A stretch of DNA of 64,000 nt from a virus. Each line of letters begins with the position of its first letter. Position 1 is the first letter of the stretch. The notes under the pieces were generated by a model. It worked only from the letters and a program-made list of their open reading frames with translations. It made no database searches and had not been told where the DNA came from. This document shows, one piece after another, positions 1 to 64,000 of this stretch. The translations under genes and the position numbers were made by a program. Where the stretch lies: the IMG/VR virus record IMGVR_UViG_3300045988_019905; one strand, given 5' to 3'.

Positions 1-25
1 ACTAACTAAATAAATTAATATTGCT

Positions 26-646
26 ATGGCAGAATTGAAAGATGGTAAAGCAGCCGAAAATGCTAAGGAAAATCCTATTGTTGAAGAAGTAATTGGTGGT
101 GGTGAACCTACTAATGAAGACAAAGGTGTCGTTGTGTCTAAGATTAAGACTAATAAGCAGGTAGTTGCAGAGCTTCTTGCTAAAGGTTGTAATAAGATTA
201 CTGGAATCCGTGTTCGCAGTAGTATTGTTACACCTAAAGACAACTATGTTATGGTTAGTCTAAGTCTCGAACGTGGTATTCCTGGATATGTGTCTGATGG
301 CGAAGGTGTATTTACTAAAGGTGAAACTGCTACTGTATTTGCTTCATCTTATAGTATTGCATCCGTTCTTAAGGATAATGATGAAACAGCTTGGGCTGCT
401 AATCAACTTATCCAGAATCCTAAAGGTCTTGAGGTGATACTTGCCGGTGCTAAAGTTGACCTTGTTCAAGAAGAAGTTGCTGCGGATGAAATCTATAAGA
501 ATCCGTTCAGTAGTTCTGATGTTGATGGTCAGTCTCTTGGTCATGATACTATTATCAATCATGTTGTTAAGATTGAGATATGTCAAAAGGCTAAGCAAAT
601 GCTGAATATGCTGGCGATGAACATGATGGGAATCGGTGGGTTCTAA
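26..646 (+). CDS. hypothetical protein (206 aa)
   Basis: Uninterrupted ORF with ATG at 26, co-directional with the whole left arm. No diagnostic motifs seen. Confidence 0.55.
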   Translation: MAELKDGKAAENAKENPIVEEVIGGGEPTNEDKGVVVSKIKTNKQVVAELLAKGCNKITGIRVRSSIVTPKDNYVMVSLSLERGIPGYVSDGEGVFTKGETATVFASSYSIASVLKDNDETAWAANQLIQNPKGLEVILAGAKVDLVQEEVAADEIYKNPFSSSDVDGQSLGHDTIINHVVKIEICQKAKQMLNMLAMNMMGIGGF

Positions 647-843
647 TGAACAAATATTATGAGAGTTGGTAGACGTGGTTCTACTGACTCTTGTGATATG
701 AAACATCACACAGTTCTACCTCGTAGTGCTGATAAGTGTACAGTCACATATATAATATAATTACTGCTACTAATAAAAGTGCTATTCGACTTGGTGGTTT
801 ATCTGAATTTAACACTATACCACTAAATAAAAGTACTGTATAA

Positions 844-875
844 TTTGGTAGTTAGAAATAGTATTATTATGTTTG
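844..875 (+). promoter_or_regulatory. Bacteroidota-type sigma-A promoter candidate
   Basis: TTTG (844-847), 20 nt spacer, TATGTTTG (868-875). This matches the -33 TTTG / -7 TAnnTTTG consensus. It lies about 68 nt upstream of ATG 943. Confidence 0.45.
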
Positions 876-942
876 TCATATAAGAGTTGGTAATGCTGCT
901 GCTAATCCAACTAATATTGTTAATATTAAAATAGTTCGAACT

Positions 943-1527
943 ATGGTAAAATTGAAAGAGGATGGTACTGCTCCTGTAAGTAAGTACGCTGCTAAGAAAG
1001 CTGCTCGCGCGACTAAGAAAGAAGATGCTCAACCTAAAGTAGAGGAAACTAAGGTTGAAGAATCTAAAGTTGAAACGAAAGTAGAAGATACTAAGCAAGA
1101 AGTTGCTCAACAAGCTGCTCCTGCTGTTGCTACTACTGCTCCTGCTCCTAAGGCTAATACTGAAAAAGCTAAGCCTAAAACTGTTGTTGGTAAAGAGAAA
1201 CGTGAAATTAATGTTGATGTTCCTGAACATATCCTTGAGATAGCGTATATCCCTAAAGATAATGCTGCTATTCGTAGATATACCAGCCTCAACATTCTTA
1301 ATCATCTTTCACAAACCGGTGTTATTCGTAAAGATGGTAAAGGTAACTTTGTGAAGTTTCTTTGGAATAAATTCAGAGTTAGTTCTGATGGTATTATCAA
1401 AGAATATTCTTACCGTGAACAGTTCTTTCTAACTGCTCTTATTAGTGCATTTAGTCAATTCGCTTCTAATGCGCAAGAAACTATTGCTACTTTTATGGAG
1501 AAAGAAGGGATTGAGGAGATTAAATAA
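943..1527 (+). CDS. hypothetical protein with Lys/Glu/Ala-rich N-terminal half (194 aa)
   Basis: ORF. The N-terminus has a low-complexity KVE repeat (EETKVEESKVETKVEDTK) and an Ala/Pro linker. The C-terminal half looks globular. Confidence 0.6.
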   Translation: MVKLKEDGTAPVSKYAAKKAARATKKEDAQPKVEETKVEESKVETKVEDTKQEVAQQAAPAVATTAPAPKANTEKAKPKTVVGKEKREINVDVPEHILEIAYIPKDNAAIRRYTSLNILNHLSQTGVIRKDGKGNFVKFLWNKFRVSSDGIIKEYSYREQFFLTALISAFSQFASNAQETIATFMEKEGIEEIK

Positions 1528-1535
1528 GTAGTGGT

Positions 1536-1558
1536 GCGCCCCGTAGAGGATGTGTAGG
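1536..1558 (+). repeat. GC-rich dispersed motif copy (intergenic)
   Basis: GCGCCCCGTAGAGGATGTGTAGG. Contains the exact 8-mer CCCCGTAG. Confidence 0.85.
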
Positions 1559-1580
1559 AATATAATCCTATTCATCCTCT
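1545..1580 (+). other. stem-loop built on the motif arm
   Basis: AGAGGATG (1545-1552) pairs with CATCCTCT (1573-1580). An inner TAGGA (1555-1559) pairs with TCCTA (1566-1570). It lies between the stop at 1527 and ATG 1600. Confidence 0.6.
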
Positions 1581-1599
1581 GCCTAATAAGCCAAACATT

Positions 1600-1779
1600 A
1601 TGTCTAAAGTTACATATATTAAAACTAAAGACAAACATGAAGATACATCTATCGAACAAGGTGTAGATGTTCATGCTGAACTACTTAATAATGATATTGA
1701 TGAACTTGCTAAAGCTGAAGAGCAAGACATTGATGATAATTATGACTTCGGCGAAGACGATTTTGGTTATTTAAAATAA
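1600..1779 (+). CDS. small acidic protein (59 aa, below the ORF-track cutoff)
   Basis: ATG 1600 to TAA 1777-1779, translated by hand: MSKVTYIKTKDKHEDTSIEQGVDVHAELLNNDIDELAKAEEQDIDDNYDFGEDDFGYLK. It fills an otherwise empty gap in the same direction. Confidence 0.4.
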   Translation: MSKVTYIKTKDKHEDTSIEQGVDVHAELLNNDIDELAKAEEQDIDDNYDFGEDDFGYLK

Positions 1780-1794
1780 TAAGGAGATAAAGAT

Positions 1795-2331
1795 ATGAAA
1801 TCTAAAATAGTAGATATTGAAGGAATTGGTAAAGGTCTTATGATTAAGCTTGAACGTGATGGTGGTAAAGATTTGATTGAACAACTCAAGGCTGCTGTTG
1901 GCGCTGCTATGGAAGCTGAAGCTGAATCGGAAGAAGAACGTGACCGTGAACGTGCTCATGACTATATGATTGATCTTATCGAAACAGTTACTAAAGCTGC
2001 TAAAGATAGCAATGTGTCAGTTGCAGAATTTCTTGCTCATCAGAAAGATGATGCTCTTAGGGATGATGATATTGAATGTTTCTGTCCTACTTGTATGGTA
2101 AAAGCTATCGAGACTATTACTCCGGAAGATATTGCCAAGTATGGTAAAGAAACTGTTGTTCTTGTTTGTGAAACTGTTCATGCAGTTATGAAGAGCCAAC
2201 TTTCTGCACTTGATAAAAGATATGCCAACAAGATGCGTTCTATTGAAGATAACAAAGAACGTAAAGGTAAATCTTATGAAGATATGTCGCGTGAGGAACT
2301 TATTGCGGAGTTGACGAAGCATAAGAAATAA
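1795..2331 (+). CDS. hypothetical protein (178 aa)
   Basis: ORF. AAGGAG (1781-1786) lies 8 nt upstream of the ATG. The sequence is acidic and predicted helical. Confidence 0.6.
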   Translation: MKSKIVDIEGIGKGLMIKLERDGGKDLIEQLKAAVGAAMEAEAESEEERDRERAHDYMIDLIETVTKAAKDSNVSVAEFLAHQKDDALRDDDIECFCPTCMVKAIETITPEDIAKYGKETVVLVCETVHAVMKSQLSALDKRYANKMRSIEDNKERKGKSYEDMSREELIAELTKHKK

Positions 2332-2365
2332 GAGCTTTTTTATCCTGTAATAATTAAACATGATG

Positions 2366-2397
2366 TAGTAGTGTTACTTGTGAAAGTAGCACTACTA
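2366..2397 (+). other. hairpin carrying the 11-mer CTTGTGAAAGT
   Basis: TAGTAGTG-T-TACT / AGTA-G-CACTACTA arms. The 11-mer is at 2377-2387. It lies 35 nt after the stop at 2331, so it may be a terminator or an operator. Confidence 0.5.
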
Positions 2398-2439
2398 ATT
2401 TTAACTCACATACTGATGATGGATGAAATGAAGTCCGAA

Positions 2440-2455
2440 ACTATAATATTATAGT
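2440..2455. promoter_or_regulatory. perfect 16-bp palindrome ACTATAATATTATAGT
   Basis: Read directly from the sequence. It lies between the two CTTGTGAAAGT hairpins in a 240-nt non-coding gap. Confidence 0.5.
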
Positions 2456-2498
2456 CTATGTGTGAAACAAAACTTTTCAAACTCAACTTTAGAATATG

Positions 2499-2528
2499 CC
2501 TTATATTGCTTGTGAAAGTGGTATAAGG
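2499..2528 (+). other. second hairpin carrying CTTGTGAAAGT
   Basis: CCTTATA (2499-2505) pairs with TATAAGG (2522-2528). The same 11-mer sits at 2509-2519. Confidence 0.5.
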
Positions 2529-2573
2529 CTTTGTTGTTTAAAACTTATTGTTAAACTTAAATATAGATTTTAT

Positions 2574-2846
2574 ATGGATAATATTGCTGATATTGAAGCA
2601 TCTATTGCTGAAGAAAGATTTATAGAAGATAATGCTTTATTTAAATGTGGTCAACGTGTGCATACATGGTTGAATGATAAACTTGTTGTTGGTATTATTG
2701 TTGATATAGATACTGATGGTGAAGAACATATAGTTTATGATGTAAATGTTGGTACAAGAGTGCTGCATTTCATTCCAGAGTATATGCTGATAACGGACAG
2801 TATCACAGCCGTAGATGCGGTTCTTTTGCCCACCATGCCATTTTGA
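2574..2846 (+). CDS. hypothetical protein (90 aa)
   Basis: The track ORF starts at 2496, inside a hairpin. ATG 2574 (MDNIADIE...) is the more plausible start. The last 14 codons overlap the conserved element R2-A. Confidence 0.45.
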   Translation: MDNIADIEASIAEERFIEDNALFKCGQRVHTWLNDKLVVGIIVDIDTDGEEHIVYDVNVGTRVLHFIPEYMLITDSITAVDAVLLPTMPF

Positions 2847-2909
2847 TATATCAGATGATTAATTGTATTAGTCAGACAGAAAGTGTCAAATTGAGCCTTA
2901 AAATGCCTG
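2804..2909 (+). repeat. R2-A: 106-nt conserved intergenic element, full copy
   Basis: CACAGCCGTAGATGCGG...GATTAATTGTATTA...CAGAAAGTGTCAAATTGAGCCTTAAAATGCCTG. Ungapped alignment to R2-E gives about 64 percent identity (hand count) with long identical blocks. It ends 24 nt before ATG 2934. Confidence 0.75.
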
Positions 2910-2933
2910 TTTAATTATATAATATTATATTTT

Positions 2934-3488
2934 ATGGATAATGTAGAATCTTATTTTCTTAGTGCTATTGATAGAATACTTGGTAAAGGTATTATTCGTA
3001 AGAATAGCGGTGCTGCGGATGTAGTTAATATGCTACATATTCGTTATGGTGTTTGTGTAGAGATAATGTGGTATCCTAATATTGGCAAATGGTGTCCTAA
3101 TGTTAGAACTATTGCATTTGAACCTCGTAATGTTGATAAGAGAGAACTTACTAACAATATAAGTCTTCTTGCTGAACTTTATAAGAGTTTTAGAGATGAT
3201 AATTATTATAAAGCTCTTAATGCTGGTATTCGTATTGCAGAGTTATATGTGATTAAACAACTTATTTATCGTAAAGATGAACAAATGAATAGTTTAATCC
3301 ATGACCAAGTTAAATACGAACGCATTACTGAACTTCTTGATAAATGTGATAATAGTTATATTCGTTTAGGACTTGAAGATAGAATTGATGACCAAGTTAC
3401 TCAAGAATATCTTGATGGTTCTATATACGAACATTTAACCAAATTCATTAATACTTATGGGTACACGACGACCATCAATGAAATATAG
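2934..3488 (+). CDS. hypothetical protein (184 aa)
   Basis: ORF directly downstream of R2-A. Confidence 0.6.
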   Translation: MDNVESYFLSAIDRILGKGIIRKNSGAADVVNMLHIRYGVCVEIMWYPNIGKWCPNVRTIAFEPRNVDKRELTNNISLLAELYKSFRDDNYYKALNAGIRIAELYVIKQLIYRKDEQMNSLIHDQVKYERITELLDKCDNSYIRLGLEDRIDDQVTQEYLDGSIYEHLTKFINTYGYTTTINEI

Positions 3489-4014
3489 AGATAACATCAA
3501 TGGTGTTCATGTCTATGATGTTGTAAGAATTGGGCGAGGTTATTTCAAAGAAAAACTTGCTATTTGTACTTGGGTAGATTTCTTAAAGCGAGAACTAAAA
3601 CTTAAAGTTATTGATAATGGTATTGATATTACTCTTAATAAGAATAGTGTTGATTTCTGTTATCATAATACTAAGACTGCTGCTAAACAATGGTTTGAAG
3701 TTATAGAACATAACTGTGCCAAGAATGCGAAGAATTGGTCAGATATTAAATATATCAGAGAACATTGGCATGATTTGCTTGCTATAAATAATTATTCTGC
3801 AAGAGCTATTGCTAAAATTGCTGAAGTCCATAGAAGAGATGATGATGCTTATTTAGAATGGCTTGAATACTACCGTAGACCTCTTGATGTTATATTTGCT
3901 TATCCTGATGTCGAGTTTTGTGATATTCTTATTAAAGATTTGGCAAGACATGAATGTAAGGAGTTTAGAGAAGATATTGTTAGAAAAATACATAACGCTG
4001 CGTGGAAAATTTAA
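3478..4014 (+). CDS. hypothetical protein (about 178 aa)
   Basis: The ORF is open from 3457. ATG 3478 overlaps the upstream stop (ATGAAATATAG). The start is uncertain (3457 or 3478). Confidence 0.55.
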   Translation: MKYRDNINGVHVYDVVRIGRGYFKEKLAICTWVDFLKRELKLKVIDNGIDITLNKNSVDFCYHNTKTAAKQWFEVIEHNCAKNAKNWSDIKYIREHWHDLLAINNYSARAIAKIAEVHRRDDDAYLEWLEYYRRPLDVIFAYPDVEFCDILIKDLARHECKEFREDIVRKIHNAAWKI

Positions 4015-4259
4015 TTTGGATTATGGTTCTTGTTATAGCATTGTTGATTGTTGATATTATTATGCTAAGACAACGTGTATATAAATTACAAGAACAACTT
4101 AACGAAGCTCTAAAGAGTCAAGCTAATCTTAAACAACAAGTTCTTAATCTTGCTAATAATGTTCTTAAAAGTGCTGAACATATAAAGACTTTAAGTGATA
4201 ATGTTAAGAGAATTGTTGATGTAGTTCATGAACATATTATTGGTAATAATGGTAAGTGA
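4002..4259 (+). CDS. small membrane-anchored coiled-coil protein (85 aa)
   Basis: Hydrophobic N-terminus IWIMVLVIALLIVDIIML, followed by a heptad-like QEQLNEALKSQANLKQQVLNL. Confidence 0.5.
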   Translation: MENLIWIMVLVIALLIVDIIMLRQRVYKLQEQLNEALKSQANLKQQVLNLANNVLKSAEHIKTLSDNVKRIVDVVHEHIIGNNGK

Positions 4260-4283
4260 GCTGGTATAGGTTGTATTCATTCT

Positions 4284-4305
4284 CATCCTCTACGGGCGGC
4301 GGAGG
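4284..4305 (-). repeat. GC-rich dispersed motif copy (intergenic, degenerate C-run)
   Basis: CATCCTCTACGGGCGGCGGAGG on the given strand. Confidence 0.65.
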
Positions 4306-4316
4306 CACATAGTGCC
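4304..4316. other. short GC hairpin with a 3-nt loop next to the motif
   Basis: GGCAC-ATA-GTGCC. Confidence 0.5.
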
Positions 4317-4338
4317 GACCATATTAATACAAATCATT

Positions 4339-4497
4339 ATGGACGAGATTATCTTGTTGATTATATGTATTCTTCTTATTCTTGCTATTCATGTTATAGA
4401 AGAATTTAAGTTCATTAAGTATATTACTCTTAATAGAGCTATTATTGCTGATTGTATAATTTGTGCTATTTATTTATTACTTAATATATTTATATAA
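4339..4497 (+). CDS. small hydrophobic protein (52 aa)
   Basis: The track ORF starts at GTG 4312, inside the hairpin. ATG 4339 gives MDEIILLIICILLILAIHVIEEFK..., with two hydrophobic segments. Confidence 0.35.
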   Translation: MDEIILLIICILLILAIHVIEEFKFIKYITLNRAIIADCIICAIYLLLNIFI

Positions 4498-4505
4498 ATA
4501 ATAAT

Positions 4506-4766
4506 ATGGAAAATAAAGCTAAAGCTGGTATTATTGAAATATTAGATAATAACTCTAAGATTATAGGATATATTGCTGTTGATACTCAAACTGCAGTTGA
4601 TGTAGTTGGTACTATAGGTGAATCTATTACTAAATTAAGTAATGATAATATTACTATTAATCTTAATACTGCTGATTTAGACGATGACAAAATGTCTGTC
4701 GCTCGTCGTTTGCTTAATAAATGTAGTCGTCTTTATAATGATATGATAGACGAAAATAAAGTTTAA
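4506..4766 (+). CDS. hypothetical protein (86 aa)
   Basis: ORF, co-directional. Confidence 0.5.
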   Translation: MENKAKAGIIEILDNNSKIIGYIAVDTQTAVDVVGTIGESITKLSNDNITINLNTADLDDDKMSVARRLLNKCSRLYNDMIDENKV

Positions 4767-4792
4767 ATTACAAATCATTAAACGTGTAAAGT

Positions 4793-5116
4793 ATGGGAAA
4801 ATATGATGAAGCGGTTGTAGTTAAAGAACTGGGTAGAAACCCTGCTGTAACCTTCAACGGTAAAACGATTAGTGTTGTGAAAAACACAAGTCTTATTGGT
4901 AATAGTTTTTGGGGAAGAATTGATTTCCTTACCAAATACTGTGGTTATACGCTTATTCAAGTGGACTTGGATGAACAACGAGCTGCTAAAATTGCTGAAC
5001 AAGAAGCAAAGAAAGCTGCTAAAGCTGCTGCTAAGGCTGAACGAAGAAAAGGTAAAGTAGACCTTATTGGTGCTGTTCGGTCGAATCTTACTAAAGGTAA
5101 ATTTAACAGAAAGTAA
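4793..5116 (+). CDS. hypothetical protein with Lys/Ala-rich C-terminus (107 aa)
   Basis: ORF. The tail reads AAKIAEQEAKKAAKAAAKAERRKGK. Confidence 0.55.
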   Translation: MGKYDEAVVVKELGRNPAVTFNGKTISVVKNTSLIGNSFWGRIDFLTKYCGYTLIQVDLDEQRAAKIAEQEAKKAAKAAAKAERRKGKVDLIGAVRSNLTKGKFNRK

Positions 5117-5122
5117 TATGTT

Positions 5123-5596
5123 ATGCCTACCTTTAAAGTGTCTTTTGGACTTAGTGCTAAATCTAAAAGACAAAAAGTAAGTAGCAAATATATTGTTGTA
5201 GAGACTAAATGTGATGGTATATTATGTATAGATAAAGAGGGAATTTATAGAGTTAAATACAAGGATAAAATGTATCCTCTTACTACTGAATCTTACGAGA
5301 CGCGAAATAAACGAGTTATATATGCTCGATGGCTTGATACTTATGGTCATAGAATTAAGATTATTCGTGACAGAGATAGTAGAAAAGCTACTGATATTAA
5401 ACATTATTGCGCTATTGCTCCTGGTCTATTAGCTCGTGGTAAACTTGTTAAAACAGCATTTAGTCCTATTATGTTCCATGTCGTAACGTGTTATAACGTT
5501 GCTGATGTTGAGGGTATGTCTCTTGCTTTTAATGAGTGGAGAGATTATGAGAAAAGAATTAAAAATGGTGAACTTGATATTGAAAATGAATTGTAA
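5123..5596 (+). CDS. hypothetical protein (157 aa)
   Basis: ORF. Its stop overlaps the next start (TAATG). Confidence 0.55.
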   Translation: MPTFKVSFGLSAKSKRQKVSSKYIVVETKCDGILCIDKEGIYRVKYKDKMYPLTTESYETRNKRVIYARWLDTYGHRIKIIRDRDSRKATDIKHYCAIAPGLLARGKLVKTAFSPIMFHVVTCYNVADVEGMSLAFNEWRDYEKRIKNGELDIENEL

Positions 5597-7050
5597 TGAA
5601 TGTATATGGTGAAAATAACAAGAGTAATGTTACTTTTACCAATGACCAAGCTGATGCAGTTGATGACTTAATTAGTTTTATAGCTGCTCCGTGGTCTGAT
5701 ACTGATTATGTTCATGCACTTTGTGGAGCTGGTGGTACTGGTAAAACTTTTGTTACTAAATATGTGATTCAGAATTGCAAATTTAGTTCAAGTGTTATTG
5801 CTTGTGCTGCACCAACTCACAAGGCGTGTAGAGTATTCAGTAATGCTATTGGTGGTAAGTCTGTCGATACTATTCAATCTATGTTTGGTTTTAGACTTGA
5901 TGTAGATATAGAAGATTTCGACCCTGAAAAACCAGCTTTTAATCCTATTGGTAATATTAAGATTCTTGATAAAGAAATAAGAGTTCTTATCATAGATGAA
6001 TCTTCTATGCTTAATGGAAAGCTGGTTAACTATATTAATAAACTTTGTAAGAAGCATCATATTAAGATTATTTATATTGGAGATGCAAGTCAGCTTCCTC
6101 CGGTTAATGAAAAAGTTAGTCGTGCGTTTACTATCGCAACTCGTGTTAACTATCTTAATGAGACTGTTCGACAAGGTGATAATAATCCTATTAGTAATCT
6201 TCTTGATATTCTTCGTAATGATATTAGTCGTGGACGATATGATATGCTTAATTATATAGCTAATCCTAAGAATAAAAGCCAATATAATGAGCGTGGTTGT
6301 GGATATACTGTTTGTAGTCCTCAAGAATTTGATTATCATATCGAACAAGCATTTACTAATGAAGAATATACTAAGAATGTTGATATGTATAAGATTATTG
6401 CTTATACTAATGCTCGTGTTACACAATGGAATAACTATGTTAGAAAATCCATTATAAAAGGTGCTGACAAGAACATTATTACAAAGAATGACCTTATAAT
6501 GTCTTATGCTACTATTGTTGATGATTTTAGTGATATTATTATAAATAATAGTGAAGAGTATATTATACATGATATAACTGATTTTCAAGACCCGACTCAT
6601 GACTTTAAATGTTTCATGGTTAAATTTCAAGCTATTCATGGTGGTAAGATAACTCAACCTCTTTGCATTATTGACCACGAAGATAAATTCACTATTAATC
6701 TTTATTTTAATAAGCTGAATAATCTTATTAATGATGCTAAGATTGCTACTGGTTCTACTCGTGCTTCTAAATGGAAAGAATATTATAGATTTAAACGGAA
6801 ATATCTACTTGCTAATAATATACTTAATACTTATGGTAAAGTATTGTTTTCTCGTGATATTGATTATGGATTTGCTATAACTTCTCATAAAAGTCAAGGT
6901 TCAACTTATAATACAGTATTTGTTGATGTTAATGATATGGTTTATGATAAGTATGGACATCCATATACAAATCAAGATGAACTACTCCGTAGATTATACG
7001 TTGCTTGTAGTAGACCGTCAACCGAATTATTTTTGTGCTATGGGAGATAA
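5596..7050 (+). CDS. SF1B DNA helicase (Dda/RecD/Pif1-like)
   Basis: Walker A LCGAGGTGKTF. Motif II LIIDESSML. ITSHKSQGSTYNTVFVD and YVACSRPSTELF are typical of SF1B helicase C-terminal motifs. Confidence 0.85.
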   Translation: MNVYGENNKSNVTFTNDQADAVDDLISFIAAPWSDTDYVHALCGAGGTGKTFVTKYVIQNCKFSSSVIACAAPTHKACRVFSNAIGGKSVDTIQSMFGFRLDVDIEDFDPEKPAFNPIGNIKILDKEIRVLIIDESSMLNGKLVNYINKLCKKHHIKIIYIGDASQLPPVNEKVSRAFTIATRVNYLNETVRQGDNNPISNLLDILRNDISRGRYDMLNYIANPKNKSQYNERGCGYTVCSPQEFDYHIEQAFTNEEYTKNVDMYKIIAYTNARVTQWNNYVRKSIIKGADKNIITKNDLIMSYATIVDDFSDIIINNSEEYIIHDITDFQDPTHDFKCFMVKFQAIHGGKITQPLCIIDHEDKFTINLYFNKLNNLINDAKIATGSTRASKWKEYYRFKRKYLLANNILNTYGKVLFSRDIDYGFAITSHKSQGSTYNTVFVDVNDMVYDKYGHPYTNQDELLRRLYVACSRPSTELFLCYGR

Positions 7051-7342
7051 AATTGATGAAGCTCGTAAATTTGCCATTAAACATAAAGGCAAACCTTGCG
7101 AATTTGATAAAGCAACTAATAATAGAGAACATGGACGTATTGTAGGATATAATACGAGAAATGCTCTTATTATTGTTAGAGTTCATAAAGATTTTGGATG
7201 GCGTGGAATGGATGAGCCGGAAGATATTCTTGTTTATACAAGATTTAAAATAGATAGATATTCATTCTATTATGTACATCCTGAAAATCTTATTATAAAT
7301 GAAAGTAGCTTGTCAAAATTGTCCAGCAAGACTTCTAAATGA
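7040..7342 (+). CDS. hypothetical protein (100 aa)
   Basis: The track ORF is open from 6920, inside the helicase gene. ATG 7040 (MGDKIDEARKF...) overlaps the helicase stop. Confidence 0.45.
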   Translation: MGDKIDEARKFAIKHKGKPCEFDKATNNREHGRIVGYNTRNALIIVRVHKDFGWRGMDEPEDILVYTRFKIDRYSFYYVHPENLIINESSLSKLSSKTSK

Positions 7343-7793
7343 AGATAAAGTTATATTTAATGATATAGGAAATAGTATTGCAAATGCTATGTTTGTGATT
7401 CCACAACATAATGAAGGTGCAGTTAACGATATTATTAGAATATATAATCGTGCATCTAATAAAGTATTTGAAGAACATTGTCTACTTTCCTGTGCTGTTA
7501 AATGTAAACTTGGTAACGATTATAAAGTGTTTGATAGTTCAGTTATTCAATGTAAACGTATCTTCTTTGAAGTTTGGCGTTTTGGTTATTATCGACATAC
7601 ATTTATATTTGGAGATGCATATAGATTATTTTATGATGCTAAACCTAATACTAATGATGTCGATTTTGTATTGGATAATCTTAATTATCATTTACACTTT
7701 TATCCTTCTCTTGGAATTAAACACTATAATGTGGATAAATATAATAGTTTACTTAGGCGTTTGTCTAATGATATTGTAACTTATAATGTTTAG
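7299..7793 (+). CDS. hypothetical protein, possibly a diverged UDG-fold protein (164 aa)
   Basis: The N-terminal CQNCPARLL...IGNSIANAMFVIPQ and C-terminal HLHFYPSLG loosely resemble family-4 uracil-DNA glycosylase motif layout (CxxCxL...GExPG...HPS), but the catalytic residues are not conserved. It sits next to polB. The functional call is tentative. Confidence 0.35.
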   Translation: MKVACQNCPARLLNEDKVIFNDIGNSIANAMFVIPQHNEGAVNDIIRIYNRASNKVFEEHCLLSCAVKCKLGNDYKVFDSSVIQCKRIFFEVWRFGYYRHTFIFGDAYRLFYDAKPNTNDVDFVLDNLNYHLHFYPSLGIKHYNVDKYNSLLRRLSNDIVTYNV

Positions 7794-7808
7794 AATAACA
7801 ATGAAATA

Positions 7809-10160
7809 GTGATTGATTGTAGAGCTGCGGATGTTGAGATACTTCCTAATTTCTTTAGTGTTACGTTTATTAGTCTTAATGATTATCTAAGAGTATTTGC
7901 AGATTGCGTTAATGACAAAGGTAAGCCTATACCGTTGGTTCAAAAACTAACTGTTGCTGAAATTAAACGTAGACTTGATACTGTCAAATGTGATGCTTTT
8001 TATATTACTGATAAAGATGATAGTCAACTATTGTCTCTTGTTGGTTATATTAATGGTATGCGACATAAAGGTGTTAATGTATATACTTATAATGGACTTA
8101 GCTATGATAATCTTATGGTGGCTGGGTTTCTTATGAATGTTGCTCACTTTGATAATACTAAAGATTTAATTAGGTATCTATATACTCTTAGTAAGAAGAT
8201 TATATCTCTTCAAGATGATAAGGAAAAACTATATAATGATTATCAGATTAATACTGTTAGACGTTTTAAGCTTCCTTATGTTGATGTTGATGTTATGCGA
8301 ATATTCGCTCTTAATAAAGCTGGAGTTAGAATTGATAAAGATACCGGTGAACGAAAAGCTACACCAAAAGGTCTTAAACAAACTTCTATAAATCTTCAAT
8401 GGTTTGAATTACTGGAATATGAACTTCCTCCTATTTGTGAAAAAGATGCAGAACTTTATTATGATAATCTATTATATAAAGGACTGCCTCCCGATAAGCT
8501 TAATAAACTTATTGACAAGTGGGATAGATATATATTAGATGAATATATTCCGCCTATGATGCATTATAATAAAAATGATGTGTTTATAGTATGTGAAATT
8601 GTTCGTCTTAATCCAGAAGAAGTTAAATCACGATATTCTGTTAGTAGTGTTTATAAAGTAAACGTACTTAATAGTAGTCGTAGTAATATGGCTGATATAT
8701 TGTTTGAAAAGTTCTATTCTGAACGTAGTGGTTTACCACCTGAAAAATGGAAAGGTAAACGTACTGAACGTACAGGTATGAATCTTGGTAAAATAATATT
8801 CCCATGTATAGAATTTAAGACTCCCGAACTTCAGAAACTTCTTGCTGAAATTAAAAAGACTACTATTTATAGAGTAAGCAAAGAAGAATTTAATAAAGAA
8901 GTTAAGATTGGTAATATAGTTTATAGTCTTGGTACAGGTGGTTTGCATAGTAGAGATATTCCTATGGAAATATGGAGTACTACTCCTTATGATGGTGGGA
9001 CTGTTGTCTCTGAATCTCCTACGGGGGAACAGAAAAATGCTAATCCTTTTACTATATTTCATTTTGATGTTGCCAGTTATTATCCAAGTATTATGGCAGA
9101 GTATGAAGTTGCTCCTGCTCATATGCTTAAGAAGATTTTTGCTGGTCTTATTCGTTGGATGAAAGATACGAGAGTTAAAGTTAAACATAGTCTTGATGAT
9201 ATTGTTGATGGTATTCCTCGTGATGTACTTGCTCTTGTATTGAAGATTGTGATAAATTCTATCTATGGTAAATTTGGTTTTGAAAAAGGAGATTTGTATG
9301 ACAGACGAGCTGTACTTGAAGTGACAATTAATGGTCAACTTATGTTGCTTATGCTTTGTGAACAACTTGAACTTAATGGTATTCATATTATTAGTGCTAA
9401 TACTGATGGTATCATGGTTAAGGTTTATGATAAAGATATAAGTAAATATGAGTGTATAACTCAATGGTGGCAAGAAAAGACAAAGATGAGTGCAGATACA
9501 GATGTAGTTCATTGTCTTATTGCTCGTGATGTTAATAACTATATTTGTCAATTCCGTACAAAGAAAGGTCTTAAACTTGAATATAAAGGTGCTCTTAATC
9601 CTCTTATGTATGCTGTTGATTTACAGAAAGGATATGATATGCCTATTGTTGCTCAAGCGGTTAGTGATTACTTTCTTAAGAATGTTCCTGTTATGGATAC
9701 ACTTCGTAAAGCTACTAATATTCTTGACTTTTGTAAGACACAGAACGTTGGACGTCAATTTCATGTCGAACAAACATTTGTTAATAATCAGCAAGTTCAA
9801 CAAGTTGTATGTCAAAGATATGTTAGGTTTTATATATCCAATACTGGCTGCATAATTGAGAAAGTTCATAATGATACTGCTTCTCGTTCTCGTATGGCTG
9901 CTGGTTCGTCTGTTACTGTTATAAATACTCTTGATGATGTTGATATTTCTCTTCGTAATATTAATTATAAGTATTATTATGAAGAAGCTATGAAGATTAT
10001 TAATCCTATCAAACTTGGTATTAGTCCTAAAGGAAAAGGTAGAACTCGTATTAAGAAAGCTTATGGACAATTTAATAGTCTTTTTGATGATGCTGCTTTT
10101 GAAGAGGAATACGCTGATGCTTATGTTGATGAAAATATAGATTATTATGAAGACGATTGA
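7809..10160 (+). CDS. family B DNA polymerase (783 aa)
   Basis: Exo I-like ADVEILPNFF. Pol motif A DVASYYPSIM (DxxSLYPS). Motif B KIVINSIYGKFG (KxxxNSxYG). Motif C ISANTDGIMV. GTG start at 7809. Confidence 0.9.
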   Translation: MIDCRAADVEILPNFFSVTFISLNDYLRVFADCVNDKGKPIPLVQKLTVAEIKRRLDTVKCDAFYITDKDDSQLLSLVGYINGMRHKGVNVYTYNGLSYDNLMVAGFLMNVAHFDNTKDLIRYLYTLSKKIISLQDDKEKLYNDYQINTVRRFKLPYVDVDVMRIFALNKAGVRIDKDTGERKATPKGLKQTSINLQWFELLEYELPPICEKDAELYYDNLLYKGLPPDKLNKLIDKWDRYILDEYIPPMMHYNKNDVFIVCEIVRLNPEEVKSRYSVSSVYKVNVLNSSRSNMADILFEKFYSERSGLPPEKWKGKRTERTGMNLGKIIFPCIEFKTPELQKLLAEIKKTTIYRVSKEEFNKEVKIGNIVYSLGTGGLHSRDIPMEIWSTTPYDGGTVVSESPTGEQKNANPFTIFHFDVASYYPSIMAEYEVAPAHMLKKIFAGLIRWMKDTRVKVKHSLDDIVDGIPRDVLALVLKIVINSIYGKFGFEKGDLYDRRAVLEVTINGQLMLLMLCEQLELNGIHIISANTDGIMVKVYDKDISKYECITQWWQEKTKMSADTDVVHCLIARDVNNYICQFRTKKGLKLEYKGALNPLMYAVDLQKGYDMPIVAQAVSDYFLKNVPVMDTLRKATNILDFCKTQNVGRQFHVEQTFVNNQQVQQVVCQRYVRFYISNTGCIIEKVHNDTASRSRMAAGSSVTVINTLDDVDISLRNINYKYYYEEAMKIINPIKLGISPKGKGRTRIKKAYGQFNSLFDDAAFEEEYADAYVDENIDYYEDD
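9015..9030 (-). repeat. GC-rich dispersed motif copy (inside polB)
   Basis: TCTCCTACGGGGGAAC, encoding SPTGE. Confidence 0.8.
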
Positions 10161-11529
10161 GTCAATGTATGAGACGTTAGCTGATAAGTGGGGACGAGAG
10201 AACAAAGGTCACGGTACAGTTCATTGTGTTAGACCTATGGAATACGCCAAACTAATCGTAGTGATATTAAAGAAGATGATGGCTAAGAATCCTGACCTAA
10301 AAGTTTTCATATGCGTTGATGCGTATGAAACTCGAAGGACTATTATAGAAGCTCTCACAAGTAATGAAATAAATCAAGAACATATTACTGTACTAAGTGA
10401 AACTTATGTTAATGCTCGGTATAGATATGTATATAATCTGGCAATTTTTGTTGGTCTTGAACGTTATAGTAATTATGTCAATTGTGTAGGAACTACTTCT
10501 GACTTTCATCTATTTATTATTACTAAAGATGTTATCGACTCTAATAACCTAATGGATATATATAAGCACTATCCTGCTGTTAATGTAGAACTAAGTGCGA
10601 ATGATATTAATGCTGTTAATTTGAGTTCCCCCGTAGAGGAACGAAGAGTAGGTTGCCTACTCCCTGTTGCTGATAAAGAAGAATATGATAAATATACTGA
10701 TTTTATAACTCAATGCTTTAATATATTTGGAGATTTTGATGCTATTACAAAAGCAAGAGTTGGAGATAGTAAAACTGGTGTTAGTGCTGCTGAATTTCGT
10801 AATCAGCTTGCGCTAAATAATGGTTGGTCTGCCGAACTTGATATGACTATTGGATTTAATCGTCAAATTGATGAATGTTATAATCCTAATATTCTATTAG
10901 ATAAGGCTACACTTTGTTATGAAATTATTCGCAAACGAAGTAATCTTGTTACAGATAATGATGTTAAACTTAATGCTATTCTTGATATTGTCAAGGAAAA
11001 TACTGGCAAACAAATAATGATTATATCTAAGCGTGGAGAGTTTGCTGCTCGTGTTACTGCTTATCTTGAAGAAAATGGTATTGATTGTGGAGATTATCAT
11101 GATGCTATTGAACCAAGAGTTCTTGTAGATGAAAATGGGATTCCTGTTTTATACAAGTCCGGTGCTAACAAGGGCAAGCCAAGAATCATCAAATCTAAAG
11201 CCATTTCCAGCGCGAATGAGCGACTTTTTCAGCAAGGACAATTAAAAGTATTATCCGTGAAAAATAGTTCGTCAGACGAGCTGCAAATAGCCGTAGACGT
11301 TTGGATTTTGACAAGTCCGCTATGTGATGAAGTTGCGGCTCTTAAATACCGTTTTAATAAAGTTCTTTTTAATAGTGCACCACATATTATATATAAGGTG
11401 TTCTTACAGGGAACAATCGAAGAAACGAAGCTATTACAGAGCAAGCCGAACCGATTCACAACTATTACTACTAAAACGGTAGATAGTGATATTTTTGATG
11501 AAAATAATTGTGGAATTATTTGTCAGTAA
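10147..11529 (+). CDS. SF2 helicase-like protein with degenerate ATPase motifs (460 aa)
   Basis: The C-terminal half resembles a helicase C domain (IMIISKRGEFAARVTAYLEENGIDCGDYHDAI...LFQQGQLKVLSV...VDVWILTSP). I could not find a canonical GxxxxGK[ST] Walker A. Confidence 0.4.
   Translation: MKTIESMYETLADKWGRENKGHGTVHCVRPMEYAKLIVVILKKMMAKNPDLKVFICVDAYETRRTIIEALTSNEINQEHITVLSETYVNARYRYVYNLAIFVGLERYSNYVNCVGTTSDFHLFIITKDVIDSNNLMDIYKHYPAVNVELSANDINAVNLSSPVEERRVGCLLPVADKEEYDKYTDFITQCFNIFGDFDAITKARVGDSKTGVSAAEFRNQLALNNGWSAELDMTIGFNRQIDECYNPNILLDKATLCYEIIRKRSNLVTDNDVKLNAILDIVKENTGKQIMIISKRGEFAARVTAYLEENGIDCGDYHDAIEPRVLVDENGIPVLYKSGANKGKPRIIKSKAISSANERLFQQGQLKVLSVKNSSSDELQIAVDVWILTSPLCDEVAALKYRFNKVLFNSAPHIIYKVFLQGTIEETKLLQSKPNRFTTITTKTVDSDIFDENNCGIICQ
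10624..10642 (+). repeat. GC-rich dispersed motif copy (inside the SF2-like gene)
   Basis: GTTCCCCCGTAGAGGAACG, encoding SPVEER. Confidence 0.8.
10645..10661. other. perfect 7-bp hairpin with a 3-nt loop just after the motif
   Basis: GAGTAGG-TTG-CCTACTC. Confidence 0.55.
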
Positions 11530-11549
11530 TGAAATAAGATTTATATTTG
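11519..11549 (+). promoter_or_regulatory. Bacteroidota-type sigma-A promoter candidate
   Basis: TTTG (11519-11522), 19 nt spacer, TATATTTG (11542-11549). About 30 nt upstream of ATG 11579. Confidence 0.45.
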
Positions 11550-11578
11550 TGATGTGAAAACGAAAGGTCTTTGACATA

Positions 11579-12532
11579 ATGGACGAGAAAACAGAAGAAC
11601 AAAAGACAGAAGTTGTTGCAAGTGAACATTCCGTTGCAACAACAAGAAAAGATGTGAGTAAACAACCTGTTGTACATAATGTTCATACTCTTAATCGGGT
11701 TAATCTTTTAGACCCGAATCAACTTGAAGCTACGAAAGTATTTATGCTACAAGTTGCAAGAAGTAAGAAAGGTGGTATTGCGAGTGTAGAAGATGGACTT
11801 GCTGTTCTAATGAGAGCACAAGACCTTAATCTACCTTTTAGTACTTGTCTTGAACACGTGCACGTTATTAATGGTAAAACTGGTGTTGATATTCACATTA
11901 TTAAATCGTTATTATCAAAGGCAGGACTAACATGGGAATGTACAAAAGATTATAGTCCTCTGTATGAATATACAGATGGTTTTAACGTTTATGTTGAGGA
12001 TAAACTTCCTGATTATTGTATTAAATGCAGTAATCGTAAAGAAGCTGAAAAGAAACAATTAGAGAGTAAAGACACAGATATTATGTATGTTTATCCAACT
12101 CTTTATTTTAAAGATTTTAATAATAACATATATAAGAGTTATCAGTGGAATAATAAACTCTCTATTGCTATGAATCCGGCTCATGCTCAAGAACTTGCTA
12201 AACAAGGACTTGTTCCTGTTTATAGAATACCTAATCAGCCCATAGATTATGTGACTGAATATGATATTTGTCGTATAGTTCGTGATAAGGAAGTTCATTC
12301 TATTGGAAGATTTAGTTTTAGTGAAGCTCAAGCTGCCGAAATGTTCGAGAAAGATACTTATAAAAAATATGCTCGAATACTTATTGGTCATAGAGCTTTT
12401 ACTTATGCTGCTCGTGATATTGCAAGTGACATTTTATTTGGAGTTTATGAAACAAGTGAACTTAAAATTGTTGCTGGCGCAGAGCTTAACGATGCAGATA
12501 TTATTGATATTGAAGCTCAAGAAGTGAAATAA
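11579..12532 (+). CDS. hypothetical protein, possibly a RecT-like single-strand annealing protein (317 aa)
   Basis: The segment GLAVLMRAQDLNLPFSTCLEHVHVINGKTGVDIHIIKSLLSKAG resembles the RecT core pattern (gL.P...ay.i...g.......y.g...l). The similarity is weak. Confidence 0.35.
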   Translation: MDEKTEEQKTEVVASEHSVATTRKDVSKQPVVHNVHTLNRVNLLDPNQLEATKVFMLQVARSKKGGIASVEDGLAVLMRAQDLNLPFSTCLEHVHVINGKTGVDIHIIKSLLSKAGLTWECTKDYSPLYEYTDGFNVYVEDKLPDYCIKCSNRKEAEKKQLESKDTDIMYVYPTLYFKDFNNNIYKSYQWNNKLSIAMNPAHAQELAKQGLVPVYRIPNQPIDYVTEYDICRIVRDKEVHSIGRFSFSEAQAAEMFEKDTYKKYARILIGHRAFTYAARDIASDILFGVYETSELKIVAGAELNDADIIDIEAQEVK

Positions 12533-12582
12533 CAAAGAGGTGTTAGACCTCATATTTATAAACATTTTAAAACAAATTTAGT

Positions 12583-13413
12583 ATGAAAACTTTTGGAAAA
12601 TTGGCTTTCGGTTTTAGCGCAGTTAATGCAGGTCAGAGAAATGTAAGTTATGAACCAGAATTGGTTGCAGGTGCAAATGCAGGTAGTTTCCGTATTACTC
12701 CTCCGGTTTCTAAGGCGTTGCTGTTGCAGCACGGAGACAACATCATGTTCGTGACCAATGCGGATAACATTGATGCTGCAATTCGTGACAAAGCACCGGA
12801 AGTTGTTGAGTTCTGTACTGCAAACGGACTTGACATTGATTCTATGGAAGCTGCTATCGCTATCCACAAAGAATTTGATATGTGGGGTATTGCGAAAGGT
12901 ATCCAAGAATTTGATTCAAAGGGTAACCCGAAAACAACTCGTGAACGTATGACGAAAGCTGATAAGGCTAAATACGTTGACAATCACTTTGAAGAATGTC
13001 TTGAATCTGCTCGTGCTTCTGAAAATGAAGAGTTGGTTGCTGCTCTGAATCGTGAAGGTGCTACCGAAGAGGAACTGAAAGCCGTTCTTATCGAAGCTAT
13101 TCAAGGAGACGAAGTTGCGAAATACAAAGGAAGTAAATGTGCGAATCCGGCATCTACTACCGGTGCAGGTGTTTCACTGACTTTTACCGACTCTAACGTA
13201 TGGAATCAGCTCAAAGCCGATATGGGTGACACAGCAGAAAAGTTGAACCGTGTATTCGCTATCGACGTTGAGAACCTTGTAGATGCAGAAATCTTTAACG
13301 GTCATGAAAATGTTGCCGTGAAAGTTGCTGTACTTGGCGAATCCAAAGAAGAAAAACCTATCCGTGTAGGTAAAAAGGCAGACGGTTCTGATGACGAAAC
13401 TGCTGCTGAATAA
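12583..13413 (+). CDS. hypothetical protein, probably abundant, with an acidic C-terminal tail (276 aa)
   Basis: ORF with visibly higher GC and G/C-ending codons than its neighbours. It has its own strong terminator. The tail reads ADGSDDETAAE. Confidence 0.7.
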   Translation: MKTFGKLAFGFSAVNAGQRNVSYEPELVAGANAGSFRITPPVSKALLLQHGDNIMFVTNADNIDAAIRDKAPEVVEFCTANGLDIDSMEAAIAIHKEFDMWGIAKGIQEFDSKGNPKTTRERMTKADKAKYVDNHFEECLESARASENEELVAALNREGATEEELKAVLIEAIQGDEVAKYKGSKCANPASTTGAGVSLTFTDSNVWNQLKADMGDTAEKLNRVFAIDVENLVDAEIFNGHENVAVKVAVLGESKEEKPIRVGKKADGSDDETAAE

Positions 13414-13452
13414 CTCGTCCGTTAGTTAGACAATCCTTTTCGTTGATAGTGT

Positions 13453-13494
13453 AGAGCCGCGCATGGAGATAATCTAAGTGCGGCTCTCTTTTTA
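13453..13494 (+). terminator. rho-independent terminator
   Basis: AGAGCCGC (13453-13460) pairs with GCGGCTCT (13480-13487), followed by CTTTTT. Confidence 0.75.
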
Positions 13495-13530
13495 TCTATA
13501 TATTTTATTAATCTTTTAAATTTAGTTGAA

Positions 13531-14544
13531 ATGAGTACTCAAACTAAAAAAGAACAAGAAGAAGTTAAAGCAGGTGAAACTGCTGGTGATGAACAACAAC
13601 AAGGTGCAGCTGCTCCAGTTGATGAAACCAAAAAGAAACGTCGCAGAGGTATTAGCAATGAAACACGTGCTGCGTCTCGTCTTAAATTTGACGAACGCCG
13701 TGATGCTAATCGTGCAAATGGTTTGTTTGTAGGACATCTTGACAATGTAGAAGTAACTTGGGTTACTCTTGGTGCTGAGGTACAAGGTCTGCAATCATTT
13801 GCTGGATGTGCTATTCCTATTCTTACTCTTACGTTCGCAAGTAACGAAGAAAATGAATCTATTCGTCGTTATGTTACTCATCGTATGATGCCGGCTGAAA
13901 GTAATGCTCTTACTATCGTTGGTGGTGCAGAATCTTGGAAAGTTGATTCTGTTCTTGGTTGGATGAAACATATCATGGATGTATTTGTTCTCAAAGGTCG
14001 TGCTATGACTGAAGCCGAAGAAGATGCTCTTTGTCTGCCTTTTGAAGATACTGATGAAGACGGTAATTATATTCCCGTTGATGCAGAAGTTGTTCTGAAT
14101 GGTTGGAAGAGTCTATTCGAGAATTTCGTGAAGCTGATGAACAATGACGGCAAACCGGTCTATAAGACTGCAAGTGGTGCTCTTATTCCTATTTGGATGA
14201 AGCTTCTCCGCTTTACTAAAGTTAAGAATGCTTGGCAGCCTGTTGTTCGTGGTAAATCTACGGCTGGCGATTTGGGCTTTACTAACTTTGTTGGTGAAGG
14301 TTGTATCGAGCTTTACAAACAGAATGTTGCTCCGCTTCTTAAAGTAGATGCTGCAAAAGAATCTATTGTTTATAAAGAAACTGCTAAACCTGCTGCTCCT
14401 GCTATTCCGGGTGCTCCTATGATGGGTGGTGCTGCTCCGGGTATTGCTATGGGCGGTGCTCCTATGGGTGGTACAGATAGTGGTTTTGGCGGTGCTTCTG
14501 CTTTCGCTGGAACTGGCAATCCTGCCGACGACCTGCCGTTCTAA
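13531..14544 (+). CDS. ssb: single-stranded DNA-binding protein (337 aa)
   Basis: A Gly/Ala/Met/Pro-rich flexible tail ends in ...GNPADDLPF, matching the acidic DDDIPF-type tip of SSBs. GC is elevated. The unit is monocistronic with its own terminator. Confidence 0.6.
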   Translation: MSTQTKKEQEEVKAGETAGDEQQQGAAAPVDETKKKRRRGISNETRAASRLKFDERRDANRANGLFVGHLDNVEVTWVTLGAEVQGLQSFAGCAIPILTLTFASNEENESIRRYVTHRMMPAESNALTIVGGAESWKVDSVLGWMKHIMDVFVLKGRAMTEAEEDALCLPFEDTDEDGNYIPVDAEVVLNGWKSLFENFVKLMNNDGKPVYKTASGALIPIWMKLLRFTKVKNAWQPVVRGKSTAGDLGFTNFVGEGCIELYKQNVAPLLKVDAAKESIVYKETAKPAAPAIPGAPMMGGAAPGIAMGGAPMGGTDSGFGGASAFAGTGNPADDLPF

Positions 14545-14570
14545 GAGTTAGTTAAATAGTTGGATATAAA

Positions 14571-14609
14571 GGGATAAGATGCTATATTTGGTGTCTTATC
14601 CCTTTTTTT
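14571..14609 (+). terminator. rho-independent terminator
   Basis: GGGATAAGA (14571-14579) pairs with TCTTATCCC (14594-14602), followed by TTTTTTT. Confidence 0.8.
14583..14590 (+). promoter_or_regulatory. possible -7 box TATATTTG inside the terminator loop
   Basis: TAnnTTTG match with GTTG 20 nt upstream. About 50 nt before ATG 14640. Confidence 0.3.
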
Positions 14610-14639
14610 ATTATCCACGTTAAAGATGTTGAAGTTGAT

Positions 14640-15836
14640 ATGAGAAGAACTATAAATAATGGTAGTCTTACAAAAGATACTATCCTTTCTAAAGTTAATC
14701 AAGTAAGTATTTTTAGTGCTTACACAGGTATTGATACAGATGTTATTGAACATTGTATTGCTACTGGCGAATTTATTTCAAGTCCTTTTCGTGTTGATGA
14801 ACATCCGAGTTTTGGTTTTAGATACGACAATCGTGGTAAGCTTAAAGGTAAAGACTTTGCTGGTTATTTTCATGGTGATTGTTTTGATGCTGCTGCTCTT
14901 GTTATTGGTGAGATTATCCATAAAAATGTAGATATATCTAATAAGGGTTGGTTTATCTTTGTTCTTAAACATATTGCTTATACTTTTAGAAATATTATAT
15001 ATGGTAAGGATAAAGATGAAACTATTAATGAAGTTATTGCTGATGGCATAAAAGCTGCTCGTAATAGAAAACCTATTATTGAATTTGTTCCTCGTCAATG
15101 GAATAATTATGATAAAAACTATTGGGGTAAATTTCATGTTCCTCTTAGTTATCTTAATACTAATTTTATATATCCTGTTCAACAATATTATGTTAATAGA
15201 AAGGTTAATCCTGAACCTAAATATTATTATGATGATGATAGAAAAGATGTTTGTTATGCTTATATTCTTGGACAAGATAAAAAAGGTATCTATAATATTA
15301 AACTTTATTTTCCTAATAGAAAACATGGTACTGTAAGGTTTATTACTAATAGTAATTGTCTTGAGGGATTACTTAATCTTGAACTTGATAAATATGATGC
15401 TATTATAATAACTAAGAGTACTAAAGATAGAATAAGTCTTAGAGCTTATCTTGACAGTATATCTCTTGACTTCTCCTACGGGGGGTCGCCCATAGAGAAT
15501 ATTGGTCTTGTTAATATTCCTCACGAATCGTATAAACTTAAACAGAATGAATATGATTGGCTACGAAGTCGTTGTCCTCATGGTTATATTGTTTCTCTTA
15601 TGGATAATGATAATGCTGGTTATCGAGAAGCTATTTGGCTTAGAGATAATTATGGTATAATTCCTTTTTGTATTCCAAGAGAATATGATGTTAAAGACTT
15701 TGCTGAATTACGTAGTCAATATTCAGTTGAATTTATTAAAGAACTTATAGATAAATCATATAAATATATAGTAGATAATTATGAAGAAACAGAACTTTCT
15801 TGGGATACGAACCAAGACAATCCTCTGCCGTACTAA
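14640..15836 (+). CDS. DnaG-like (TOPRIM) DNA primase with degenerate zinc-ribbon ligands (398 aa)
   Basis: SPFRVDEHPSFGF parallels CPFHxExxPSF, and FHGDCFDAA parallels the CxxC region, but most Cys/His ligands are replaced. TOPRIM-like IIITKSTKDRISL and VSLMDNDNAGYREA (DxD). Confidence 0.7.
   Translation: MRRTINNGSLTKDTILSKVNQVSIFSAYTGIDTDVIEHCIATGEFISSPFRVDEHPSFGFRYDNRGKLKGKDFAGYFHGDCFDAAALVIGEIIHKNVDISNKGWFIFVLKHIAYTFRNIIYGKDKDETINEVIADGIKAARNRKPIIEFVPRQWNNYDKNYWGKFHVPLSYLNTNFIYPVQQYYVNRKVNPEPKYYYDDDRKDVCYAYILGQDKKGIYNIKLYFPNRKHGTVRFITNSNCLEGLLNLELDKYDAIIITKSTKDRISLRAYLDSISLDFSYGGSPIENIGLVNIPHESYKLKQNEYDWLRSRCPHGYIVSLMDNDNAGYREAIWLRDNYGIIPFCIPREYDVKDFAELRSQYSVEFIKELIDKSYKYIVDNYEETELSWDTNQDNPLPY
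15471..15490 (-). repeat. GC-rich dispersed motif copy (inside the primase gene)
   Basis: TTCTCCTACGGGGGGTCGCC, encoding FSYGGSP. Confidence 0.85.
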
Positions 15837-16212
15837 AGGTATAGTAGGAGATAGATTTACCGTTATGCGGGCTATTACCGAGAAGCAAGAGAAAGAACTT
15901 GATACTCGTGAACAAACTACTCTCGATAATGGTTTTACTGTAAGTAGAAAATCTATTTATATCTATGGCGAAGTTGACCTTACATCTGAAGAAGATATAG
16001 CTGCTATAAAGAAGCTCCATCTTATTGATGATAGTGATAAAGGTAATTCTATTCCCAGTGGATTTAGTTATCTTACAGGAGAGGTGGAATTTGAAGACAA
16101 TATTAAATACCGTCCTACTTGGGATGAATTTGAGTGGTTTAAATACAATTATTGTCTTATTGGTAAACCACAACGTATTGTGATTCATGAATGTGATAAA
16201 AGCTCGTTATAA
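15781..16212 (+). CDS. hypothetical protein (143 aa, start uncertain)
   Basis: The ORF overlaps the primase 3' end by 56 nt. An alternative ATG lies at 15865. Confidence 0.5.
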   Translation: MKKQNFLGIRTKTILCRTKGIVGDRFTVMRAITEKQEKELDTREQTTLDNGFTVSRKSIYIYGEVDLTSEEDIAAIKKLHLIDDSDKGNSIPSGFSYLTGEVEFEDNIKYRPTWDEFEWFKYNYCLIGKPQRIVIHECDKSSL

Positions 16213-16718
16213 TGGTAGAACTTGATGCGCAAGATATACGATTTATCGAGTCCCATATTAAAGAACGTGGTGGAATAGATAAAGCTATACAAGTTGTGCT
16301 AAAAGAACTTGATGCTACTTTAGTTCTTCCTGATGGTGGTCGTCCTCGTCAAACTAATAGTTATGTTTGGCAAAGAAGTGATGCAGAATTTGCTTATCTT
16401 CTAAACAAAGCTATGGATAATGGAATGACTAATGAAGAATATGCTAAAGTTATGGAACAATATGGAGAAGTTTTAAAGAAGAATGAACTATTTGAACTTG
16501 AAAATCCTCCTATTGTTTATAGTAAGAAAGTTCGTAGTAGTACTCGTAAAGTGCGAGTTGATAAGGTTCAATCCATGTTTGATGGCGATACTCTCAAAGT
16601 AGGAGAAAAAGCTGTTAAAGCTAAACCTAAAAAAGAAACTGTTGCTGAACGTAAAGCTAAGATTCTTAGTAGTAAAGCTGTTACGTTTGCATTTGGTGGT
16701 CTTAAACCTAAAAGTTAA
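16212..16718 (+). CDS. hypothetical protein (168 aa)
   Basis: ORF coupled to both neighbours by overlapping stop/start codons. Confidence 0.55.
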   Translation: MVELDAQDIRFIESHIKERGGIDKAIQVVLKELDATLVLPDGGRPRQTNSYVWQRSDAEFAYLLNKAMDNGMTNEEYAKVMEQYGEVLKKNELFELENPPIVYSKKVRSSTRKVRVDKVQSMFDGDTLKVGEKAVKAKPKKETVAERKAKILSSKAVTFAFGGLKPKS

Positions 16719-17959
16719 TGGGACAATGGTTATATAGAAAGAATAATAATGAAGTACCTACTTGTTGGAGTGCTGAATTAGTTGAAAATGCTTCTAAGAT
16801 TATAGTCAGATATGGGATTGTTGGTAAAACTATTAGAACGGATGTTTATAGAGTTACACAAAAAGACCCTGCTGCTGAACTTAAAAGTAGATATAATGAT
16901 AAACGTAAGACTGGTTATGTAACTATGGAAGATGTCAAGGATGATGGTTCTATTATTCTTCCCCCCGTAGAGGATGTGGAAGGAGAACAATCGAGATTCC
17001 TTATAGACTATCTTAATACTTATCTTCCAAGTTATCGTACAAACGAAAATAATGGTGGGCTTCTTCCTATGCTTGCCAAATCTTATACAGGCAAAGTATG
17101 GGATAAAGTTCCTGTTATGCTTGGACAATATAAGATTAACGGTCTTAGATGTTTTATTAGTGCTGAATATAACAATGGAGATATGTTTAAACCTGTAAGA
17201 CTTAGATTCCAATCTCGTGAGGGTATTTATTGGAATACTCTTAACAATCTTGAAGAGTATCTTCTTTATTGGCTTGATAAGAGACTTATTCAATATATGC
17301 TTGATGAGAATTGGGTATTAGATGGTGAGGTTTATCTTCCTGGTTATAGTGTAAATCAGATTAATCATTTTGTTAAAGACGCTAATTGTGTTGAGAATAA
17401 AGCTCTTCAATTTTGGTGTTATGATGTTGCTGTTCAGGATATGAGACAAGAACTTAGGTATCATCTTCTTGAAGGACTTTTGCCTACTAAGATAACAAGA
17501 TTTCCTACTCTTGATGCTCATCTTAATAATAAGGAACGTATTATAGTTCTTCCTATTCATAGTATTACCAATGACGTCGAAGCTAAGAAAGCAAGAGATT
17601 TCTATATTGGTCTTGGATTTGAAGGACTTATTCTCCGTAATCCTGATGCTGACTATCAATATGGTCGTCGCCGTGTAGGTTATATGGAGAAGTTTAAATC
17701 TGCTACTGATGGTAAGTTTGTTATAGTCGATATTTATAAAGAACCTAAGAGAGACTTACCTATTATTCTTTGTCAGAATGATGTAAATCGTGCTAAATTT
17801 GAAACAAGACTTAGTGCTACCCATGAATATCAACAAATGGTACTTAGAGATAAACATCTTTATATCGGTAAACATCTCTTTGTTGAATTTGGAGAACGTA
17901 GTGGAGTTGAAAAAGTTCCTTTTCATATTAAACAAACTAAGATATTGTTAGATGAATAG
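16718..17959 (+). CDS. ATP-dependent DNA ligase (413 aa)
   Basis: Nucleotidyltransferase motif I YKINGLRCF (KxxG). Motif III LDGEVY. Motif IV FEGLILRNP. Motif V MEKFK. Confidence 0.8.
   Translation: MGQWLYRKNNNEVPTCWSAELVENASKIIVRYGIVGKTIRTDVYRVTQKDPAAELKSRYNDKRKTGYVTMEDVKDDGSIILPPVEDVEGEQSRFLIDYLNTYLPSYRTNENNGGLLPMLAKSYTGKVWDKVPVMLGQYKINGLRCFISAEYNNGDMFKPVRLRFQSREGIYWNTLNNLEEYLLYWLDKRLIQYMLDENWVLDGEVYLPGYSVNQINHFVKDANCVENKALQFWCYDVAVQDMRQELRYHLLEGLLPTKITRFPTLDAHLNNKERIIVLPIHSITNDVEAKKARDFYIGLGFEGLILRNPDADYQYGRRRVGYMEKFKSATDGKFVIVDIYKEPKRDLPIILCQNDVNRAKFETRLSATHEYQQMVLRDKHLYIGKHLFVEFGERSGVEKVPFHIKQTKILLDE
16961..16983 (+). repeat. GC-rich dispersed motif copy (inside the ligase gene), near-consensus
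   Basis: CCCCCCGTAGAGGATGTGGAAGG, encoding PPVEDVEG. Confidence 0.9.
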
Positions 17960-18308
17960 TAATGTTAGACTTTTCTATAATGTTATTAATACTACAATAG
18001 ATAAAGAACGTGCTTGGTATTCTGTTAGAGATAATATTATTTATATAAGAGATAAAGAACTTCTTAAAAGTAAATATTATCTTGAAGCTGATACTTGTAC
18101 TTCTGATGCTGGTCGTCAGTTGTATATTATATTCAGTGAAGAGAAGATTGATAAAGCGTGTCGTCCTTGTCATGTAGATAATTTTGGTAGATTGAAAATT
18201 CGTCCTGTTTCTCATAGAGAATATTTTCGTACTCTTTATGAGAATGATAGTAATATTCAATTTAATATTGTTGAATACAATGAACAATATATTGCTTGTA
18301 GAATTTGA
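17952..18308 (+). CDS. hypothetical protein (118 aa)
   Basis: ORF. Last gene before a terminator. Confidence 0.5.
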   Translation: MNSNVRLFYNVINTTIDKERAWYSVRDNIIYIRDKELLKSKYYLEADTCTSDAGRQLYIIFSEEKIDKACRPCHVDNFGRLKIRPVSHREYFRTLYENDSNIQFNIVEYNEQYIACRI

Positions 18309-18335
18309 TATATAGTTGTTGTTAGTGTTTGAGGT

Positions 18336-18380
18336 GCGGGAGTTGCTGCGAATATTGTTCGTGGTAGCTCCCGCTTTTGT
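18336..18380 (+). terminator. rho-independent terminator
   Basis: GCGGGAG (18336-18342) pairs with CTCCCGC (18368-18374), followed by TTTTGTTTG. Confidence 0.7.
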
Positions 18381-18409
18381 TTGTCGGCTGATGTAAAACT
18401 GTGCTGCGA

Positions 18410-18515
18410 TGTGCCCGTAGATGCCACTCTTTTGCCCGTCATGGCATTTTCACCTATCGGCTGATGTCTTGTTAAGATTCAGATTTGCAGGCTGTGGTGA
18501 GCCTTAAAATGGCTT
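18410..18515 (+). repeat. R2-B: 106-nt conserved intergenic element, full copy
   Basis: TGTGCCCGTAGATGCCACTCTTTTGCCCGTCATGGCATTTT...GTGAGCCTTAAAATGGCTT. The anchor blocks have the same 106-nt spacing as in R2-A. It contains ATGCCA/TGGCAT arms (18421-18426 / 18442-18447) followed by TTTT. Confidence 0.7.
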
Positions 18516-18570
18516 GACCTTAACAAAGGTTAAATATAATAATTTTATAAAGTGGTCTGTATTATTTGTA

Positions 18571-18578
18571 TATATTTG
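18571..18578 (+). promoter_or_regulatory. possible -7 box TATATTTG
   Basis: TAnnTTTG match with no clear -33 TTTG. 13 nt before GTG 18592 and 25 nt before ATG 18604. Confidence 0.25.
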
Positions 18579-18591
18579 AAGTGATAAAAAT

Positions 18592-19389
18592 GTGAATAAA
18601 GATATGGTTGGAAATATTAGACCTATTATTGGTGTTAATGGTGAAGCTCAATCTGGTAAAGATACAGTTGCGAATATGATTTCGTATATTATTCGTAATA
18701 ACAGATTTAGAGCTGATTATAGAACTTGGAGTATCAAATGGGATAAGCCAGGTATGAACAAAGTTGATTCTTCTATTACTCATTTTGGAGATTTTCCTAA
18801 AGATATTTGTTCTAAAGTATTCAATATTCCAAGAGATTTCTTTGACGATATTGATTATAAAGAACGTAAGTATTATCTTATGGATTTAGGAGTCTTCGTT
18901 GATATAAATCGTATAGGAGAAGATTATATTATTGCTAATCATAGTATTCTTGCTACTTCTCCTCTTGCTGCTTTACTTATGACTTATGATAATAAAGTTG
19001 CTATTACTCTTAGAACTATGATGCAATATATTGGAACAGAAATTGGTAGAAATCGTATTAGCGAAAATTGCTGGGTTACGGCTACTATTAATACTGCTAT
19101 TGATGCTCGTAGTAAACATGGGTATTGTATTATTCCTGATGTTCGTTTTGCTAATGAAAGTGATGTTATCCGTAGACAAAATAATGGATATGTTATTAAA
19201 GTTGTGAGAGATACTGCTAAAGATAATAAGTCTCGTAATCCTAATCATGCAAGTGAAGTGTTTACTGATGTTGAATATGATTTTCTTATTGAGAATAACG
19301 GAAATAAGTTTCAGTTGTTTCATAAGGTATTGAACTTGGTGAACGATAAGATATTTTCAACTTCCCTACGGGGGAACAACAAAGATTAA
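18592..19389 (+). CDS. P-loop dNMP kinase-like protein (265 aa)
   Basis: N-terminal IIGVNGEAQSGKDTVANMI is typical of phage deoxynucleoside monophosphate kinases. GTG start at 18592, with an alternative ATG at 18604. Confidence 0.55.
   Translation: MNKDMVGNIRPIIGVNGEAQSGKDTVANMISYIIRNNRFRADYRTWSIKWDKPGMNKVDSSITHFGDFPKDICSKVFNIPRDFFDDIDYKERKYYLMDLGVFVDINRIGEDYIIANHSILATSPLAALLMTYDNKVAITLRTMMQYIGTEIGRNRISENCWVTATINTAIDARSKHGYCIIPDVRFANESDVIRRQNNGYVIKVVRDTAKDNKSRNPNHASEVFTDVEYDFLIENNGNKFQLFHKVLNLVNDKIFSTSLRGNNKD
19361..19377 (-). repeat. GC-rich dispersed motif copy (3' end of the kinase gene)
   Basis: CTTCCCTACGGGGGAAC, encoding SLRGN. Confidence 0.8.
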
Positions 19390-19391
19390 TT

Positions 19392-20327
19392 ATGAAAATT
19401 GTTAGACCTAAAGTCGAGCTTTGGACTCCTGAAGATAGTGTTAGTCATGTTGCTCGATGTGCAAGAGTTTGTTATGCTCTTAAAACTGGAAGAGATGATG
19501 GACAGCTTCATGAGGATTTGATAAAGTCTAATCATTTTAGTATGTTAAGACATGAATCTCATTATTATATAATACCTATAACTGATGGTATTACTAAACT
19601 TATTATGGATGGTTATGAAGAGTGTCCATATATAGAATTTAAACTCTATAAGGATAAACTTTATGTTGCTACTAATGGACAATTTCTTTTTGAACGTCCG
19701 TCTATGGGTACTGTCTTATACGAATATGAAGTTGGTAGAGAATATTTTGCTGCTACTGAAACAGGAATTAAACTTATGAGATATACTTTTAATGTTATTA
19801 CGCAAGTTAGTACATCTCGTGAATTGAATCGTGTTAGTCCTAATAATATTGCTGAACAGTCTACTCGTTATTGTAATTATTCTCGTGGTAGATTTGAAGG
19901 AGAATGTGCTATTTGTCAACCACATTGGTTTGATTTTATGCAGAAAGAAGTTGCTTATTATAAGTTTGAAGATGGTAAATGTCATTATATTAAAATTGAT
20001 GATGGCGAATGGCATCCTTATGATAATACTGCTGTTGTACTTCGTAAGTATAAACAGCCTATGCTTCAACGTTATCTTCTTGATAATGATTCTTCTTGTA
20101 GAGCATATCTTGCTCAAATTGCAGATGGAATGGAACCTCAAGACGCAAGAGGAGAATTACCTCTTGATTTAGCTACTGAAGTTGTTTATACTTATAGTGT
20201 TAATGAATGGCGGCATATTCTTGATTTAAGATATTATGGTAAGACTGGCAAACCTCATCCTAATGCTAAGATTATTGCCGGCATGATTAAAGATGAACTT
20301 GATGAACTTGGTTACGATTTTGAATAA
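19392..20327 (+). CDS. thyX: FAD-dependent thymidylate synthase ThyX (311 aa)
   Basis: VARCARVCY near the N-terminus. SRELNRVSPNNIAEQSTRY is a diverged RHRxxSxxxxSxRY signature. C-terminal EWRHILDLRY. Confidence 0.65.
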   Translation: MKIVRPKVELWTPEDSVSHVARCARVCYALKTGRDDGQLHEDLIKSNHFSMLRHESHYYIIPITDGITKLIMDGYEECPYIEFKLYKDKLYVATNGQFLFERPSMGTVLYEYEVGREYFAATETGIKLMRYTFNVITQVSTSRELNRVSPNNIAEQSTRYCNYSRGRFEGECAICQPHWFDFMQKEVAYYKFEDGKCHYIKIDDGEWHPYDNTAVVLRKYKQPMLQRYLLDNDSSCRAYLAQIADGMEPQDARGELPLDLATEVVYTYSVNEWRHILDLRYYGKTGKPHPNAKIIAGMIKDELDELGYDFE

Positions 20328-20330
20328 GAT

Positions 20331-20507
20331 ATGAAAGTAAGTCAAAATACTCGTTGTGCGTTTGGACTTCATAAATGTGAAGTTATCAAACAAGAAGATA
20401 TTAAAGATGTCTATGGTCATGTAATTGGTATAGCGATTATTAGTCGCTGTACTAATTGCGGTAAGATTAAGACAGCTTATGTATATACAGTTAATGGTAG
20501 ACCTTAA
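20331..20507 (+). CDS. small zinc-ribbon-like protein (58 aa, below the ORF-track cutoff)
   Basis: Translated by hand: MKVSQNTRCAFGLHKCEVIKQEDIKDVYGHVIGIAIISRCTNCGKIKTAYVYTVNGRP. It has Cx6C ... CxxC. It fills the gap between thyX and the next gene. Confidence 0.45.
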   Translation: MKVSQNTRCAFGLHKCEVIKQEDIKDVYGHVIGIAIISRCTNCGKIKTAYVYTVNGRP

Positions 20508-20511
20508 AGAT

Positions 20512-21384
20512 ATGATAGGATTTAGTAGCCCAAAAGTAAAAGCGGAAGAAGCTCCAAAAGCTGAACCTGCTAAAGTAGAAGAAGCTCCAAGAAGGCAAAG
20601 TCTATTTGCTATTAGTGCCGAACTTGAAGATATTTTCTTTGAGATTGAAGAAGCTGGTGGTGAAGTTACAGAAGAGATTCTTGCTAAACTTGCTATTACA
20701 GAAGAAAACCTAAAGCAAAAGCTTGATGGTTATCGTAAATATTATACTTCTCTTAGTCTTGATGCCGAAGCTTGTAAAAAAGAGGAAACTCGAATTGCTA
20801 TGATTCGTAAGACTAAAGAGAATCAAGCTAAACGTCTTAAAGATAGTATGTATGAAGCGGTTGCGGCTTATGGAGAAACTGGAAAAAATGGTAACAAAGT
20901 TGTTAATCTTGTTGATAGTAAACTTTATACTAAAAAGTCTGAAGTTCTACTCATGGATGAAGAACTGTTACTCACGTTCAAAGATATGGTATTTGACCAA
21001 TTTAGAGAACTGTATAATAATGATATGCTTGATATTGATAATCCTAATGTTGATTCTCTTGACCCGCAAGGATTTATTGATGTTATTAATGCTAAGTTTA
21101 AAGCTGAACGTCCTGAACGTGCTGAACGCATGATGGAAGAACATGGTCAATTGTTTACTATTGATGACCTTATGAATCTTAATGTTAAGTTTGAAACTTC
21201 AATAGGTGCTTATAGTCTACTTAGTAAGGCTCATTTCTCTCTTATTAATGCGTTCTTTAATGAAGAACATATTTCTAATGTTGTTCCGGATATTAATAAG
21301 ACCACACTTAAGAATATTCTTAAGACAGGTGGTGTTAGTAATTTTGCTGAACTTGGTTATAGCGAAAGTCTGATTATTAAATAA
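20512..21384 (+). CDS. hypothetical protein, possibly Gp157-like (290 aa)
   Basis: The track ORF starts at 20479, but ATG 20512 follows the upstream stop. The pattern EDIFFEIEEAGGEVTEEILAKL...EENLKQKLDGY resembles the siphovirus Gp157 family. Weak. Confidence 0.45.
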   Translation: MIGFSSPKVKAEEAPKAEPAKVEEAPRRQSLFAISAELEDIFFEIEEAGGEVTEEILAKLAITEENLKQKLDGYRKYYTSLSLDAEACKKEETRIAMIRKTKENQAKRLKDSMYEAVAAYGETGKNGNKVVNLVDSKLYTKKSEVLLMDEELLLTFKDMVFDQFRELYNNDMLDIDNPNVDSLDPQGFIDVINAKFKAERPERAERMMEEHGQLFTIDDLMNLNVKFETSIGAYSLLSKAHFSLINAFFNEEHISNVVPDINKTTLKNILKTGGVSNFAELGYSESLIIK

Positions 21385-21390
21385 ATTATT

Positions 21391-21549
21391 ATGTGTGAAG
21401 ATAGACCAAGAGTTAGAACAGGTAGTCAAGAAGTCGAAAAGACTCTTGACGAACTGTTTAAATATCTCATCAATGTCTTAGGATATGATAGAGAACGTGC
21501 TAAGAGAGTTATTAAAGAAGAAGTTGAAAATCTTTTAAATAGTAATTAA
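21391..21549 (+). CDS. small protein (52 aa, below the ORF-track cutoff)
   Basis: Translated by hand: MCEDRPRVRTGSQEVEKTLDELFKYLINVLGYDRERAKRVIKEEVENLLNSN. Confidence 0.35.
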   Translation: MCEDRPRVRTGSQEVEKTLDELFKYLINVLGYDRERAKRVIKEEVENLLNSN

Positions 21550-21552
21550 GCT

Positions 21553-22623
21553 ATGGCATATTATAATGCAAAAGGAGAACCGTGGCGATATAAAGGTGCA
21601 GTTGATGTTGGTGATTGTACTACGTCTGCGGAAGTAATCGAGAAAGCTGGTCTCGATTGGTATGTTGATAAGTGTGAGCTTTATGCTAAAATGCAAGTTA
21701 ATATTGAAAATGATTATGACCTTGATAAAGTTATCCAAGAAACAAAAGATAAAGATGCTCATCTTCATGGAAAAGACATTTTCCGGAATTGTCCTAATGC
21801 TTTTGCTACCTATCGTACTGATTATAATATTCCTCTTGGAGTTGTTAAGGGAAAATATACCCCTGTTCAGAACAAAGAAGCATTTACCTTTTTTGATGAC
21901 GCTATAGGTAGTGGTAAAGCTATTTGGCAAACTGCTGGTAGTTTTGGAAGTGGAGAGCGTATTTTCGTTAGTGCTAAGTTACCTAATAATATATTGGTCA
22001 AAGGAGACCCTGTTGATAACTATCTTGTATTTACTAATACACATGATGGTAGTAGTGGAGTTAAAATCTTATTTACTCCTATTCGAGTAATTTGTCGTAA
22101 TACTCTTACAGCTGCTATTCGTACTTCTACTAATTATGTGAGTTTTCGGCATACTGCAAGTGTTCATTCTAACATACAACTTGCTCATGAAATACTTGGT
22201 ATTTGTGATGTTAGACGTAAAGAAATTGAACAAGTGTATAATATGCTTGCCGAGATTAAAGTTACTGATGAAGATGTAATGGAGTTCATTGGTAAAAATG
22301 TTCTTAGTCCTAATGAAGAAGAAGTTCTATTTGAGACAGGACATAGTTACAAAGAACTTTGTTATCGTAATAATGCTGCTTATGAAGATTCAGGTATTTC
22401 TATGCGTAAACTTAATGTTCTATCTGCTACTTGGGATTATTATAATCGTGGCGTTGGGCAGAAAGAAATTATGGGTACAGCGTGGGGTGCTGTTAATGCT
22501 ATTACTGGTTATTATTCTAATGTTGATAATGCTAAAGACGAAAAGAGATTTGATAGTCTTGTATTTGGAGACAAATCACGTAAAATTCAAACAGCTTTCG
22601 CTATGGCGGAAGAATTTAATTAA
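21553..22623 (+). CDS. DUF932 (phage/plasmid-like) family protein (356 aa)
   Basis: YRTDYNIPLGVVKGKYTPVQNKEAFTFFD...GSGERIFVSAKL...GDPVDNYLVFTNTHDGSSGVKILFTPIRVICRNTL matches the characteristic DUF932 core pattern. Confidence 0.65.
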   Translation: MAYYNAKGEPWRYKGAVDVGDCTTSAEVIEKAGLDWYVDKCELYAKMQVNIENDYDLDKVIQETKDKDAHLHGKDIFRNCPNAFATYRTDYNIPLGVVKGKYTPVQNKEAFTFFDDAIGSGKAIWQTAGSFGSGERIFVSAKLPNNILVKGDPVDNYLVFTNTHDGSSGVKILFTPIRVICRNTLTAAIRTSTNYVSFRHTASVHSNIQLAHEILGICDVRRKEIEQVYNMLAEIKVTDEDVMEFIGKNVLSPNEEEVLFETGHSYKELCYRNNAAYEDSGISMRKLNVLSATWDYYNRGVGQKEIMGTAWGAVNAITGYYSNVDNAKDEKRFDSLVFGDKSRKIQTAFAMAEEFN

Positions 22624-22638
22624 GAAAGAAGAATAACA

Positions 22639-23412
22639 ATGGGAAATTTAGCTAAAGCTATTGCAAATGCTATTGTAGCATATAAAGGAGGAAGCTATAC
22701 TGTTGATACGTTAGCCGAACTTATAGACAAAGACATTAATAATGTTACAGTTAAAGTATGGCGTGAAGATAAACGTATTCCTTTGCCTGTATATGGTAAA
22801 GAAGGAGATGCTTGTTGTGACGTTTATGCAACATCTATTGAGTATGATGAAGCAAAAGACCGTTGGATAGTTCATACCGGACTTCACTTTGCTCTTCCTG
22901 ACGAATACGAAATGGAACTTCGTCCACGTAGTAGCAATACTAAAACTGAACTTTATGTTCCTAATGCACCTGGAACTCTTGATTGGGGTTATCGTGGAGA
23001 ACTTCTTATCATCTTTAAAGGACGTACAAATGTTCATTTGTTCCGTGCTGTTGAAGAACTTAAAGATTGTGTTCGTGGTATTCCCGGTGTTGGTAAGAAT
23101 CGTTTCCTTGCAGCTTGTAGTAATGAACTCGATAAAGCTGGATTTACATTCCCATATCGTCCTATTAGTGATGATTATGAGGGAGACCGCATTTGTCAAC
23201 TTCTTGTTCGTCGTAGAGAAAAGATTCAATGGGAAGAAGTTGAAACTATTGAAGAACTTGGAAGTACTGAACGTGGCGAAAAAGGATTTGGTTCTACTGG
23301 TGGTGATGGTGAAGCTAAAATCGAAGAAGCTCCTGAACCTGAAAAGGTTAAAGAAGCTGATGACGAACCAGCTAAAGTATCTGGAACTACACAAAATCGC
23401 TTTGCAAAATAA
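22639..23412 (+). CDS. dut: dUTPase with a C-terminal acidic/Lys-rich extension (257 aa)
   Basis: GDACCDVYA, RPRSSN, GTLDWGYRGEL and C-terminal RGEKGFGSTG correspond to dUTPase motifs I, II, III and V. Confidence 0.9.
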   Translation: MGNLAKAIANAIVAYKGGSYTVDTLAELIDKDINNVTVKVWREDKRIPLPVYGKEGDACCDVYATSIEYDEAKDRWIVHTGLHFALPDEYEMELRPRSSNTKTELYVPNAPGTLDWGYRGELLIIFKGRTNVHLFRAVEELKDCVRGIPGVGKNRFLAACSNELDKAGFTFPYRPISDDYEGDRICQLLVRRREKIQWEEVETIEELGSTERGEKGFGSTGGDGEAKIEEAPEPEKVKEADDEPAKVSGTTQNRFAK

Positions 23413-23633
23413 TGCTTGGAGATAAACCTCTTATTGACCATACTTATATTCATACTCAAACTAAGAATGAATATAAAGTAGTTGAACTTGGTAAAATCAA
23501 ATGTCCCGAAAGTGGTTATTGGTACGATGCAGTATTTTATATTCGTGCCGATAATTCACCGGGATTTTATGGAAGAACTGTTCAAAGTTTTATGTCTAAT
23601 TTTGAAGATATTGAAAATATAGTTGAAACATGA
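23412..23633 (+). CDS. small protein, DUF1653-like (73 aa)
   Basis: YIHTQTKNEYKVVELGKIKCPESGYWYDAVFY...FYGRTVQSFMSNFE resembles the DUF1653 pattern. Moderate at best. Confidence 0.45.
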   Translation: MLGDKPLIDHTYIHTQTKNEYKVVELGKIKCPESGYWYDAVFYIRADNSPGFYGRTVQSFMSNFEDIENIVET

Positions 23634-23899
23634 TTAGAATTATATGTTATACAAAGAAGAATTGCGAGCCATGTAAAATCATGATGCGCATTGTTTCTAA
23701 TGCTGTTGTTGATGCAAATACTGATATTAGTTATAGTATTAGACATAATGATAGTTTTACTGTTGAAGAACTAACCAAACTTAAGGTTAGAATGTATCCT
23801 ACTACCGTTATTGAAAAAGATGGTAAAGAAATTGCAAGACTTGAAGGAACTTTTCCTCAAGCTTATGTTTCTGATGTAATTAACAAAATTGAAAAGTAA
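23630..23899 (+). CDS. thioredoxin/glutaredoxin-like protein (89 aa)
   Basis: CxxC active-site-like YTKKNCEPCKIM, and a cis-Pro region MYPTTVIEKDGKEI. Confidence 0.6.
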   Translation: MIRIICYTKKNCEPCKIMMRIVSNAVVDANTDISYSIRHNDSFTVEELTKLKVRMYPTTVIEKDGKEIARLEGTFPQAYVSDVINKIEK

Positions 23900-23904
23900 T
23901 TATC

Positions 23905-24129
23905 ATGGATTTTAAACAATGTAAAGTCCTTGCTGATATTAAGTATTGTGAAGCAACTAATGTTGAGTATGAACAATACTATAAAGATAATTATGATAAT
24001 AATTTTGAACTTACAGAACCTGATACAGAATATGACGGTTATATTGTTATTCTTTATGATGGACAACCTGAATGGTTTAGTAAAGAACTTTTTAAACAAG
24101 AAATTGAACCAAATTTAAGAACAGAATGA
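23905..24129 (+). CDS. hypothetical protein (74 aa)
   Basis: ORF overlapping the next start. Confidence 0.5.
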   Translation: MDFKQCKVLADIKYCEATNVEYEQYYKDNYDNNFELTEPDTEYDGYIVILYDGQPEWFSKELFKQEIEPNLRTE

Positions 24130-24806
24130 AAGCAATTGGAATTAAAATGGTTGACCTGCAACCAATGACTGCCAAAGAAGCCTTTGATAAAGGTTATGGT
24201 ATGAAATCTACTCAAGACCCTGACGGTGATGGTTATGAAGTAACTTATCCTGATGGATATAAATCTTGGAGTCCTAAAGAAGTAGCTGATGCTGCTTATT
24301 TTGCTATTGATGATGAAAATGGTCAGATGATTAAGTCTACTGATATTGAAAGATTTATCGCTGCCGAAGATGCAGAAAAACTTGGTACTAAAACTACTAT
24401 TGTTAGTATTCGTACTCTTACCGGTTTTGAATCTCACGGTCTTAGTTCTTGTGTTGACCCTTCTCGTTATGATATTAACATAGGCAAGAAATTCGCTAAA
24501 GAAAAGGCTGTTGATGCTATTTGGGCTGGACTTGGTTTTGTACTTCAATGGGCTAAATTTGGTTTGAAACAAAAACCAGTTATTTCTAAATATCCTGCTC
24601 ATATTGAACGTGTGATTGCAGAACATGATGAACTTAGAGAACGTTCTGTTAAACTTGCTAACTTTATTAGTGGCAATGAAATATTTAAAACTCTATCGGA
24701 AGATGAGCAAAATGATATGAAAGACCAATTAATGTATATGCAAAAGTATATTGATTGTCTTCATTCTCGGCTTATTAGAAGTGGAGTTGATGCAAGCGAT
24801 ATCTAA
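24126..24806 (+). CDS. hypothetical protein, possibly N4 gp49 / Sf6 gp66 family (226 aa)
   Basis: GYEVTYPDGYKSWSPKEV and TTIVSIRTLTGFESHGLSSCVDPSRYDINIGKKFAKEKAVDAIWAGLGFVLQ resemble that family's pattern. Tentative. Confidence 0.45.
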   Translation: MKAIGIKMVDLQPMTAKEAFDKGYGMKSTQDPDGDGYEVTYPDGYKSWSPKEVADAAYFAIDDENGQMIKSTDIERFIAAEDAEKLGTKTTIVSIRTLTGFESHGLSSCVDPSRYDINIGKKFAKEKAVDAIWAGLGFVLQWAKFGLKQKPVISKYPAHIERVIAEHDELRERSVKLANFISGNEIFKTLSEDEQNDMKDQLMYMQKYIDCLHSRLIRSGVDASDI

Positions 24807-24856
24807 TATATCGTAAAGCGAGAACACGCTAATGTTCATAGTTAAGTTATACATAT

Positions 24857-24900
24857 TAAGTCTACTGTTCGTGAGAATGGTAGACTTACTTGTTTATTCT
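24857..24900 (+). terminator. rho-independent terminator
   Basis: TAAGTCTAC (24857-24865) pairs with GTAGACTTA (24880-24888), followed by CTTGTTTATTCT. Confidence 0.65.
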
Positions 24901-24903
24901 GAT

Positions 24904-24918
24904 TCTCCTACGGGCGAC
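24904..24918 (-). repeat. GC-rich dispersed motif copy (intergenic, left half of an inverted pair)
   Basis: TCTCCTACGGGCGAC. Confidence 0.65.
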
Positions 24919-24924
24919 AGAGCT

Positions 24925-24947
24925 GTTCCCCCGTAGAGGATGTGCAC
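24925..24947 (+). repeat. GC-rich dispersed motif copy (intergenic, right half of an inverted pair)
   Basis: GTTCCCCCGTAGAGGATGTGCAC. Confidence 0.85.
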
Positions 24948-24976
24948 ATAATATTAATCCTCTAAATGCTAACAAT

Positions 24977-25189
24977 ATGAAACCTAATGATACTGATGCT
25001 CAAAAAGCTATTAAGAAAACTCCTAATAAAGCTTATCACAAAGATGATGAACCTGAAAGTGATGGTTGTCTTAAACAAGCAATTATAGCTATTATTGTTA
25101 TTGTCTTTTGTGTACTTGTTTGTCGTGAGTGCCACAAAGGTGCTACTGACCCAAATTATAGTCAATATGAATATTCATTTTTAGATTAA
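24977..25189 (+). CDS. small membrane protein (70 aa)
   Basis: The track ORF begins at TTG 24890 and reads through the motif pair. ATG 24977 (MKPNDTDAQ...) is more plausible. Hydrophobic segment AIIAIIVIVFCVLVC. Confidence 0.45.
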   Translation: MKPNDTDAQKAIKKTPNKAYHKDDEPESDGCLKQAIIAIIVIVFCVLVCRECHKGATDPNYSQYEYSFLD

Positions 25190-25198
25190 AATATAGAT

Positions 25199-25546
25199 AT
25201 GGAAATTGTACCAAATTTACAAAGAGACAAAATGTCTAAAGAACAGATAGAGTACTTACAGAAGCAAGAACAGCAATATAAGTATATCGGAAGTCTGAAG
25301 AATATACCCGGTCTTACTCTGTTTTCTTTTAATAGAGTTACTAAAGTAGTTAAGGTTGCTGATATTACTAAACAAATGTCGGTTAATCTTAAAGGTAAAC
25401 CAGTAGAAACAAAGAAACTTGTTCAAGAGAAAGATTGTTTCTATGATTTTGCTCTTAATACTAAGAACTTTATTAAACATCTTATTCGTTATGGTCTTAT
25501 TGAAAAGAAAGAAGACGTTATTGTGGCTAAAAAGACTAATATGTAA
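25199..25546 (+). CDS. hypothetical protein (115 aa)
   Basis: ORF. Confidence 0.5.
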   Translation: MEIVPNLQRDKMSKEQIEYLQKQEQQYKYIGSLKNIPGLTLFSFNRVTKVVKVADITKQMSVNLKGKPVETKKLVQEKDCFYDFALNTKNFIKHLIRYGLIEKKEDVIVAKKTNM

Positions 25547-25631
25547 AATATATGGTCATGATAGAGTTTTTGTAAATGAATCAAGAACTCGAATTAAAGG
25601 TAAGTCTCGACATCGTTATGGAAATCTTGTT

Positions 25632-25742
25632 ATGAGTCTTAATAGAAAAGGTGGTAAAGGTGGAAGTGTAAGAATTGTTGATGGTGGTTATTATATTTGT
25701 GCTCGTTGTGGAAAGAAATTGACAAATTGGGAGCGATTTTAA
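25632..25742 (+). CDS. possible small CxxC protein (36 aa from the first ATG)
   Basis: The frame is open from 25419, overlapping the previous gene. The first in-frame ATG after the upstream stop is at 25632: MSLNRKGGKGGSVRIVDGGYYICARCGKKLTNWERF. The stop lies inside R2-C. Confidence 0.25.
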   Translation: MSLNRKGGKGGSVRIVDGGYYICARCGKKLTNWERF

Positions 25743-25777
25743 GCTCCGCTGTGAGACTTTATGCCTAAAGTAATATA
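25731..25777 (-). repeat. R2-C: partial (3' 47 nt) copy of the conserved element
   Basis: The reverse complement reads TATATTACTTTAGGCATAAAGTCTCACAGCGGAGCTTAAAATCGCTC, nearly identical to the 3' part of R2-E. It points into the antisense of the last + strand genes. Confidence 0.65.
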
Positions 25778-25850
25778 GTTGTTCAAAACGACAAAGAAAA
25801 CGGCAAGGCGAGCCGGAAAACCGCCAAAAAGCAATAGTTTAGTAATAGAA

Positions 25851-25907
25851 AAGCCCGTAGGCTGATAGGATAGTAGTATCTTATCAGTTCTACGGGCTTC
25901 TTTTTTT
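25851..25907. terminator. bidirectional terminator at the convergence point
   Basis: AAGCCCGTAG (25851-25860) pairs with CTACGGGCTT (25890-25899). An inner CTGATA pairs with TATCAG. T7 follows on the + strand and TTTTC on the - strand. The arms carry the GCCCGTAG core. Confidence 0.8.
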
Positions 25908-25928
25908 ATCCGCACTTAGACCTGTATC

Positions 25929-28900
25929 TTATTTCCCATTAACAACCCATTCAGCAATAGATTGAGTAGGAATAATACCAAGCATATTTTCAGTCAGTTT
26001 ATAATACTTATTATTTTGGTCTAATTGCATTATACGATTAATTCCACGATAAATAGGAATTTGTCTCTTAACATAAACTGAAAGTTTATTCTCACCTTTA
26101 TACAGACCGGTGGTATAATTAGGATTGAACTCATCTCCTTCAATAAAATACTTAGCAATAAAACCAAATGCAGACTGTACATCTTTGAATGATTGACCTA
26201 AAGCAACAGGACTTGACCAAAGTTTATCAAATTCAGATACAGCACCAATGTTATACATAATAGTTTCAGAAGATAAACGGTCTGCTTGATAAAGAGCAAG
26301 ATTAGCTATAATCTTAGCAGCTTCATCATCATCGTCAGCAGCAATTAATGCACAGCTTGCAGCAATACCACCGAGTAGACCATAAGCAATACCAGTAAGT
26401 TCCCCTAAAGCTCTACGAACATTAGCTCGTTCAGCATTTGACATTGTGGCATAATTAAACTTGTAGTTTAAGAAAGTATCAATAAATGCTCTACAAACTT
26501 GTTGTACACCAGCAATGAAAATATTAGTTCCATCATCGTTAGCTTTAGCTTTAGCTCTATCGCCAATACCTTTAAATTCGGTAGTAGCAAAATCCCAAAG
26601 ACTAACATAGAAACCACGTTCAATACTTTCACGACTTTCGTTATAATAACCATTATTACGGAAGTGTTTAAGAGCACCAGTATAAATATGTTTATGATAC
26701 TGCATAAGCAAACTACCAAATACCCAAGAAGATTCTATACGTGCACCACCAAGACGGTCATATACACCATGAATCTTTTTATTGACTGATACAACTTTAC
26801 CTTTGAAAGCAGCAAGTTTACCTAAATCTACAAGACTATCATCTTTAAGTTTAGCATAACCATCTTTCAATTCAAATTGGTCAATAAGTTTTGGAAGAGT
26901 ATCAAACTCTTTCTTAGCTTCTTTTGTAAGTTCATTTCTTACTTCTGCATATCTTAGCCCATAAGTCTTATCACTAAGACTACGTAGAAACTCTGTATTG
27001 ACATCTTTCTTAAACCAAAGATAATCTTTAAGTCTATTCTTATCTTCTTTAACACGATTGATAAATTTAGCATAAAGTTCTTCAAGTTCAGTATTACCTT
27101 CAATAACTTTACGAAGCGCAACATCTTCAAGCATACGATTATAATTATGGAAGTCTCCTATAACAATCTCTCCTTTCTGATTCTTATAGACTCTATTACT
27201 AATCATCATAGCAATCATAGCAGTGTTTTGCATGAAATGCTCACCAGCACTTTGAGGACTATAAGCAAAGTTACGCATCTTATTAATTATCTCAATAGCA
27301 TCAACAGTACGTGCTGTTTCACGAATACCATTATAATCAACAACACCCATCAGTTTAATAATAGCATCAGTAAGATTATTACTTGTATCACTTCCCATAT
27401 TAGTAAGGAAAGCAGGCATAGCTTTAACATAATAACCAAACTTAGCATTTTCCCAATCAGCATGATTGAAGTATTCGCCAGCATAACGTTCCATAAATAT
27501 ATTAGTAGCACCAGTAAGAACGTTACCAATACCACCGGTAATATTGAACATCATATACTTAGCACTTGCTATGTTCTGTCCAACAGCAGCAAATTTATCC
27601 CATGTATTTTTACCTTTATACTCATCAAAAAGGAAACGTTTAGACCATGTTTCGATAAGGTCAATAGTCCTTTGAGGAACTTGTGTCTTATAGACTTTTC
27701 TATCTTCAGTAGAAGTTCTTCTATCTACTGCAAGATTATTAAAACCTGTAAGACGATAAGCTTGCGCTTGAGTTCTCATATATTCAAGAAGATAATAAAG
27801 GTCAAGTTTAGTCTGCGTTTTAGCATTAGCTTGAATAGCACCTTTAATGAACTCCTCAAATACAGATTCATAATCCTTATCCATAAGTTGAACATCTATC
27901 TTCTTGTTATGTTCAATAGCTTCTTCGTTACGCTTTTTAATATCTTCTACACGAGCTTTGTAATCTTCATCAGATTCAGTTAGACCTTGTTCTGGTATCT
28001 CTTCCAGCTTACGATAAGACTTATCTTTCAGTTGAGCAAGAAGTGGTATATTAGTTTCACGGTCATATTCATAACCAATATTATCACTAATATGTCTATC
28101 AGGGTCAAGACTTTGTCCAAATCCAATAGCATTAAATGCAGCTTTAACAGTATTACCAAAGTTAGCTTCTACTCTTCTTCTACGGGGGAAAAGCCCTTTG
28201 GAAACAAACGACATAGCAGTATTATTATCTTTAGTTAAATCATAAAGCATATTCTGCATTAAACCACGAATATTACGTTCATATTCATTAGCGGTATCGG
28301 CTTTACGATATTTATCACTACCATTATAATTAGCAGTATATCTATTATAATTAGGATTAACTGTATTTGGAAGCGGTTTACTACGAGTATTGTTATAAGA
28401 CGGAGCATAGTTTCTTGCGTTACCACTTTCATCTTTAACTTGAATCGTAGTCCAAATACGAATTGGTTCCATTTTACCAGTAAGAGGATTAAGTATATGA
28501 TTAGCATCTTCAAACTCTTTAAGTTTACCAGCTTTTATAGCATCTTCACGAGCTTGCCAATAATAACTTGTAGGAACAAATTCAACATTCTCATTTAAAA
28601 ACTTAAGAGCTTTAGAACGTTTCTCATCAACATAATCCTTATTAATAACATTACCATTATCATCAAGTTTAGGAGTAACATAACCGAATATATCACTATT
28701 AGGTTCATTAGTATATCCTATAAAGATTCCATTCTCATCATAATTTTTAGCATTAGCTATTGTTCTCCATGCAGCAAAGAACTCTTTACCTTTCTGTTTA
28801 GCAGCATCTTCATCAATAGCATAAGTAACTTTATCAGTATGGAACTCAACTTCTTCTTTCAAGAACTTCTTAACTTTCTCGTCTTTACGATGTAGACGTT

Positions 28901-31900
28901 TAGTTTCATCAAGTCTATCATAAAGTCCGCTAAGTTCACGTATTTGGTCTATTGTTAAATCAGATAGTTTAATCTTACCTGTATTAGGATTAAGAGCATC
29001 TTTAAGAATATCATTAATCTCTTTTACAATAGCATTACGAGTATGACTAACTACTGGACTTGGAGTTGTAGCACTACTAAATCCAGCATAGAACTTCTTA
29101 CTATATATTTCAGTAATAGGAGCTTTATTACGAAGAAGTTTAACTTCTGCCGAAGTACCATCATTGGCACGATTAGCAATTTGAGCTTCTTGTTCTTTCT
29201 TGATAGCTTCAACTTGCTTTTCAGTAAATTGACGACCATCAATAACTCCATAATTATCATAAGCTCCATCTGTATGTTGAATTATACTTCTGAATTGAGG
29301 ATTCTTTTCTTCTTTACCATCATTGAAAACAGCAAAAGCGTCATTAATAGCCGCTTGAAGTTTCTCATCAATTCTATAATAAGTATTTTCATTCAACCAT
29401 TCAACAGCACTTGCATATTCATCTATTTGGAGAAGAGCAGCTTCATTTTCAATCTGACGACCAGCACTATCAAAATGTTTATATTTATTAATAATACCAA
29501 GATAATGTTTTAAATCTTCTGCAAATCCCTCACGAGTTTCACGTTCAAAGAAAGCTTTTTTAATCTTAGTAACTTCATCAATATAAGCTTTTAAACTAAT
29601 AGCTCTATTATAATCATTTTGAGATTTCCATTCACCAGTATTAAAATCAATATGATTCTGCATCTCTCTAATTTCAGAACCAAGACGTTTAATATTAGCA
29701 TTATCTTCTTCTGTACGATTACCTTTGAATATTCTCAATAAACGATTACGTTCATCATTCAGTCTAAGATACTTGATATAATAATCAATATTATAATCAG
29801 TTAGCATCTTAGCTTCATTCTCAACTTTACGTCTATAATATTCAGGTACATAACGTTGTTCAGCATTATCAAGATACCATTGCTCTTTTTCATGTCTTGC
29901 TCTTAGATATTCACGGCTATATTCACCATATTTATCTTTAGCTTCTGCAACTTTCTTATTAATCTCACGTTTATCATTAATAAAATCGTCAGTATAATTG
30001 CTAACAAATCTACCAGTTACTGGGTCAACAATATGATTCCAATCAATAGACTTACCAGCTTTAGCAGCATCGGCTTTAATAGTAGCAAGTTGTTTCTTGT
30101 AATTTCTTACATATTCGTCTCCTTCAAACATAAGTTTATCAATCTTAGTCTTAGCTTGACGGAGAATGATTTGAACAATAGGATAACTAAGTTCTTGAGC
30201 ATCTTGGAATAACCAATCAAGAACACTCGCATCTTTAAGTATATAATTAGTTATATTAGAAAGTCCTTTATCAAAGTTAGGATTAGTACTAAGAGGTTTA
30301 AATATCTTTTCAGCAACAACTTCAAATCCCTCTTTAAGTATAGGATTATTCTTAATATTATTAATAGTTTCCTGAATACCTTTTATATTACGTCTGGTAG
30401 TATCATCTACATTGTCAGTCGCAATTTGATTAATAAGAGGAAACGAATTACCAAATGTACTTGCTTGTAAAACAAGACTAATATAATCATTACGTAGTTG
30501 CTCATTAGCTTGTATCATCTCAATAGTATAAGAACTAACAATGCTATGACTATTACCCTCATTATCTTTCATAAAGTCATTAAGACGACGTTCAATTTCA
30601 TGAGCTTTAGTAATGTAATATTCAGAAGCACGCTTAATAGTATCTTGTTTACGTTCTTCTATACTTGCTATCTTAGATTCATCTACTCCATATTTAAGAA
30701 TATCTTCATATGCAATAGAAGCATTTTCATCCGAGCTAACACGAGCACGAGTTTTAATATCAAGTAAGAACTGTTGAGCAAGATTACCAAGTTTAGATAT
30801 ATTAGTAGATTCAATATCCATATCAATAGAACTTGCGTGTTCTACATCTTCTGCATTCTTTTCTACTTCAATCGTTTCAGCTTCTTTATATGGAGTAATA
30901 AGATAAATACTATCAGTAGACTTAACTCCATTACGCTTAGCAAGTTCTAATCCTTCAAGTTGAGCATCATCTGATATTTTCTTATTCAGTTTAACTGAAC
31001 GACGACTTATCAGATAATCTCTTTCAACACCATTATTATCTACAATAGTTTGTCTTGATTGAATATTCAGTGTACCAAATGCTTGTTTAAGTGTTTGACT
31101 ACCATTCCAAGCCCAGTAAACTTTAGTATTAGGATTAGCAAATTTATCATTAATTCTACGAATAAGATTACGTACAGCAGCATCTTCTGATGATATAGTA
31201 GCAATGAAATTCTTATCAGTAGGAACTATTACTTCTTTATCAACAGTAGGTTTCTTATATTTATAAGGTTCTATACCTTCTTTAGTAAATAGTTCATTCT
31301 TTTCTTCTGCAAGACGAGAGAACGGCATAAGCTTATCACGACTCTGTTGAATAATAGCTTCATAATATCTTGCAGCAGGATACTTATTATTAAGAGGATT
31401 AGAACTAAATTCACCATGTTCATTAGCTTCAAGTTGATTCAATGGAATAAGGTATATCTCTCTGTTATTACCCTCTCCATAAATAGCAACTTTATATAAA
31501 GTAGAAACTTTATTTCTAACTATATTAATATAATTAGTAGCTAATACAGTTTTAGTCTTTCCAAGTTTATCAGTAATATCTCTAACAATTCTAATCTCTT
31601 TAGCAAGTTCTGTATCTTTCGCAGTACCAAGATTGAAATAATACATCTTTTGACTGTTAGGGAGATACGTAAGATTAGACTTACCTTTATTGAATCTTAC
31701 TCTATAAGTAGGAATCTGTGGTATATTAGAATGACTACGAATATAATCTTCGTAGATATTGTTAGCAACAAGTTCTTTATCAGATATAGCACTAACGCCA
31801 AATCTAATACTATCAATAATTCCAGTACCACCGTCTTCGCGAGAAGTATAAAGAGCACTATTTTTAATGACTTTACTAACATTGCCACGACGGAATTGAT

Positions 31901-34900
31901 AACCCTCAACAACAAAAGCATATTTAATAATATCAATAGCAGTTAATCTAATAATAGGATTAGTATTATTAAAAGCTGCATCAAACATCTTATATACACT
32001 TTCCATGTCTTGTTGTTGGTCGTCAAAACGAATCACTTGACTACTAATACCACGAGTTCTAAACTCATAACCGTTAAATAGATTAACATTAAGACTATTA
32101 AAAATAGTACGTTGACTTCCACTTAAATGACGTTGTACAAAATGTACTTTTTGAGCAGGAGTAAGTTTAGAGAAAGCATTAACTTCTTCTTGTGTAGGAT
32201 TAGCAACATTAGCTATGTTAATATCATAGTTAATATCGTAACCAAATCCATAGATTCTTCTCTCTTCATCCTCTACGGGGGAACGTCCCTCTGATTCTAC
32301 TTTACTTGCTGTTAATATATCTACTGCAATATTACCATTTCTTTCAAGTTCAATAGGCTGTGATATAATAGCAGAATTATTCTTATACATATGTTCAAGA
32401 ACATACTTCTTAAAATCATTATAAAGTTTCTCATTAACAGTTCCACCAAGATAATTCTGAATACTCTTAATAGCATTAGTGAAAGCATAAGATTCAGTTT
32501 CAAATAAACCTTGATTAATAAGAATACTTGGAACTGTACTATATCTTAAGAATCCATCAAGTATTGGATAAGCACTATCTTCATTATTAGACGACAAGTA
32601 AATACTTGGCATGAAAGCTCCTTCTTCGGTAGCAGCAGTAATACCCGGATAAATAGCTTCAAGCAAAGGCTTATCTTTTACTTTAAGACGAGCAGCATCA
32701 TCACTACTAAGTATTGCACTTATATCATCAATAACTTTACGTGTACTAAATATAGTTTGTTTAGCTCCAAATTTATCAGGATTAAGTACTTTAACATGAT
32801 TAGCTATAATACGACTATAATCATTAATATAATTAAAGTTAAGTATAGCAGCTAAATCTATTAGTAAAGTAGATTCATCGTAAAGACCAGCATTTTGTGC
32901 TGCAAATCGTTCTTCAATAGTTGGAACGTCTATTGTAAATACATCAGCATTATCTCTATTATCAAAGCTAATAGTACTATTAGGATACATCTTAGCAAAC
33001 TCTTCTCCGTATTGTTGTTGAAGAGCTGTCATAACTTCCGTGATATTATTGTTATCAGTAACTACTTCATTACGTACTTTAACTCCTAAATCATGAGCAA
33101 CACGTTTAATTGCTGTATGAATAGGATTATAATTACCACGAACAAATACAGATTGAGATTCATAATAAGCCTCAACTATTCTACTAACACCTGGCTGACG
33201 AAGCCAAGCCATAGCTGTATAAGCATCACAACCAATATCAAATAGAGTTTTAAATGCAGCAAACGTATATTCATTCTCATTCTTAATAGCTCCTTCTTTG
33301 ATAGCATCAAGAATATGAGCGGTAGTATGAGAACTTGCAACTGTAATGTAGTCACCTACTACGTTCTTATTGTTTTTACTATTTCCTATTCGGTTATGAT
33401 AGACTATGCCATCTTTGACAGGAAATGCCTGAGCAGCAATATCAAGATTAACTCTATTACCATATCTTACTCTAATAGGAACACTAAGTTCAGCTTTAGC
33501 AACATTGAATACAGAGTTACCTGTATCGCGAGCAACACTAAATGCTTTCAATGTAGCACCTCCCATAGCATTTCTATGGAATTGAATCTGGTCAAAAAGA
33601 TTATAAACGTTTCTTTGTTTAGCACCAACAGCATCAAGTTTATCAAGAGCTTTATTTGCAGCAGTAATATCATCAAAGTTACTACGAGCAAGATTCTCTT
33701 CGAGACTTGATTTATCATTCATGATAGCAATCATACTATCAACGATACGATTGTTTCGAGCGCGACGGTTATTTTGGTCTTCAATAGGAAGCTGTTTAAA
33801 TTCCTCATAAGTAGGTAATCCAAAAGCAACAGCACGTTCATTAATAATATCTCCGAATTTATCTCTTGATAATTCTTTAATATCATCTATTGTAAGACTA
33901 TTAGCATTATCATTAATACGTCTGAACATATCTCTTTGTTCAGCAATAACGTCAGCTATTCTACTATACTTATCATAGAACTGTATAAATGCTGGATTAT
34001 CTCCATATAGTCTACTATAAGTAGGCATAATAGAAAGGAGTCCACTAACTCTATCAGCAAACTTCAATTCTTTATTACGAAGAAAACCATCAACAATAGG
34101 TTTAAATTCATCAGGCAATTCATGATAAGTATCACCCTCATCAAGAAGTTCTTTTACTCTCTTTTCAAGATAATCTTCTAAATCTTTATTACTCTTACGA
34201 ATAACTTCAAAATATTTATCTTTAATAGATTGTTTAGTATCTCTATCTACTTGAAGCATATCTCGTGTTATACGTTCTTTATCAGAATTTCTAAGAACAT
34301 GAGATACATATCTTCCATAAGTAGCAGCTTCAGCAGTACTATCGCTAAATTCTACTTTATGAATACGACCATCTTTACCAAGATAAGTCTCATAGGCAAT
34401 ACCATAAATAGAGTCAACGTCAAAGTCAGAACCAGTCTGTGTTACCCATTCATCTGGAACTACAATAGTACTTCCCATCCATTCAGGTAGAAAACCTACA
34501 ACTTTCATAACAGCCATAGACTGTTTACCCTCTGTTGGAATACGATAACCAATACATTTAAGAACTTCTTCATCAATATCTTCAATACGAATCTCTTTAA
34601 CAAGATTACCATTTTCATCATATTGATTGAACATAGCTTTTGCCCATTTAGGAAGAAGTATTTCTACTTCTGAGCCATCTTTATGATAGCCAAGTTCAAC
34701 ACGTTCACCAGTATCAGTTTCAATAGTTTCACCAGCTTTAAGTTGTTTACTCTTTTTAATAAGTCCATCAAGACCAACACTTGTTACTTGAGCAGCGTGC
34801 CATCCAGGAAGTTTTTGTCTTGTAATAAACTTATTAAATTGACTTTGAGCAATACTCTCAATTTTACTTGAGACAATATTCATATAATTAGGCATGACCG

Positions 34901-37900
34901 GACCAGCATCACCATTCTTAACAGAAAGATAATCAATAGTATTACTATCAAGTCCAAGACGAGCAGCCTCTACCATCGCTAATTTATAAATACGAGTATA
35001 ATCAACTTTACCGTTATTGTCTCCTATAATACGATAGTTCCTATCAAACTTAATACCATACTTATCCATAAGAGCATTAAAGTCCTCACGGATATTAGCA
35101 ACATAAGCTTTAATAAAATTATTCTTATGACTACTAACAGCAGCTTGGCTATTATCAAGTATCTTTTTCATTACTTGAATACCAGCTTTATTCTGTGCAT
35201 CAGTAATATGTTGAGGAACATCTTGTTGCTTATAAAGATACATATAACTGAATGGTTGTTTAACCTTTATAGCTTTCTCTTTAAATGCAGCAAGATTATC
35301 AGGAGTTACAACTCCTTCATTATCCCAATAAGTAAGTACATCATAATTAGCAGCTTTACTTGTTTCTTGAGTATTAACTTGGTCAATATCATTTTCTATC
35401 ATGAAATTGGCAAGTTCTCCTAAACTTGTTCCCTCAAGGAATTTAGGTACAAGAACAAACTCTGCATTCTTAATTTGACGAGGAAGATGTCTACCAAAAC
35501 GATTATTATAATAATGGTCATAGTAGAAGTTCTTCATTACCTGTATGAACGCTTGTAAATCATTAGGATTAATCTGATTAACATCAGTAGTAGCATCAGT
35601 AAGTTGCTTAATAAGTTTAGCATACTTAGGATATTCTCCTAATATCTTAAGACGACGAGCAGCTTCATATATAGTAATATAAGATTGAGCGTCATTAACA
35701 GTTGTAGTCGTAGCACTTGTTTCACCCTCATTCTCTTCAGGAACATAACCAAAACCTTCAGCAATTTCTCTTGCTTTATCTTTATTAGTTCCAGCTTCAA
35801 TAAGTTTATTATAAAGCATATTACGGTTAGTACTTGGACGAATACTATTCTTAATAGTAACAGCATTCCAACCAGTTCTAAGAGTTACAGCTTTACCGTT
35901 AGGGAATTTAAGAGCTTCATCTCCAACAGAAAGATAAGTACCAGCTACTTCATTAACTGATTGAGTAAACGGACTATCGTTCTCTTGAACAACCTTATAA
36001 TTAGCTATTGAATAACTTGTACCACCAGCTTGACTTTCCTTAGCACGTTTAAGGAATGTTTGAGGGTCTTTATAATACTTACTATTTCCTTCAAATAAAT
36101 CATCAAAATTAGCAAAATGAAGATAAGCATTAAGACCATATTCTGTAATCTCATAATCAGCAATACCCTCAAGGAAAGAACCAAACTTATTATGAGTCTC
36201 TCTAACAAAGTATTGTTGATAAGCATCAATCCATTTAGTAACAATATTATCAAGTTGGTCTTCAACATTTGCATCAAAAGTTATAGATGCAGACGCATTT
36301 GCAGATTCAGAATATCCTGTTAATTGTATGCCCCCCGTAGAGGATGTGGAGGCAACAAGTTCATCCATAGCTTGCTCAACATTATAACCAACAGTACTAT
36401 CAAGTTTAGTAAACTTAAAAGCATTACCAGTAAGTTTACCTTTATCTCTAATACCCTTTTTAGGATTATAATGAAACCATTCAACAAGATGTTCTTTATC
36501 ATTATGCTCAACATCATAAAGAGCTTTATAATAATCAAACAGTTCTCCTTTTAGAATATTAAGGAAACCATTATAAAGAGGATGACTCTTATTAATATTA
36601 CGAGCTTCGGGATGATTAGTTTTAAATTCTTCTTCTACTAATTGAGTAATAGCAGAACGATATTCACTAAGTTCATCACTGAAAATAGCTTGCCCTTGAT
36701 AAGTAGGATTCTCTATATAATAACTACCTTTACCGTCATCACTAAGAATACCACTGAAATAATGATATTGATAGCCCTCATTAGGTTTACTGATAACATA
36801 AGCAATAGTTTGACGTTCTCCAACTTTAGGTTTAAGATTAAGAACTTTAGCAGGACTTGTTTTAATACGTTCAGGAGTATTCATAACAAGATTAACTACT
36901 TCGTCAACAGAAGCATTCATTGCATTGAACTTAGTAAGTTGTTCATCTGCAATACTTAAATCAGCTACTTTAATAAGTTCATTAATTCTAAACTTAGTAT
37001 AAGCAGTCATAGCCGCTTTATCATAATTCCAAAGACCATCAGTAGAATACTTAGGCATACTTACTGCAAAGTTCTTAGGAGCATCTGAAGGGATTCTCAT
37101 TAAGAAAGGAGCAGTTTCAATTTGACGACCATTAGCAGTAGCAGTATTATATTTCTTATAAGTTTGAAGCTTTTTATGATAAGCATAAAGACCTACAAGA
37201 TAATAGTCACCGTCAGACATCTTGGTATAGTCAGCATTAGTACCAGCTTGTTGATTACTTACTCCATTAAGCAGATAAGGACTAATAAGTTTTTCTGCAT
37301 AAGGACTAAGTTCATATTCTCCATTAGGTTTAATTCTAAATAAACCAACTATGCCTTGTTCCGGTCTATCAATAAGAATATTACTATAAGCATATTCTGT
37401 AGATTTAAGTTTCTCTTTAACCCAAGCATTAAGAACATCTCTATCTCCACATATCTTAGCAATATTAGTAATGAAGTTATTATAGATAATATCACTATTA
37501 AGATTGCCTTCAACATTACGAGAATTAAGTTCAGCTTTAGAATATACATAAGGTTCAATAGCTTGAGCTATATTACCAAGTACTTCATCAGCTCCACGAA
37601 GATATTCTCCATCAAATTTAGGAAGTTCTTTCTCTACATATTTAGCATCTGTAACACCAGCCATTTGAGCTTGCTGATAATCAGCAAATCTTCTTCTGTT
37701 TTCTCTTTGTACTTCTCTATATTTAAAGTCTCTATCTTCCTTTTCAGCAAGACTTTGTTTTGCAGCACTATTAACTGTACGAAGATAACTAATAAGCTTA
37801 TCAACATTATCATTACGATGAGTGGCTACTGTTTGATTATTACGTTCAATGTAATTATCAATAGCTAACTCGTTCATACTTGGAAAGTATGTCTTATATA

Positions 37901-39290
37901 GTTCTTTAAGTTGACGAACTACATCATCAAATTTAGTAGCATTAGCTTGAGCAACAGAAGATTGAAGATTACCACGACGAGCGCTCTTAACTCCCGATAC
38001 TTTACCTGATGATTTAAATCTCTTAAATGCTTCATCAAGTTCATCAATTTGTCCCTCAATATCAATATTATCAGTCTGAATAGAACTACCTTTTAAATCA
38101 TTACGAAGATTAAAATATAGTTTACGAACAGGATTATTAGAAGTATTACTTTGAATAGATTTAATAGAACCAAAACCATCAATAGTAACTTCAAGTTTAT
38201 CAATAGTAAATTTATTTAAATCAGTATATATCTTATTAGCTAAATCAGAATTAGCACGCATATCATTAGCCAATTTAATAAATGCTGCAAATTCTTTCTT
38301 ATTATTAGCAACAACTTCAATAGCATCAATAAAATCATTAATAGATTTAAAACCGCCAAGATTACTAATAATATTAGAAAGTTCAATAGTACATTCTTGA
38401 TAAGTATGACAAGTAGGAACTCCAAGAGGATTACTACGGTCTACATCATAACGTCCATCATTATAACGTTGAGTACTATTAAAACGCTGCAAACTATCAA
38501 AGTATTGTCTAACTACTTCACTAATATGTTCAGTATAATTAGCAATATTAGAACCAAAATCCCATTGTTTAGTACTAAGGTCTACTTCATCTCCTTGTTC
38601 TACATCAGTGATAACATCTTCAGTATTATCACTCATAAGAGACAATTTGAAAGCCTCATCTTGAAAATCAGTATTACGTCCAAGAGCAGCAACTTTACTA
38701 TTATAGAATACTTCATTCCAAAAGTCTGGGTCACCAAGAGCACTTTGAACTAAATCTTTAAAGTTACGTTCTTGGTCAGTTCCATTTTCTTCAATAGCAT
38801 AATAGGCAGCTTCGATATTATTAATATCAAAACTGCCATATTGATTAGCTTTAACTATAAGTTGTTTTTTAAGAGCATTCTTTGCAGTAGCAATAAGACT
38901 TGTAACGTAATTCTCTTTACGTTTATCTGCATCAGAAGTTCTATAATTAACTGTACTAATAAGGTCTGCACAATATTGAGTAGCAGTATCAAACGCAGCT
39001 TGACTACGAAAAGCATACATACCACTATTAGCATTTACTTTAGAAGTATTATTAACATTAAAGAAGTTTCTATTACGATACTCTTTAATAAGACGACGGA
39101 GAACATTCTTGTTAATACTTTCAAGATTATCCGTCTTAGCAACTGCATCTTCTCTACAATATTGAAGGAATCCATCAGTTTTGAGAAGTGCTCCAAGTTT
39201 ATAACAATCAGCAGGATTGTTATTTTCGAGTTCCTTAATTACATCATTAACTTTAGGAACATTATGAAATTCAATAGAACATCCGTCCAT
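25929..39290 (-). CDS. giant virion protein containing a crAss-type virion RNA polymerase core (4453 aa)
   Basis: Single uninterrupted 13.4-kb ORF. TGSDFDVDSIYG (DFDVD at 34413-34427, about aa 1622-1626) matches the DxDxD metal-binding motif of the YonO/phi14:2 gp66-like two-barrel RNAP found in the largest proteins of crAss-like phages. It is the last gene of the internal-protein block. The C-terminal part has hydrophobic Gly/Ala-rich segments. Confidence 0.65.
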   Translation of the reverse strand: MDGCSIEFHNVPKVNDVIKELENNNPADCYKLGALLKTDGFLQYCREDAVAKTDNLESINKNVLRRLIKEYRNRNFFNVNNTSKVNANSGMYAFRSQAAFDTATQYCADLISTVNYRTSDADKRKENYVTSLIATAKNALKKQLIVKANQYGSFDINNIEAAYYAIEENGTDQERNFKDLVQSALGDPDFWNEVFYNSKVAALGRNTDFQDEAFKLSLMSDNTEDVITDVEQGDEVDLSTKQWDFGSNIANYTEHISEVVRQYFDSLQRFNSTQRYNDGRYDVDRSNPLGVPTCHTYQECTIELSNIISNLGGFKSINDFIDAIEVVANNKKEFAAFIKLANDMRANSDLANKIYTDLNKFTIDKLEVTIDGFGSIKSIQSNTSNNPVRKLYFNLRNDLKGSSIQTDNIDIEGQIDELDEAFKRFKSSGKVSGVKSARRGNLQSSVAQANATKFDDVVRQLKELYKTYFPSMNELAIDNYIERNNQTVATHRNDNVDKLISYLRTVNSAAKQSLAEKEDRDFKYREVQRENRRRFADYQQAQMAGVTDAKYVEKELPKFDGEYLRGADEVLGNIAQAIEPYVYSKAELNSRNVEGNLNSDIIYNNFITNIAKICGDRDVLNAWVKEKLKSTEYAYSNILIDRPEQGIVGLFRIKPNGEYELSPYAEKLISPYLLNGVSNQQAGTNADYTKMSDGDYYLVGLYAYHKKLQTYKKYNTATANGRQIETAPFLMRIPSDAPKNFAVSMPKYSTDGLWNYDKAAMTAYTKFRINELIKVADLSIADEQLTKFNAMNASVDEVVNLVMNTPERIKTSPAKVLNLKPKVGERQTIAYVISKPNEGYQYHYFSGILSDDGKGSYYIENPTYQGQAIFSDELSEYRSAITQLVEEEFKTNHPEARNINKSHPLYNGFLNILKGELFDYYKALYDVEHNDKEHLVEWFHYNPKKGIRDKGKLTGNAFKFTKLDSTVGYNVEQAMDELVASTSSTGGIQLTGYSESANASASITFDANVEDQLDNIVTKWIDAYQQYFVRETHNKFGSFLEGIADYEITEYGLNAYLHFANFDDLFEGNSKYYKDPQTFLKRAKESQAGGTSYSIANYKVVQENDSPFTQSVNEVAGTYLSVGDEALKFPNGKAVTLRTGWNAVTIKNSIRPSTNRNMLYNKLIEAGTNKDKAREIAEGFGYVPEENEGETSATTTTVNDAQSYITIYEAARRLKILGEYPKYAKLIKQLTDATTDVNQINPNDLQAFIQVMKNFYYDHYYNNRFGRHLPRQIKNAEFVLVPKFLEGTSLGELANFMIENDIDQVNTQETSKAANYDVLTYWDNEGVVTPDNLAAFKEKAIKVKQPFSYMYLYKQQDVPQHITDAQNKAGIQVMKKILDNSQAAVSSHKNNFIKAYVANIREDFNALMDKYGIKFDRNYRIIGDNNGKVDYTRIYKLAMVEAARLGLDSNTIDYLSVKNGDAGPVMPNYMNIVSSKIESIAQSQFNKFITRQKLPGWHAAQVTSVGLDGLIKKSKQLKAGETIETDTGERVELGYHKDGSEVEILLPKWAKAMFNQYDENGNLVKEIRIEDIDEEVLKCIGYRIPTEGKQSMAVMKVVGFLPEWMGSTIVVPDEWVTQTGSDFDVDSIYGIAYETYLGKDGRIHKVEFSDSTAEAATYGRYVSHVLRNSDKERITRDMLQVDRDTKQSIKDKYFEVIRKSNKDLEDYLEKRVKELLDEGDTYHELPDEFKPIVDGFLRNKELKFADRVSGLLSIMPTYSRLYGDNPAFIQFYDKYSRIADVIAEQRDMFRRINDNANSLTIDDIKELSRDKFGDIINERAVAFGLPTYEEFKQLPIEDQNNRRARNNRIVDSMIAIMNDKSSLEENLARSNFDDITAANKALDKLDAVGAKQRNVYNLFDQIQFHRNAMGGATLKAFSVARDTGNSVFNVAKAELSVPIRVRYGNRVNLDIAAQAFPVKDGIVYHNRIGNSKNNKNVVGDYITVASSHTTAHILDAIKEGAIKNENEYTFAAFKTLFDIGCDAYTAMAWLRQPGVSRIVEAYYESQSVFVRGNYNPIHTAIKRVAHDLGVKVRNEVVTDNNNITEVMTALQQQYGEEFAKMYPNSTISFDNRDNADVFTIDVPTIEERFAAQNAGLYDESTLLIDLAAILNFNYINDYSRIIANHVKVLNPDKFGAKQTIFSTRKVIDDISAILSSDDAARLKVKDKPLLEAIYPGITAATEEGAFMPSIYLSSNNEDSAYPILDGFLRYSTVPSILINQGLFETESYAFTNAIKSIQNYLGGTVNEKLYNDFKKYVLEHMYKNNSAIISQPIELERNGNIAVDILTASKVESEGRSPVEDEERRIYGFGYDINYDINIANVANPTQEEVNAFSKLTPAQKVHFVQRHLSGSQRTIFNSLNVNLFNGYEFRTRGISSQVIRFDDQQQDMESVYKMFDAAFNNTNPIIRLTAIDIIKYAFVVEGYQFRRGNVSKVIKNSALYTSREDGGTGIIDSIRFGVSAISDKELVANNIYEDYIRSHSNIPQIPTYRVRFNKGKSNLTYLPNSQKMYYFNLGTAKDTELAKEIRIVRDITDKLGKTKTVLATNYINIVRNKVSTLYKVAIYGEGNNREIYLIPLNQLEANEHGEFSSNPLNNKYPAARYYEAIIQQSRDKLMPFSRLAEEKNELFTKEGIEPYKYKKPTVDKEVIVPTDKNFIATISSEDAAVRNLIRRINDKFANPNTKVYWAWNGSQTLKQAFGTLNIQSRQTIVDNNGVERDYLISRRSVKLNKKISDDAQLEGLELAKRNGVKSTDSIYLITPYKEAETIEVEKNAEDVEHASSIDMDIESTNISKLGNLAQQFLLDIKTRARVSSDENASIAYEDILKYGVDESKIASIEERKQDTIKRASEYYITKAHEIERRLNDFMKDNEGNSHSIVSSYTIEMIQANEQLRNDYISLVLQASTFGNSFPLINQIATDNVDDTTRRNIKGIQETINNIKNNPILKEGFEVVAEKIFKPLSTNPNFDKGLSNITNYILKDASVLDWLFQDAQELSYPIVQIILRQAKTKIDKLMFEGDEYVRNYKKQLATIKADAAKAGKSIDWNHIVDPVTGRFVSNYTDDFINDKREINKKVAEAKDKYGEYSREYLRARHEKEQWYLDNAEQRYVPEYYRRKVENEAKMLTDYNIDYYIKYLRLNDERNRLLRIFKGNRTEEDNANIKRLGSEIREMQNHIDFNTGEWKSQNDYNRAISLKAYIDEVTKIKKAFFERETREGFAEDLKHYLGIINKYKHFDSAGRQIENEAALLQIDEYASAVEWLNENTYYRIDEKLQAAINDAFAVFNDGKEEKNPQFRSIIQHTDGAYDNYGVIDGRQFTEKQVEAIKKEQEAQIANRANDGTSAEVKLLRNKAPITEIYSKKFYAGFSSATTPSPVVSHTRNAIVKEINDILKDALNPNTGKIKLSDLTIDQIRELSGLYDRLDETKRLHRKDEKVKKFLKEEVEFHTDKVTYAIDEDAAKQKGKEFFAAWRTIANAKNYDENGIFIGYTNEPNSDIFGYVTPKLDDNGNVINKDYVDEKRSKALKFLNENVEFVPTSYYWQAREDAIKAGKLKEFEDANHILNPLTGKMEPIRIWTTIQVKDESGNARNYAPSYNNTRSKPLPNTVNPNYNRYTANYNGSDKYRKADTANEYERNIRGLMQNMLYDLTKDNNTAMSFVSKGLFPRRRRVEANFGNTVKAAFNAIGFGQSLDPDRHISDNIGYEYDRETNIPLLAQLKDKSYRKLEEIPEQGLTESDEDYKARVEDIKKRNEEAIEHNKKIDVQLMDKDYESVFEEFIKGAIQANAKTQTKLDLYYLLEYMRTQAQAYRLTGFNNLAVDRRTSTEDRKVYKTQVPQRTIDLIETWSKRFLFDEYKGKNTWDKFAAVGQNIASAKYMMFNITGGIGNVLTGATNIFMERYAGEYFNHADWENAKFGYYVKAMPAFLTNMGSDTSNNLTDAIIKLMGVVDYNGIRETARTVDAIEIINKMRNFAYSPQSAGEHFMQNTAMIAMMISNRVYKNQKGEIVIGDFHNYNRMLEDVALRKVIEGNTELEELYAKFINRVKEDKNRLKDYLWFKKDVNTEFLRSLSDKTYGLRYAEVRNELTKEAKKEFDTLPKLIDQFELKDGYAKLKDDSLVDLGKLAAFKGKVVSVNKKIHGVYDRLGGARIESSWVFGSLLMQYHKHIYTGALKHFRNNGYYNESRESIERGFYVSLWDFATTEFKGIGDRAKAKANDDGTNIFIAGVQQVCRAFIDTFLNYKFNYATMSNAERANVRRALGELTGIAYGLLGGIAASCALIAADDDDEAAKIIANLALYQADRLSSETIMYNIGAVSEFDKLWSSPVALGQSFKDVQSAFGFIAKYFIEGDEFNPNYTTGLYKGENKLSVYVKRQIPIYRGINRIMQLDQNNKYYKLTENMLGIIPTQSIAEWVVNGK
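28174..28193 (-). repeat. GC-rich dispersed motif copy (inside the giant gene)
   Basis: CTTCTTCTACGGGGGAAAAG. The coding strand encodes FPRRRR. Confidence 0.8.
32267..32285 (-). repeat. GC-rich dispersed motif copy (inside the giant gene)
   Basis: CATCCTCTACGGGGGAACG. The coding strand encodes SPVEDE. Confidence 0.9.
36331..36352 (+). repeat. GC-rich dispersed motif copy (inside the giant gene)
   Basis: CCCCCCGTAGAGGATGTGGAGG. The coding strand encodes STSSTGG. Confidence 0.9.
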
Positions 39291-39313
39291 AGGTTTATCT
39301 TTATAAGAACGTC

Positions 39314-39355
39314 CGGCAGACGAGCGATTTTAAGGCTCTCTGCCGAACTTTCTTG
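39314..39355 (-). repeat. R2-D: partial copy of the conserved element embedded in a long hairpin
   Basis: CGGCAGA-C-GAGC-GATTTTAAG-GCTC-TCTGCCG (39314-39345). The reverse complement contains GAGCCTTAAAATCGCTC. The box ends 37 nt upstream of ATG 39290. Confidence 0.6.
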
Positions 39356-39372
39356 TTTATAGCTTTACTTCT

Positions 39373-42300
39373 TTATAGGCAATAAATTTTCGTCTCACCA
39401 GCAGCCAAAGAACGGTCAAATTCGGTACGTTCGGCGGCTGTAAGTCCGGTACGAATAGACGCCATGTTTGGCACACTTAGATTATCACCTGTAATATCAA
39501 TAGAACTAAACATATCACTAATATCAACATCAAGTCCCATAGTATCATCCGCTTGTTGAGACAGTTCAGCAGCAGTACTTTCTTGTTCATTAATGACGGT
39601 TGTAATAGGGGGAGTAGGTTCTTCTACTTTATTATTAACATCATCTTGAATAAGTTTCTCTTCAACACTCTTTATATCTTTGAACTTCTTACCAAATGCT
39701 CTAAGTTCTTGAGCTAAAAGAGTATTATCTTTAATCTTATTAAATCCAAATAGTTGTCTAATAAGCTCTATAATCTTCTGCCATAGATTAGGTCGTTTAA
39801 CATCAGCAGTAACTTTCTTAGTACTACTAATATTATTAAGAGCTTCATTAAGAACATTATTAGTAAGACTTTCAACAATAAATTCTTCAAGCATATACGT
39901 ATAATCCTTATTAGGAAAACTTGCAGGGTCAACTACTTTACGAAGTTGAGCAATATAATTATCTCTATCATAGAGATTATCTTGTATATGCTTAGTAAAA
40001 TCTGGATAAGCATCAGGATTATTAAGAGCATTAATAAACGCATCACGAATAGCGCTAATCTCGTCTATGAAAATTTGAGATTGCATAATACCATTATCAT
40101 AGATACGTTTATGAAGTTGTTCATGAGCAAGAACTCTAACAGCTTTATATTGACTACCACGAGCTAAATTAAAGAATGGTTTAAATAATGTAATACTACC
40201 ATCAGCAGTATGATAAACTGCATAATCGGTATTATCATTAAAAGTATCAATAGAAACATTAGCAGGAAGTATTTCATCTAATATAGCTTTATCAGCAGCA
40301 GTTAGAAATTCAGGAGCAGTAGCTTTGATAATATCATTAGTAGGTACATTGTCTTGGTCACCACGTTGTTCGAGAGCATTAATAGCAGCTTGTCTTGCTG
40401 TCTCTGCATCCTCTACGGGGCGCAGCACTTCATATTCAATCCGAACTTTTTGTTTAGCTGAATCATCTTTAGGATTAGGTCTAAAGTTACTTTCATAACC
40501 ACCAATATTAGTCTTACCTAATCTAATCTTACCAGTACCGTTCTTGATAATATAATCAAGATAATTACCATAATTGTAAGATTTATCTCCAAATGTAACA
40601 GTTAGTGAACCATTATCCTCATGTTTAACATAACGATTGCTATCTGTACCTCTGGCAATACCATGACTCATACTATAAACAGAACTATCAAGAAGTTTAT
40701 TAACAACATCTGCTAATTCTGTTTCAAGAGTACCACCCCAACCAGTTCTACCAACACCAGCACCACTAACTTGAGTAGGATTCAATGTAATACCTGTGCC
40801 TAAGTCTGTACTATCATTCTTAAACTTATAGATAGTAATCATTGGTATATCACTTCCAGCAGTAGTTATAATTATACGATTATTATATTCAATACAATTA
40901 ACTCCATCTATAAAGTTCTTAACACCAAAGATTGACATAAGTCTATCTTTAAGTTCTTCAAATGTAATATTTCCTTGTTGACGTTCTCTAATAGAATTAA
41001 GTACTTCATCACGAATAGCAGCACCTAATCCATTATTATAATTAACAGCTTGAGGAATAACTTTAGCATAGAAAGGCTCATTAGTTCCATTAGGAACAAT
41101 AACTACCATATTACGATTCTTAAATCCAGCTTTGATTCTAACAGTTCCATTAGTGATATCATGTATTTCTCCGTCAGCAGCAATAGCTCCAAGATGAATA
41201 TCATCATAATTAAAACCTACAATAGCTTTATCAATAGCGGCAGGAGTAACATCATCTCCAAAGATTGCTTCTCCTCGACTAATATATTTAACAGTAATCT
41301 TTATATTATCTTGATTATCAATAATATTATCAACCATTTTATAGTTGTTATATTGTTTAGCAATCCAATCTACATAAGATTGATAGTTTGCATCAAGATT
41401 ATCACTTACATTATAAAGATAAACACTACCTATACTTCTAAGTAGTCTAACAGCATTATCATTATTAGTATTTTTATTCTTAACTTGATTAAGAAGTTCT
41501 TTAGTAAGACTATTGTTCCAGAACTTATCAATATCTTCTTGAGTAAGTCTTCCAGCTTTATTCTTATAAAGAGCATCTATAAACTCTTTAGCTTCTTCAC
41601 TAAGAACTCCATTTTGAGGATTAAGTTGGTCAAACAGGTCATCCAACGTACTACTATAACCATCTTCATTATATCTGATTTCATAAGTTAAATAACCATT
41701 ATCAAATATATATCCATCATTGTCAGCAGTTCGTTTAGCTCTTGAATTAAATCCTATCTTAGCATCTATTGGACCAGCAGGACTATTAACCGTAGTCCAA
41801 AACTCAACTCCTTGCGATTTAACAACAGGAATAAGAGGTTGTCCAACAGCTAAAGAAGCGAGAGCTTGTTTACCAAAATCATTATCTGTTCTAACTCCGA
41901 TATTATTATCAAGTTCAGGATTCTCACGCTCTTGGTCTTGTACCAACTCCATCAACTTTTCACGACTAAGAGCAACATCTCTTGGGGATATATTGATAAG
42001 ATTCTCATCAACTCCCGATACAAGATAAGCACTCAAATCGTTATAGAGTTTGTTCACCGTTTCAAATGTAGCATTACTTTCGTTAATTGCAAATCTCATT
42101 AGACTAATTATATTAAAATAATCCTTTCCACCTATTGATAGAATATTATTATCAGCTTTATAAATATCTATGAGATTCCTAAAGTATTCTGCACGATTAG
42201 CTTCATCAGCAGTCATAAGTTTAGCAATCACAAAATCTATACTACTTGCGTGTTCTCCATTATTCATTTCTTGAACACTATTATAAATATATCGAATACT

Positions 42301-45282
42301 TCTAAGTTCTTGAGGAAGTATCTCATCAATTATGTCGGTCGGATAACCTTGACTAATAAGGTCATCTTTGATAGCAGAATATTGTGCATCATAATCAAGT
42401 GTAACAAGATTTTCATCAGTGTTACTAAGAAACTTATCAAGAAGATAAGCATTAATTTCAGAAGAAGCATTAAATTGTCTTTCTTGAGCAGCTTCTTGTT
42501 GAGCAAGTATAGAATGTAGTTCAGCATCAGCAGTATCTTCAGTTACAGGAGCAACAATTTCTGGGGGAGTTTCTTCTCTACCCCCCGTAGGTGTGGAAGT
42601 ATCAGGCTTAACTTCTTCGGGCTGTTCAGGTTCAGTAGGAGCTTCTTCTGTATTCTGAGCAACAACTGGAGGAGTTTGTACTGGTTGATTATTAACAGTA
42701 GCAGCAGGTTGTTGTCCTTTCTGTCTTGCTTTAAGTCTTGCGTGACGACTAATAACATCTACAATAGGTTCAGATGATTCATCAAACAGATTAAGGTCAC
42801 GGTTTATTCTATCAAGTTCGTCCTTAACATTATCACTAAGATTTACACCTGTATTGCCAGATAAATAATCAAGAACATCATCAATATCATTAGAGTCAAA
42901 AGCATTATCAAGTCTTTGAAGAGTATCTTTGAAAGCTTCATCTTCTGTAACTTTAAATATATTCTCAATATACTTAGCTCTATCTCTAATTTCTTTATTT
43001 GTTTCAGCAATATCACTACTAACCAAAGTTTTTCTTCGGTCTGCCATACTACGTCCAATTACAGCAGTAGCAATATTTTTATCTATATCATTAAGTTCTC
43101 TATAAGCATTAATATCACGAGCTTCATTATACATAGCATTAAATGCTGTTTCATCAGCAGCATTAACAGACTTAAGAAACGCTTGTTTCTTCTTATTTAT
43201 ACGACGAGCAATATGTCCATGTTCGAGTTTATTAATTTTCTTATCTCTAAGATTCTTATCATTAAGAGTAAGTTGTTGATTAAGATAATTAAGTTCTTGA
43301 TTAATACCCTCAAGATTAATAACTCTATTAAGTTCTCCAACACGAAGTTTAGCGTTCTCATCTGTTATATCATTAAGTGCTCGATTATAATCAGAAGTAT
43401 AACCGTCTATTATACGTTGTTCAGCTTTAGTAGCTAATTTATTATATGTATTCTCCTTAGCAATTCTACCAGCAATATTAGCGTCTTTAGCGTCATTATT
43501 AATAGCTTTATTAAGTTCAGTTTCATACATCTCTGAAACTTCAGCCATCTTAGCAACCGTATTTGCCATAAATTGTTTAGATTCTCCTTGTTCAATAGCA
43601 TCACTCTTATCCATATATTGAGCAGTATCTTCTGACATTAGAAAATCTTTAAGCAAATCATAGTTACCTTTGTCAATAGCATTAATTGTTAAATCTGTTA
43701 TTAACTTTTCAGTTTCAGTTTGTTTAAGAGCTTCACGTTCAGTATCACTTATTTCTTCATAAGCGTTAGTACCATCAGCATTTTGAATAACATTCCCACT
43801 ATCGTCAAGTATAGGACTATTAGGATTAAGATTATTATTCAAGATAGCCATATTATTTACATATCTATCAAGAAGAGCAGCACGACTATCAATTTCAGCT
43901 TTACGACTTTCTGTTAGAACATCTTTGTTCTTAGTAACATATTTAGCCCATTGTCTTGTAGCAGCACTACCTATTCCTTGAAAAGCAACTCCACCAAGCC
44001 ATCCCCAAAATGCTTGTTCCCACATTTGTGGGTCTTGAAGATAATCAGTATAAACACGAGATTGATAAGCATCATTAAGCATAGCACGACCTTTATCAAC
44101 TCCGGCTTGTTGTTGTACATATTGCCAACCCTCTTCAAATCCTTCACTACCCTCACGAACAACATTAAGAAGAGTTTCTTTATCAGGAACTTGTAGAAAC
44201 TTTTTAATACCAGTAGGCGATTGAATTTCTCTACCAACTAATCGAGCGGCAGCTTGTTCATTTGCTTTTCTCAAAGTTTTATTGGTAGCCATATTCTTAG
44301 CACCTTTCCAAATATTCTTTAGTCCTTTGAGCTGCCAAGCATCTAATAACATAAGCCACATATCATTCGTGAAAGTATCATCAGCAGATTCACCAGATAC
44401 ATATTTAGCAATTTCGTCATCACTAAGTCCACGAAGTTTAGGATTATTCTCATATAGAGTTTCTCTGTCTTTATCAGACATAGTAGCTAATCGTTCCTTA
44501 GCTTCATCATAAACTTGTGTATAAGTATCACGAGCTTCTATATAGTTTTCAGCAACTCTACTTGCAGCAGCAGTACCTAAAATCTCACTTCCAGTTTCTG
44601 CCATCTTACCCCAAGTATTAGGTCTACCAAATGGTGTACCAGCAACTTTACCGATACCACGAGCAAGACGTCCCATACCTAATACTTTACCAAGTTTAGA
44701 AACAGCAGTACCGGGAATAAGAAGACTCAAAGTAGAAGCTATACTAACAGCATTACCAAGCCACCAACCTGTATCTCCAAAATCAAAATTTTCATCAGGA
44801 TTAGTACGATAGATTTCAAATCTTTCACGAATAGCATCTTGCCATTCAGCAAGTTGAGAACTAACAGGATTTGTATAATCGTCATCAGAAACTCCTATAA
44901 GTTGCCCAGCAGCATCAACCAAATCACTAAATCCACGAAGAGTACCAAGAACAACTTCAGAACCAACAGCTTGCCCAACAAATCTACCGGTTTGCTCAAG
45001 TACTCCTTGATTTTCTGCACGTTCTTTATTTAATTCTTCTTCAGTATTATAAGGATTAACATAAACATTATAAGGAGTATATTTATCTACATCATATTGA
45101 TTAAGATTATAAATACCTTTAGCAAGTGTACGTCCTAAAACAGAACGACCCTCGTCACTAATAGAAGTGCCGGGGTTATAATCTGTAATAGTAGGGGGCT
45201 GAAGTGCCCCCTTTTTAGTCTTAGGATTATAGTCAGGATTATCTCTAACGTTTCCTTCTTGTGCAAACTTTAGTATATCCAT
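39373..45282 (-). CDS. large virion internal protein with a zincin HExxH motif (1969 aa)
   Basis: ORF. VRVLAHEQLHKRIY (HEQLH at 40111-40125) looks like a zinc-metallopeptidase signature. A Pro/Glu/Thr-rich linker reads QPVQTPPVVAQNTEEAPTEPEQPEEVKPDTSTPTGG. It lies directly upstream of the RNAP gene, as in crAss-like phages. Confidence 0.55.
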   Translation of the reverse strand: MDILKFAQEGNVRDNPDYNPKTKKGALQPPTITDYNPGTSISDEGRSVLGRTLAKGIYNLNQYDVDKYTPYNVYVNPYNTEEELNKERAENQGVLEQTGRFVGQAVGSEVVLGTLRGFSDLVDAAGQLIGVSDDDYTNPVSSQLAEWQDAIRERFEIYRTNPDENFDFGDTGWWLGNAVSIASTLSLLIPGTAVSKLGKVLGMGRLARGIGKVAGTPFGRPNTWGKMAETGSEILGTAAASRVAENYIEARDTYTQVYDEAKERLATMSDKDRETLYENNPKLRGLSDDEIAKYVSGESADDTFTNDMWLMLLDAWQLKGLKNIWKGAKNMATNKTLRKANEQAAARLVGREIQSPTGIKKFLQVPDKETLLNVVREGSEGFEEGWQYVQQQAGVDKGRAMLNDAYQSRVYTDYLQDPQMWEQAFWGWLGGVAFQGIGSAATRQWAKYVTKNKDVLTESRKAEIDSRAALLDRYVNNMAILNNNLNPNSPILDDSGNVIQNADGTNAYEEISDTEREALKQTETEKLITDLTINAIDKGNYDLLKDFLMSEDTAQYMDKSDAIEQGESKQFMANTVAKMAEVSEMYETELNKAINNDAKDANIAGRIAKENTYNKLATKAEQRIIDGYTSDYNRALNDITDENAKLRVGELNRVINLEGINQELNYLNQQLTLNDKNLRDKKINKLEHGHIARRINKKKQAFLKSVNAADETAFNAMYNEARDINAYRELNDIDKNIATAVIGRSMADRRKTLVSSDIAETNKEIRDRAKYIENIFKVTEDEAFKDTLQRLDNAFDSNDIDDVLDYLSGNTGVNLSDNVKDELDRINRDLNLFDESSEPIVDVISRHARLKARQKGQQPAATVNNQPVQTPPVVAQNTEEAPTEPEQPEEVKPDTSTPTGGREETPPEIVAPVTEDTADAELHSILAQQEAAQERQFNASSEINAYLLDKFLSNTDENLVTLDYDAQYSAIKDDLISQGYPTDIIDEILPQELRSIRYIYNSVQEMNNGEHASSIDFVIAKLMTADEANRAEYFRNLIDIYKADNNILSIGGKDYFNIISLMRFAINESNATFETVNKLYNDLSAYLVSGVDENLINISPRDVALSREKLMELVQDQERENPELDNNIGVRTDNDFGKQALASLAVGQPLIPVVKSQGVEFWTTVNSPAGPIDAKIGFNSRAKRTADNDGYIFDNGYLTYEIRYNEDGYSSTLDDLFDQLNPQNGVLSEEAKEFIDALYKNKAGRLTQEDIDKFWNNSLTKELLNQVKNKNTNNDNAVRLLRSIGSVYLYNVSDNLDANYQSYVDWIAKQYNNYKMVDNIIDNQDNIKITVKYISRGEAIFGDDVTPAAIDKAIVGFNYDDIHLGAIAADGEIHDITNGTVRIKAGFKNRNMVVIVPNGTNEPFYAKVIPQAVNYNNGLGAAIRDEVLNSIRERQQGNITFEELKDRLMSIFGVKNFIDGVNCIEYNNRIIITTAGSDIPMITIYKFKNDSTDLGTGITLNPTQVSGAGVGRTGWGGTLETELADVVNKLLDSSVYSMSHGIARGTDSNRYVKHEDNGSLTVTFGDKSYNYGNYLDYIIKNGTGKIRLGKTNIGGYESNFRPNPKDDSAKQKVRIEYEVLRPVEDAETARQAAINALEQRGDQDNVPTNDIIKATAPEFLTAADKAILDEILPANVSIDTFNDNTDYAVYHTADGSITLFKPFFNLARGSQYKAVRVLAHEQLHKRIYDNGIMQSQIFIDEISAIRDAFINALNNPDAYPDFTKHIQDNLYDRDNYIAQLRKVVDPASFPNKDYTYMLEEFIVESLTNNVLNEALNNISSTKKVTADVKRPNLWQKIIELIRQLFGFNKIKDNTLLAQELRAFGKKFKDIKSVEEKLIQDDVNNKVEEPTPPITTVINEQESTAAELSQQADDTMGLDVDISDMFSSIDITGDNLSVPNMASIRTGLTAAERTEFDRSLAAGETKIYCL
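40406..40426 (-). repeat. GC-rich dispersed motif copy (inside the 1969-aa gene)
   Basis: GCATCCTCTACGGGGCGCAGC. The coding strand encodes LRPVEDA. Confidence 0.85.
42581..42599 (+). repeat. GC-rich dispersed motif copy (inside the 1969-aa gene)
   Basis: CCCCCCGTAGGTGTGGAAG. The coding strand encodes STPTGGRE. An upstream GGGGGAG (42563-42569) can pair with CT-A-CCCCC. Confidence 0.85.
45193..45216 (+). other. GC hairpin plus T-run, antisense to the 5' end of the 1969-aa gene
   Basis: AGGGGGC (45193-45199) - TGAAGT - GCCCCCT (45206-45212), then TTTT. Confidence 0.5.
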
Positions 45283-47907
45283 TTATTTACCTGTTATATT
45301 ATTAATTAATTGTTGGTAGTAATAAGCAACAATAGATTCGTTATTACCACTTCCAGTAATTTCAGCTAAAGTATGAGCAGTCTGTTCAGCAATAGCACTA
45401 ATAGCTTTAGGTTGAACCTGAACTCCAGCTTGAACAGCATTGAATATATCATTCCATTTATAATAAGCATCTCTTAAATCAACAGCCGTTTCATTAGAAA
45501 CAGTACCTAAAGATTTATTATCAGTCTTATTAACAACTTCAAATCCATTACCAACAGGAACCATAGTTACTTTATCAATATTAGCAAAAGCTGAAGCATT
45601 GGTTAAGTTAATATTACGACCAGCAGCGCCGTAAACATTTACATCATTCTTAGCTTTAAATGTTGTATCACGATTCCAACTTTCAACAGCAGCACTATTA
45701 AAACCACCAGGAGCATATAGAGTAACAGGAGTATGCTTTTCTTTATCTCCTTCATATTCTCCACGAATAGTAATTTGAGGACTCCATTGACCAGTCTGCG
45801 GGTCTTGTACAGCCATAACACTAATATCTTGCGGTTTAGCACTACGCAAACGAGCTGTTAGAATCTTACGGTCTTCACTTGAAACATTCTCAAACATATT
45901 ATTGTCACCAACAACTAAAGCTCCGGTTTGAGTTAAATCAATACCTTGAATCGCAGCCATAGCTTCATCAGTTTCAAGTTTATAAGCAGTAGAAAGTTTA
46001 CCAGCAGCTTCTGGATTAGCTTTCATCATAAAAGCAAGTTCAGCAGCATTAGCACTTGGTTGTGTAATAACACTTTGTCCAAGCTGTAACATTCCACCTT
46101 TCAACATCTCGTCGTTCTTCTTCTTCATACTATCTACTTTTCTTATAAGTCCCTCAAAGACATTATCTCCTTGAGAACTCCTACTTGTAGATGTAAGCCA
46201 AGCAGTACCTTGATAAGATTGTGATTCTGTAATAGGTTCTTCTTCACCATTAGCACTAACACGAACTACATTGTCGCCCCATTTACTATTAACAAGACCT
46301 TTACCAAGTTGCCATATTTTACCAACAAGACTTCTCTTATTAATAGCATCAGTAGAGGCTTTAGCAAAACTATAAAGACTTCTATTATTATCACGAGGAA
46401 GTTCAACATATTTCTTACCGTCTTTACTACCAAATTTAATACCTAATGCTTCGGCTTTCTTTTCACCACCAACATTAGCAATAAATTCATCATATATATC
46501 ATCGTCTGCAAAGTATTGACGAATAGCTTGACCGTTACTACCATATAAATTATTAACACGAGTAGCATAATCTTTAGCATATTTATTGTTCTCAACAGAC
46601 GGTAAATCGCTCATACTAACAATAGCATTATATGTATCAAATGCATTTGCTATATCAGGGTCTTGACCAGCTTTAAGAGTATTCAGATATTCTTGATTAT
46701 CTTGGATAGTTTCAAGATTCTGTAAAGCTCTAAGCTTTTCCATTGGGTCAGTAATATTATCAGTAATAAGTTTCTTAATAGCATCATTAGTCTGACCATC
46801 AAGATTAAATTCAAGATTAGGATTAGCTCCTTTAAGTAAGTTAGCAAGACTCTGTTTACTTGATGTTATATCGGCTTGAGCTTTAGATGGAACAAAATTC
46901 TCAATACGAACAGGGTTTGTGGTAGTACTAAGAATATCAGCTCCGCGAGGATTACCTTCAGCAGCTTGTTTGTTAGCAAGAGCTAATTGTGCTTTCCAAG
47001 CTTCACCATATTTAGTATCAGAAGTTTGATTATAATAAGTAGCAGCTTTATAAAACGGGTCAACTCTCTTAGTCAGATATTGTTCCGGAGTAAGAAGAAT
47101 ACCATCTTTATCTGTTATATCAGGATTATTACCACCACTCTTATCATATTTCCATTTAGCAATCTTATAATCTTGTTCAAGACTTGCTTTAGCTCCAGGA
47201 GTATTTTCAATTACAGCAGAAACAGCAGCAGCAAGTTTATCTTTACTAAGACGTTCCCAACGATTACTACTTGATGAATAAATTTCACCGGTAACTGATT
47301 TAGTAATATCATTAGTAACTTTACCTTGAGCATCAAGCCATCTTGTTTGACTACCTCCACCAGATTCTTTGGCTGCCCATTTAAGAGCTTGGTCAAGAAT
47401 TTGATTCATTGGAACAGTACTAACTTCTTGGTCAGTAGGTTGCCATTTACTTCCACCAATAATATTTCCTTTATCATCAGTAACATCCTTATAATTATAC
47501 TTATTCATTTCTTTGTAATAAGCTTTATAATCTTCAGGAATATCAGTACGTTTATCAAGATTATCAATATATTTTTTATAATCCTGTTGAGCACGAAGTC
47601 TACCAATCATACCCGGATTAGACATTATAGCACCATTTTCACGAATAACATCATCTAATGCACCGTAAGCATTACCGTAAGTGCTGTTATCTGTAACAGC
47701 ACTCCTTATCTTATTAACTTGTTGTTGTCTCCATTCATCTTCTGCCTCATTTAAATCAAGTTTAGCAAGTTCAGCTTGAACGGCAGATGCTGTATCAATA
47801 GCTTTAAGATGACCTTGTTCAAGAGTATCATAAGCTTTACCAGCAACATCCAAATTAACTGGATTAACAACAGGTCTAAATACCTGATTAAATTCCTCTA
47901 TTGGCAT
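45283..47907 (-). CDS. putative virion internal protein (874 aa)
   Basis: ORF abutting both neighbours. The track start at 47916 is TTG. The first ATG is at 47907 (MPIEEFNQ...). Confidence 0.55.
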   Translation of the reverse strand: MPIEEFNQVFRPVVNPVNLDVAGKAYDTLEQGHLKAIDTASAVQAELAKLDLNEAEDEWRQQQVNKIRSAVTDNSTYGNAYGALDDVIRENGAIMSNPGMIGRLRAQQDYKKYIDNLDKRTDIPEDYKAYYKEMNKYNYKDVTDDKGNIIGGSKWQPTDQEVSTVPMNQILDQALKWAAKESGGGSQTRWLDAQGKVTNDITKSVTGEIYSSSSNRWERLSKDKLAAAVSAVIENTPGAKASLEQDYKIAKWKYDKSGGNNPDITDKDGILLTPEQYLTKRVDPFYKAATYYNQTSDTKYGEAWKAQLALANKQAAEGNPRGADILSTTTNPVRIENFVPSKAQADITSSKQSLANLLKGANPNLEFNLDGQTNDAIKKLITDNITDPMEKLRALQNLETIQDNQEYLNTLKAGQDPDIANAFDTYNAIVSMSDLPSVENNKYAKDYATRVNNLYGSNGQAIRQYFADDDIYDEFIANVGGEKKAEALGIKFGSKDGKKYVELPRDNNRSLYSFAKASTDAINKRSLVGKIWQLGKGLVNSKWGDNVVRVSANGEEEPITESQSYQGTAWLTSTSRSSQGDNVFEGLIRKVDSMKKKNDEMLKGGMLQLGQSVITQPSANAAELAFMMKANPEAAGKLSTAYKLETDEAMAAIQGIDLTQTGALVVGDNNMFENVSSEDRKILTARLRSAKPQDISVMAVQDPQTGQWSPQITIRGEYEGDKEKHTPVTLYAPGGFNSAAVESWNRDTTFKAKNDVNVYGAAGRNINLTNASAFANIDKVTMVPVGNGFEVVNKTDNKSLGTVSNETAVDLRDAYYKWNDIFNAVQAGVQVQPKAISAIAEQTAHTLAEITGSGNNESIVAYYYQQLINNITGK

Positions 47908-47918
47908 AATTATCAATA

Positions 47919-49877
47919 TTAAAATGTAACACCTTTACTTGTAAACAATCTACGGTCAACATTAGGATGTGTAGCATCATAGATACCAAGAGTATTATTA
48001 TAATTTCTACGATTTTCAATACGACTAAGCATATCTTGAAGTCCAGCATTAATACCACTAAACATATTATTAAGAGAACTTGCTTTCTGTTCACGAATAC
48101 TATTACGGAAAGCGGCACTACGATTCTGCCAATCGTTCATAGCAGCAACATTAGTAGCTCTAACACCTTGCTTATTCAATCTATCTTGATTAATAAGTTG
48201 TGTTTCAATGTTCTCTTTTTGTCCACGAAGACTGTTCTTAGAAGTTTGTGCTTGATTACGAGTTCTTTGAAGTCTTTGTAGACGAGTTCTACTACTTGAA
48301 GTATTAGCATTAATATCAGTAGCCATACGACGAGCATTCTCTTCAATCTCTCCAAGTTGTGGACTAATGTTAAAATCAGTTTTAAGATTAGACGCTACAA
48401 CAGAATTAGGTTGAGGAGGAGCTTCCATATTATTAAGTGCTTTACGAGTATTAATACCGCTTGCAATAGTACCAGCAAGATTAGCACCAAGACCTATAAT
48501 ATCATTAGTGTCAAGTTTATCAAATAAAGCAAGTCTCTTACGAGGAGAACTAATAGTATCAGGAACGCCAGCATTAGTACTTGCGCCATCAACAGTACGA
48601 GTAGGTATCGTAGTTGGAATATTTCTTGATAAAGTAGGAAGTCCTTGCATCATACTATCAAGACTTGCAAATTTAGGAGCAGCAGTAGGTGTAGCAGTAG
48701 CAGAAGTTTTAGTAGTTTTGCTACTTCCACTTCTCCTACGGGGGGCAGAACTTGTAGCAGGTTTAGATGTCTTAGTTGCAGCTGTAGTAGCAGGAGCTTC
48801 TTCAATAGGAGTAACTCTTGTCTGTGGAGCACTATTTGTACTTCTTGTTCCAGTATTTCTGTTACCACCACTATAAGTTCCAGGAGTAAATTCAGGAACT
48901 TCTAACATATTTCTAAAGTCAGTTCTTGCACCTTTAGCGTCTCTACTTGCAGCATCAGTAACTTGTTTACGTTGTGCAGCAGCATCTCTTGCATAACTTG
49001 AAGCATCAGGATAACGAGTATCATAACTACCACGTCTAACAGTAAATCCTCTATTAGAACCAGAATTATTTTTACTACGACTTCCAGCACTATTTCCAGT
49101 TGCTCTATATTGAACAGGATTAAAAGGTTCTATAAAATTATTACCTTTTGGAATAGAACTATTAGCAACAGAAGCTTTAGCATCACGTTTAGCAGCAGCT
49201 CGTACTTGTCTATCAGATTTACGAGCAGCAGCACCACGACCATCAAGTAATCTACTATTAGGAACATCATCGTCAATAGGTAGATAAGCAGTTTCGCCAA
49301 ATTCATCATTAGTAACTTGATAAAGTTGTCCGTTCATAACAACATAATCTTTATCTCTCTTATCAGTACCAAGTGCAGCTTTTTTCCTACCCCCCGTAGG
49401 AGAAGGAAAAGGAACGTCTCCTACGAGCTTATCAATAACATTACCATTAACAGTAACAAAACCACCAGCAGCTTTTCTATTTTTATTAGGAACTAAACCA
49501 AGTTCTTCATCTATCTCAGTATTAGTTCTTCTACGAATCTTAACTTTACCACCCATACGTTTTTTACTTCCATCGTCATTAATTCCATTTACATCTTTAA
49601 ATGTTTCTTGTGCTTGAAACACTTTATCAGGATTAGCACCACCCATTACAAGTTTAGCAGGACTATTACCATTAATAATAGGTTGAGCACTAAATACTCT
49701 TAGACTATCTGGTCGTGTTTCGACAATCTCTCCATCTTCGACTTCTAAACCAGTCTTAGGATTCTTGCCAATATCAATACCACCTTGAGAGTGTTTACGA
49801 CCATTCATATAGTAAAGATTACCACCAATGTTAGTTGCTTTACCACCTCTAACTACATTTGGTTTAATTTTAGTCAT
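47919..49877 (-). CDS. putative virion internal protein, largely low-complexity (652 aa)
   Basis: A globular N-terminal region of about 100 aa (YYMNGRKHSQGGIDIGKNPKTGLEVEDGEIVE) is followed by about 400 aa rich in Ser/Thr/Arg/Ala/Pro. Confidence 0.55.
   Translation of the reverse strand: MTKIKPNVVRGGKATNIGGNLYYMNGRKHSQGGIDIGKNPKTGLEVEDGEIVETRPDSLRVFSAQPIINGNSPAKLVMGGANPDKVFQAQETFKDVNGINDDGSKKRMGGKVKIRRRTNTEIDEELGLVPNKNRKAAGGFVTVNGNVIDKLVGDVPFPSPTGGRKKAALGTDKRDKDYVVMNGQLYQVTNDEFGETAYLPIDDDVPNSRLLDGRGAAARKSDRQVRAAAKRDAKASVANSSIPKGNNFIEPFNPVQYRATGNSAGSRSKNNSGSNRGFTVRRGSYDTRYPDASSYARDAAAQRKQVTDAASRDAKGARTDFRNMLEVPEFTPGTYSGGNRNTGTRSTNSAPQTRVTPIEEAPATTAATKTSKPATSSAPRRRSGSSKTTKTSATATPTAAPKFASLDSMMQGLPTLSRNIPTTIPTRTVDGASTNAGVPDTISSPRKRLALFDKLDTNDIIGLGANLAGTIASGINTRKALNNMEAPPQPNSVVASNLKTDFNISPQLGEIEENARRMATDINANTSSSRTRLQRLQRTRNQAQTSKNSLRGQKENIETQLINQDRLNKQGVRATNVAAMNDWQNRSAAFRNSIREQKASSLNNMFSGINAGLQDMLSRIENRRNYNNTLGIYDATHPNVDRRLFTSKGVTF
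48724..48748 (-). repeat. GC-rich dispersed motif copy (inside the 652-aa gene)
   Basis: CTTCCACTTCTCCTACGGGGGGCAG. The coding strand encodes SAPRRRSGS. Confidence 0.9.
49387..49406 (+). repeat. GC-rich dispersed motif copy (inside the 652-aa gene)
   Basis: CTACCCCCCGTAGGAGAAGG. The coding strand encodes PSPTGGR. A local partner TCTCCTACG lies at 49417-49425. Confidence 0.9.
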
Positions 49878-49908
49878 CTTATAATATTATTATATAATTA
49901 TAGCATTT

Positions 49909-50014
49909 CAGCCGTTTTAAGGCTTGCTGTGAGACTTTCTGCCAAAGTAATACTATTAATCACTTCGCATACTAAAGTCCAACAGGCAAGCGGAAAAGCG
50001 GCTCTATGGCTGTG
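49909..50014 (-). repeat. R2-E: 106-nt conserved intergenic element, full copy
   Basis: The reverse complement reads CACAGCCATAGAGCCGC...GATTAATAGTATTACTTTGGCAGAAAGTCTCACAGCAAGCCTTAAAACGGCTG. It fills the gap between the stop at 50016 and ATG 49877. Confidence 0.75.
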
Positions 50015-50015
50015 T

Positions 50016-50624
50016 TCAGCTCTTTTTCTTACCACCGCACGCCATAACAGATATAGGCTTACGACCACCATAACGTTTAACTGGTTGAAGTCTTGTAGGA
50101 AGAGTTTGTCTATAATCATTAGTATTAATACCAATAGGACCAGCAAGAGGAGCTGCAAGAGTTTCTTGCTTCTTTTGTTCATTCTTCTGTATCATACGAT
50201 TGGTATATCCACCTTTAATAGCACCGCCAACAGCATTACCAATAGAAGCACCAATACCGCTTATTCCTTGAACACCAGTAGCTCCTTCGACTAAACTACC
50301 AATTCCAGATACAGTACCGGAGATAACATCTCCCCAACCGCCCCAAGCTTTTCTATTCTTATATTTAGTAATACCACCATATTTTTGAAGTCTTGCTTCA
50401 AATTCTTCACCAGCGCCACCATCATCATAAGAGGCAAGAGCTTCATTAATAGCATTAGCTTCTTGAATTCTTTTATCATATTCTTTGTTGCGCTTTTCAA
50501 TTGCAGCTTGACGTTTAGCTTCTCTCTTTTTCTTAGCACCTCCAATAAGTCCACCAGCAATACTAAGACCAGCTCCAATAATAGCTCCTATAAAAGCTTT
50601 ACGTCTTTTATATTTCTTTTCCAT
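50016..50624 (-). CDS. glycine-zipper membrane-type small protein (202 aa)
   Basis: The track ORF starts at 50648, overlapping the upstream gene. ATG 50624 (MEKKYKRRK...) follows the upstream stop by 1 nt. AFIGAIIGAGLSIAGGLIGGA and GTVSGIGSLVEGATGVQGISGIGASIGNAVGGAIKGG are GxxxG-rich. Confidence 0.55.
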   Translation of the reverse strand: MEKKYKRRKAFIGAIIGAGLSIAGGLIGGAKKKREAKRQAAIEKRNKEYDKRIQEANAINEALASYDDGGAGEEFEARLQKYGGITKYKNRKAWGGWGDVISGTVSGIGSLVEGATGVQGISGIGASIGNAVGGAIKGGYTNRMIQKNEQKKQETLAAPLAGPIGINTNDYRQTLPTRLQPVKRYGGRKPISVMACGGKKKS

Positions 50625-50625
50625 A

Positions 50626-53600
50626 TTAATAACATTGTATATCGTCAATATTTATAGTTTTATTTTCATCTCTAAAGATAAATCTAATAGCAAAATACTT
50701 ACCAACGATAAGTTTATTATCAAGTTTACTAAGTTGTTTATTGACTTCGTTATACTTACCTGTATGTCTATCAATAGGCGGTACAGTCTTTATCTCTTTG
50801 ATTACATTTCTGAACCAGTTCATAAACCATATGCCATATCTGTAATACGGGTGCTTGTAATCTTTCATACTTTCCTTTGGCTTACTAATGTCAACATAAT
50901 CAGAGAAACAACAATTAGTATATATCACAAGTTCATCTCCACAATAATTATCATTACGTTCTTTATTAATAATATAACTAATATAATTAAGAACAGTATC
51001 CATATTCTGATTATTAAATATCACATCAATAAACGAATAAGGAACTATATGAGTATTAATAATACCATCTTCTTCATCAAGTTCTTCAATAGTTTTAAAC
51101 TCACCATTAAAGTAATTAGATGTATTATCAATAAGATTAATATAGTTATTGAATTTAGCAAAATTGAATTTGTCTATTGTGGATTCATTAGCAAAATAAA
51201 CATTATCTTTAGTATTAAACAAATAGTCATACCAATAAGTATGAGTACTTATCCAAGCCTTATGAAGAAAACTATAAGATATAGCAAACATTTGTTCTGT
51301 GTCACCGGACTTAACTTTACCAAGACAAAGAAGTCTAACGTTCTTTTCATCAATAGCAAAGTTTATATCAGTAACTTCTTTTGTAAGAAGATTCTTAAAT
51401 CCAGCTGTTATATCTTCAAGATTATTCTCGTCATAACGATATAGTTTTCGAGCATCATTATCATAAAAGATATAACCATAATTACTACAAATAAATTGAC
51501 CATGTTTCTGAATACCAGCATAACCTTTATTACTTGTAAACACTTCAACATAATCAATACCAAAAGCATCAGGTATAACAAGTTGTACATCTTTATTCTC
51601 TGTCTTCATTGAACTATCTCTGTTAAATATAAACATTGAATGTTCACAATGAGCAATAAGATAACTACCAATACCAACAACATTAACAATATTACCTTTG
51701 TTTTCAGCAATAACTTTATATTCTTCAGCTCTAAATGTTCTCCAATTATTTTCTACATTTTCATCACTAATTACATCACTACGACGAATCGTTTTCTTAT
51801 AATTAGTAACATAATTAGAATAAACATCTTTATTAAATGAAGTTAGAACTTTATCAGTATAATCATAATAAGCACTATTAAGCTCAAATAAATTATCAAC
51901 TTTATCCGGTACAATATTCTTATTAGTATGATTATGACTCCAATTAGTATTTCCACTACCATCTGTGTGATAATAAGTAAATGCTCTTGTTACAGGTTCT
52001 GTCTTAAGAGTTCGACAATGATACATATAACGAGAAACAAAAGGAAAACCAATTTTAATAATATGAAAACCATACATATGAAAGAAGTTATTAGCAGGCC
52101 AATTTTCTGTAGGAAGATTAGGATAATAATATTGACCATTATCTCCACGTAGAGGATAAGGACTGCCATCAGTTAGTATAAGACCACATACTGGTATAGT
52201 AACTAATTCATATTTAAAGTTTCTTCTTGTAGTACCATTTGAATCTTGAATCTCATATTTATCAGTATAAACATAATAATCATAATCATATTTAATACTC
52301 GAAGACGAACCATAAGTATAACCTCCGGGTTTATTCTCTATATATTCATCATAAGCAATATAACCAAGACTTATAAGTTTCTTATTAGTATTAGTATATA
52401 TTTCATTAGTATAATTATATAGAAGTCCCATACGTTTATAAGTGTATGTTGTAATACGATTATTAATATCAATACCTTTTACAGGAGTAAAGTTTGTATC
52501 TCTATTAAGAGTAAAGTTAATACGGGCAGGCGAACCATTATATACTTCTCCGGGATTCTGAATATTTTTATTTACAACAGCATAAAGTCCATCATATTGA
52601 GCATCATAACTATCATCCCATGGACTATTACTAAGATAATAACCTCCATAATAATTAGTACCATATAATCCAACTTCTTTATTATATCCAACAGTATAAG
52701 TAAATGGAGCACCAAGTTTTATAAAATTAAAAGCATTTGCCCCAACAGTTACAAAGTCTTGGAAATAAGCAGAACCACTTCTTGATATAACACTAATATT
52801 TTGGTCAATAGAACCAACAATAGCACGAGCACAAAGAATAGGCTCTGTTTCTTCATAGCTTATAAAGTATCCTATAAAGTCTTTATACATTGGTATATTA
52901 GAGAATTTAAAATATCCATAAGCTATATCTGTTCCATTATTTACACTTGAAATTGGTCTAAAGAATGTTTCTCCTCTATTATTACGATATGGAGTTGTAT
53001 TATTAGAACTATATGAATCAGGAAATACATTAATAAAATATATATCTTGAATATCATCAGTAAATATTTTAGTAACAGCATGAGCATTAGTAGTATCTGT
53101 AACTCCATTATTCTTAGAATAGGTTTTGCAATCTTCAATAGTAGTGTCATTATTAATTGTATAATATACATAACTACCATCTGCTTTCTTACCAAGATTA
53201 ATATTATAATTAACTTTTACATTATTATTTATTCTAATACCATCTGTATAAGAACCATTAGGATAAACATAATGAATAAAGAAATTATATACATTTTCAG
53301 TAATAGCCCATTTTCTATCAGGAGAAGCAACATAACTATTAATTAGAATACGGTCATTATAAGCAATATTATAAACATTAATATATTGACCAGCAGTATA
53401 ACCATTATCAAGTTTAACACTCGATGTACGATACTGCCATATATTTACACGTTGAGTATATACAGTAGGGTCAACATCATTAAAATCAAAAATTATCTCT
53501 GTATTCTTTCTATTATTAAAATCTGGAATATTAATAATAACTCCACGATAAGCATATATAGCTTCTGAATAATTACTTTCAGCATATCTCCCAACATCAG

Positions 53601-55161
53601 CTTTACGAAAAGCTATATAAATATTATCAATATTTCCATAAAACAATTGTGTATCCTCATCATTATAAGGAGTAAAACGAAGAAACGCAGTATCATCTTT
53701 AAGGATACCACGCGCTCTATAATATTCTTTAATAGGAATAAGAATACAATAATCTAAATCAACACCAATAGTATTAGCATCAATTTGAGTTCTATTATAA
53801 ATTCCAACTTCATATACTTGACAATCTGTCATATATACTTTAGTAGAATTACTAAGAGCTTGGATATAACATTTATATTCTTTATCTAATTCAAAATCTG
53901 AATTAACAGGTTTTCTATCAGGGTTATTCCAAACATATTCAATAGCATTAGCTCTTCCAATTATACCATTGATAGGAAGATTAGCAGTATCTATCTTTGC
54001 AGAAAATGGTTCAGTTAGTTCTTCAAATTCAGCATCTTCAACTTTATTTTCTTCTCCGCCACTACGACTACGACCAAAGAAATCTACAAAATCATCAATA
54101 CTTGCTTGTTTAACAAAACTAACTTCTATACCACTTGTATCAATTTGGTCTACTACACTATTAGCATTTTCTTCTATATAATCAGCTACATAAAGTCTAT
54201 TCTGATAATTACATAGAGTATTGACATTATAAAGATTGAAGAAAGTAGACGTCATTTCGTCTATACTAATAGTATATTTATCATCTTGTTTATTAGTAAG
54301 ATTATAGATATTATTACCTATATCAGTTTTACCTTCAACAATAGCAATAGTTTCATGTTTAACAGTAGTAAGTACATATCCAATCTGATAATACTTATAA
54401 GTATTGGTCTTATCAAATATATCAATAACAAGTTGAATAGTCTTAGAGTTCTTTTCAGAAGTAGAGGAATATTCATCTTTAAGAATAACATTAGCCATAT
54501 AATTAGTATTATCACTATTTTTATATGCTACATACCAAGAGTTTTCAAGCTCTTTAACAGCAACTTCATTATAGACTATAATGGGAGCACCTAATTTAAA
54601 CCAATGAGTATAATCATATTCATTATTAAAGAATCTAATAAATAGAGCATAAGTTCCATTATATATAAGTCCGGAACCATTAACAAGATTATAAGCTCTA
54701 AGATTATAATTAGGAATAGGAGGATTCAAAGTATATTTACTTTCATCTCCAAAATTATCATAATTTGGTTCATCAAGATTAATACTTTTAAGAGGAACTC
54801 TTCCAATAGGATTATGTTCACTAATAGCAACAATAAGTTCATTATTGACATTGTAAGTATAGTCTCCAAATACTCGACCACCACCCCAAGTCCAATTGGT
54901 TACAACTTCTTTTTGAGTTCCCTCTTTTTCATTATATCTAATAATCCTATTCTTATTTGTAAAAAGAATAAATTCATTAGAACAAGCAATATGACCAACA
55001 ATTAATTCTCCATCTGGAAGAGCAACAAATTCTTCAATGGCATTTTCATTCTGAATACCACCATTATCAGTATTAACAACGATATTACTCGCATGAGCAA
55101 GAGTTCCACTTTCAAGAAACTCTATATCATTGTCTGTGTCAAGTCTTTTATTAATTTCCAT
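50626..55161 (-). CDS. large tail structural protein (1511 aa), possibly the muzzle/hub-type component
   Basis: Asn/Tyr-rich ORF predicted to be beta-rich. It sits just upstream of the internal-protein block, as the tail muzzle gene does in characterised crAss-like phages. The functional call rests on position only. Confidence 0.5.
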   Translation of the reverse strand: MEINKRLDTDNDIEFLESGTLAHASNIVVNTDNGGIQNENAIEEFVALPDGELIVGHIACSNEFILFTNKNRIIRYNEKEGTQKEVVTNWTWGGGRVFGDYTYNVNNELIVAISEHNPIGRVPLKSINLDEPNYDNFGDESKYTLNPPIPNYNLRAYNLVNGSGLIYNGTYALFIRFFNNEYDYTHWFKLGAPIIVYNEVAVKELENSWYVAYKNSDNTNYMANVILKDEYSSTSEKNSKTIQLVIDIFDKTNTYKYYQIGYVLTTVKHETIAIVEGKTDIGNNIYNLTNKQDDKYTISIDEMTSTFFNLYNVNTLCNYQNRLYVADYIEENANSVVDQIDTSGIEVSFVKQASIDDFVDFFGRSRSGGEENKVEDAEFEELTEPFSAKIDTANLPINGIIGRANAIEYVWNNPDRKPVNSDFELDKEYKCYIQALSNSTKVYMTDCQVYEVGIYNRTQIDANTIGVDLDYCILIPIKEYYRARGILKDDTAFLRFTPYNDEDTQLFYGNIDNIYIAFRKADVGRYAESNYSEAIYAYRGVIINIPDFNNRKNTEIIFDFNDVDPTVYTQRVNIWQYRTSSVKLDNGYTAGQYINVYNIAYNDRILINSYVASPDRKWAITENVYNFFIHYVYPNGSYTDGIRINNNVKVNYNINLGKKADGSYVYYTINNDTTIEDCKTYSKNNGVTDTTNAHAVTKIFTDDIQDIYFINVFPDSYSSNNTTPYRNNRGETFFRPISSVNNGTDIAYGYFKFSNIPMYKDFIGYFISYEETEPILCARAIVGSIDQNISVISRSGSAYFQDFVTVGANAFNFIKLGAPFTYTVGYNKEVGLYGTNYYGGYYLSNSPWDDSYDAQYDGLYAVVNKNIQNPGEVYNGSPARINFTLNRDTNFTPVKGIDINNRITTYTYKRMGLLYNYTNEIYTNTNKKLISLGYIAYDEYIENKPGGYTYGSSSSIKYDYDYYVYTDKYEIQDSNGTTRRNFKYELVTIPVCGLILTDGSPYPLRGDNGQYYYPNLPTENWPANNFFHMYGFHIIKIGFPFVSRYMYHCRTLKTEPVTRAFTYYHTDGSGNTNWSHNHTNKNIVPDKVDNLFELNSAYYDYTDKVLTSFNKDVYSNYVTNYKKTIRRSDVISDENVENNWRTFRAEEYKVIAENKGNIVNVVGIGSYLIAHCEHSMFIFNRDSSMKTENKDVQLVIPDAFGIDYVEVFTSNKGYAGIQKHGQFICSNYGYIFYDNDARKLYRYDENNLEDITAGFKNLLTKEVTDINFAIDEKNVRLLCLGKVKSGDTEQMFAISYSFLHKAWISTHTYWYDYLFNTKDNVYFANESTIDKFNFAKFNNYINLIDNTSNYFNGEFKTIEELDEEDGIINTHIVPYSFIDVIFNNQNMDTVLNYISYIINKERNDNYCGDELVIYTNCCFSDYVDISKPKESMKDYKHPYYRYGIWFMNWFRNVIKEIKTVPPIDRHTGKYNEVNKQLSKLDNKLIVGKYFAIRFIFRDENKTINIDDIQCY

Positions 55162-55213
55162 ATAGATTGACTTATTTTAAAGCCCGCACAGCCATTATCT
55201 CGATTCGACTTGA

Positions 55214-55351
55214 TTAGTTCATTGATATAAAAAATATCTCTGAATAGAGGTCAAAAGAATTAGGTCTACGGACGTCATTTACGGGTACGCACCGGATAGT
55301 GAAAACATACAGCCCGTTTACTACTTTGATAAGTTCTACATTATCATTCAT
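55214..55351 (-). CDS. possible small protein (45 aa)
   Basis: Translated by hand: MNDNVELIKVVNGLYVFTIRCVPVNDVRRPNSFDLYSEIFFISMN. It starts 6 nt after the upstream stop, in an otherwise 195-nt gap. Confidence 0.25.
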   Translation of the reverse strand: MNDNVELIKVVNGLYVFTIRCVPVNDVRRPNSFDLYSEIFFISMN

Positions 55352-55357
55352 AGTATC

Positions 55358-56266
55358 TCAACGTTTAGGAAAAGTATAATTATAGAAATAACTTCTCCAA
55401 GCATTACTATCATCATTACCTGTTTGTTTCTGCATATCAACAATCACTCCGGCTCTTGCTTTATCTTTAAGTTGCATCCACTGATAATAAGGATTAGTAC
55501 CATACTGACTTGCATTAAGATTAAATACCGGATGCTTCATACCACGACATAACATCTTATACATACAGTAAAAACCAATAGCTTCAATAAGAATACCATT
55601 ATTAGGTATAACAGGTACATCACATTTATAATAATCACTATATTCAGTTTCAACTTCAAGAGATTCAATCTCTATACAATCAGCATCATAATTAAGTTCA
55701 ATAGTATCTCCACAAATAAGGACATAGTTTCTATCTTCACTTCCCTTACGGGGGGTAGAATAAATCTCCTCATGTACAATATGTTGATAAGCAGGTACAT
55801 CACTATTAGTATGAATTGCAACAGAACCATAAGTTTCTTTACCAGTATAACCGGTATCCACAACTGATACTCTATCAGACGCTCCACAATCACAAGGAGG
55901 ATAAACAACACAATCAGGATTATCTCTATCAGTAGGTTTATTATAATACCCTTGACCAGATGGGCGACCCCCCGTAGAGGGTGTGCAGGAACAATCCTTA
56001 CTCCCACCGGTAAGCCGTTTAATCTCACAACCATTACTATCATATACTTTAAGTTCTCTGTCACTAAGTGGACAATAACTACGAGCTATACGATTAGTAA
56101 CATTAAGTTTTCGTCTCTTAGGAACATACCTAAGGACATCAAGCTGACTCATTGCATCAATAGTCCAAGCAATAACACGAGGAATCCAGTCACTACCATC
56201 AGGATTAAAATCGTTGTCTATTTTGGCTATTATGCGCTCCACGCTTGTATTTACATTGTTCAACAT
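55358..56266 (-). CDS. hypothetical structural protein, Cys-rich centre (302 aa)
   Basis: ORF. It carries two motif copies 220 bp apart. Confidence 0.6.
   Translation of the reverse strand: MLNNVNTSVERIIAKIDNDFNPDGSDWIPRVIAWTIDAMSQLDVLRYVPKRRKLNVTNRIARSYCPLSDRELKVYDSNGCEIKRLTGGSKDCSCTPSTGGRPSGQGYYNKPTDRDNPDCVVYPPCDCGASDRVSVVDTGYTGKETYGSVAIHTNSDVPAYQHIVHEEIYSTPRKGSEDRNYVLICGDTIELNYDADCIEIESLEVETEYSDYYKCDVPVIPNNGILIEAIGFYCMYKMLCRGMKHPVFNLNASQYGTNPYYQWMQLKDKARAGVIVDMQKQTGNDDSNAWRSYFYNYTFPKR
55741..55758 (-). repeat. GC-rich dispersed motif copy (variant TTACGGGGGG)
   Basis: TTCCCTTACGGGGGGTAG. The coding strand encodes STPRKG. Confidence 0.7.
55963..55989 (+). repeat. GC-rich dispersed motif copy
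   Basis: GGCGACCCCCCGTAGAGGGTGTGCAGG. The coding strand encodes CTPSTGGRP. Confidence 0.9.
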
Positions 56267-57170
56267 TTCTAATATATTTTAAATAAGCAGTTTTATCAAC
56301 AATGTTATATATCACAAGTTTAGCACGAATATCTAATCTAAGATTAAGAACTGAATCACGAGTTGGACATTGACTGGCAATCTCTTCATAACTCTTACCA
56401 CGAAGTTCTTTATGAATATATTCAGTATGTTCAAATTGAATATTCTGACGAGCTACATATCTATTATTAACAACACAAATATCATAAAATGTAGGAGTTT
56501 TCTTATAAACAATATAAGGAACACCATCATATTTAATACCTCTAAGTTTATATACCTCAGCCATCTTCTTACTATATGGAGTTTTACCTTCGGCAATCAA
56601 CTTAGCTTTAGCTTCATTAGTAGCTTTATAATCAATAAAGTTTTTCTTAATCTTATCTTCGTCGCTATACTTCCAACGGTTTATCATTAAATCTCCAAGA
56701 CCATAACCATATTGATAAGCATATCCCTCTAAGCAACATTTCTGTACACCATACTGATAAAACTTAGCAATATAATCACGATATTTAGAGAACTTAAGTT
56801 TAGAACGTTTCTCTGCAAGTTTAATAGCTGTATTAATAGCTCTACATTTCTTAAGAAGATTACAATACTTAATGATTTGTAGAAGTACTATTCGTTCTTG
56901 TCCCTCTTGATAAACTTCAAGTTTAGAATAAACTTTATTAAGAAGAGTTTCATCAGGATTATATTGACCTATTACCCATTCTGTCTTATAATCTGACATT
57001 GAAATGCCAATATTCTTAGATATAAAACCAAGACGTTCAGTAATAAATTCTCTGATATTACCTTTGACTTTAACAGCTGTATCATATTCTTCTTGAAACT
57101 TCTTAATATCACTATTAGCATCTTCGAGATACTTTTTATAATAATGCTTTATTTCAATATCTGGAACCAT
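56205..57170 (-). CDS. hypothetical structural protein (321 aa)
   Basis: ORF. Its 3' end overlaps the next gene by 62 nt in a different frame. Confidence 0.6.
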   Translation of the reverse strand: MVPDIEIKHYYKKYLEDANSDIKKFQEEYDTAVKVKGNIREFITERLGFISKNIGISMSDYKTEWVIGQYNPDETLLNKVYSKLEVYQEGQERIVLLQIIKYCNLLKKCRAINTAIKLAEKRSKLKFSKYRDYIAKFYQYGVQKCCLEGYAYQYGYGLGDLMINRWKYSDEDKIKKNFIDYKATNEAKAKLIAEGKTPYSKKMAEVYKLRGIKYDGVPYIVYKKTPTFYDICVVNNRYVARQNIQFEHTEYIHKELRGKSYEEIASQCPTRDSVLNLRLDIRAKLVIYNIVDKTAYLKYIRNVEQCKYKRGAHNSQNRQRF

Positions 57171-57176
57171 AAGAGA

Positions 57177-57887
57177 TTATCTATTTAGTAAATTATCAGT
57201 AGGAACTTCATTAGTCTCTCTTGGTACTTGAAGAAGATTACGTTTAAAGATAATATCCTTAATAGCACCAACCATATCTTCCGGCAATAAGAACTCATCA
57301 TCGTCAAACATATCGTCTGTATCAATATTATAACCGGAAGTATCTTTCTTACTCTCATGAGTTTCTATTTCAATAAGATGTGGAGTTTCAAATACAGATT
57401 CCACAACAATAGCATTAACAGTCTTAAACCAAACAGCAGTATTATCTTTAGTAAAGAAATAAATATACTCATTGATATAATCCCAACAAGGAAGATTACA
57501 CATACCAACTAAATGAGTATAAAACTTAGCACTTGCTTCTTTAGCAAAAGGAAGTTCATGATTATCATAACCAGCAGTACGAACACTTTGGAATGGCAGA
57601 TTATTCGTAAGTCTAACAGGACGTGGAACTTTCTGAGCTGTTCGTTTAATTGGCTTAATCATATATTCAGCACTATTATGAAAATCCCCATCGGGAACAT
57701 CAATAAGACTCAACTTAACTCTTTGTTGAAGTCCTTTATCAACATATCTATTATTCTCAAAACTACGTCTGATAAGTTCATTACGAGTATGAAGAATAGC
57801 ATATTTAATATTCCTACGTAGAGGAACATTATTAGGTTGCCCAACAGCATGAGCAATCTCTGAAATTAATTGATTGATAGATGACAT
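57177..57887 (-). CDS. hypothetical structural protein (236 aa)
   Basis: The track ORF starts at 57926. ATG 57887 (MSSINQLISEIAH...) avoids a hydrophobic artefactual leader. Confidence 0.55.
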   Translation of the reverse strand: MSSINQLISEIAHAVGQPNNVPLRRNIKYAILHTRNELIRRSFENNRYVDKGLQQRVKLSLIDVPDGDFHNSAEYMIKPIKRTAQKVPRPVRLTNNLPFQSVRTAGYDNHELPFAKEASAKFYTHLVGMCNLPCWDYINEYIYFFTKDNTAVWFKTVNAIVVESVFETPHLIEIETHESKKDTSGYNIDTDDMFDDDEFLLPEDMVGAIKDIIFKRNLLQVPRETNEVPTDNLLNR

Positions 57888-57935
57888 AATTAGCAGTATT
57901 ACTTGTAAGAAGATTAGCAACTCCATCTACTCTTA

Positions 57936-57943
57936 CAAATATA
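57936..57943 (-). promoter_or_regulatory. possible -7 box (reverse complement TATATTTG)
   Basis: TAnnTTTG match about 50 nt upstream of ATG 57887, directly downstream of a terminator. A CTTG lies 19 nt upstream. Confidence 0.3.
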
Positions 57944-57992
57944 CCTTTTTAAAATTAACTTCCAAGTGTTTACCAAAATTTTATAGTTGGTT

Positions 57993-58037
57993 AAAACAAA
58001 GAAAGCGGCAGCACGTTATCTCAACGTACTACCGCTT
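57993..58037 (-). terminator. rho-independent terminator (- strand)
   Basis: AAGCGGCAG (58003-58011) pairs with CTACCGCTT (58029-58037) with one mismatch. On the - strand it is followed by TTTCTTTGTTTT. It lies 23 nt after the stop at 58060. Confidence 0.65.
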
Positions 58038-58059
58038 CACCTTTAGTATGAACACCTCT

Positions 58060-58566
58060 TTAAATCTCTTTGAAATAATTCCATACTTTACCAGCACCAG
58101 CATCTTCATCTTTAAACCAAAAGTTAATTGCTGAATAAATTACTTTTTCATCAAGTTGTTCTTCTGTAAGATTAGGAAACCAATCTTGGTATAAACGAAC
58201 ATAGTCATGGTATTGTGCATTAACTGCAACATAAACATCCCAATAAGTAATTTCTCGATTAATATTACGAACGTGTTTATCATAAATAGCTTTAGCGTCT
58301 TCAACAGTAAAGACTTCTCCACGACAAACAATACCATTAGCTTTAGTATGATACATACTACAAACTTGGTAAGTAGCATAGACTTCATCAAAATGAGGAC
58401 CACGAAGTCTTTCATGGAACTCGCGCATAGCATCCCAAAAAGCAGTTTTGTTATGGTCTTCTACATAATCAAAAGCTTCATGAAAACCCTTGATAGCTTC
58501 AAGTAGTTCTCCTTGTGGAATAGTTGCTATATTGTAACCTTTAATAATCTCTTTATAATGATGCAT
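58060..58566 (-). CDS. hypothetical protein (168 aa)
   Basis: ORF. Confidence 0.6.
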   Translation of the reverse strand: MHHYKEIIKGYNIATIPQGELLEAIKGFHEAFDYVEDHNKTAFWDAMREFHERLRGPHFDEVYATYQVCSMYHTKANGIVCRGEVFTVEDAKAIYDKHVRNINREITYWDVYVAVNAQYHDYVRLYQDWFPNLTEEQLDEKVIYSAINFWFKDEDAGAGKVWNYFKEI

Positions 58567-58567
58567 A

Positions 58568-58942
58568 TCACTTAGATGTTAGAGTTTCTTTGAAAGCATT
58601 AAGGTCATTAGTATCAAGTTCTATTACTTTATCAATAAGTGGAATCTTAACACGAATAGTGCCATTACCGATTTCAACACCACCAAGAACTTCTGGATAC
58701 TTCTTGACTTGAGCAACGAGAAGATTATCTGCCGTTTCATTTATGATTCCCTCAATATCAACCATACCATTATCATCCTGTGCAAGTTTCAGAAGAGAAT
58801 CAAATTTAGCAATATTATTATTAATAACTCTTGCTATATATGGACGAGCAATGAGAACAACAGGATTAGTACTTGACAATTCAGATAGTTTAGCATTTGC
58901 AAAGCCAACTACTTTATCTATTATGACTTTTCTTTCAACCAT
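58568..58942 (-). CDS. hypothetical protein (124 aa)
   Basis: ORF tightly packed between its neighbours. Confidence 0.55.
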   Translation of the reverse strand: MVERKVIIDKVVGFANAKLSELSSTNPVVLIARPYIARVINNNIAKFDSLLKLAQDDNGMVDIEGIINETADNLLVAQVKKYPEVLGGVEIGNGTIRVKIPLIDKVIELDTNDLNAFKETLTSK

Positions 58943-58945
58943 AGT

Positions 58946-59665
58946 TTATTTACCATTTACATTTTTAATAAATTCAGCATAAGTAAGATTAGGATTAGCT
59001 TGAGTCGCTATTTGAAACTTCTTGAAAAGTTCAGCTTCTTTATTAGCTTCTTCTACAATCTTAGCTTTCTTATCTTTTATGTTTTTAAGCTGCATATCCA
59101 GCAACTCTTTACCACGAGGACTATTAGAAACTTTACCTTTAACAGAATTGATAAGTTCTTGCTGTATTAAAAATTGAAGTTCTTGTTCAATACCAGCATA
59201 AGTTTGGTCTTGTGCAAGAATTTGTTTTTGGTCATTAGTAAGAGAAGCAATCTCTTTATCTATTTCTTCCCATACATTAACTTGTGGTTGAGCAGCAACA
59301 GCAGGTGGAATAAGTTGAGTACGAATCTTATTAAGACGTTCTATCTCTTGATTAACGGCTGTAAAGTAATCTTCGTTTGGATTAACTCTTCCACCAAGTA
59401 GTGGGTCAACTTGACCTAAATTGAATTGATATTGTGGAGTCATAACGAAAGGTATTATATGTCTGTGCCATTTACAAAATCCAAATGTATAACTACAAAC
59501 ATAAAGTATAGTTATATTTGCTATTGAATTACCAAGAAGAAAATCACCAATATAATCAAATTCAAGATTAACATCATACTTATATAAAGTGTTATTAACA
59601 AGCATGCCCACCAGTTGTATGGTGGGCATATATTTAATCAGTAATACAAATAGTTTCTTCATCAT
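58946..59665 (-). CDS. membrane-anchored coiled-coil protein (239 aa, start uncertain)
   Basis: Hydrophobic N-terminal region followed by a Gln/Glu/Lys-rich helical region. Alternative ATGs at 59629 and 59605 are embedded in a 9-bp hairpin. Confidence 0.55.
   Translation of the reverse strand: MMKKLFVLLIKYMPTIQLVGMLVNNTLYKYDVNLEFDYIGDFLLGNSIANITILYVCSYTFGFCKWHRHIIPFVMTPQYQFNLGQVDPLLGGRVNPNEDYFTAVNQEIERLNKIRTQLIPPAVAAQPQVNVWEEIDKEIASLTNDQKQILAQDQTYAGIEQELQFLIQQELINSVKGKVSNSPRGKELLDMQLKNIKDKKAKIVEEANKEAELFKKFQIATQANPNLTYAEFIKNVNGK
59604..59629. other. perfect 9-bp hairpin sequestering two candidate start codons
   Basis: ATGCCCACC (59604-59612) - 8 nt - GGTGGGCAT (59621-59629). Confidence 0.6.
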
Positions 59666-59730
59666 TTGCTATTACCCGGTTTCTTAGGACCAGTAGTCCC
59701 TGTACCTTTGTTTGGTCTTCCTTTTGCCAT
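59662..59730 (-). CDS. possible 22-aa basic peptide
   Basis: Translated by hand: MAKGRPNKGTGTTGPKKPGNSK. Its TGA overlaps the ATGATG of the next gene. Confidence 0.2.
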   Translation of the reverse strand: MAKGRPNKGTGTTGPKKPGNSK

Positions 59731-59762
59731 AGCTTTAGGAATTTTAATTGGTTAAACATTTG

Positions 59763-60089
59763 TTATTTCATACAGTCGTCCACTTGTTTGTATCCTATAC
59801 CAAATTTCATAAAGATAGGACGTAGAATCCAACTCCAAAATATAGGAGTAAGAATAGCAGAATTAAGTAGTACAATTTTATTATCATAATCAAGAGCAAG
59901 ATAAACAGCAGTAACTACTACGATAGACACAAGAAGAATTGTGCGTTTTAACCATGTAGGAACTTTAGCATCACCATTAAAATAATCTACTACTTTAATC
60001 AGTATGTAGGTAAGGACGTTCACTATGAACACATAAGCGAAATCAAAGTTATTAATAATTTGCTTAATTACAATATCTATATAATCCAT
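59763..60089 (-). CDS. three-TM small membrane protein, holin-like (108 aa)
   Basis: ATG 60089 (MDYIDIVIKQ...). Hydrophobic segments are FAYVFIVNVLTYILIKVV, TILLVSIVVVTAVYLAL and AILTPIFWSWILRPIF. The function is inferred only from size and topology. Confidence 0.4.
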   Translation of the reverse strand: MDYIDIVIKQIINNFDFAYVFIVNVLTYILIKVVDYFNGDAKVPTWLKRTILLVSIVVVTAVYLALDYDNKIVLLNSAILTPIFWSWILRPIFMKFGIGYKQVDDCMK

Positions 60090-60108
60090 ATCTAAAATTA
60101 TTTTTAAA

Positions 60109-61089
60109 TTAAACATTTGAAGTAATAGTCCAACCTTTAGCTTCAGCACGAGCAATAGCAGCTAAGCCAGCTTCGGTTGCTTGAAGTTTTCTAAGATTAT
60201 ACGTATTACCAACTCCTTGACTTTTAGGAGAAGCAGTTGTATCAATAAGCCCATCAAGAATAGCTATTAAAGTTTCAACAGAATGTTGTTGTCCATAAGC
60301 TTGAATTTGAAATTGAGAAATGTTACTAACATTCTTAACAAAAGTAATATAACTAAAATCAAATTTACCAGTAAAATTACTAAAATCTCCTCCTTTTAGA
60401 AATTCACAAGAACTACCTCTCCAAGTATATCCTGTAACAGTATCTGTAATAGGAACAGAATCAGTAGCATCAAGAGCAACTAAATCTGGAGTATCATGAT
60501 ATTTAAAACACATAGTAGTATTTTTACAAGCAACTAATCTAAATAGATTAAGATTACCATTATTTGAACTTTTAGTATCATCAATAGATACCATAGGAAA
60601 TTCATAAAAACAATGAATACTATCGTCAATAGTAATATTATTATGGAATAGAACTATAACATATTTATAATTATATCCTTCAGCATCAATATAATTTAAA
60701 TCATTAAAAGCACTAAGTGGTAAATCAAATGCAGTATCTCCACTTTCATAAGCATATAAAGTATCACCAATAACCCAAGCTTTGTTAGCAACATTATTAT
60801 TCCAACGATATATACTTTTAATCCAAGAATATTCTCTAAATGCAAATATATTACCAGCTTTATAATCAGTATATTGAGCAAGAGCATTATTAAGTAATAC
60901 TTTCATTCGTCCAAGAACGTCTTCATAACTTTCAAGTTCAGGAGTTCCACCTCCACTAATAGCTGAAATTTTACTTGGATAATCAGCAAACTTAGCATCT
61001 CCAACAGTAACTCCTTTAGCTTCAATAGCAGCTTTAATAGCTGTCTTTGTTTGAAGAACTTTATTAAGTTTATCAATAGTAGTTCCCAT
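60109..61089 (-). CDS. tail fibre-associated / receptor-binding-type protein (326 aa)
   Basis: ORF coupled (TAATG) to the upstream fibre gene. No diagnostic motif. Confidence 0.45.
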   Translation of the reverse strand: MGTTIDKLNKVLQTKTAIKAAIEAKGVTVGDAKFADYPSKISAISGGGTPELESYEDVLGRMKVLLNNALAQYTDYKAGNIFAFREYSWIKSIYRWNNNVANKAWVIGDTLYAYESGDTAFDLPLSAFNDLNYIDAEGYNYKYVIVLFHNNITIDDSIHCFYEFPMVSIDDTKSSNNGNLNLFRLVACKNTTMCFKYHDTPDLVALDATDSVPITDTVTGYTWRGSSCEFLKGGDFSNFTGKFDFSYITFVKNVSNISQFQIQAYGQQHSVETLIAILDGLIDTTASPKSQGVGNTYNLRKLQATEAGLAAIARAEAKGWTITSNV

Positions 61090-64000
61090 TATATAATCTC
61101 TCCATTTATATTATCTAAAGAAGCATTGATTATTCCAACAGTATTAGTTATTTGAGTAGTTACCCACTCTTCAGTAGCATAACCATCTAATGATGGAGTA
61201 CTTCCAGGTGCACCTGTATCTCCTTTTGGTATTCCAACATTTACTTTATAAATAGGATTACCTTGTTGGTCATCTCCAATTTTAGTTATATTACAAGTAG
61301 CAGGTTGGTCAGGTTCGAGAGTAGTAATAGTTCCTGTTTCAAATACAGGAGTCTTTCCATCTACACCATTACTACCATCGGCTCCACGTGGAATACCAAA
61401 ATCTATTTTATAAATAGGATTGCCACTAACATCTGTACCATCTTGACGAACATTTGCAGTAGCAGCTCCACCAGCATCGACAGTTGTAACATTACCTATC
61501 TGCATAACAGGAGTCTTGCCATCAGCTCCGCCTCCTCCACCAGATTCAGGATAAGTAATCCAAGTACTACCATTCCACCAAGTAGGCTTACCTAAAGAAG
61601 TATCAAAATATTTAAAACCATTAGGTATCTTAGTATATCTATAATTAGGTCGTTGAGATGTAGTTCCACTTGTTCTTATAGCAGAAGATAATTCATAAGG
61701 TAAAACTATTGCATCGGTTAACCAATCATCAATAGTAACAGTAGCATTTTCAGATAAAGTAAAATTATTTCCATCAATAGCAGTAATAGTAGCAGTACCA
61801 TTATTTATATAATCAGAATTTACTATATCTCCTACTTTCCAATCCCAAATACTAATAGAACAAACAACTACATTACTACCTTGAGTAAATTTAGCACTTG
61901 TATGATAATGTAGTCTACCACCTTTTAATACTTTATATATAGTATTATTAGATTCTAATAGTATAAAATCGCCAGCACTTAATGTAACAGTAATTCCTGA
62001 TTTATTAGGAGTTAAATAAGGATAATTAGTTTCAGTATTAAAGCCATTAGTTCTAAGAATACCTATATTAGTTTGATATCCATATTTATAAGCAGAACTA
62101 AAAGAAGTTTTAATGCTTTGATAAGAATAATTAATTCCATTAGAAGAAGTATCATTAAGATCTATAGGAAAATTAGCATTTACATCATCATAATTAATAC
62201 TAAATAAATTATCATTAATATTTATTCCTGAACAATGTTGTACTTTAGTAATATATTTTGGACCAACATTTTTAGCAGTAGAAGTATTAATAATATTATT
62301 ACTAATGTTTACATTTCTAGTTCGTCCTCCAGATTGAGTAGAACATATAATTATAGCATAATCTATACTACCAGCAGATGCACCAATTTGATTATTACTA
62401 ATTTCTAAGTTTGATACATTAGTTATATAATTAGCTCCAGTAGCTCCTTGAATTATACCAAAAGTAAATACAGCAGGAGGAACATTATCAAAATAATTAA
62501 TAAGTTGATTATAATCAGCACATTCAAAATAGTTATTTCTTACTGAAAGATTATGAATACCACTAAGAGCAATTGCTCCTTTAATATTACCTTCTAATTC
62601 ATTTCCTTGTATAATACCTCCAAAACCTCCACCTGTAATAGGAGTGGGTTCTGCTTCAATAGCTGCACCAGCTAATTGTTGAAAAATACAATTTTGAATA
62701 CTTTGTAATGTTGGTTGATAAGTTTCGTGTGAATAATGTATTCCACCACCTTTAGTAGAATTAACACCAATACATCTTTCAAAAACATTAAGAAAAATAT
62801 TATTATTAACTACACTATGTAAATGATAAATACCTTTTTCAAATTTAGCAAATCCACCATAAACTTTTACGTCAACACAAGTACTTCTAATTATTTCATA
62901 TAATAGGATAGCACTATCTAATTGAGAATCTTTAGTTATGTATATAGCAAAATTAGATAAATAATCGTATTGAGAAATAATATTATTATTTTTATTAATA
63001 GATAATACAGATGCAGAAATATTATTAATAGAAGCTATTAATCCAGTATCAGTACCATTTCCTATAATATTAGTACCATTAGTATAATATGCAACTACAT
63101 TAATATCTATTTCTTTAGTCACATAATATAATGCACTTAATATAATTGTATGAATATTAGTATTAACTAATACTTCTTTAACTTTATCAAAAGCATCATT
63201 AGAATCAATAAGACTTTCTTTTAAAGTTATAAGACCAGTACTATTATTAATAACATTTTTTTTATAAGGAGTAGCACCATACCATTCAGGATAAATACCA
63301 TTTATTTTCCAAGTACCATCTAAAGAAATATCCTCATTAAATATTTTAATAAGTTGAGCACTTATAACTGTATCATTTCCTACAATAGTACCATTAGATA
63401 AACTACCTCCCTCAAATAAAAGAATACAATTATTAGGAACTACAACAGTTCTTCCATCCAAATCATAATCATATTGAATATGATAAATAGTACTTGAACT
63501 ATTAAATGCATTGTAAGCAAGAATATTCTTACCGTTTACAATATTCTTACGAAGATAAACTCTACCAAGACCACTAAACTCACTAATGTTATATTCTTTA
63601 TCATTAAGCTTAAGTTTATCATCAACAACAGTTATATCTTCTTCATCAGGATTATTAATATATTCGTTAGTGATATTATTAGTAACATGAAATTCACTAA
63701 TAGGAACAAGCAAACTCCAAGTACCACCTTTATCATAACTTACTTCAATACCTTGTTCAGTTAAACGAAGAGTTGGACTAATACCATCATCTCCGTCATC
63801 ACCATCTTCTCCTGGTTTACCTTGAGGTAATCCTAAGTCCATACGATAAACAGGATTACCCTCATGATTATTTCCTTCATAAACTAATTTAAAAGTAGGT
63901 TCAGCACCATAAGGAAGAGATGTAATATTACCAGCTCTTAAAACTGGAGTCTTACCATCTTTGCCAGTTCCACCTCCACCTCCTTCTTCAATTAGTTTAT
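61089..64000 (-). CDS. tail fibre/tailspike with a beta-helix core and repeated fibre modules (5' end outside the window)
   Basis: The frame stays open upstream of the track start (63842) to the window edge (...EEGGGGGTGKDGKTPVLRAGNITSLPYGAEPTFKLVYEGNNHEGNPVYRMDLGLPQGKPGEDG). Parallel beta-helix-like repeats are present (IHNLSVRNNYFE, VSNLEISNNQIG, RNVNISNNIINT, GININDNLFS). Two further DGKTPV...GNPIYK..GIP.G modules lie at the C-terminus. Confidence 0.65.
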   Translation of the reverse strand, partial: KLIEEGGGGGTGKDGKTPVLRAGNITSLPYGAEPTFKLVYEGNNHEGNPVYRMDLGLPQGKPGEDGDDGDDGISPTLRLTEQGIEVSYDKGGTWSLLVPISEFHVTNNITNEYINNPDEEDITVVDDKLKLNDKEYNISEFSGLGRVYLRKNIVNGKNILAYNAFNSSSTIYHIQYDYDLDGRTVVVPNNCILLFEGGSLSNGTIVGNDTVISAQLIKIFNEDISLDGTWKINGIYPEWYGATPYKKNVINNSTGLITLKESLIDSNDAFDKVKEVLVNTNIHTIILSALYYVTKEIDINVVAYYTNGTNIIGNGTDTGLIASINNISASVLSINKNNNIISQYDYLSNFAIYITKDSQLDSAILLYEIIRSTCVDVKVYGGFAKFEKGIYHLHSVVNNNIFLNVFERCIGVNSTKGGGIHYSHETYQPTLQSIQNCIFQQLAGAAIEAEPTPITGGGFGGIIQGNELEGNIKGAIALSGIHNLSVRNNYFECADYNQLINYFDNVPPAVFTFGIIQGATGANYITNVSNLEISNNQIGASAGSIDYAIIICSTQSGGRTRNVNISNNIINTSTAKNVGPKYITKVQHCSGININDNLFSINYDDVNANFPIDLNDTSSNGINYSYQSIKTSFSSAYKYGYQTNIGILRTNGFNTETNYPYLTPNKSGITVTLSAGDFILLESNNTIYKVLKGGRLHYHTSAKFTQGSNVVVCSISIWDWKVGDIVNSDYINNGTATITAIDGNNFTLSENATVTIDDWLTDAIVLPYELSSAIRTSGTTSQRPNYRYTKIPNGFKYFDTSLGKPTWWNGSTWITYPESGGGGGADGKTPVMQIGNVTTVDAGGAATANVRQDGTDVSGNPIYKIDFGIPRGADGSNGVDGKTPVFETGTITTLEPDQPATCNITKIGDDQQGNPIYKVNVGIPKGDTGAPGSTPSLDGYATEEWVTTQITNTVGIINASLDNINGEII

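Follow-up and report, generated by a model that had tools for sequence, protein, structure and literature searches.

The 64-kb stretch of DNA analyzed here (the window), from a crAss-like gut phage, carries exactly 18 copies of a GC-rich motif, (Y)C4-6-GTAG-RGGAWG. The motif is a feature of the whole family Intestiviridae, including the prototype crAssphage, which a preliminary description of this DNA had overlooked. Selection acts on the nucleotide word and not on the peptide, and the word is retained within essential genes too. We judge the chances to be about even that the motif acts in cis as a DNA recognition word and is maintained by selection genome-wide in the Intestiviridae crAss-like phages. 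From the sequence, the most likely mechanism, which we put forward tentatively, would be that of a strand-specific processing site (a nick or a priming/loading point).

Every one of the 18 copies reported in the preliminary description was found in its place, 8 on the + strand and 10 on the - strand, and the same division into 14 in-frame copies within ORFs and 4 intergenic copies was obtained. A position weight matrix derived from the 18 copies recovered the same 18 sites with 26-45 bits. No site in the window scored 12-26 bits, and the scan agreed that 56-64 kb is without a copy. The exact 8-mer CCCCGTAG occurs 15 times on the two strands of the window. It is absent from three copies, 4296- and 24914- (both GCCCGTAG) and 55752- (GTAA). 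CCCGTAG matches at 18414 and 55285 were rejected as unrelated to the motif. The copies and one related hairpin are as follows.

1535..1557, + strand: copy GCGCCCCGTAGAGGATGTGTAGG, intergenic, after the ORF at 943-1527; an imperfect hairpin (1545-1580; DNA fold z = -2.7) has its left arm in the 3' half of the copy
4279..4301, - strand: long-form copy GCCGCCCGTAGAGGATGAG, intergenic; a GC mini-hairpin, GGCAC-TAT-GTGCC (4304-4316), comes before it on the motif strand
9008..9030, - strand: in family B DNA polymerase (polB), antisense, SPTGE, in a length-variable loop directly before polymerase motif A; orthologous to crAssphage 10178-
10625..10647, + strand: in an SNF2-like ATPase, sense, SPVEER; orthologous copy in all Intestiviridae genomes sampled
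15465..15487, - strand: in a DnaG-type primase homologue, antisense, SYGGSP; orthologous copy in all Intestiviridae genomes sampled
16959..16981, + strand: in an ATP-dependent DNA ligase, sense, PPVEDVEG; orthologous to crAssphage 18158+
19355..19377, - strand: last codons of a dNMP kinase, antisense, SLRGN, inside a 10-residue C-terminal extension that crAssphage lacks
24897..24919, - strand: intergenic, left member of an inverted pair
24925..24947, + strand: intergenic, right member of the same pair, in which CTACGGG...CCCGTAG makes a small hairpin
25851..25907, no strand: hairpin resembling a bidirectional terminator where the two gene blocks converge (DNA fold z = -6.6); CCCGTAG in both arms (25854/25896) makes it a degenerate motif pair, with a T run after it
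28169..28191, - strand: in the 4453-aa RNA polymerase gene, sense, FPRRRR; window lineage only
32262..32284, - strand: in the RNA polymerase gene, sense, SPVEDE; window lineage only, without an indel relative to crAssphage
36329..36351, + strand: in the RNA polymerase gene, antisense, SSTGG; orthologous to crAssphage 39093+
40402..40424, - strand: in the 1969-aa gene (crAssphage gp45 homologue), sense, RPVEDA; orthologous to crAssphage 42687-
42579..42601, + strand: in the 1969-aa gene, antisense, TPTGGRE; orthologous to crAssphage 44954+
48725..48747, - strand: in the 652-aa gene (gp47 homologue), sense, APRRRS; orthologous to crAssphage 50981-
49388..49410, + strand: in the 652-aa gene, antisense, SPTGGR; window lineage only
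55735..55757, - strand: GTAA variant in the 302-aa tail gene (gp50 homologue), sense, TPRKG; orthologous to crAssphage 58524-
55966..55988, + strand: in the 302-aa tail gene, antisense, PSTGGRP; orthologous to crAssphage 58728+; an inverted pair with 55752-, 219 nt apart

The preliminary description had proposed a comparison with shuffled sequence, and the motif is enriched against both null models used. In dinucleotide-preserving shuffles (n = 100), CCCCGTAG is expected 0.21 ± 0.43 times (maximum 2), close to the value of about 0.2 estimated earlier, against 15 observed. Within coding sequence, 13 occurrences compare with 0.10 ± 0.32 after synonymous-codon shuffling, run within each of 40 ORFs with proteins and codon usage held fixed. 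The genic copies in the window are 7 sense and 7 antisense and use five codon registers (PVED/E four times, PRR/K three, xTGG five, and YGG and LRG once each), which bears out the mixed orientations and reading frames described before. Rare codons are used: CCC accounts for 5% of Pro, GGG for 3% of Gly and ACG for 5% of Thr. At one site, crAssphage encodes LPVED as CTC CCC GTG GAG GAT, which is the motif, versus LPIED in the window, spelled with ordinary AT-rich codons as CTT CCT ATT GAA GAC. The two differ by (near-)synonymous point substitutions only, with no indel, and a site can be gained or lost through such changes. Because of the codon-shuffle test, the several frames and orientations, and this site, the conserved entity is the nucleotide word, as had been suggested.

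Conservation within the crAssphage population was followed at 7 orthologous sites in 17 strains. Across about 110 instances, the word ACYCCCCGT-R-GAGGA was kept apart from 2 singleton changes, and the flanks of the sites have a pi of about 0.11. In polB, the length and sequence of the loop vary between alleles and the motif within it is kept. All sites are present in the crAssphage strains (15-17) and in three 98%-identical relatives. The presence/absence polymorphism envisaged in the preliminary description was found in neither set.

The prototype p-crAssphage has a tighter 25-nt version, GKNTWKACYCCCCGTRGAGGATGGA, in 31 copies with about 38 bits, of which 16 have GTAG and 15 GTGG. The motif is also present in cr3_1, cr11_1, crAss002, cr8_1 and the IMG/VR contig L023. 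Lineage versions differ in their flanks or tolerated purine positions, and each version is common to the copies of its genome. All sampled members of the family are positive, with 25-31 copies per 91-97 kb genome. The density is about one per 3 kb over both strands, and the strand split (+/-) is 18/13 in crAssphage, 15/14 in cr3_1, 11/14 in crAss002 and 17/12 in cr11_1. The motif is about 16-25 nt long (about 28-38 bits) with an invariant core of at least 16 nt. The preliminary description had called for an alignment of orthologues; in protein alignments with crAssphage, 10 of the 14 genic window sites occupy the same column in the same orientation, and the SNF2 and primase sites are common to three subfamilies. 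We also scanned the genomes of 185,579 bacterial and archaeal species. Among the matches listed, there were only scattered single hits and one mis-binned crAssphage contig that carries the motif; a word common in hosts, which would have spoken against a phage signal, is not what these matches show. Literature searches found no published description of the motif, in agreement with the earlier remark that no function had been described for it in crAss-like phages.

Same-strand spacing is more even than chance in 9 of 10 strand sets (CV 0.23-0.58, P <1e-5 to 0.015), a regularity partly inherited in common between genomes, so that the tests are not fully independent. It is stronger than for pooled strands. 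A 35-kb stretch of crAss002 has no + strand copy, so coverage per strand is not absolute. When close pairs were merged and strand was ignored, spacing was regular in crAssphage and cr3_1 (CV 0.43-0.48, P = 0.0008-0.007) and not significantly regular in cr11_1 and crAss002. Pairs less than 700 nt apart are inverted in 21 of 22 cases (window included), and adjacent loci tend towards alternating orientation. That close direct repeats are lacking might be due to selection against deletions and not to function. Both genome arms carry both orientations, with no arm bias. Over 132 copies, 97 are genic (45 sense, 52 antisense) and 35 are intergenic, about a 3-fold enrichment; unpaired intergenic copies lean to one orientation, 15 versus 6 in a hand count from the site lists. 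A GC-rich mini-hairpin lies upstream of some intergenic copies. Weak dyads (TCC...GGA, TTCC...GGAA) flank the word in several lineage versions.

Most single or genic copies fold as DNA no better than shuffles (z about 0), which argues against the structural hairpin signal of the preliminary description as a general reading. No Rfam family matches the motif. Only paired copies fold into terminator-like hairpins; strong hairpins form from inverted pairs at 24908-24936 in the window, 22902/22937 in crAssphage and 64741/64786 in crAss002.

Given the orthologous sites, the invariant core and the regular spacing, the best fit among the three candidates in the preliminary description is a site recognized by an activity that binds, nicks or modifies DNA. 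Selection would retain about one copy per 3 kb, with roughly half of the copies on each strand. Most are written into genes because the genomes are about 90% coding, and genic copies would occupy loops that tolerate them, or stretches whose peptide is compatible (P-V-E-D, S-T-G-G), with otherwise rare GC-rich codons. The putative reader would be a sequence-specific DNA protein, phage-encoded or virion-borne, whose specificity would co-evolve with its sites. Because of its length, about 28-38 bits, the word would be private to the phage in a cell with about 6 Mb of host DNA. It may be used in replication, recombination-dependent replication or genome maturation, where each strand would need one copy per 5-8 kb. 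Intergenic inverted pairs would be used secondarily as hairpin terminators.

A less probable reading is that the copies are orientation-blind binding sites for a protein that organizes or packages the genome (capsid condensation, replication-factory attachment or partition). The orientation patterns would then arise only from the purging of deletion-prone close direct repeats. The merged loci of crAssphage and cr3_1, regular irrespective of strand, the alternating neighbors with almost no short-range direct pairs, and the weak dyad flanks are consistent with such binding. However, the word is strongly asymmetric, regularity per strand exceeds that of pooled strands, and the merged spacing of cr11_1 and crAss002 is not significantly regular.

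It is rather unlikely that the motif is a phage-private 'self' word of the Chi or uptake-sequence type. Such a word, when correctly oriented, would alter the behavior of a translocating helicase-nuclease, either the host's or the phage's, and phage DNA would be protected or favored from either end. The motif is strand-specific, occurs in both orientations with even spacing per strand, and is too long a word to be expected in the host. A RecD-like SF1 helicase and a Gam-like protein are among the products of these phages, and RecT and a PD-(D/E)XK nuclease are annotated in crAssphage. The form also recalls the uptake sequences DUS and USS in its inverted-pair terminators, in-frame copies in variable protein regions and even spacing. 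Against this, known Chi sequences are 5-8 nt and host-abundant, whereas the motif spans 16-25 nt and, among the matches listed, is missing from bacteria, and its orientation is unbiased towards either genome arm.

We also give little credence to a selfish GC-cluster-like mini-element that spreads copies, survives in frame and is homogenized by gene conversion without a function for the phage. Small insertions, of the lineage-specific kind considered in the preliminary description, do coincide with some unique sites in comparisons between genera, as would be expected of an inserting element: a 5-aa insert in the crAssphage RNA polymerase at 30499 holds a lineage-specific copy, the kinase copy of the window lies in the 10-aa C-terminal extension, and the crAssphage gp47 copy is in a large insert. 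Two copies from one genome resemble each other more than orthologues from different genomes do, and a word longer than 16 nt is hard to make through point mutation alone. But the LPVED/LPIED site differs through point substitutions without an indel. Sites keep their position and orientation from genus to genus and between subfamilies, copy number stays constant, and copies on one strand are evenly spaced. The population shows an invariant core where AT-biased mutation would be expected to wear down a neutral GC word. An unsystematic look at the sites showed neither target duplications nor terminal repeats and no transposase annotated beside them, and bacterial genomes are without the motif family among the matches listed. 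The selfish cluster of the preliminary description is therefore disfavored.

It is very unlikely that the motif is a signal in transcription by host or phage RNA polymerase, whether as a promoter, a terminator or an RNA structure: the strong hairpins of inverted pairs at intergenic and convergent junctions, the related hairpin 25851-25907 (z = -6.6), the intergenic enrichment and the 15-to-6 lean of unpaired intergenic copies, some with an upstream GC mini-hairpin, speak for it, but most copies are genic with sense and antisense nearly balanced, three lie inside the 13-kb RNA polymerase gene, and most single copies are unstructured with no Rfam match. In the crAss-like phage phi14:2, early transcripts have no common upstream motif, and middle/late genes use host-type promoters.

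Several known systems share parts of this pattern. T7-type single-subunit RNA polymerase promoters (about 35 bits) have a similar information content and tens of near-identical phage-private copies. They are intergenic and co-oriented with transcription, whereas the motif is orientation-neutral and mostly intragenic (97/132 genic, 45 sense/52 antisense). Yeast mitochondrial GC clusters and Rickettsia palindromic elements are likewise GC-rich islands in AT-rich genomes, in frame inside protein genes. They are 30-150 nt, palindromic and polymorphic in presence; the motif is 16-25 nt, mostly non-palindromic (most single copies fold with z about 0), positionally conserved without discrete presence/absence between close relatives, and under purifying selection. 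REP elements have a conserved GT[AG]G tetranucleotide, with extragenic imperfect palindromes 3' of GTAG. The crAssphage motif alternates A/G in the same way and some intergenic copies adjoin GC-rich hairpins, but most copies are intragenic (14/18 in the window) and unstructured, and the GenBank annotations covered, for regions of crAssphage, cr3_1, cr11_1 and crAss002, list no RAYT (Y1) transposase. Chi is a word of 5-8 nt, host-abundant and orientation biased with replication, that controls a translocating helicase-nuclease. It is strand-specific, genome-wide and over-represented like the motif, which differs in being 16-25 nt (core at least 16 nt), phage-private with no bacterial enrichment among the matches listed, and unbiased in orientation, with both arms mixed.

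The Neisseria DUS and Pasteurellaceae USS come closer in form. They occur in both orientations with over-even spacing, their inverted pairs are terminators, copies lie in frame in poorly conserved protein segments, and a core is extended by lineage-specific flanks, all of which the motif shares. In contrast, they are in the chromosomes of competent cells, are read by the competence machinery and are about 10 times denser, whereas the motif is confined to phage genomes among the matches listed. We know of no uptake process for any phage genome.

The nick words of T5-, phiKMV- and LUZ24/tf-like phages (e.g., CGACN5CCTA/CTCCGG; TACT/RTGMC) are specific asymmetric words dispersed in virulent phage genomes, including inside genes. 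Like the motif, they hold the same places in related phages and have a consensus that changes from lineage to lineage, as though it co-evolved with its enzyme, and near-cognate sequences are rare. The known words lie on one strand only and number 4-14 copies, whereas the motif is about equal on both strands (8 + and 10 - in the window) with 25-31 copies per genome. Nicks are proven in those phages, although no function has been assigned to them, and at the motif they would be a prediction. In phiKMV- and tf-like phages, nicking occurs at long words with positions conserved in relatives and a consensus that co-evolves with the nickase, and by analogy these sites may serve as a precedent for a selected recognition word in the crAss-like phages.

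The window carries a dispersed GC-rich word at far more sites than chance predicts. It contains CCCCGTAG 15 times, where dinucleotide-preserving shuffles predict 0.21. Alignment of all CCCGTAR matches in the window gave a longer consensus of about (Y)C4-6-GTAG-RGGAWG(T)GRA with 18 copies. A weight matrix derived from these recovers exactly the same 18 at 26–45 bits, with no scores between 12 and 26 bits and no copy in the 56–64 kb region. Fourteen copies lie in ORFs, seven sense and seven antisense and in five codon registers; the other four are intergenic. With synonymous codons shuffled inside each of 40 ORFs, 0.10 coding-sequence copies are expected and 13 are observed. The word is built from codons that are rare in the window (CCC, 5% of Pro; GGG, 3% of Gly; ACG, 5% of Thr). 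The counts, weight matrix, ORF placement and codon shuffle all agree, and the preliminary description is thus correct wherever it could be tested: its 15 exact 8-mers among 18 copies, the 14/4 split in either orientation and in different frames, the copy-free end and the enrichment all hold, the last under both kinds of shuffling.

Some other 8-mers, of the GCTGCTGC/CAGCAGCA type, are also strongly over-represented across the window (20 copies of TGCTGCTG, where base composition predicts 0.57). They probably stem from the Ala/Ser/Gln-rich repeats of virion proteins rather than from a signal.

The window belongs to a crAss-like phage. Its gene order is identical to that of the prototype crAssphage (Carjivirus communis), with patchy nucleotide similarity of approximately 74%; the SNF2-like proteins are only about 45% identical. 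Up to about 25.8 kb the genes are on the plus strand (helicase, PolB, SNF2, primase, ligase, dNMP kinase, ThyX, Gam-like, dUTPase). Beyond this point they are on the minus strand (a 4453-aa RNA polymerase gene and virion genes). crAssphage (BK010471) has a tighter version of the word, GKNTWKACYCCCCGTRGAGGATGGA, in 31 copies of about 38 bits. Sixteen of these read GTAG and 15 GTGG, and they occur on either strand, in genes and between them. Each sampled Intestiviridae genome has its own variant.

Variants of the word in other genomes
cr3_1 (Diorhovirus): TTGYTCCCCCGTARAGGAAC
cr11_1 (Delmidovirus): GACMCCCCGTAGAGGAW
crAss002 (Jahgtovirus): TTCCCCCRTARAGGAGYG
cr8_1 (Obtuvirinae): TCTAGCCSCCCCGTAAAAGGTATG
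IMG/VR contig L023: YTCCCCGTARAGGGA

Complete Intestiviridae genomes carry 25–31 copies per 91–97 kb, with 25 in crAss002, a density equal to that of the window. The word is absent from crAss001 (Steigviridae) and cr127_1 (Crevaviridae).

These two genomes have repeats of their own. In the first 50,000 nt of crAss001 (MH675552), which lack CCCCGTAG, TCCAGAAG(G) is over-represented, with about 20 copies. Synonymous-codon shuffles predict 2.65 sense copies in coding sequence and 11 are present, most of which encode xPEG/xPEE or QK; this could be a weaker analogue of the word or a mere peptide preference. In cr127_1 (NC_055886, 1–36456; 25% GC), another conserved repeat, TTTCGGAACACCTCTCGCCCTTGTGGCCATTAWAC (about 45 nt), is present six times in 36 kb (1766+, 11367−, 11909+, 19696+, 28695+ and 28882−), mostly between genes and with one inverted pair. 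It may be promoter-like, or an analogous dispersed element of another crAss family.

One bacterial or archaeal genome per species (185,579 species) was scanned with the window's 15-mer, CCCCCGTAGAGGATG. The matches listed were isolated single hits, scattered over unrelated taxa that are mostly GC-rich. The sole multi-hit contig among them (CAUWBF010000007.1, 98,042 bp, from an 'uncultured Clostridia bacterium' MAG) has two copies, in contexts matching crAssphage sites 83024 and 78930. Evidently this contig is a whole p-crAssphage genome that was wrongly binned with a bacterial MAG. The matches listed therefore argue against a host-derived repeat.

In protein alignments of 11 gene pairs, 10 of the window's 14 genic sites share their column (within 6 residues) and orientation with a crAssphage site: one each in polB, SNF2, primase, ligase, RNAP and gp47, and two each in gp45 and gp50. 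The SNF2 and primase sites are found in all three subfamilies. The protein segments that host the word are poorly conserved. In polB it sits in a loop before polymerase motif A, and the length and sequence of this loop vary between crAssphage alleles while the word remains intact.

Seven orthologous sites were compared in 17 crAssphage strains, retrieved through their flanks and not through the motif. The core ACYCCCCGT-R-GAGGA is constant in about 110 instances except for two singleton changes. Its central purine is the only freely switching position, and the flanks diverge by about 11%. All copies in one genome, including orthologous ones, bear the variant of that lineage; sites therefore change in concert between lineages. 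The positions that tolerate variation are GT[AG]G in Carjivirus, GTA[AG]A in Diorhovirus and C[AG]TA in Jahgtovirus.

The p-crAssphage strains (L006–L022) have two sharply different PolB-loop alleles (for example L008 and L010, both 8780–9020), which differ in length and sequence on either side of the motif. SNF2 and ligase likewise have two or three flank types, combined differently from strain to strain. This indicates frequent recombination. Among 12 crAssphage strains, boundaries of long identical runs are only about 2.5-fold enriched within 20 nt of sites; the A/G polymorphism and flank variability are confounders of this value.

One RNAP site shows how copies may come and go. crAssphage has CTC CCC GTG GAG GAT (LPVED), and the window has CTT CCT ATT GAA GAC (LPIED) at the same position. 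A site can thus be gained or lost by (near-)synonymous substitutions on a compatible peptide, without an indel. Other lineage-specific sites fall in small insertions, and both routes may operate. Together with the synonymous-codon shuffle and the use of several frames, the LPVED/LPIED site rules out ordinary coding conservation and bears out the earlier claim that the nucleotides, not a peptide, are conserved. A selfish mini-element inserting in frame had also been considered. The small insertions agree with it in part, but most genic sites are orthologous and one differs without an indel. The data weigh heavily against a neutral selfish insert.

In nine strand sets, same-strand copies show much more even spacing than random placement would give. 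The exception is the plus strand of crAss002, which has a 35-kb gap between copies.

Spacing of same-strand copies (coefficient of variation, CV)
Window, plus strand: CV 0.23, P 0.0006
Window, minus strand: CV 0.31, P 0.0007
crAssphage, plus strand: CV 0.31, P ~1e-5
crAssphage, minus strand: CV 0.43, P 0.001
cr3_1, plus strand: CV 0.41, P 0.0003
cr3_1, minus strand: CV 0.55, P 0.015
crAss002, minus strand: CV 0.49, P 0.004
cr11_1, plus strand: CV 0.58, P 0.014
cr11_1, minus strand: CV 0.45, P 0.003

Pooling the two strands weakens the regularity (CV ~0.6–0.66). Of 22 neighbor pairs less than 700 nt apart, those of the window included, 21 are inverted, where about half are expected to be direct. 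Genic copies show no preferred orientation with respect to the coding strand (45 sense, 52 antisense), and intergenic DNA is about threefold enriched in copies.

Most single copies are unstructured (z ~0); inverted intergenic pairs form hairpins. Single-strand DNA folds of 11–12 of the 17 site windows are no better than those of shuffled sequence, which rejects a general hairpin signal. The low fold z of the SNF2 site window (−3.5) is due to a separate, intragenic element directly 3′ of the motif copy, a perfect 7-bp hairpin at 10646–10662 (GAGTAGG-TTG-CCTACTC). The convergent junction of the two gene blocks has a strong bidirectional terminator-like hairpin (25851–25907, z = −6.6), with runs of A and T at its flanks. 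CCCGTAG is present in both of its arms, and it thus resembles a degenerate inverted motif pair. An Rfam search of the window gave no match, so no known RNA family is indicated there.

A subset of copies, mostly intergenic, has a CGCT-rich GC mini-hairpin (stem 4–7 bp, loop 3–4 nt) 6–12 nt on the 5′ side. Examples are GGCAC-TAY-GTGCC (with TAT as the loop in the window), GAGTGC-TAC-GCACTC and CAGGGC-TTC-GCCCTG.

Positions of GC mini-hairpins
Window: 4304–4316
crAssphage: 6040–6060, 28045–28060, 93645–93657, 95885–95900
Compared sequence L024: 35080–35100
Compared sequence L026: 28300–28320

Some lie beside the two crAssphage RepL genes; at least two are intragenic (crAssphage gp45 and gp50). 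The layout of a mini-hairpin, about 10 nt and then the word recalls relaxase/Rep nick regions. One of 10 contig ends lies near a site, an anecdotal case: IMGVR_UViG_3300045988_010361 starts about 20 nt from the intergenic minus-strand site 4296, at window position ~4313, inside the mini-hairpin of that site. Equally anecdotally, the cr11_1 record (NC_055876) begins 65 nt from a copy whose position suggests that it is the polB site. Both starts could be fortuitous, could result from a dip in coverage at the GC-rich word or could hint at a physical discontinuity.

Taken together, the data fit a cis-acting DNA signal under selection, recognized by a co-evolving, putative sequence-specific factor. 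Its information content is far above what is needed inside a 97-kb genome and is about enough for uniqueness beside ~6 Mb of host DNA. From the per-strand regularity, orientation seems to matter, and either strand seems to need a copy every 5–8 kb. A strand-specific processing site, either a nick or a priming/loading point, is therefore the mechanism we favor, although as a specific mechanism it is still doubtful. Such a site would serve replication, recombination-dependent replication or maturation. An orientation-blind organizer site could also account for the word, with part of the pattern arising from the purging of close direct repeats. A private Chi-like word is possible as well. A virion RNA polymerase promoter does not fit the mixed orientation of the copies, and a study of phi14:2 found no early-promoter motif. 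The text of the crAss001 structural atlas contains neither 'IHF' nor 'DNA-binding' and hence gives no lead to virion IHF-like proteins as the reader. Neither chance nor coding conservation can explain the word, and an mRNA-level signal and a general hairpin are likewise excluded. Among the three explanations first offered, the recognition site is thus favored, and the selfish element and the hairpin signal are not.

We propose, as a tentative idea short of an even chance, that Intestiviridae use a private strand-specific 'punctuation' word, written by codon choice and read by an enzyme, to control a per-strand DNA transaction every few kilobases. It would be written through essential genes and read by a co-evolving phage enzyme, and would start, stop or license that transaction, for example nick-primed or RNA-primed synthesis, or nuclease control. 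If true, this would be a hitherto undescribed viral counterpart of Chi or uptake sequences.

The human gut virome is dominated by crAss-like phages, whose replication and genome maturation are, to our knowledge, almost unstudied. Intestiviridae include the most abundant gut virus. The word is a real, strongly selected, family-wide genomic signal in these phages. A 16–25-nt word at about 30 fixed places per genome, kept across three subfamilies and invariant in natural populations at the cost of rare codons in polymerase, primase, ligase, RNA polymerase and tail genes, would mark a DNA transaction important for the phage. It supplies exact coordinates for experiments, a bait with which to seek its reader protein and a signature diagnostic of lineage, and it illustrates how strongly DNA-level constraint acts upon viral protein loops.

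Neither the sequence of the word nor such a motif in crAss-like phages was found in open-access text, in agreement with the earlier statement that no function had been described. We compared the word with known families, and it lacks at least one defining feature of each. Its GT[A/G]G alternation recalls REP elements. In form it is like bacterial uptake sequences, which also lie in both orientations at even intervals, pair as terminators and sit in frame within variable parts of proteins. Its closest known parallels are the nick words of T5-, phiKMV- and tf-like phages, which are long, keep their position among relatives and have a consensus that co-evolves with the enzyme, their function being still unknown. 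The likeness lies in length, conserved position and lineage-shifting consensus; those nick words are all one-stranded, whereas the crAss-like word is two-stranded. We place it in a class of "genome-wide oriented DNA words".

Follow-up and report, generated by a model that had tools for sequence, protein, structure and literature searches.

R2, a repeated non-coding hairpin element at gene-block junctions of crAss-like phages and a candidate gene-expression control signal

Gene context and copies of R2

The window, a 64,000-nucleotide stretch of viral DNA (IMG/VR record IMGVR_UViG_3300045988_019905), belongs to a crAss-like phage whose gene order is syntenic with that of p-crAssphage. It carries a family of repeats, termed R2, a non-coding element of about 110 bases with a long hairpin fold that is located at junctions between gene blocks. 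R2 is a previously undescribed candidate for a gene-expression control signal, and a phage that carries it is among the most abundant viruses of the human gut. The copies and two associated features of the window are as follows.

2804..2927 (core 2804-2909), plus strand: R2-A, full copy (covariance model 94 bits, E=6e-15)
18336..18374, plus strand: intrinsic terminator with an 18-bp stem and a TTTTGTTTG tail, from the terminator scan
18394..18399, plus strand: TAAAAC block, 15-17 nt upstream of the CGTAGA box
18410..18533 (core 18410-18515), plus strand: R2-B, full copy (covariance model 89 bits)
25713..25835, minus strand: R2-C, degenerate full-length copy that aligns end to end with E and A
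39305..39354, minus strand: R2-D, mini copy, a 50-nt, 19-bp hairpin with CUUAAAAUC in the loop
49891..50014, minus strand: R2-E, full copy (covariance model 71 bits; fold z=-3.7)
55151..55276, minus strand: R2-F, full copy (covariance model 38 bits, E=1e-4)

R2-A is placed between an ORF at 2496..2846 and an ORF starting at 2934, and its 5' half covers the final 43 nt of the first. R2-B lies 35 nt downstream of the terminator at 18336-18374, which is context outside the repeat, and is followed by dNMP kinase and ThyX genes (two ORFs match Pfam DNMK and Thy1). R2-C comes behind the giant gene and its putative terminator, and no gene follows it on that strand. R2-D precedes the start (39290) of the gene encoding the 4453-aa virion RNA polymerase, a homologue of p-crAssphage gp44. 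R2-E begins 2 nt past the stop of ORF 50016..50648, and the gene at 49877 that follows it is gp47-like and the first of a block ending in the RNA polymerase gene. R2-F lies between ORF 55358..56266, whose synteny and motif position align it with gp50, the tail-tubular gene of p-crAssphage, and a 1511-aa ORF starting at 55161; its box GGGCTTTAAAAT ends 16 nt upstream of that ATG.

An earlier sequence-only reading had listed A, B and E as full copies and C and D as partial 3' copies. The repeat is real and A, B and E are true copies (covariance model, 71-94 bits), with coordinates and anchor blocks as first given, whereas a fourth full copy, R2-F, had been missed. C and D are both related to R2, the former being a degenerate full-length copy rather than a 3' fragment and the latter a mini hairpin version. 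R2-C scores just 14 bits (E=2.5) and folds no better than shuffles (z=-0.4); its CRTAGA box is lost and its helix decayed, and the local hairpin GGAGC-UUAAAAUC-GCUCC is retained. The reading also placed B and C after a terminator. For B this is borne out by the scan, which calls a strong one, whereas for C it holds by eye alone: a hairpin and T-run follow the giant gene, and the terminator scan listed nothing there.

The sequence AGCCTTAAAA occurs exactly four times in the window (2894, 18500, 39328 and 49915, the last two on the minus strand) against 0.36 expected, and none of 100 shuffles matched this count. Ungapped identity over 106 positions is 68 for A/E, the same as an earlier hand count, 62 for A/B and 41 for B/E, compared with 29.6 +/- 5.4 (maximum 55) in 20,000 random pairs of 106-mers from the window. 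The distances from the box to the next start (30, 82, 37 and 37 nt at A, B, D and E) were recomputed and are correct. Over the copies in general this distance is 16-38 nt, mostly 30-38 nt, and it is 36-38 nt at E sites in three genera. R2 is also GC-richer than ordinary spacers, as had been noted (copies 0.36-0.50; mean of 14 other spacers 0.32, range 0.27-0.38), and the copies differ by 2 nt in length.

Remnants of a duplicated coding segment, an origin that the first reading had allowed for, were rejected because the copies have no reading frame in common. Almost all of 31 distinct copies contain 1-6 stops per frame in every frame; open frames are limited to one each in the window copies A and E and one, in a different frame, in L032. 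A search of the whole window against Rfam 15, with tRNA, ribozymes, Y RNA and phage RNAs included, gave no match at the gathering thresholds. At permissive E-values, two copies gave chance matches to miRNA-precursor models alone, with 8-20 bits against thresholds of 36-100. ARAGORN called no tRNA gene in the window.

Conservation across crAss-like genomes

The covariance-model search that had been suggested earlier detected copies in the window, in p-crAssphage and in related genomes, so that conservation in related phages is present. Four matches are found in the window and four in p-crAssphage, and the two genomes share copies at the junctions gp09|gp10, gp25|gp26 and gp48|gp47. The counterparts of R2-A and R2-B in p-crAssphage are located at 5017-5140 (gp09-gp10) and 19572-19695 (gp25-gp26), respectively. 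The E-site copy was found in about 30 related loci from Carjivirus-like lineages and the window's own genus, together three genus-level lineages, at a distance of some 15-400 nt before the part of the gp47-like gene that matched. R2-F has orthologues in the close relatives L129 and L130 (38.5 and 39 bits). Others belong to a different genus, where L151 scores 29.6 bits (E about 0.03-0.07) and L131 and L152 were recognized by eye. Another genus also keeps the 82-nt spacer of the D site, in which two C-to-T changes convert G-C pairs into G.U. The coding DNA of genera that share R2 junctions is just about 70% identical.

Site-specific features are conserved as well. B-site orthologues keep ATTTGCG and an upstream TAAAAY; the block before R2-B reads TAAAAC, TAAAAT or CAAAAT in all of them (five upstream flanks). 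The order of terminator and then R2 at this site is also found in p-crAssphage and two other lineages. The claim that R2 always follows local transcription holds in the window and in 15/15 further loci, which are all in coding-strand orientation, the exception being one degenerate antisense relic at p-crAssphage 86100-86212. R2 may tentatively be regarded as a cis-acting, non-coding module kept at four to six fixed gene-block junctions in this genus, Carjivirus and a third genus.

Pairing and fold of R2

The two halves of R2 pair through a 13-bp helix, P1, and a UUUU/AAAA helix. The structure consists of a 4-bp outer helix, a CUU bulge, P1 and an apical rod. In a MAFFT alignment made independently of structure, 88.2% of cells pair, compared with 30-49% when the partners are slid. 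Double (compensatory) changes are found in 8/13 P1 pairs, and the covariation score of 0.372 (0.195 in shuffles) was reached by 0/500 shuffles. Compensated helices also differ between paralogues of one genome, for example CTCTG/CAGAG and CTACA/TGTGG in p-crAssphage. Half-sites that co-vary with a dimeric DNA-binding protein were ruled out on this ground, because paralogues within a single genome carry different compensated helices.

The pairing is biased to the sense strand. Among 19 non-redundant copies, which are not independent of each other, G.U exceeds A.C by 32 to 16 (2:1). Folding favours the sense strand in 15/19 copies, by a mean of 2.9 kcal/mol. One recurrent C.A mismatch in the helix is G.U on the opposite strand. 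R2-D folds with an MFE of -27 kcal/mol (z=-4.7). Fold z is -7 to -8 in two p-crAssphage copies, about -3.6 in the E copies of p-crAssphage and the window (pE and wE), -0.7 to -1.2 in the window copies A, B and F, and +0.3 in the p-crAssphage B copy (pB).

The box is carried on helices of variable sequence, namely AGCC/GGCT in B and E, GGAGC/GCUCC in C and GAGC/GCUC in D. The local hairpins formed in this way have loops of 7-9 nt and are present in the window copies B, C, D and E, and they are not conserved in p-crAssphage. The apical sequence TGATTAATCTATCACGAT is common to three p-crAssphage copies and TGATTAATWGTATTA to the window copies A and E. Such lineage-specific sequences shared by paralogues fit recognition by a trans-acting factor or else gene conversion between copies.

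Imperfect palindromes of this kind are known from other genomes. The PeSL (promoter-early stem-loop) cassettes of T4-type phages and the ERIC and Correia repeats are repeated intergenic stem-loops with expression signals; they are imperfect palindromes, about 100 nt in length, and become part of mRNAs. R2 resembles them in being a repeated intergenic imperfect palindrome of about 100 nt, and a selfish repeat of the MITE, ERIC or Correia type that spread into intergenic DNA and is slowly decaying, with at most incidental effects, could account for its varying intactness (R2-C and the relic at 86100-86212 are decayed). Terminal inverted repeats are clear solely in the p-crAssphage A copy, where TTCTTTTGCCCT and AGGGCAAAAGAA are near-perfect, and gene conversion could explain the lineage-specific sequence of the paralogues. 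This origin is nevertheless very unlikely. Unlike the known palindromic repeats, R2 copies are few, strictly co-oriented with genes in the window and the 15 further loci, and syntenic across three genera at identical junctions despite the divergence of the coding DNA. The helix is maintained by compensatory changes, and orthologues keep the site-specific features of the B sites. No signs of recent mobility and no known transposase accompany R2, and target-site duplications were not noted, no systematic search having been made. The mobile palindromic repeat class was rejected on synteny and co-orientation.

Promoters, terminators and possible roles of R2

Promoters of the crAss-like phage phi14:2 have been mapped and are of the Bacteroidetes sigma-A type, TTG-N19-TAnnTTTG (bioRxiv 10.1101/2020.03.07.982082). 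Middle-promoter motifs were reported by Drobysheva et al. in other crAss-like phages upstream of gp069 homologues (E site) and the RNA polymerase gene (D site) (bioRxiv 10.1101/2020.03.07.982082). The motif used here comes from the phi14:2 promoters that this work names, and a crAss-like middle promoter was defined as a -7 box TAnnTTTG located 5-28 nt before an ATG and preceded by TTG at 19-20 nt. Close to genes, the window has TAnnTTTG boxes at 11542, 14583, 16682, 18571, 23597 and 57943(-). An upstream TTG accompanies three of them (11542, 14583 and 57943(-)), and the last is the sole canonical promoter found next to a listed minus-strand gene start. The window scan found no TAnnTTTG box inside R2-A, D, E or F or immediately behind them. 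R2 was therefore rejected as a promoter of the phi14:2 type, which is present elsewhere in the window. Sigma-70-type promoters were likewise not found on the sense strand of the A and E copies, and the sole sense-strand match close to a copy lies just downstream of R2-B.

R2 was also rejected as an intrinsic terminator, because no sense-strand terminator is called inside any copy and the helix is followed by CUUAAAAU rather than a U tract. At the E site the scan lists no terminator on the coding strand, and inspection of the spacers upstream of D and F reveals no terminator hairpin. Since no terminator is predicted just upstream, RNA polymerase should read through D, E and F, as is also expected from the single canonical minus-strand promoter at 57943.

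The main rival explanation, which is possible but doubtful, takes R2 as a regulatory DNA region or an internal promoter specific to the phage. The 3' box, TAAAAT or, in distant relatives, nAnAAT, would be -10-like or else serve a weak promoter as its A-rich upstream block, TTTTGC would act like a -33 element, the CRTAGA and TGATTAAT blocks would bind a phage-encoded activator, and a start just past the box would give a 10-30-nt A/U-rich leader. The crAss-like middle and late "extended tripartite" promoters (bioRxiv 10.1101/2020.03.07.982082) resemble R2 in being sense and intergenic and in lying upstream of the gp069 homologue and the RNA polymerase gene, so that R2 coincides with reported middle-promoter sites. 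Their TTTGC -33 element resembles the TTTTGC of R2, and their A-rich block has a similar distance to the ATG: 36-40 nt on the two phi14:2 promoters measured (g070 and g093) and 30-38 nt from the end of the TTAAAA(Y) box at A, D and E, which may be a coincidence in A/T-rich spacers. A strong terminator precedes R2-B, and in distant relatives a terminator is followed by hairpin, box and ATG in turn. In these relatives the post-box leader TCATAATAATTAATA equals the sequence after the mapped -7 box of phi14:2 g108, and two junctions have a duplicated box, sense-oriented and about 32 nt ahead of the ATG. The mini copy R2-D retains the box module alone. However, R2-A, D, E and F are devoid of the -7 box that defines the tripartite promoters and of the mapped TTG-N19-20-TAnnTTTG type, and A and E have no sigma-70-type promoter. 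The last box position is C in the window E copy and L035, and the p-crAssphage A copy has GGGCAAAAGAAC instead. R2-C faces no gene. A promoter needs no base-pairing, and yet R2 has a covarying long-range helix, lacking in the tripartite promoters, that is selected even among paralogues of one genome. The hairpin promoters of N4-type virion RNA polymerases have a 5-7-bp stem and a 3-nt loop and serve early genes only. This class was rejected for R2, whose hairpin is about 100 nt long, whose box hairpins have loops of 7-9 nt and whose copies occur in the replication and virion modules.

Three options had been offered for R2 by the first reading, namely a promoter or leader, a regulatory RNA and a family of small RNA genes. 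A cis-acting structured RNA or leader is favoured among them because of the covariation, the sense-strand G.U bias, the fixed box-to-start distance and the read-through expected at D, E and F, whereas stand-alone small-RNA genes find no support. Independent genes that have a promoter and a 3' end of their own would suit the size of about 100 nt and the rod shape, and the conserved TAAAAY before the B copies could be -10-like. Such genes are most unlikely: no terminator follows any copy, the upstream regions of A, E and F have no common promoter motif, and no promoter and terminator pair is recognizable. Moreover, the copies abut the start of the next gene, some overlap the end or stop codon of the upstream ORF, and none matches Rfam.

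Protein-binding regulatory RNAs form another class. The lambda nut (boxA and boxB) and HK022 put sites are cis-acting antitermination RNAs in the sense orientation that head long operons. Like them, the window copies B, C, D and E have a small hairpin with a conserved A-rich loop and a variable stem. R2 might thus be a processive antitermination site or a translational operator, with a phage protein on the box and apical loop, an explanation that we consider improbable. It would fit the loop and box displayed on variable helices, the apical sequences common to paralogues, the fixed start-codon distance and the position of copies ahead of very long genes and operons, namely the RNA polymerase gene of 13 kb and the block that runs for about 10 kb from the gp47-like gene to the gp45-like one. 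In contrast to nut and put, no boxA consensus was seen by eye, the copies are not placed between promoter and terminator, and several occur per transcription unit; the small hairpin is not kept in p-crAssphage, and no candidate for the binding protein was identified. The nut/put class was rejected for the lack of boxA and the position of R2-B past a terminator and of R2-C beyond the last one.

The reading that we favour, with some reserve and short of calling it probable, is that R2 serves as cis-acting RNA punctuation in polycistronic messages, setting the downstream leader by processing or protein binding. Transcription of R2, its cleavage or binding and a resulting effect on gene expression are inferred. 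R2 would be co-transcribed with the genes in a long polycistronic RNA, and its 5' half (UCUUUUGCYC...UUGAAU) would pair with the 3' half into a long imperfect hairpin composed of the UUUU/AAAA helix, the conserved 3-nt CUU bulge, the 13-bp P1 and a self-complementary apical part. The conserved box GAGC-CUUAAAAU would then stand at the 3' foot of the hairpin or, in the mini copy R2-D, in the loop. Hairpin and box may be recognized by an endonuclease or a phage protein, which would leave the upstream message with a protective 3' hairpin and give the downstream gene block a defined, unstructured A/U-rich leader.

Several observations count against this punctuation model. The stability of the hairpin is uneven over the copies, the G.U excess is a modest 2:1 in copies that are not independent, and one recurrent C.A mismatch would be G.U on the opposite strand. 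R2-B lies just after a strong terminator in all lineages, a classic place for a promoter region rather than for an RNA signal between cistrons, and the analogous E-site hairpins of distant relatives are likewise found after a terminator. The invariant single-stranded 5' box C(A/G)TAGA-N6-TCTTTTGC is unaccounted for by processing.

The proposed mode of action may be likened to that of the RNase III sites between phage T7 genes. These sites (R0.3 ... R18.5) are paralogous intercistronic hairpins with two helical segments around an asymmetric bulge or loop, co-oriented with transcription, present in the early and late regions and sharing sequence between copies. R2 differs in its length (about 100 nt), in having one copy after a strong terminator and in its invariant single-stranded boxes CRTAGA and CUUAAAAU, which RNase III does not need. 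As in T7, several paralogous, co-oriented intercistronic hairpins occur per genome in early and late regions, and R2 has the T7-type structure of about two helical turns and a bulge, several copies being weakly stable and cleavage putative.

Copies of R2 in the window and in related phages

The window has a G+C content of 32.7%, and its genes point rightward as far as about 25.7 kb and, from 25.9 kb on, leftward. The gene order is shared with p-crAssphage (Carjivirus communis, BK010471), and the coding DNA of the two is ~70% identical. A 4453-aa ORF of the window is a homologue of p-crAssphage gp44, a virion RNA polymerase fusion protein, and the ORFs downstream of R2-B include dNMP kinase and ThyX. 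No genome near-identical to the window was found in the INPHARED phage collection; the closest relatives are IMG/VR contigs with 96-99% protein identity.

Copies of R2, an intergenic hairpin element of ~110 bases, were searched for with a covariance model built from 24 copies from several phages. The window contains the following:

Copies of R2 in the window
2804-2909 (+), R2-A, full copy, 94 bits
18410-18515 (+), R2-B, full copy, 89 bits
25713..25835 (-), R2-C, degenerate copy
39305..39354 (-), R2-D, short form
49909-50014 (-), R2-E, full copy, 71 bits
55151-55276 (-), R2-F, fourth full copy, 38 bits (E=1e-4)

The sequence-only reading had placed R2-A, R2-B and R2-E correctly, and its hand-counted ungapped A/E identity of 68/106 was reproduced exactly (random pairs of 106-mers give 29.6 +/- 5.4). 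Its list was incomplete in that R2-F had been missed. R2-C, which had been taken for a 3' fragment, aligns end to end with R2-E and R2-A; its 5' box is gone and its folding is lost. R2-D, described as a partial copy, is a genuine short form consisting of a 50-nt hairpin with CUUAAAAUC in the loop (z=-4.7). The 10-mer AGCCTTAAAA occurs 4 times in the window vs 0.36 expected, and the copies are richer in G+C (36-50%) than 14 other spacers (27-38%), as had been claimed. ORF 2496..2846 extends 43 nt into R2-A (2804-2846(+)). A textbook terminator precedes R2-B, also as described earlier. Between this terminator and R2-B, at 18394-18399(+), lies a block of the type TAAAAC/TAAAAT/CAAAAT that resembles the 3' box of R2 itself; it stands 15-17 nt ahead of the CGTAGA box and is conserved in all four B-site lineages, with orthologous B sites in L035, L066, L042 and the L007:19555 region.

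Four full copies were identified in p-crAssphage with the covariance model, three of which are the counterparts of window sites A, B and E:

Full copies of R2 in p-crAssphage
5017-5140, gp09/gp10 junction
19572-19695, gp25/gp26 junction, again directly after a terminator
26315-26438, gp37/gp38 junction
52726-52851 (-), gp48/gp47 junction

Around the gp47-like gene, 61 loci were obtained by a protein-anchored fetch; together with a pattern scan of IMG/VR they place an E-site copy in the 30 loci that belong to three lineages at genus level (protein identity 36-99%). Conservation of sites D and F extends from the genus of the window to a third genus. Syntenic copies in p-crAssphage and in the third genus thus answer the earlier concern that R2 might have no conservation in related phages. 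BLAST of R2 against 50,697 phage records matched the Carjivirus clade alone, and matches to the exact long R2 pattern in IMG/VR were confined to near-identical phages. A looser pattern, CRTAGA-N6-TCTTTTGCYC, additionally picks up RHRxxSxxxxSxRY, a coding motif of ThyX, by chance.

The orientation of R2 with local transcription, noted earlier for the window, was found in 15/15 further loci, where the flanking long ORFs lie on the strand of R2; one antisense exception exists elsewhere. In those further loci with a downstream ORF inside the fetched stretch, the next ORF starts 8-81 nt past the model end. The exception is a degenerate R2-like sequence (19 bits) at p-crAssphage 86100-86212 (L008:36100-36212 (+)). 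It lies in the 342 nt that separate gp75 from gp76 (the portal gene) and is oriented against the genes. This relic retains AATGATCAATCTATCACGAAATGA and a GAGC-TTAAAAT-GGCTC hairpin without the long-range helix, and is the sole antisense copy seen; the window does not extend to the corresponding region.

Anatomy and base pairing of R2

Parts of R2, from the 5' to the 3' end
Part 1: C(A/G)TAGA
Part 2: six variable bases
Part 3: TCTTTTGC(C/T)C, continuing into the 5' arm of the helix (...TTGAAT)
Part 4: TTTT and a loosely conserved ATATAT
Part 5: apical segment with TGATTAAT, self-complementary within each copy
Part 6: 3' arm of the helix, last bases GAGC
Part 7: CTT
Part 8: AAAA(T/C)

A long rod is predicted by RNAalifold and by single-sequence folds. 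Pairing was examined in a MAFFT alignment fitted to no structure, the specified structure being the 13 pairs of helix P1 plus UUUU/AAAA. This structure is paired in 88.2% of cells vs 30-49% when the partners are slid by 1-3 columns, and both partners have changed in 8/13 P1 pairs. For covariation, the score is 0.372 vs 0.195 +/- 0.018 in shuffles and was reached by 0/500 of them, a significance that is overstated because the sequences are related. The slid-partner control and the comparison of paralogues are the stronger arguments for pairing. Paralogous helices in one genome differ in a compensated manner (CTCTG/CAGAG in the p-crAssphage E copy vs CTACA/TGTGG in the gp37/gp38 copy), and two double substitutions separate orthologous E sites (GCTCTC/GAGAGC vs GCTTGC/GCAAGC). 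Because these helices are different and compensated, selection acts on base pairing itself and not on the match of half-sites to a dimeric protein. The stability of the hairpin varies greatly among copies.

Strand evidence moderately favours RNA or a sense single strand. Among 19 non-redundant copies, G.U and A.C pairs number 32 vs 16, and in 15/19 the sense strand folds better than its complement, on average by 2.9 kcal/mol. At the D site, two C-to-T changes distinguish the hairpins of the genera and give G.U pairs on the sense strand; one recurrent C.A mismatch points against sense-strand RNA.

The apical sequences are lineage-specific yet common to paralogues: three copies of p-crAssphage carry TGATTAATCTATCACGAT, and copies A and E of the window carry TGATTAATWGTATTA. 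This pattern suggests either co-evolution with a trans-acting factor or gene conversion among the copies. A nut/put-like or operator RNA appears distinctly unlikely, and a decaying selfish palindrome very unlikely. The invariant 5' box, CRTAGA-N6-TCTTTTGC, is accounted for by no model considered. At some sites this box overlaps the end of the upstream ORF: the p-crAssphage gp48 terminus ...GGHRR* lies inside R2-E (L008:2834-2851), and the annotated stop codon of gp37 is the TAG of the CATAGA box (L007:26315-26325). A small hairpin around CRTAGA was dropped as a conserved structure, as its register varies among copies.

Several known identities were considered. The earlier suggestion that the copies might be remnants of a coding segment is contradicted by stops in every frame of nearly all of 31 distinct copies. 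ARAGORN finds no tRNA or tmRNA, the anticodon-like CUUAAAA loop being a false lead, and Rfam gave no match to R2 at gathering thresholds and nothing beyond chance matches at permissive E-values. Hammerhead-like CUGAUGA/GAAA cores, boxA, the IHF consensus and an analogy to Ro/Y-RNA were each dropped by eye as inconsistent between copies, and terminator scans led to rejection of R2 as an intrinsic terminator. No published text with the R2 box or motif strings was found in the literature search.

That R2 represents a novel class of structured regulatory RNA, organising the gene-expression programme of crAssphage-type phages, is unlikely. One possible form would be a factor-dependent switch acting on antitermination or translation, with an apical loop in co-evolution with a phage-encoded protein. 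Another would be a self-processing RNA in which the conserved unpaired nucleotides (CRUAGA, the CUU bulge, UGAUUAAU and CUUAAAAU) serve as a catalytic or ligand-binding core.

Message punctuation and promoter readings

To our knowledge, almost nothing is known of gene control in the prototypical crAssphage and its close relatives, and such promoters as have been mapped belong to a distant marine relative. No transcript maps or data for Carjivirus-like phages were found in the literature searched. R2 is a compact, conserved and testable cis-element that precedes several key blocks: the nucleotide-metabolism operon, the operon whose last gene encodes the virion RNA polymerase, the gene for this polymerase, and the gene for a large virion protein. 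A decision between processing site, protein-binding RNA and unusual promoter would open a first way into the temporal control of genes in these phages, including control in the phage-plasmid lifestyle recently proposed for Carjivirus. Parts for engineering these phages would be a further gain, and the R2 covariance model is a specific clade marker for metagenomes.

The middle promoters of the crAss-like phage phi14:2 have been mapped and a tripartite motif described, with similar motifs upstream of gp069 and RNA polymerase gene homologues in other crAss-like phages (Drobysheva et al.). The phi14:2 motif was re-derived from the genome at the named promoters as an A-rich block, TTG, 19-20 nt, TAnnTTTG and 5-28 nt to ATG. 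Gene-proximal TAnnTTTG boxes in the window include the following:

TAnnTTTG boxes near gene starts in the window
57936-57943 (-), box with an upstream TTG at ~19 nt
18571-18578 (+), box without an upstream TTG
11542-11549 (+), box with an upstream TTG also flagged

All three are boxes of the Bacteroidetes promoter type with the sequence TATATTTG and lie 9-29 nt before start codons. This spacing, compared with 5-28 nt in the phi14:2 promoters, would imply near-leaderless messages for some genes. The window scan found no TAnnTTTG box within or directly after R2-A, D, E or F, and R2 as the known crAss-like promoter type was therefore rejected. Downstream of R2-B, a sigma-70-like TTGACC-N18-AATAAT is followed by a TAnnTTTG-type box, which suggests tandem start signals. 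A sigma-70/Bacteroides-type promoter in the 5' half of R2 (TTGCCC-N17-TATAAT) is perfect in the p-crAssphage A copy only; by inspection and promoter scans, TATAT alone recurs elsewhere.

More distant relatives gave no match to the R2 covariance model. At the same junction they carry, in this order, a terminator, a hairpin and a related box, GGCTnGAAAT-AAGTCA, with a leader rich in A/T some 32 nt ahead of the ATG, and the box with its leader occurs at two junctions per genome. A phage-specific promoter region is the main rival reading of R2, a real if doubtful possibility. B-type copies and the analogous hairpins of the distant relatives directly follow terminators, R2 sites coincide with reported middle-promoter motif sites, the box resembles a -10-like nAnAAT, and the post-box leader of the distant relatives agrees base for base with what follows the mapped -7 box of phi14:2 g108. 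However, the critical last position of the box varies, R2 is without the canonical -7 box, and the selected base pairing is left unexplained.

No coding-strand terminator was predicted at R2-E by the scan, and the spacers ahead of D and F show none by eye. The sole canonical promoter beside a listed gene start on the minus strand of the window lies upstream, at 57943. For these reasons, R2-D, E and F should be part of a long message in which the hairpins form in RNA. Stand-alone sRNA genes are hardly probable at all as an explanation of the copies. The distances of 30, 82, 37 and 37 nt from box to start codon counted in the sequence-only reading hold in the window. The conserved box, which sits at the hairpin foot or, in the mini copy, in the loop, keeps an almost constant distance of 30-38 nt to the following start codon, and the sequence between is A/U-rich and conserved between paralogues. 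Read-through, this spacing and this conserved stretch lead us to favour, tentatively and short of an even chance, an element that punctuates the mRNA. Once a nuclease or a phage protein had recognised hairpin and box, the upstream RNA would keep a 3' hairpin and the downstream block would get a defined leader. This outcome would resemble that at T7 RNase III sites. The punctuation and promoter readings are compatible, as the hairpin closing one message could be joined to the signal that starts the next.

A dispersed G+C-rich motif

The string CCGTAGA occurs 20 times in the window vs 2.4 expected, an eight-fold enrichment that comes mostly from an element other than R2. This is a dispersed G+C-rich motif of ~20 nt with the consensus ..AC(C/T)CCCCGT(A/G)GAGGATG(G/T).., present at 10 positions in the window: 1540(+), 4287(-), 10630(+), 16964(+), 24930(+), 28177(-), 32270(-), 36334(+), 40410(-) and 55971(+). 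p-crAssphage (L007+L008) has 31 sites. No paper with the motif string was found in the literature search.

The motif is located on both strands, in spacers and in long ORFs in several frames, where it reads as PPVED or TPRGG in sense and as SSTGG, LYGG or HPLRG in antisense. In the two genera it often occupies orthologous places (SNF2 ATPase, DNA ligase, gp45-like, gp50-like and the spacers at 1.5/4.3 kb). The motif is a putative DNA-level signal. In the window, it forms the 5' arm of two spacer hairpins with no T-run after them, one at 1528-1600(+) (AGAGGATG...CATCCTCT at 1545-1592) and one at 24925-24975(+) (AGAGGAT...ATCCTCT at ~24935-24968). Several p-crAssphage copies occur in close inverted pairs 26-435 bp apart, and that at 22902/22928 is perfect.

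In the gp44 alignment, the window ORF 25929..39290(-) reads 'KVIEG-----NTELEEL' vs 'VINTPRGGENQAL' in p-crAssphage (position 30490). The p-crAssphage motif copy at 30490 coincides with the 5-residue insertion TPRGG, absent from the window protein, which suggests that at least some copies of the motif arose as short in-frame insertions.
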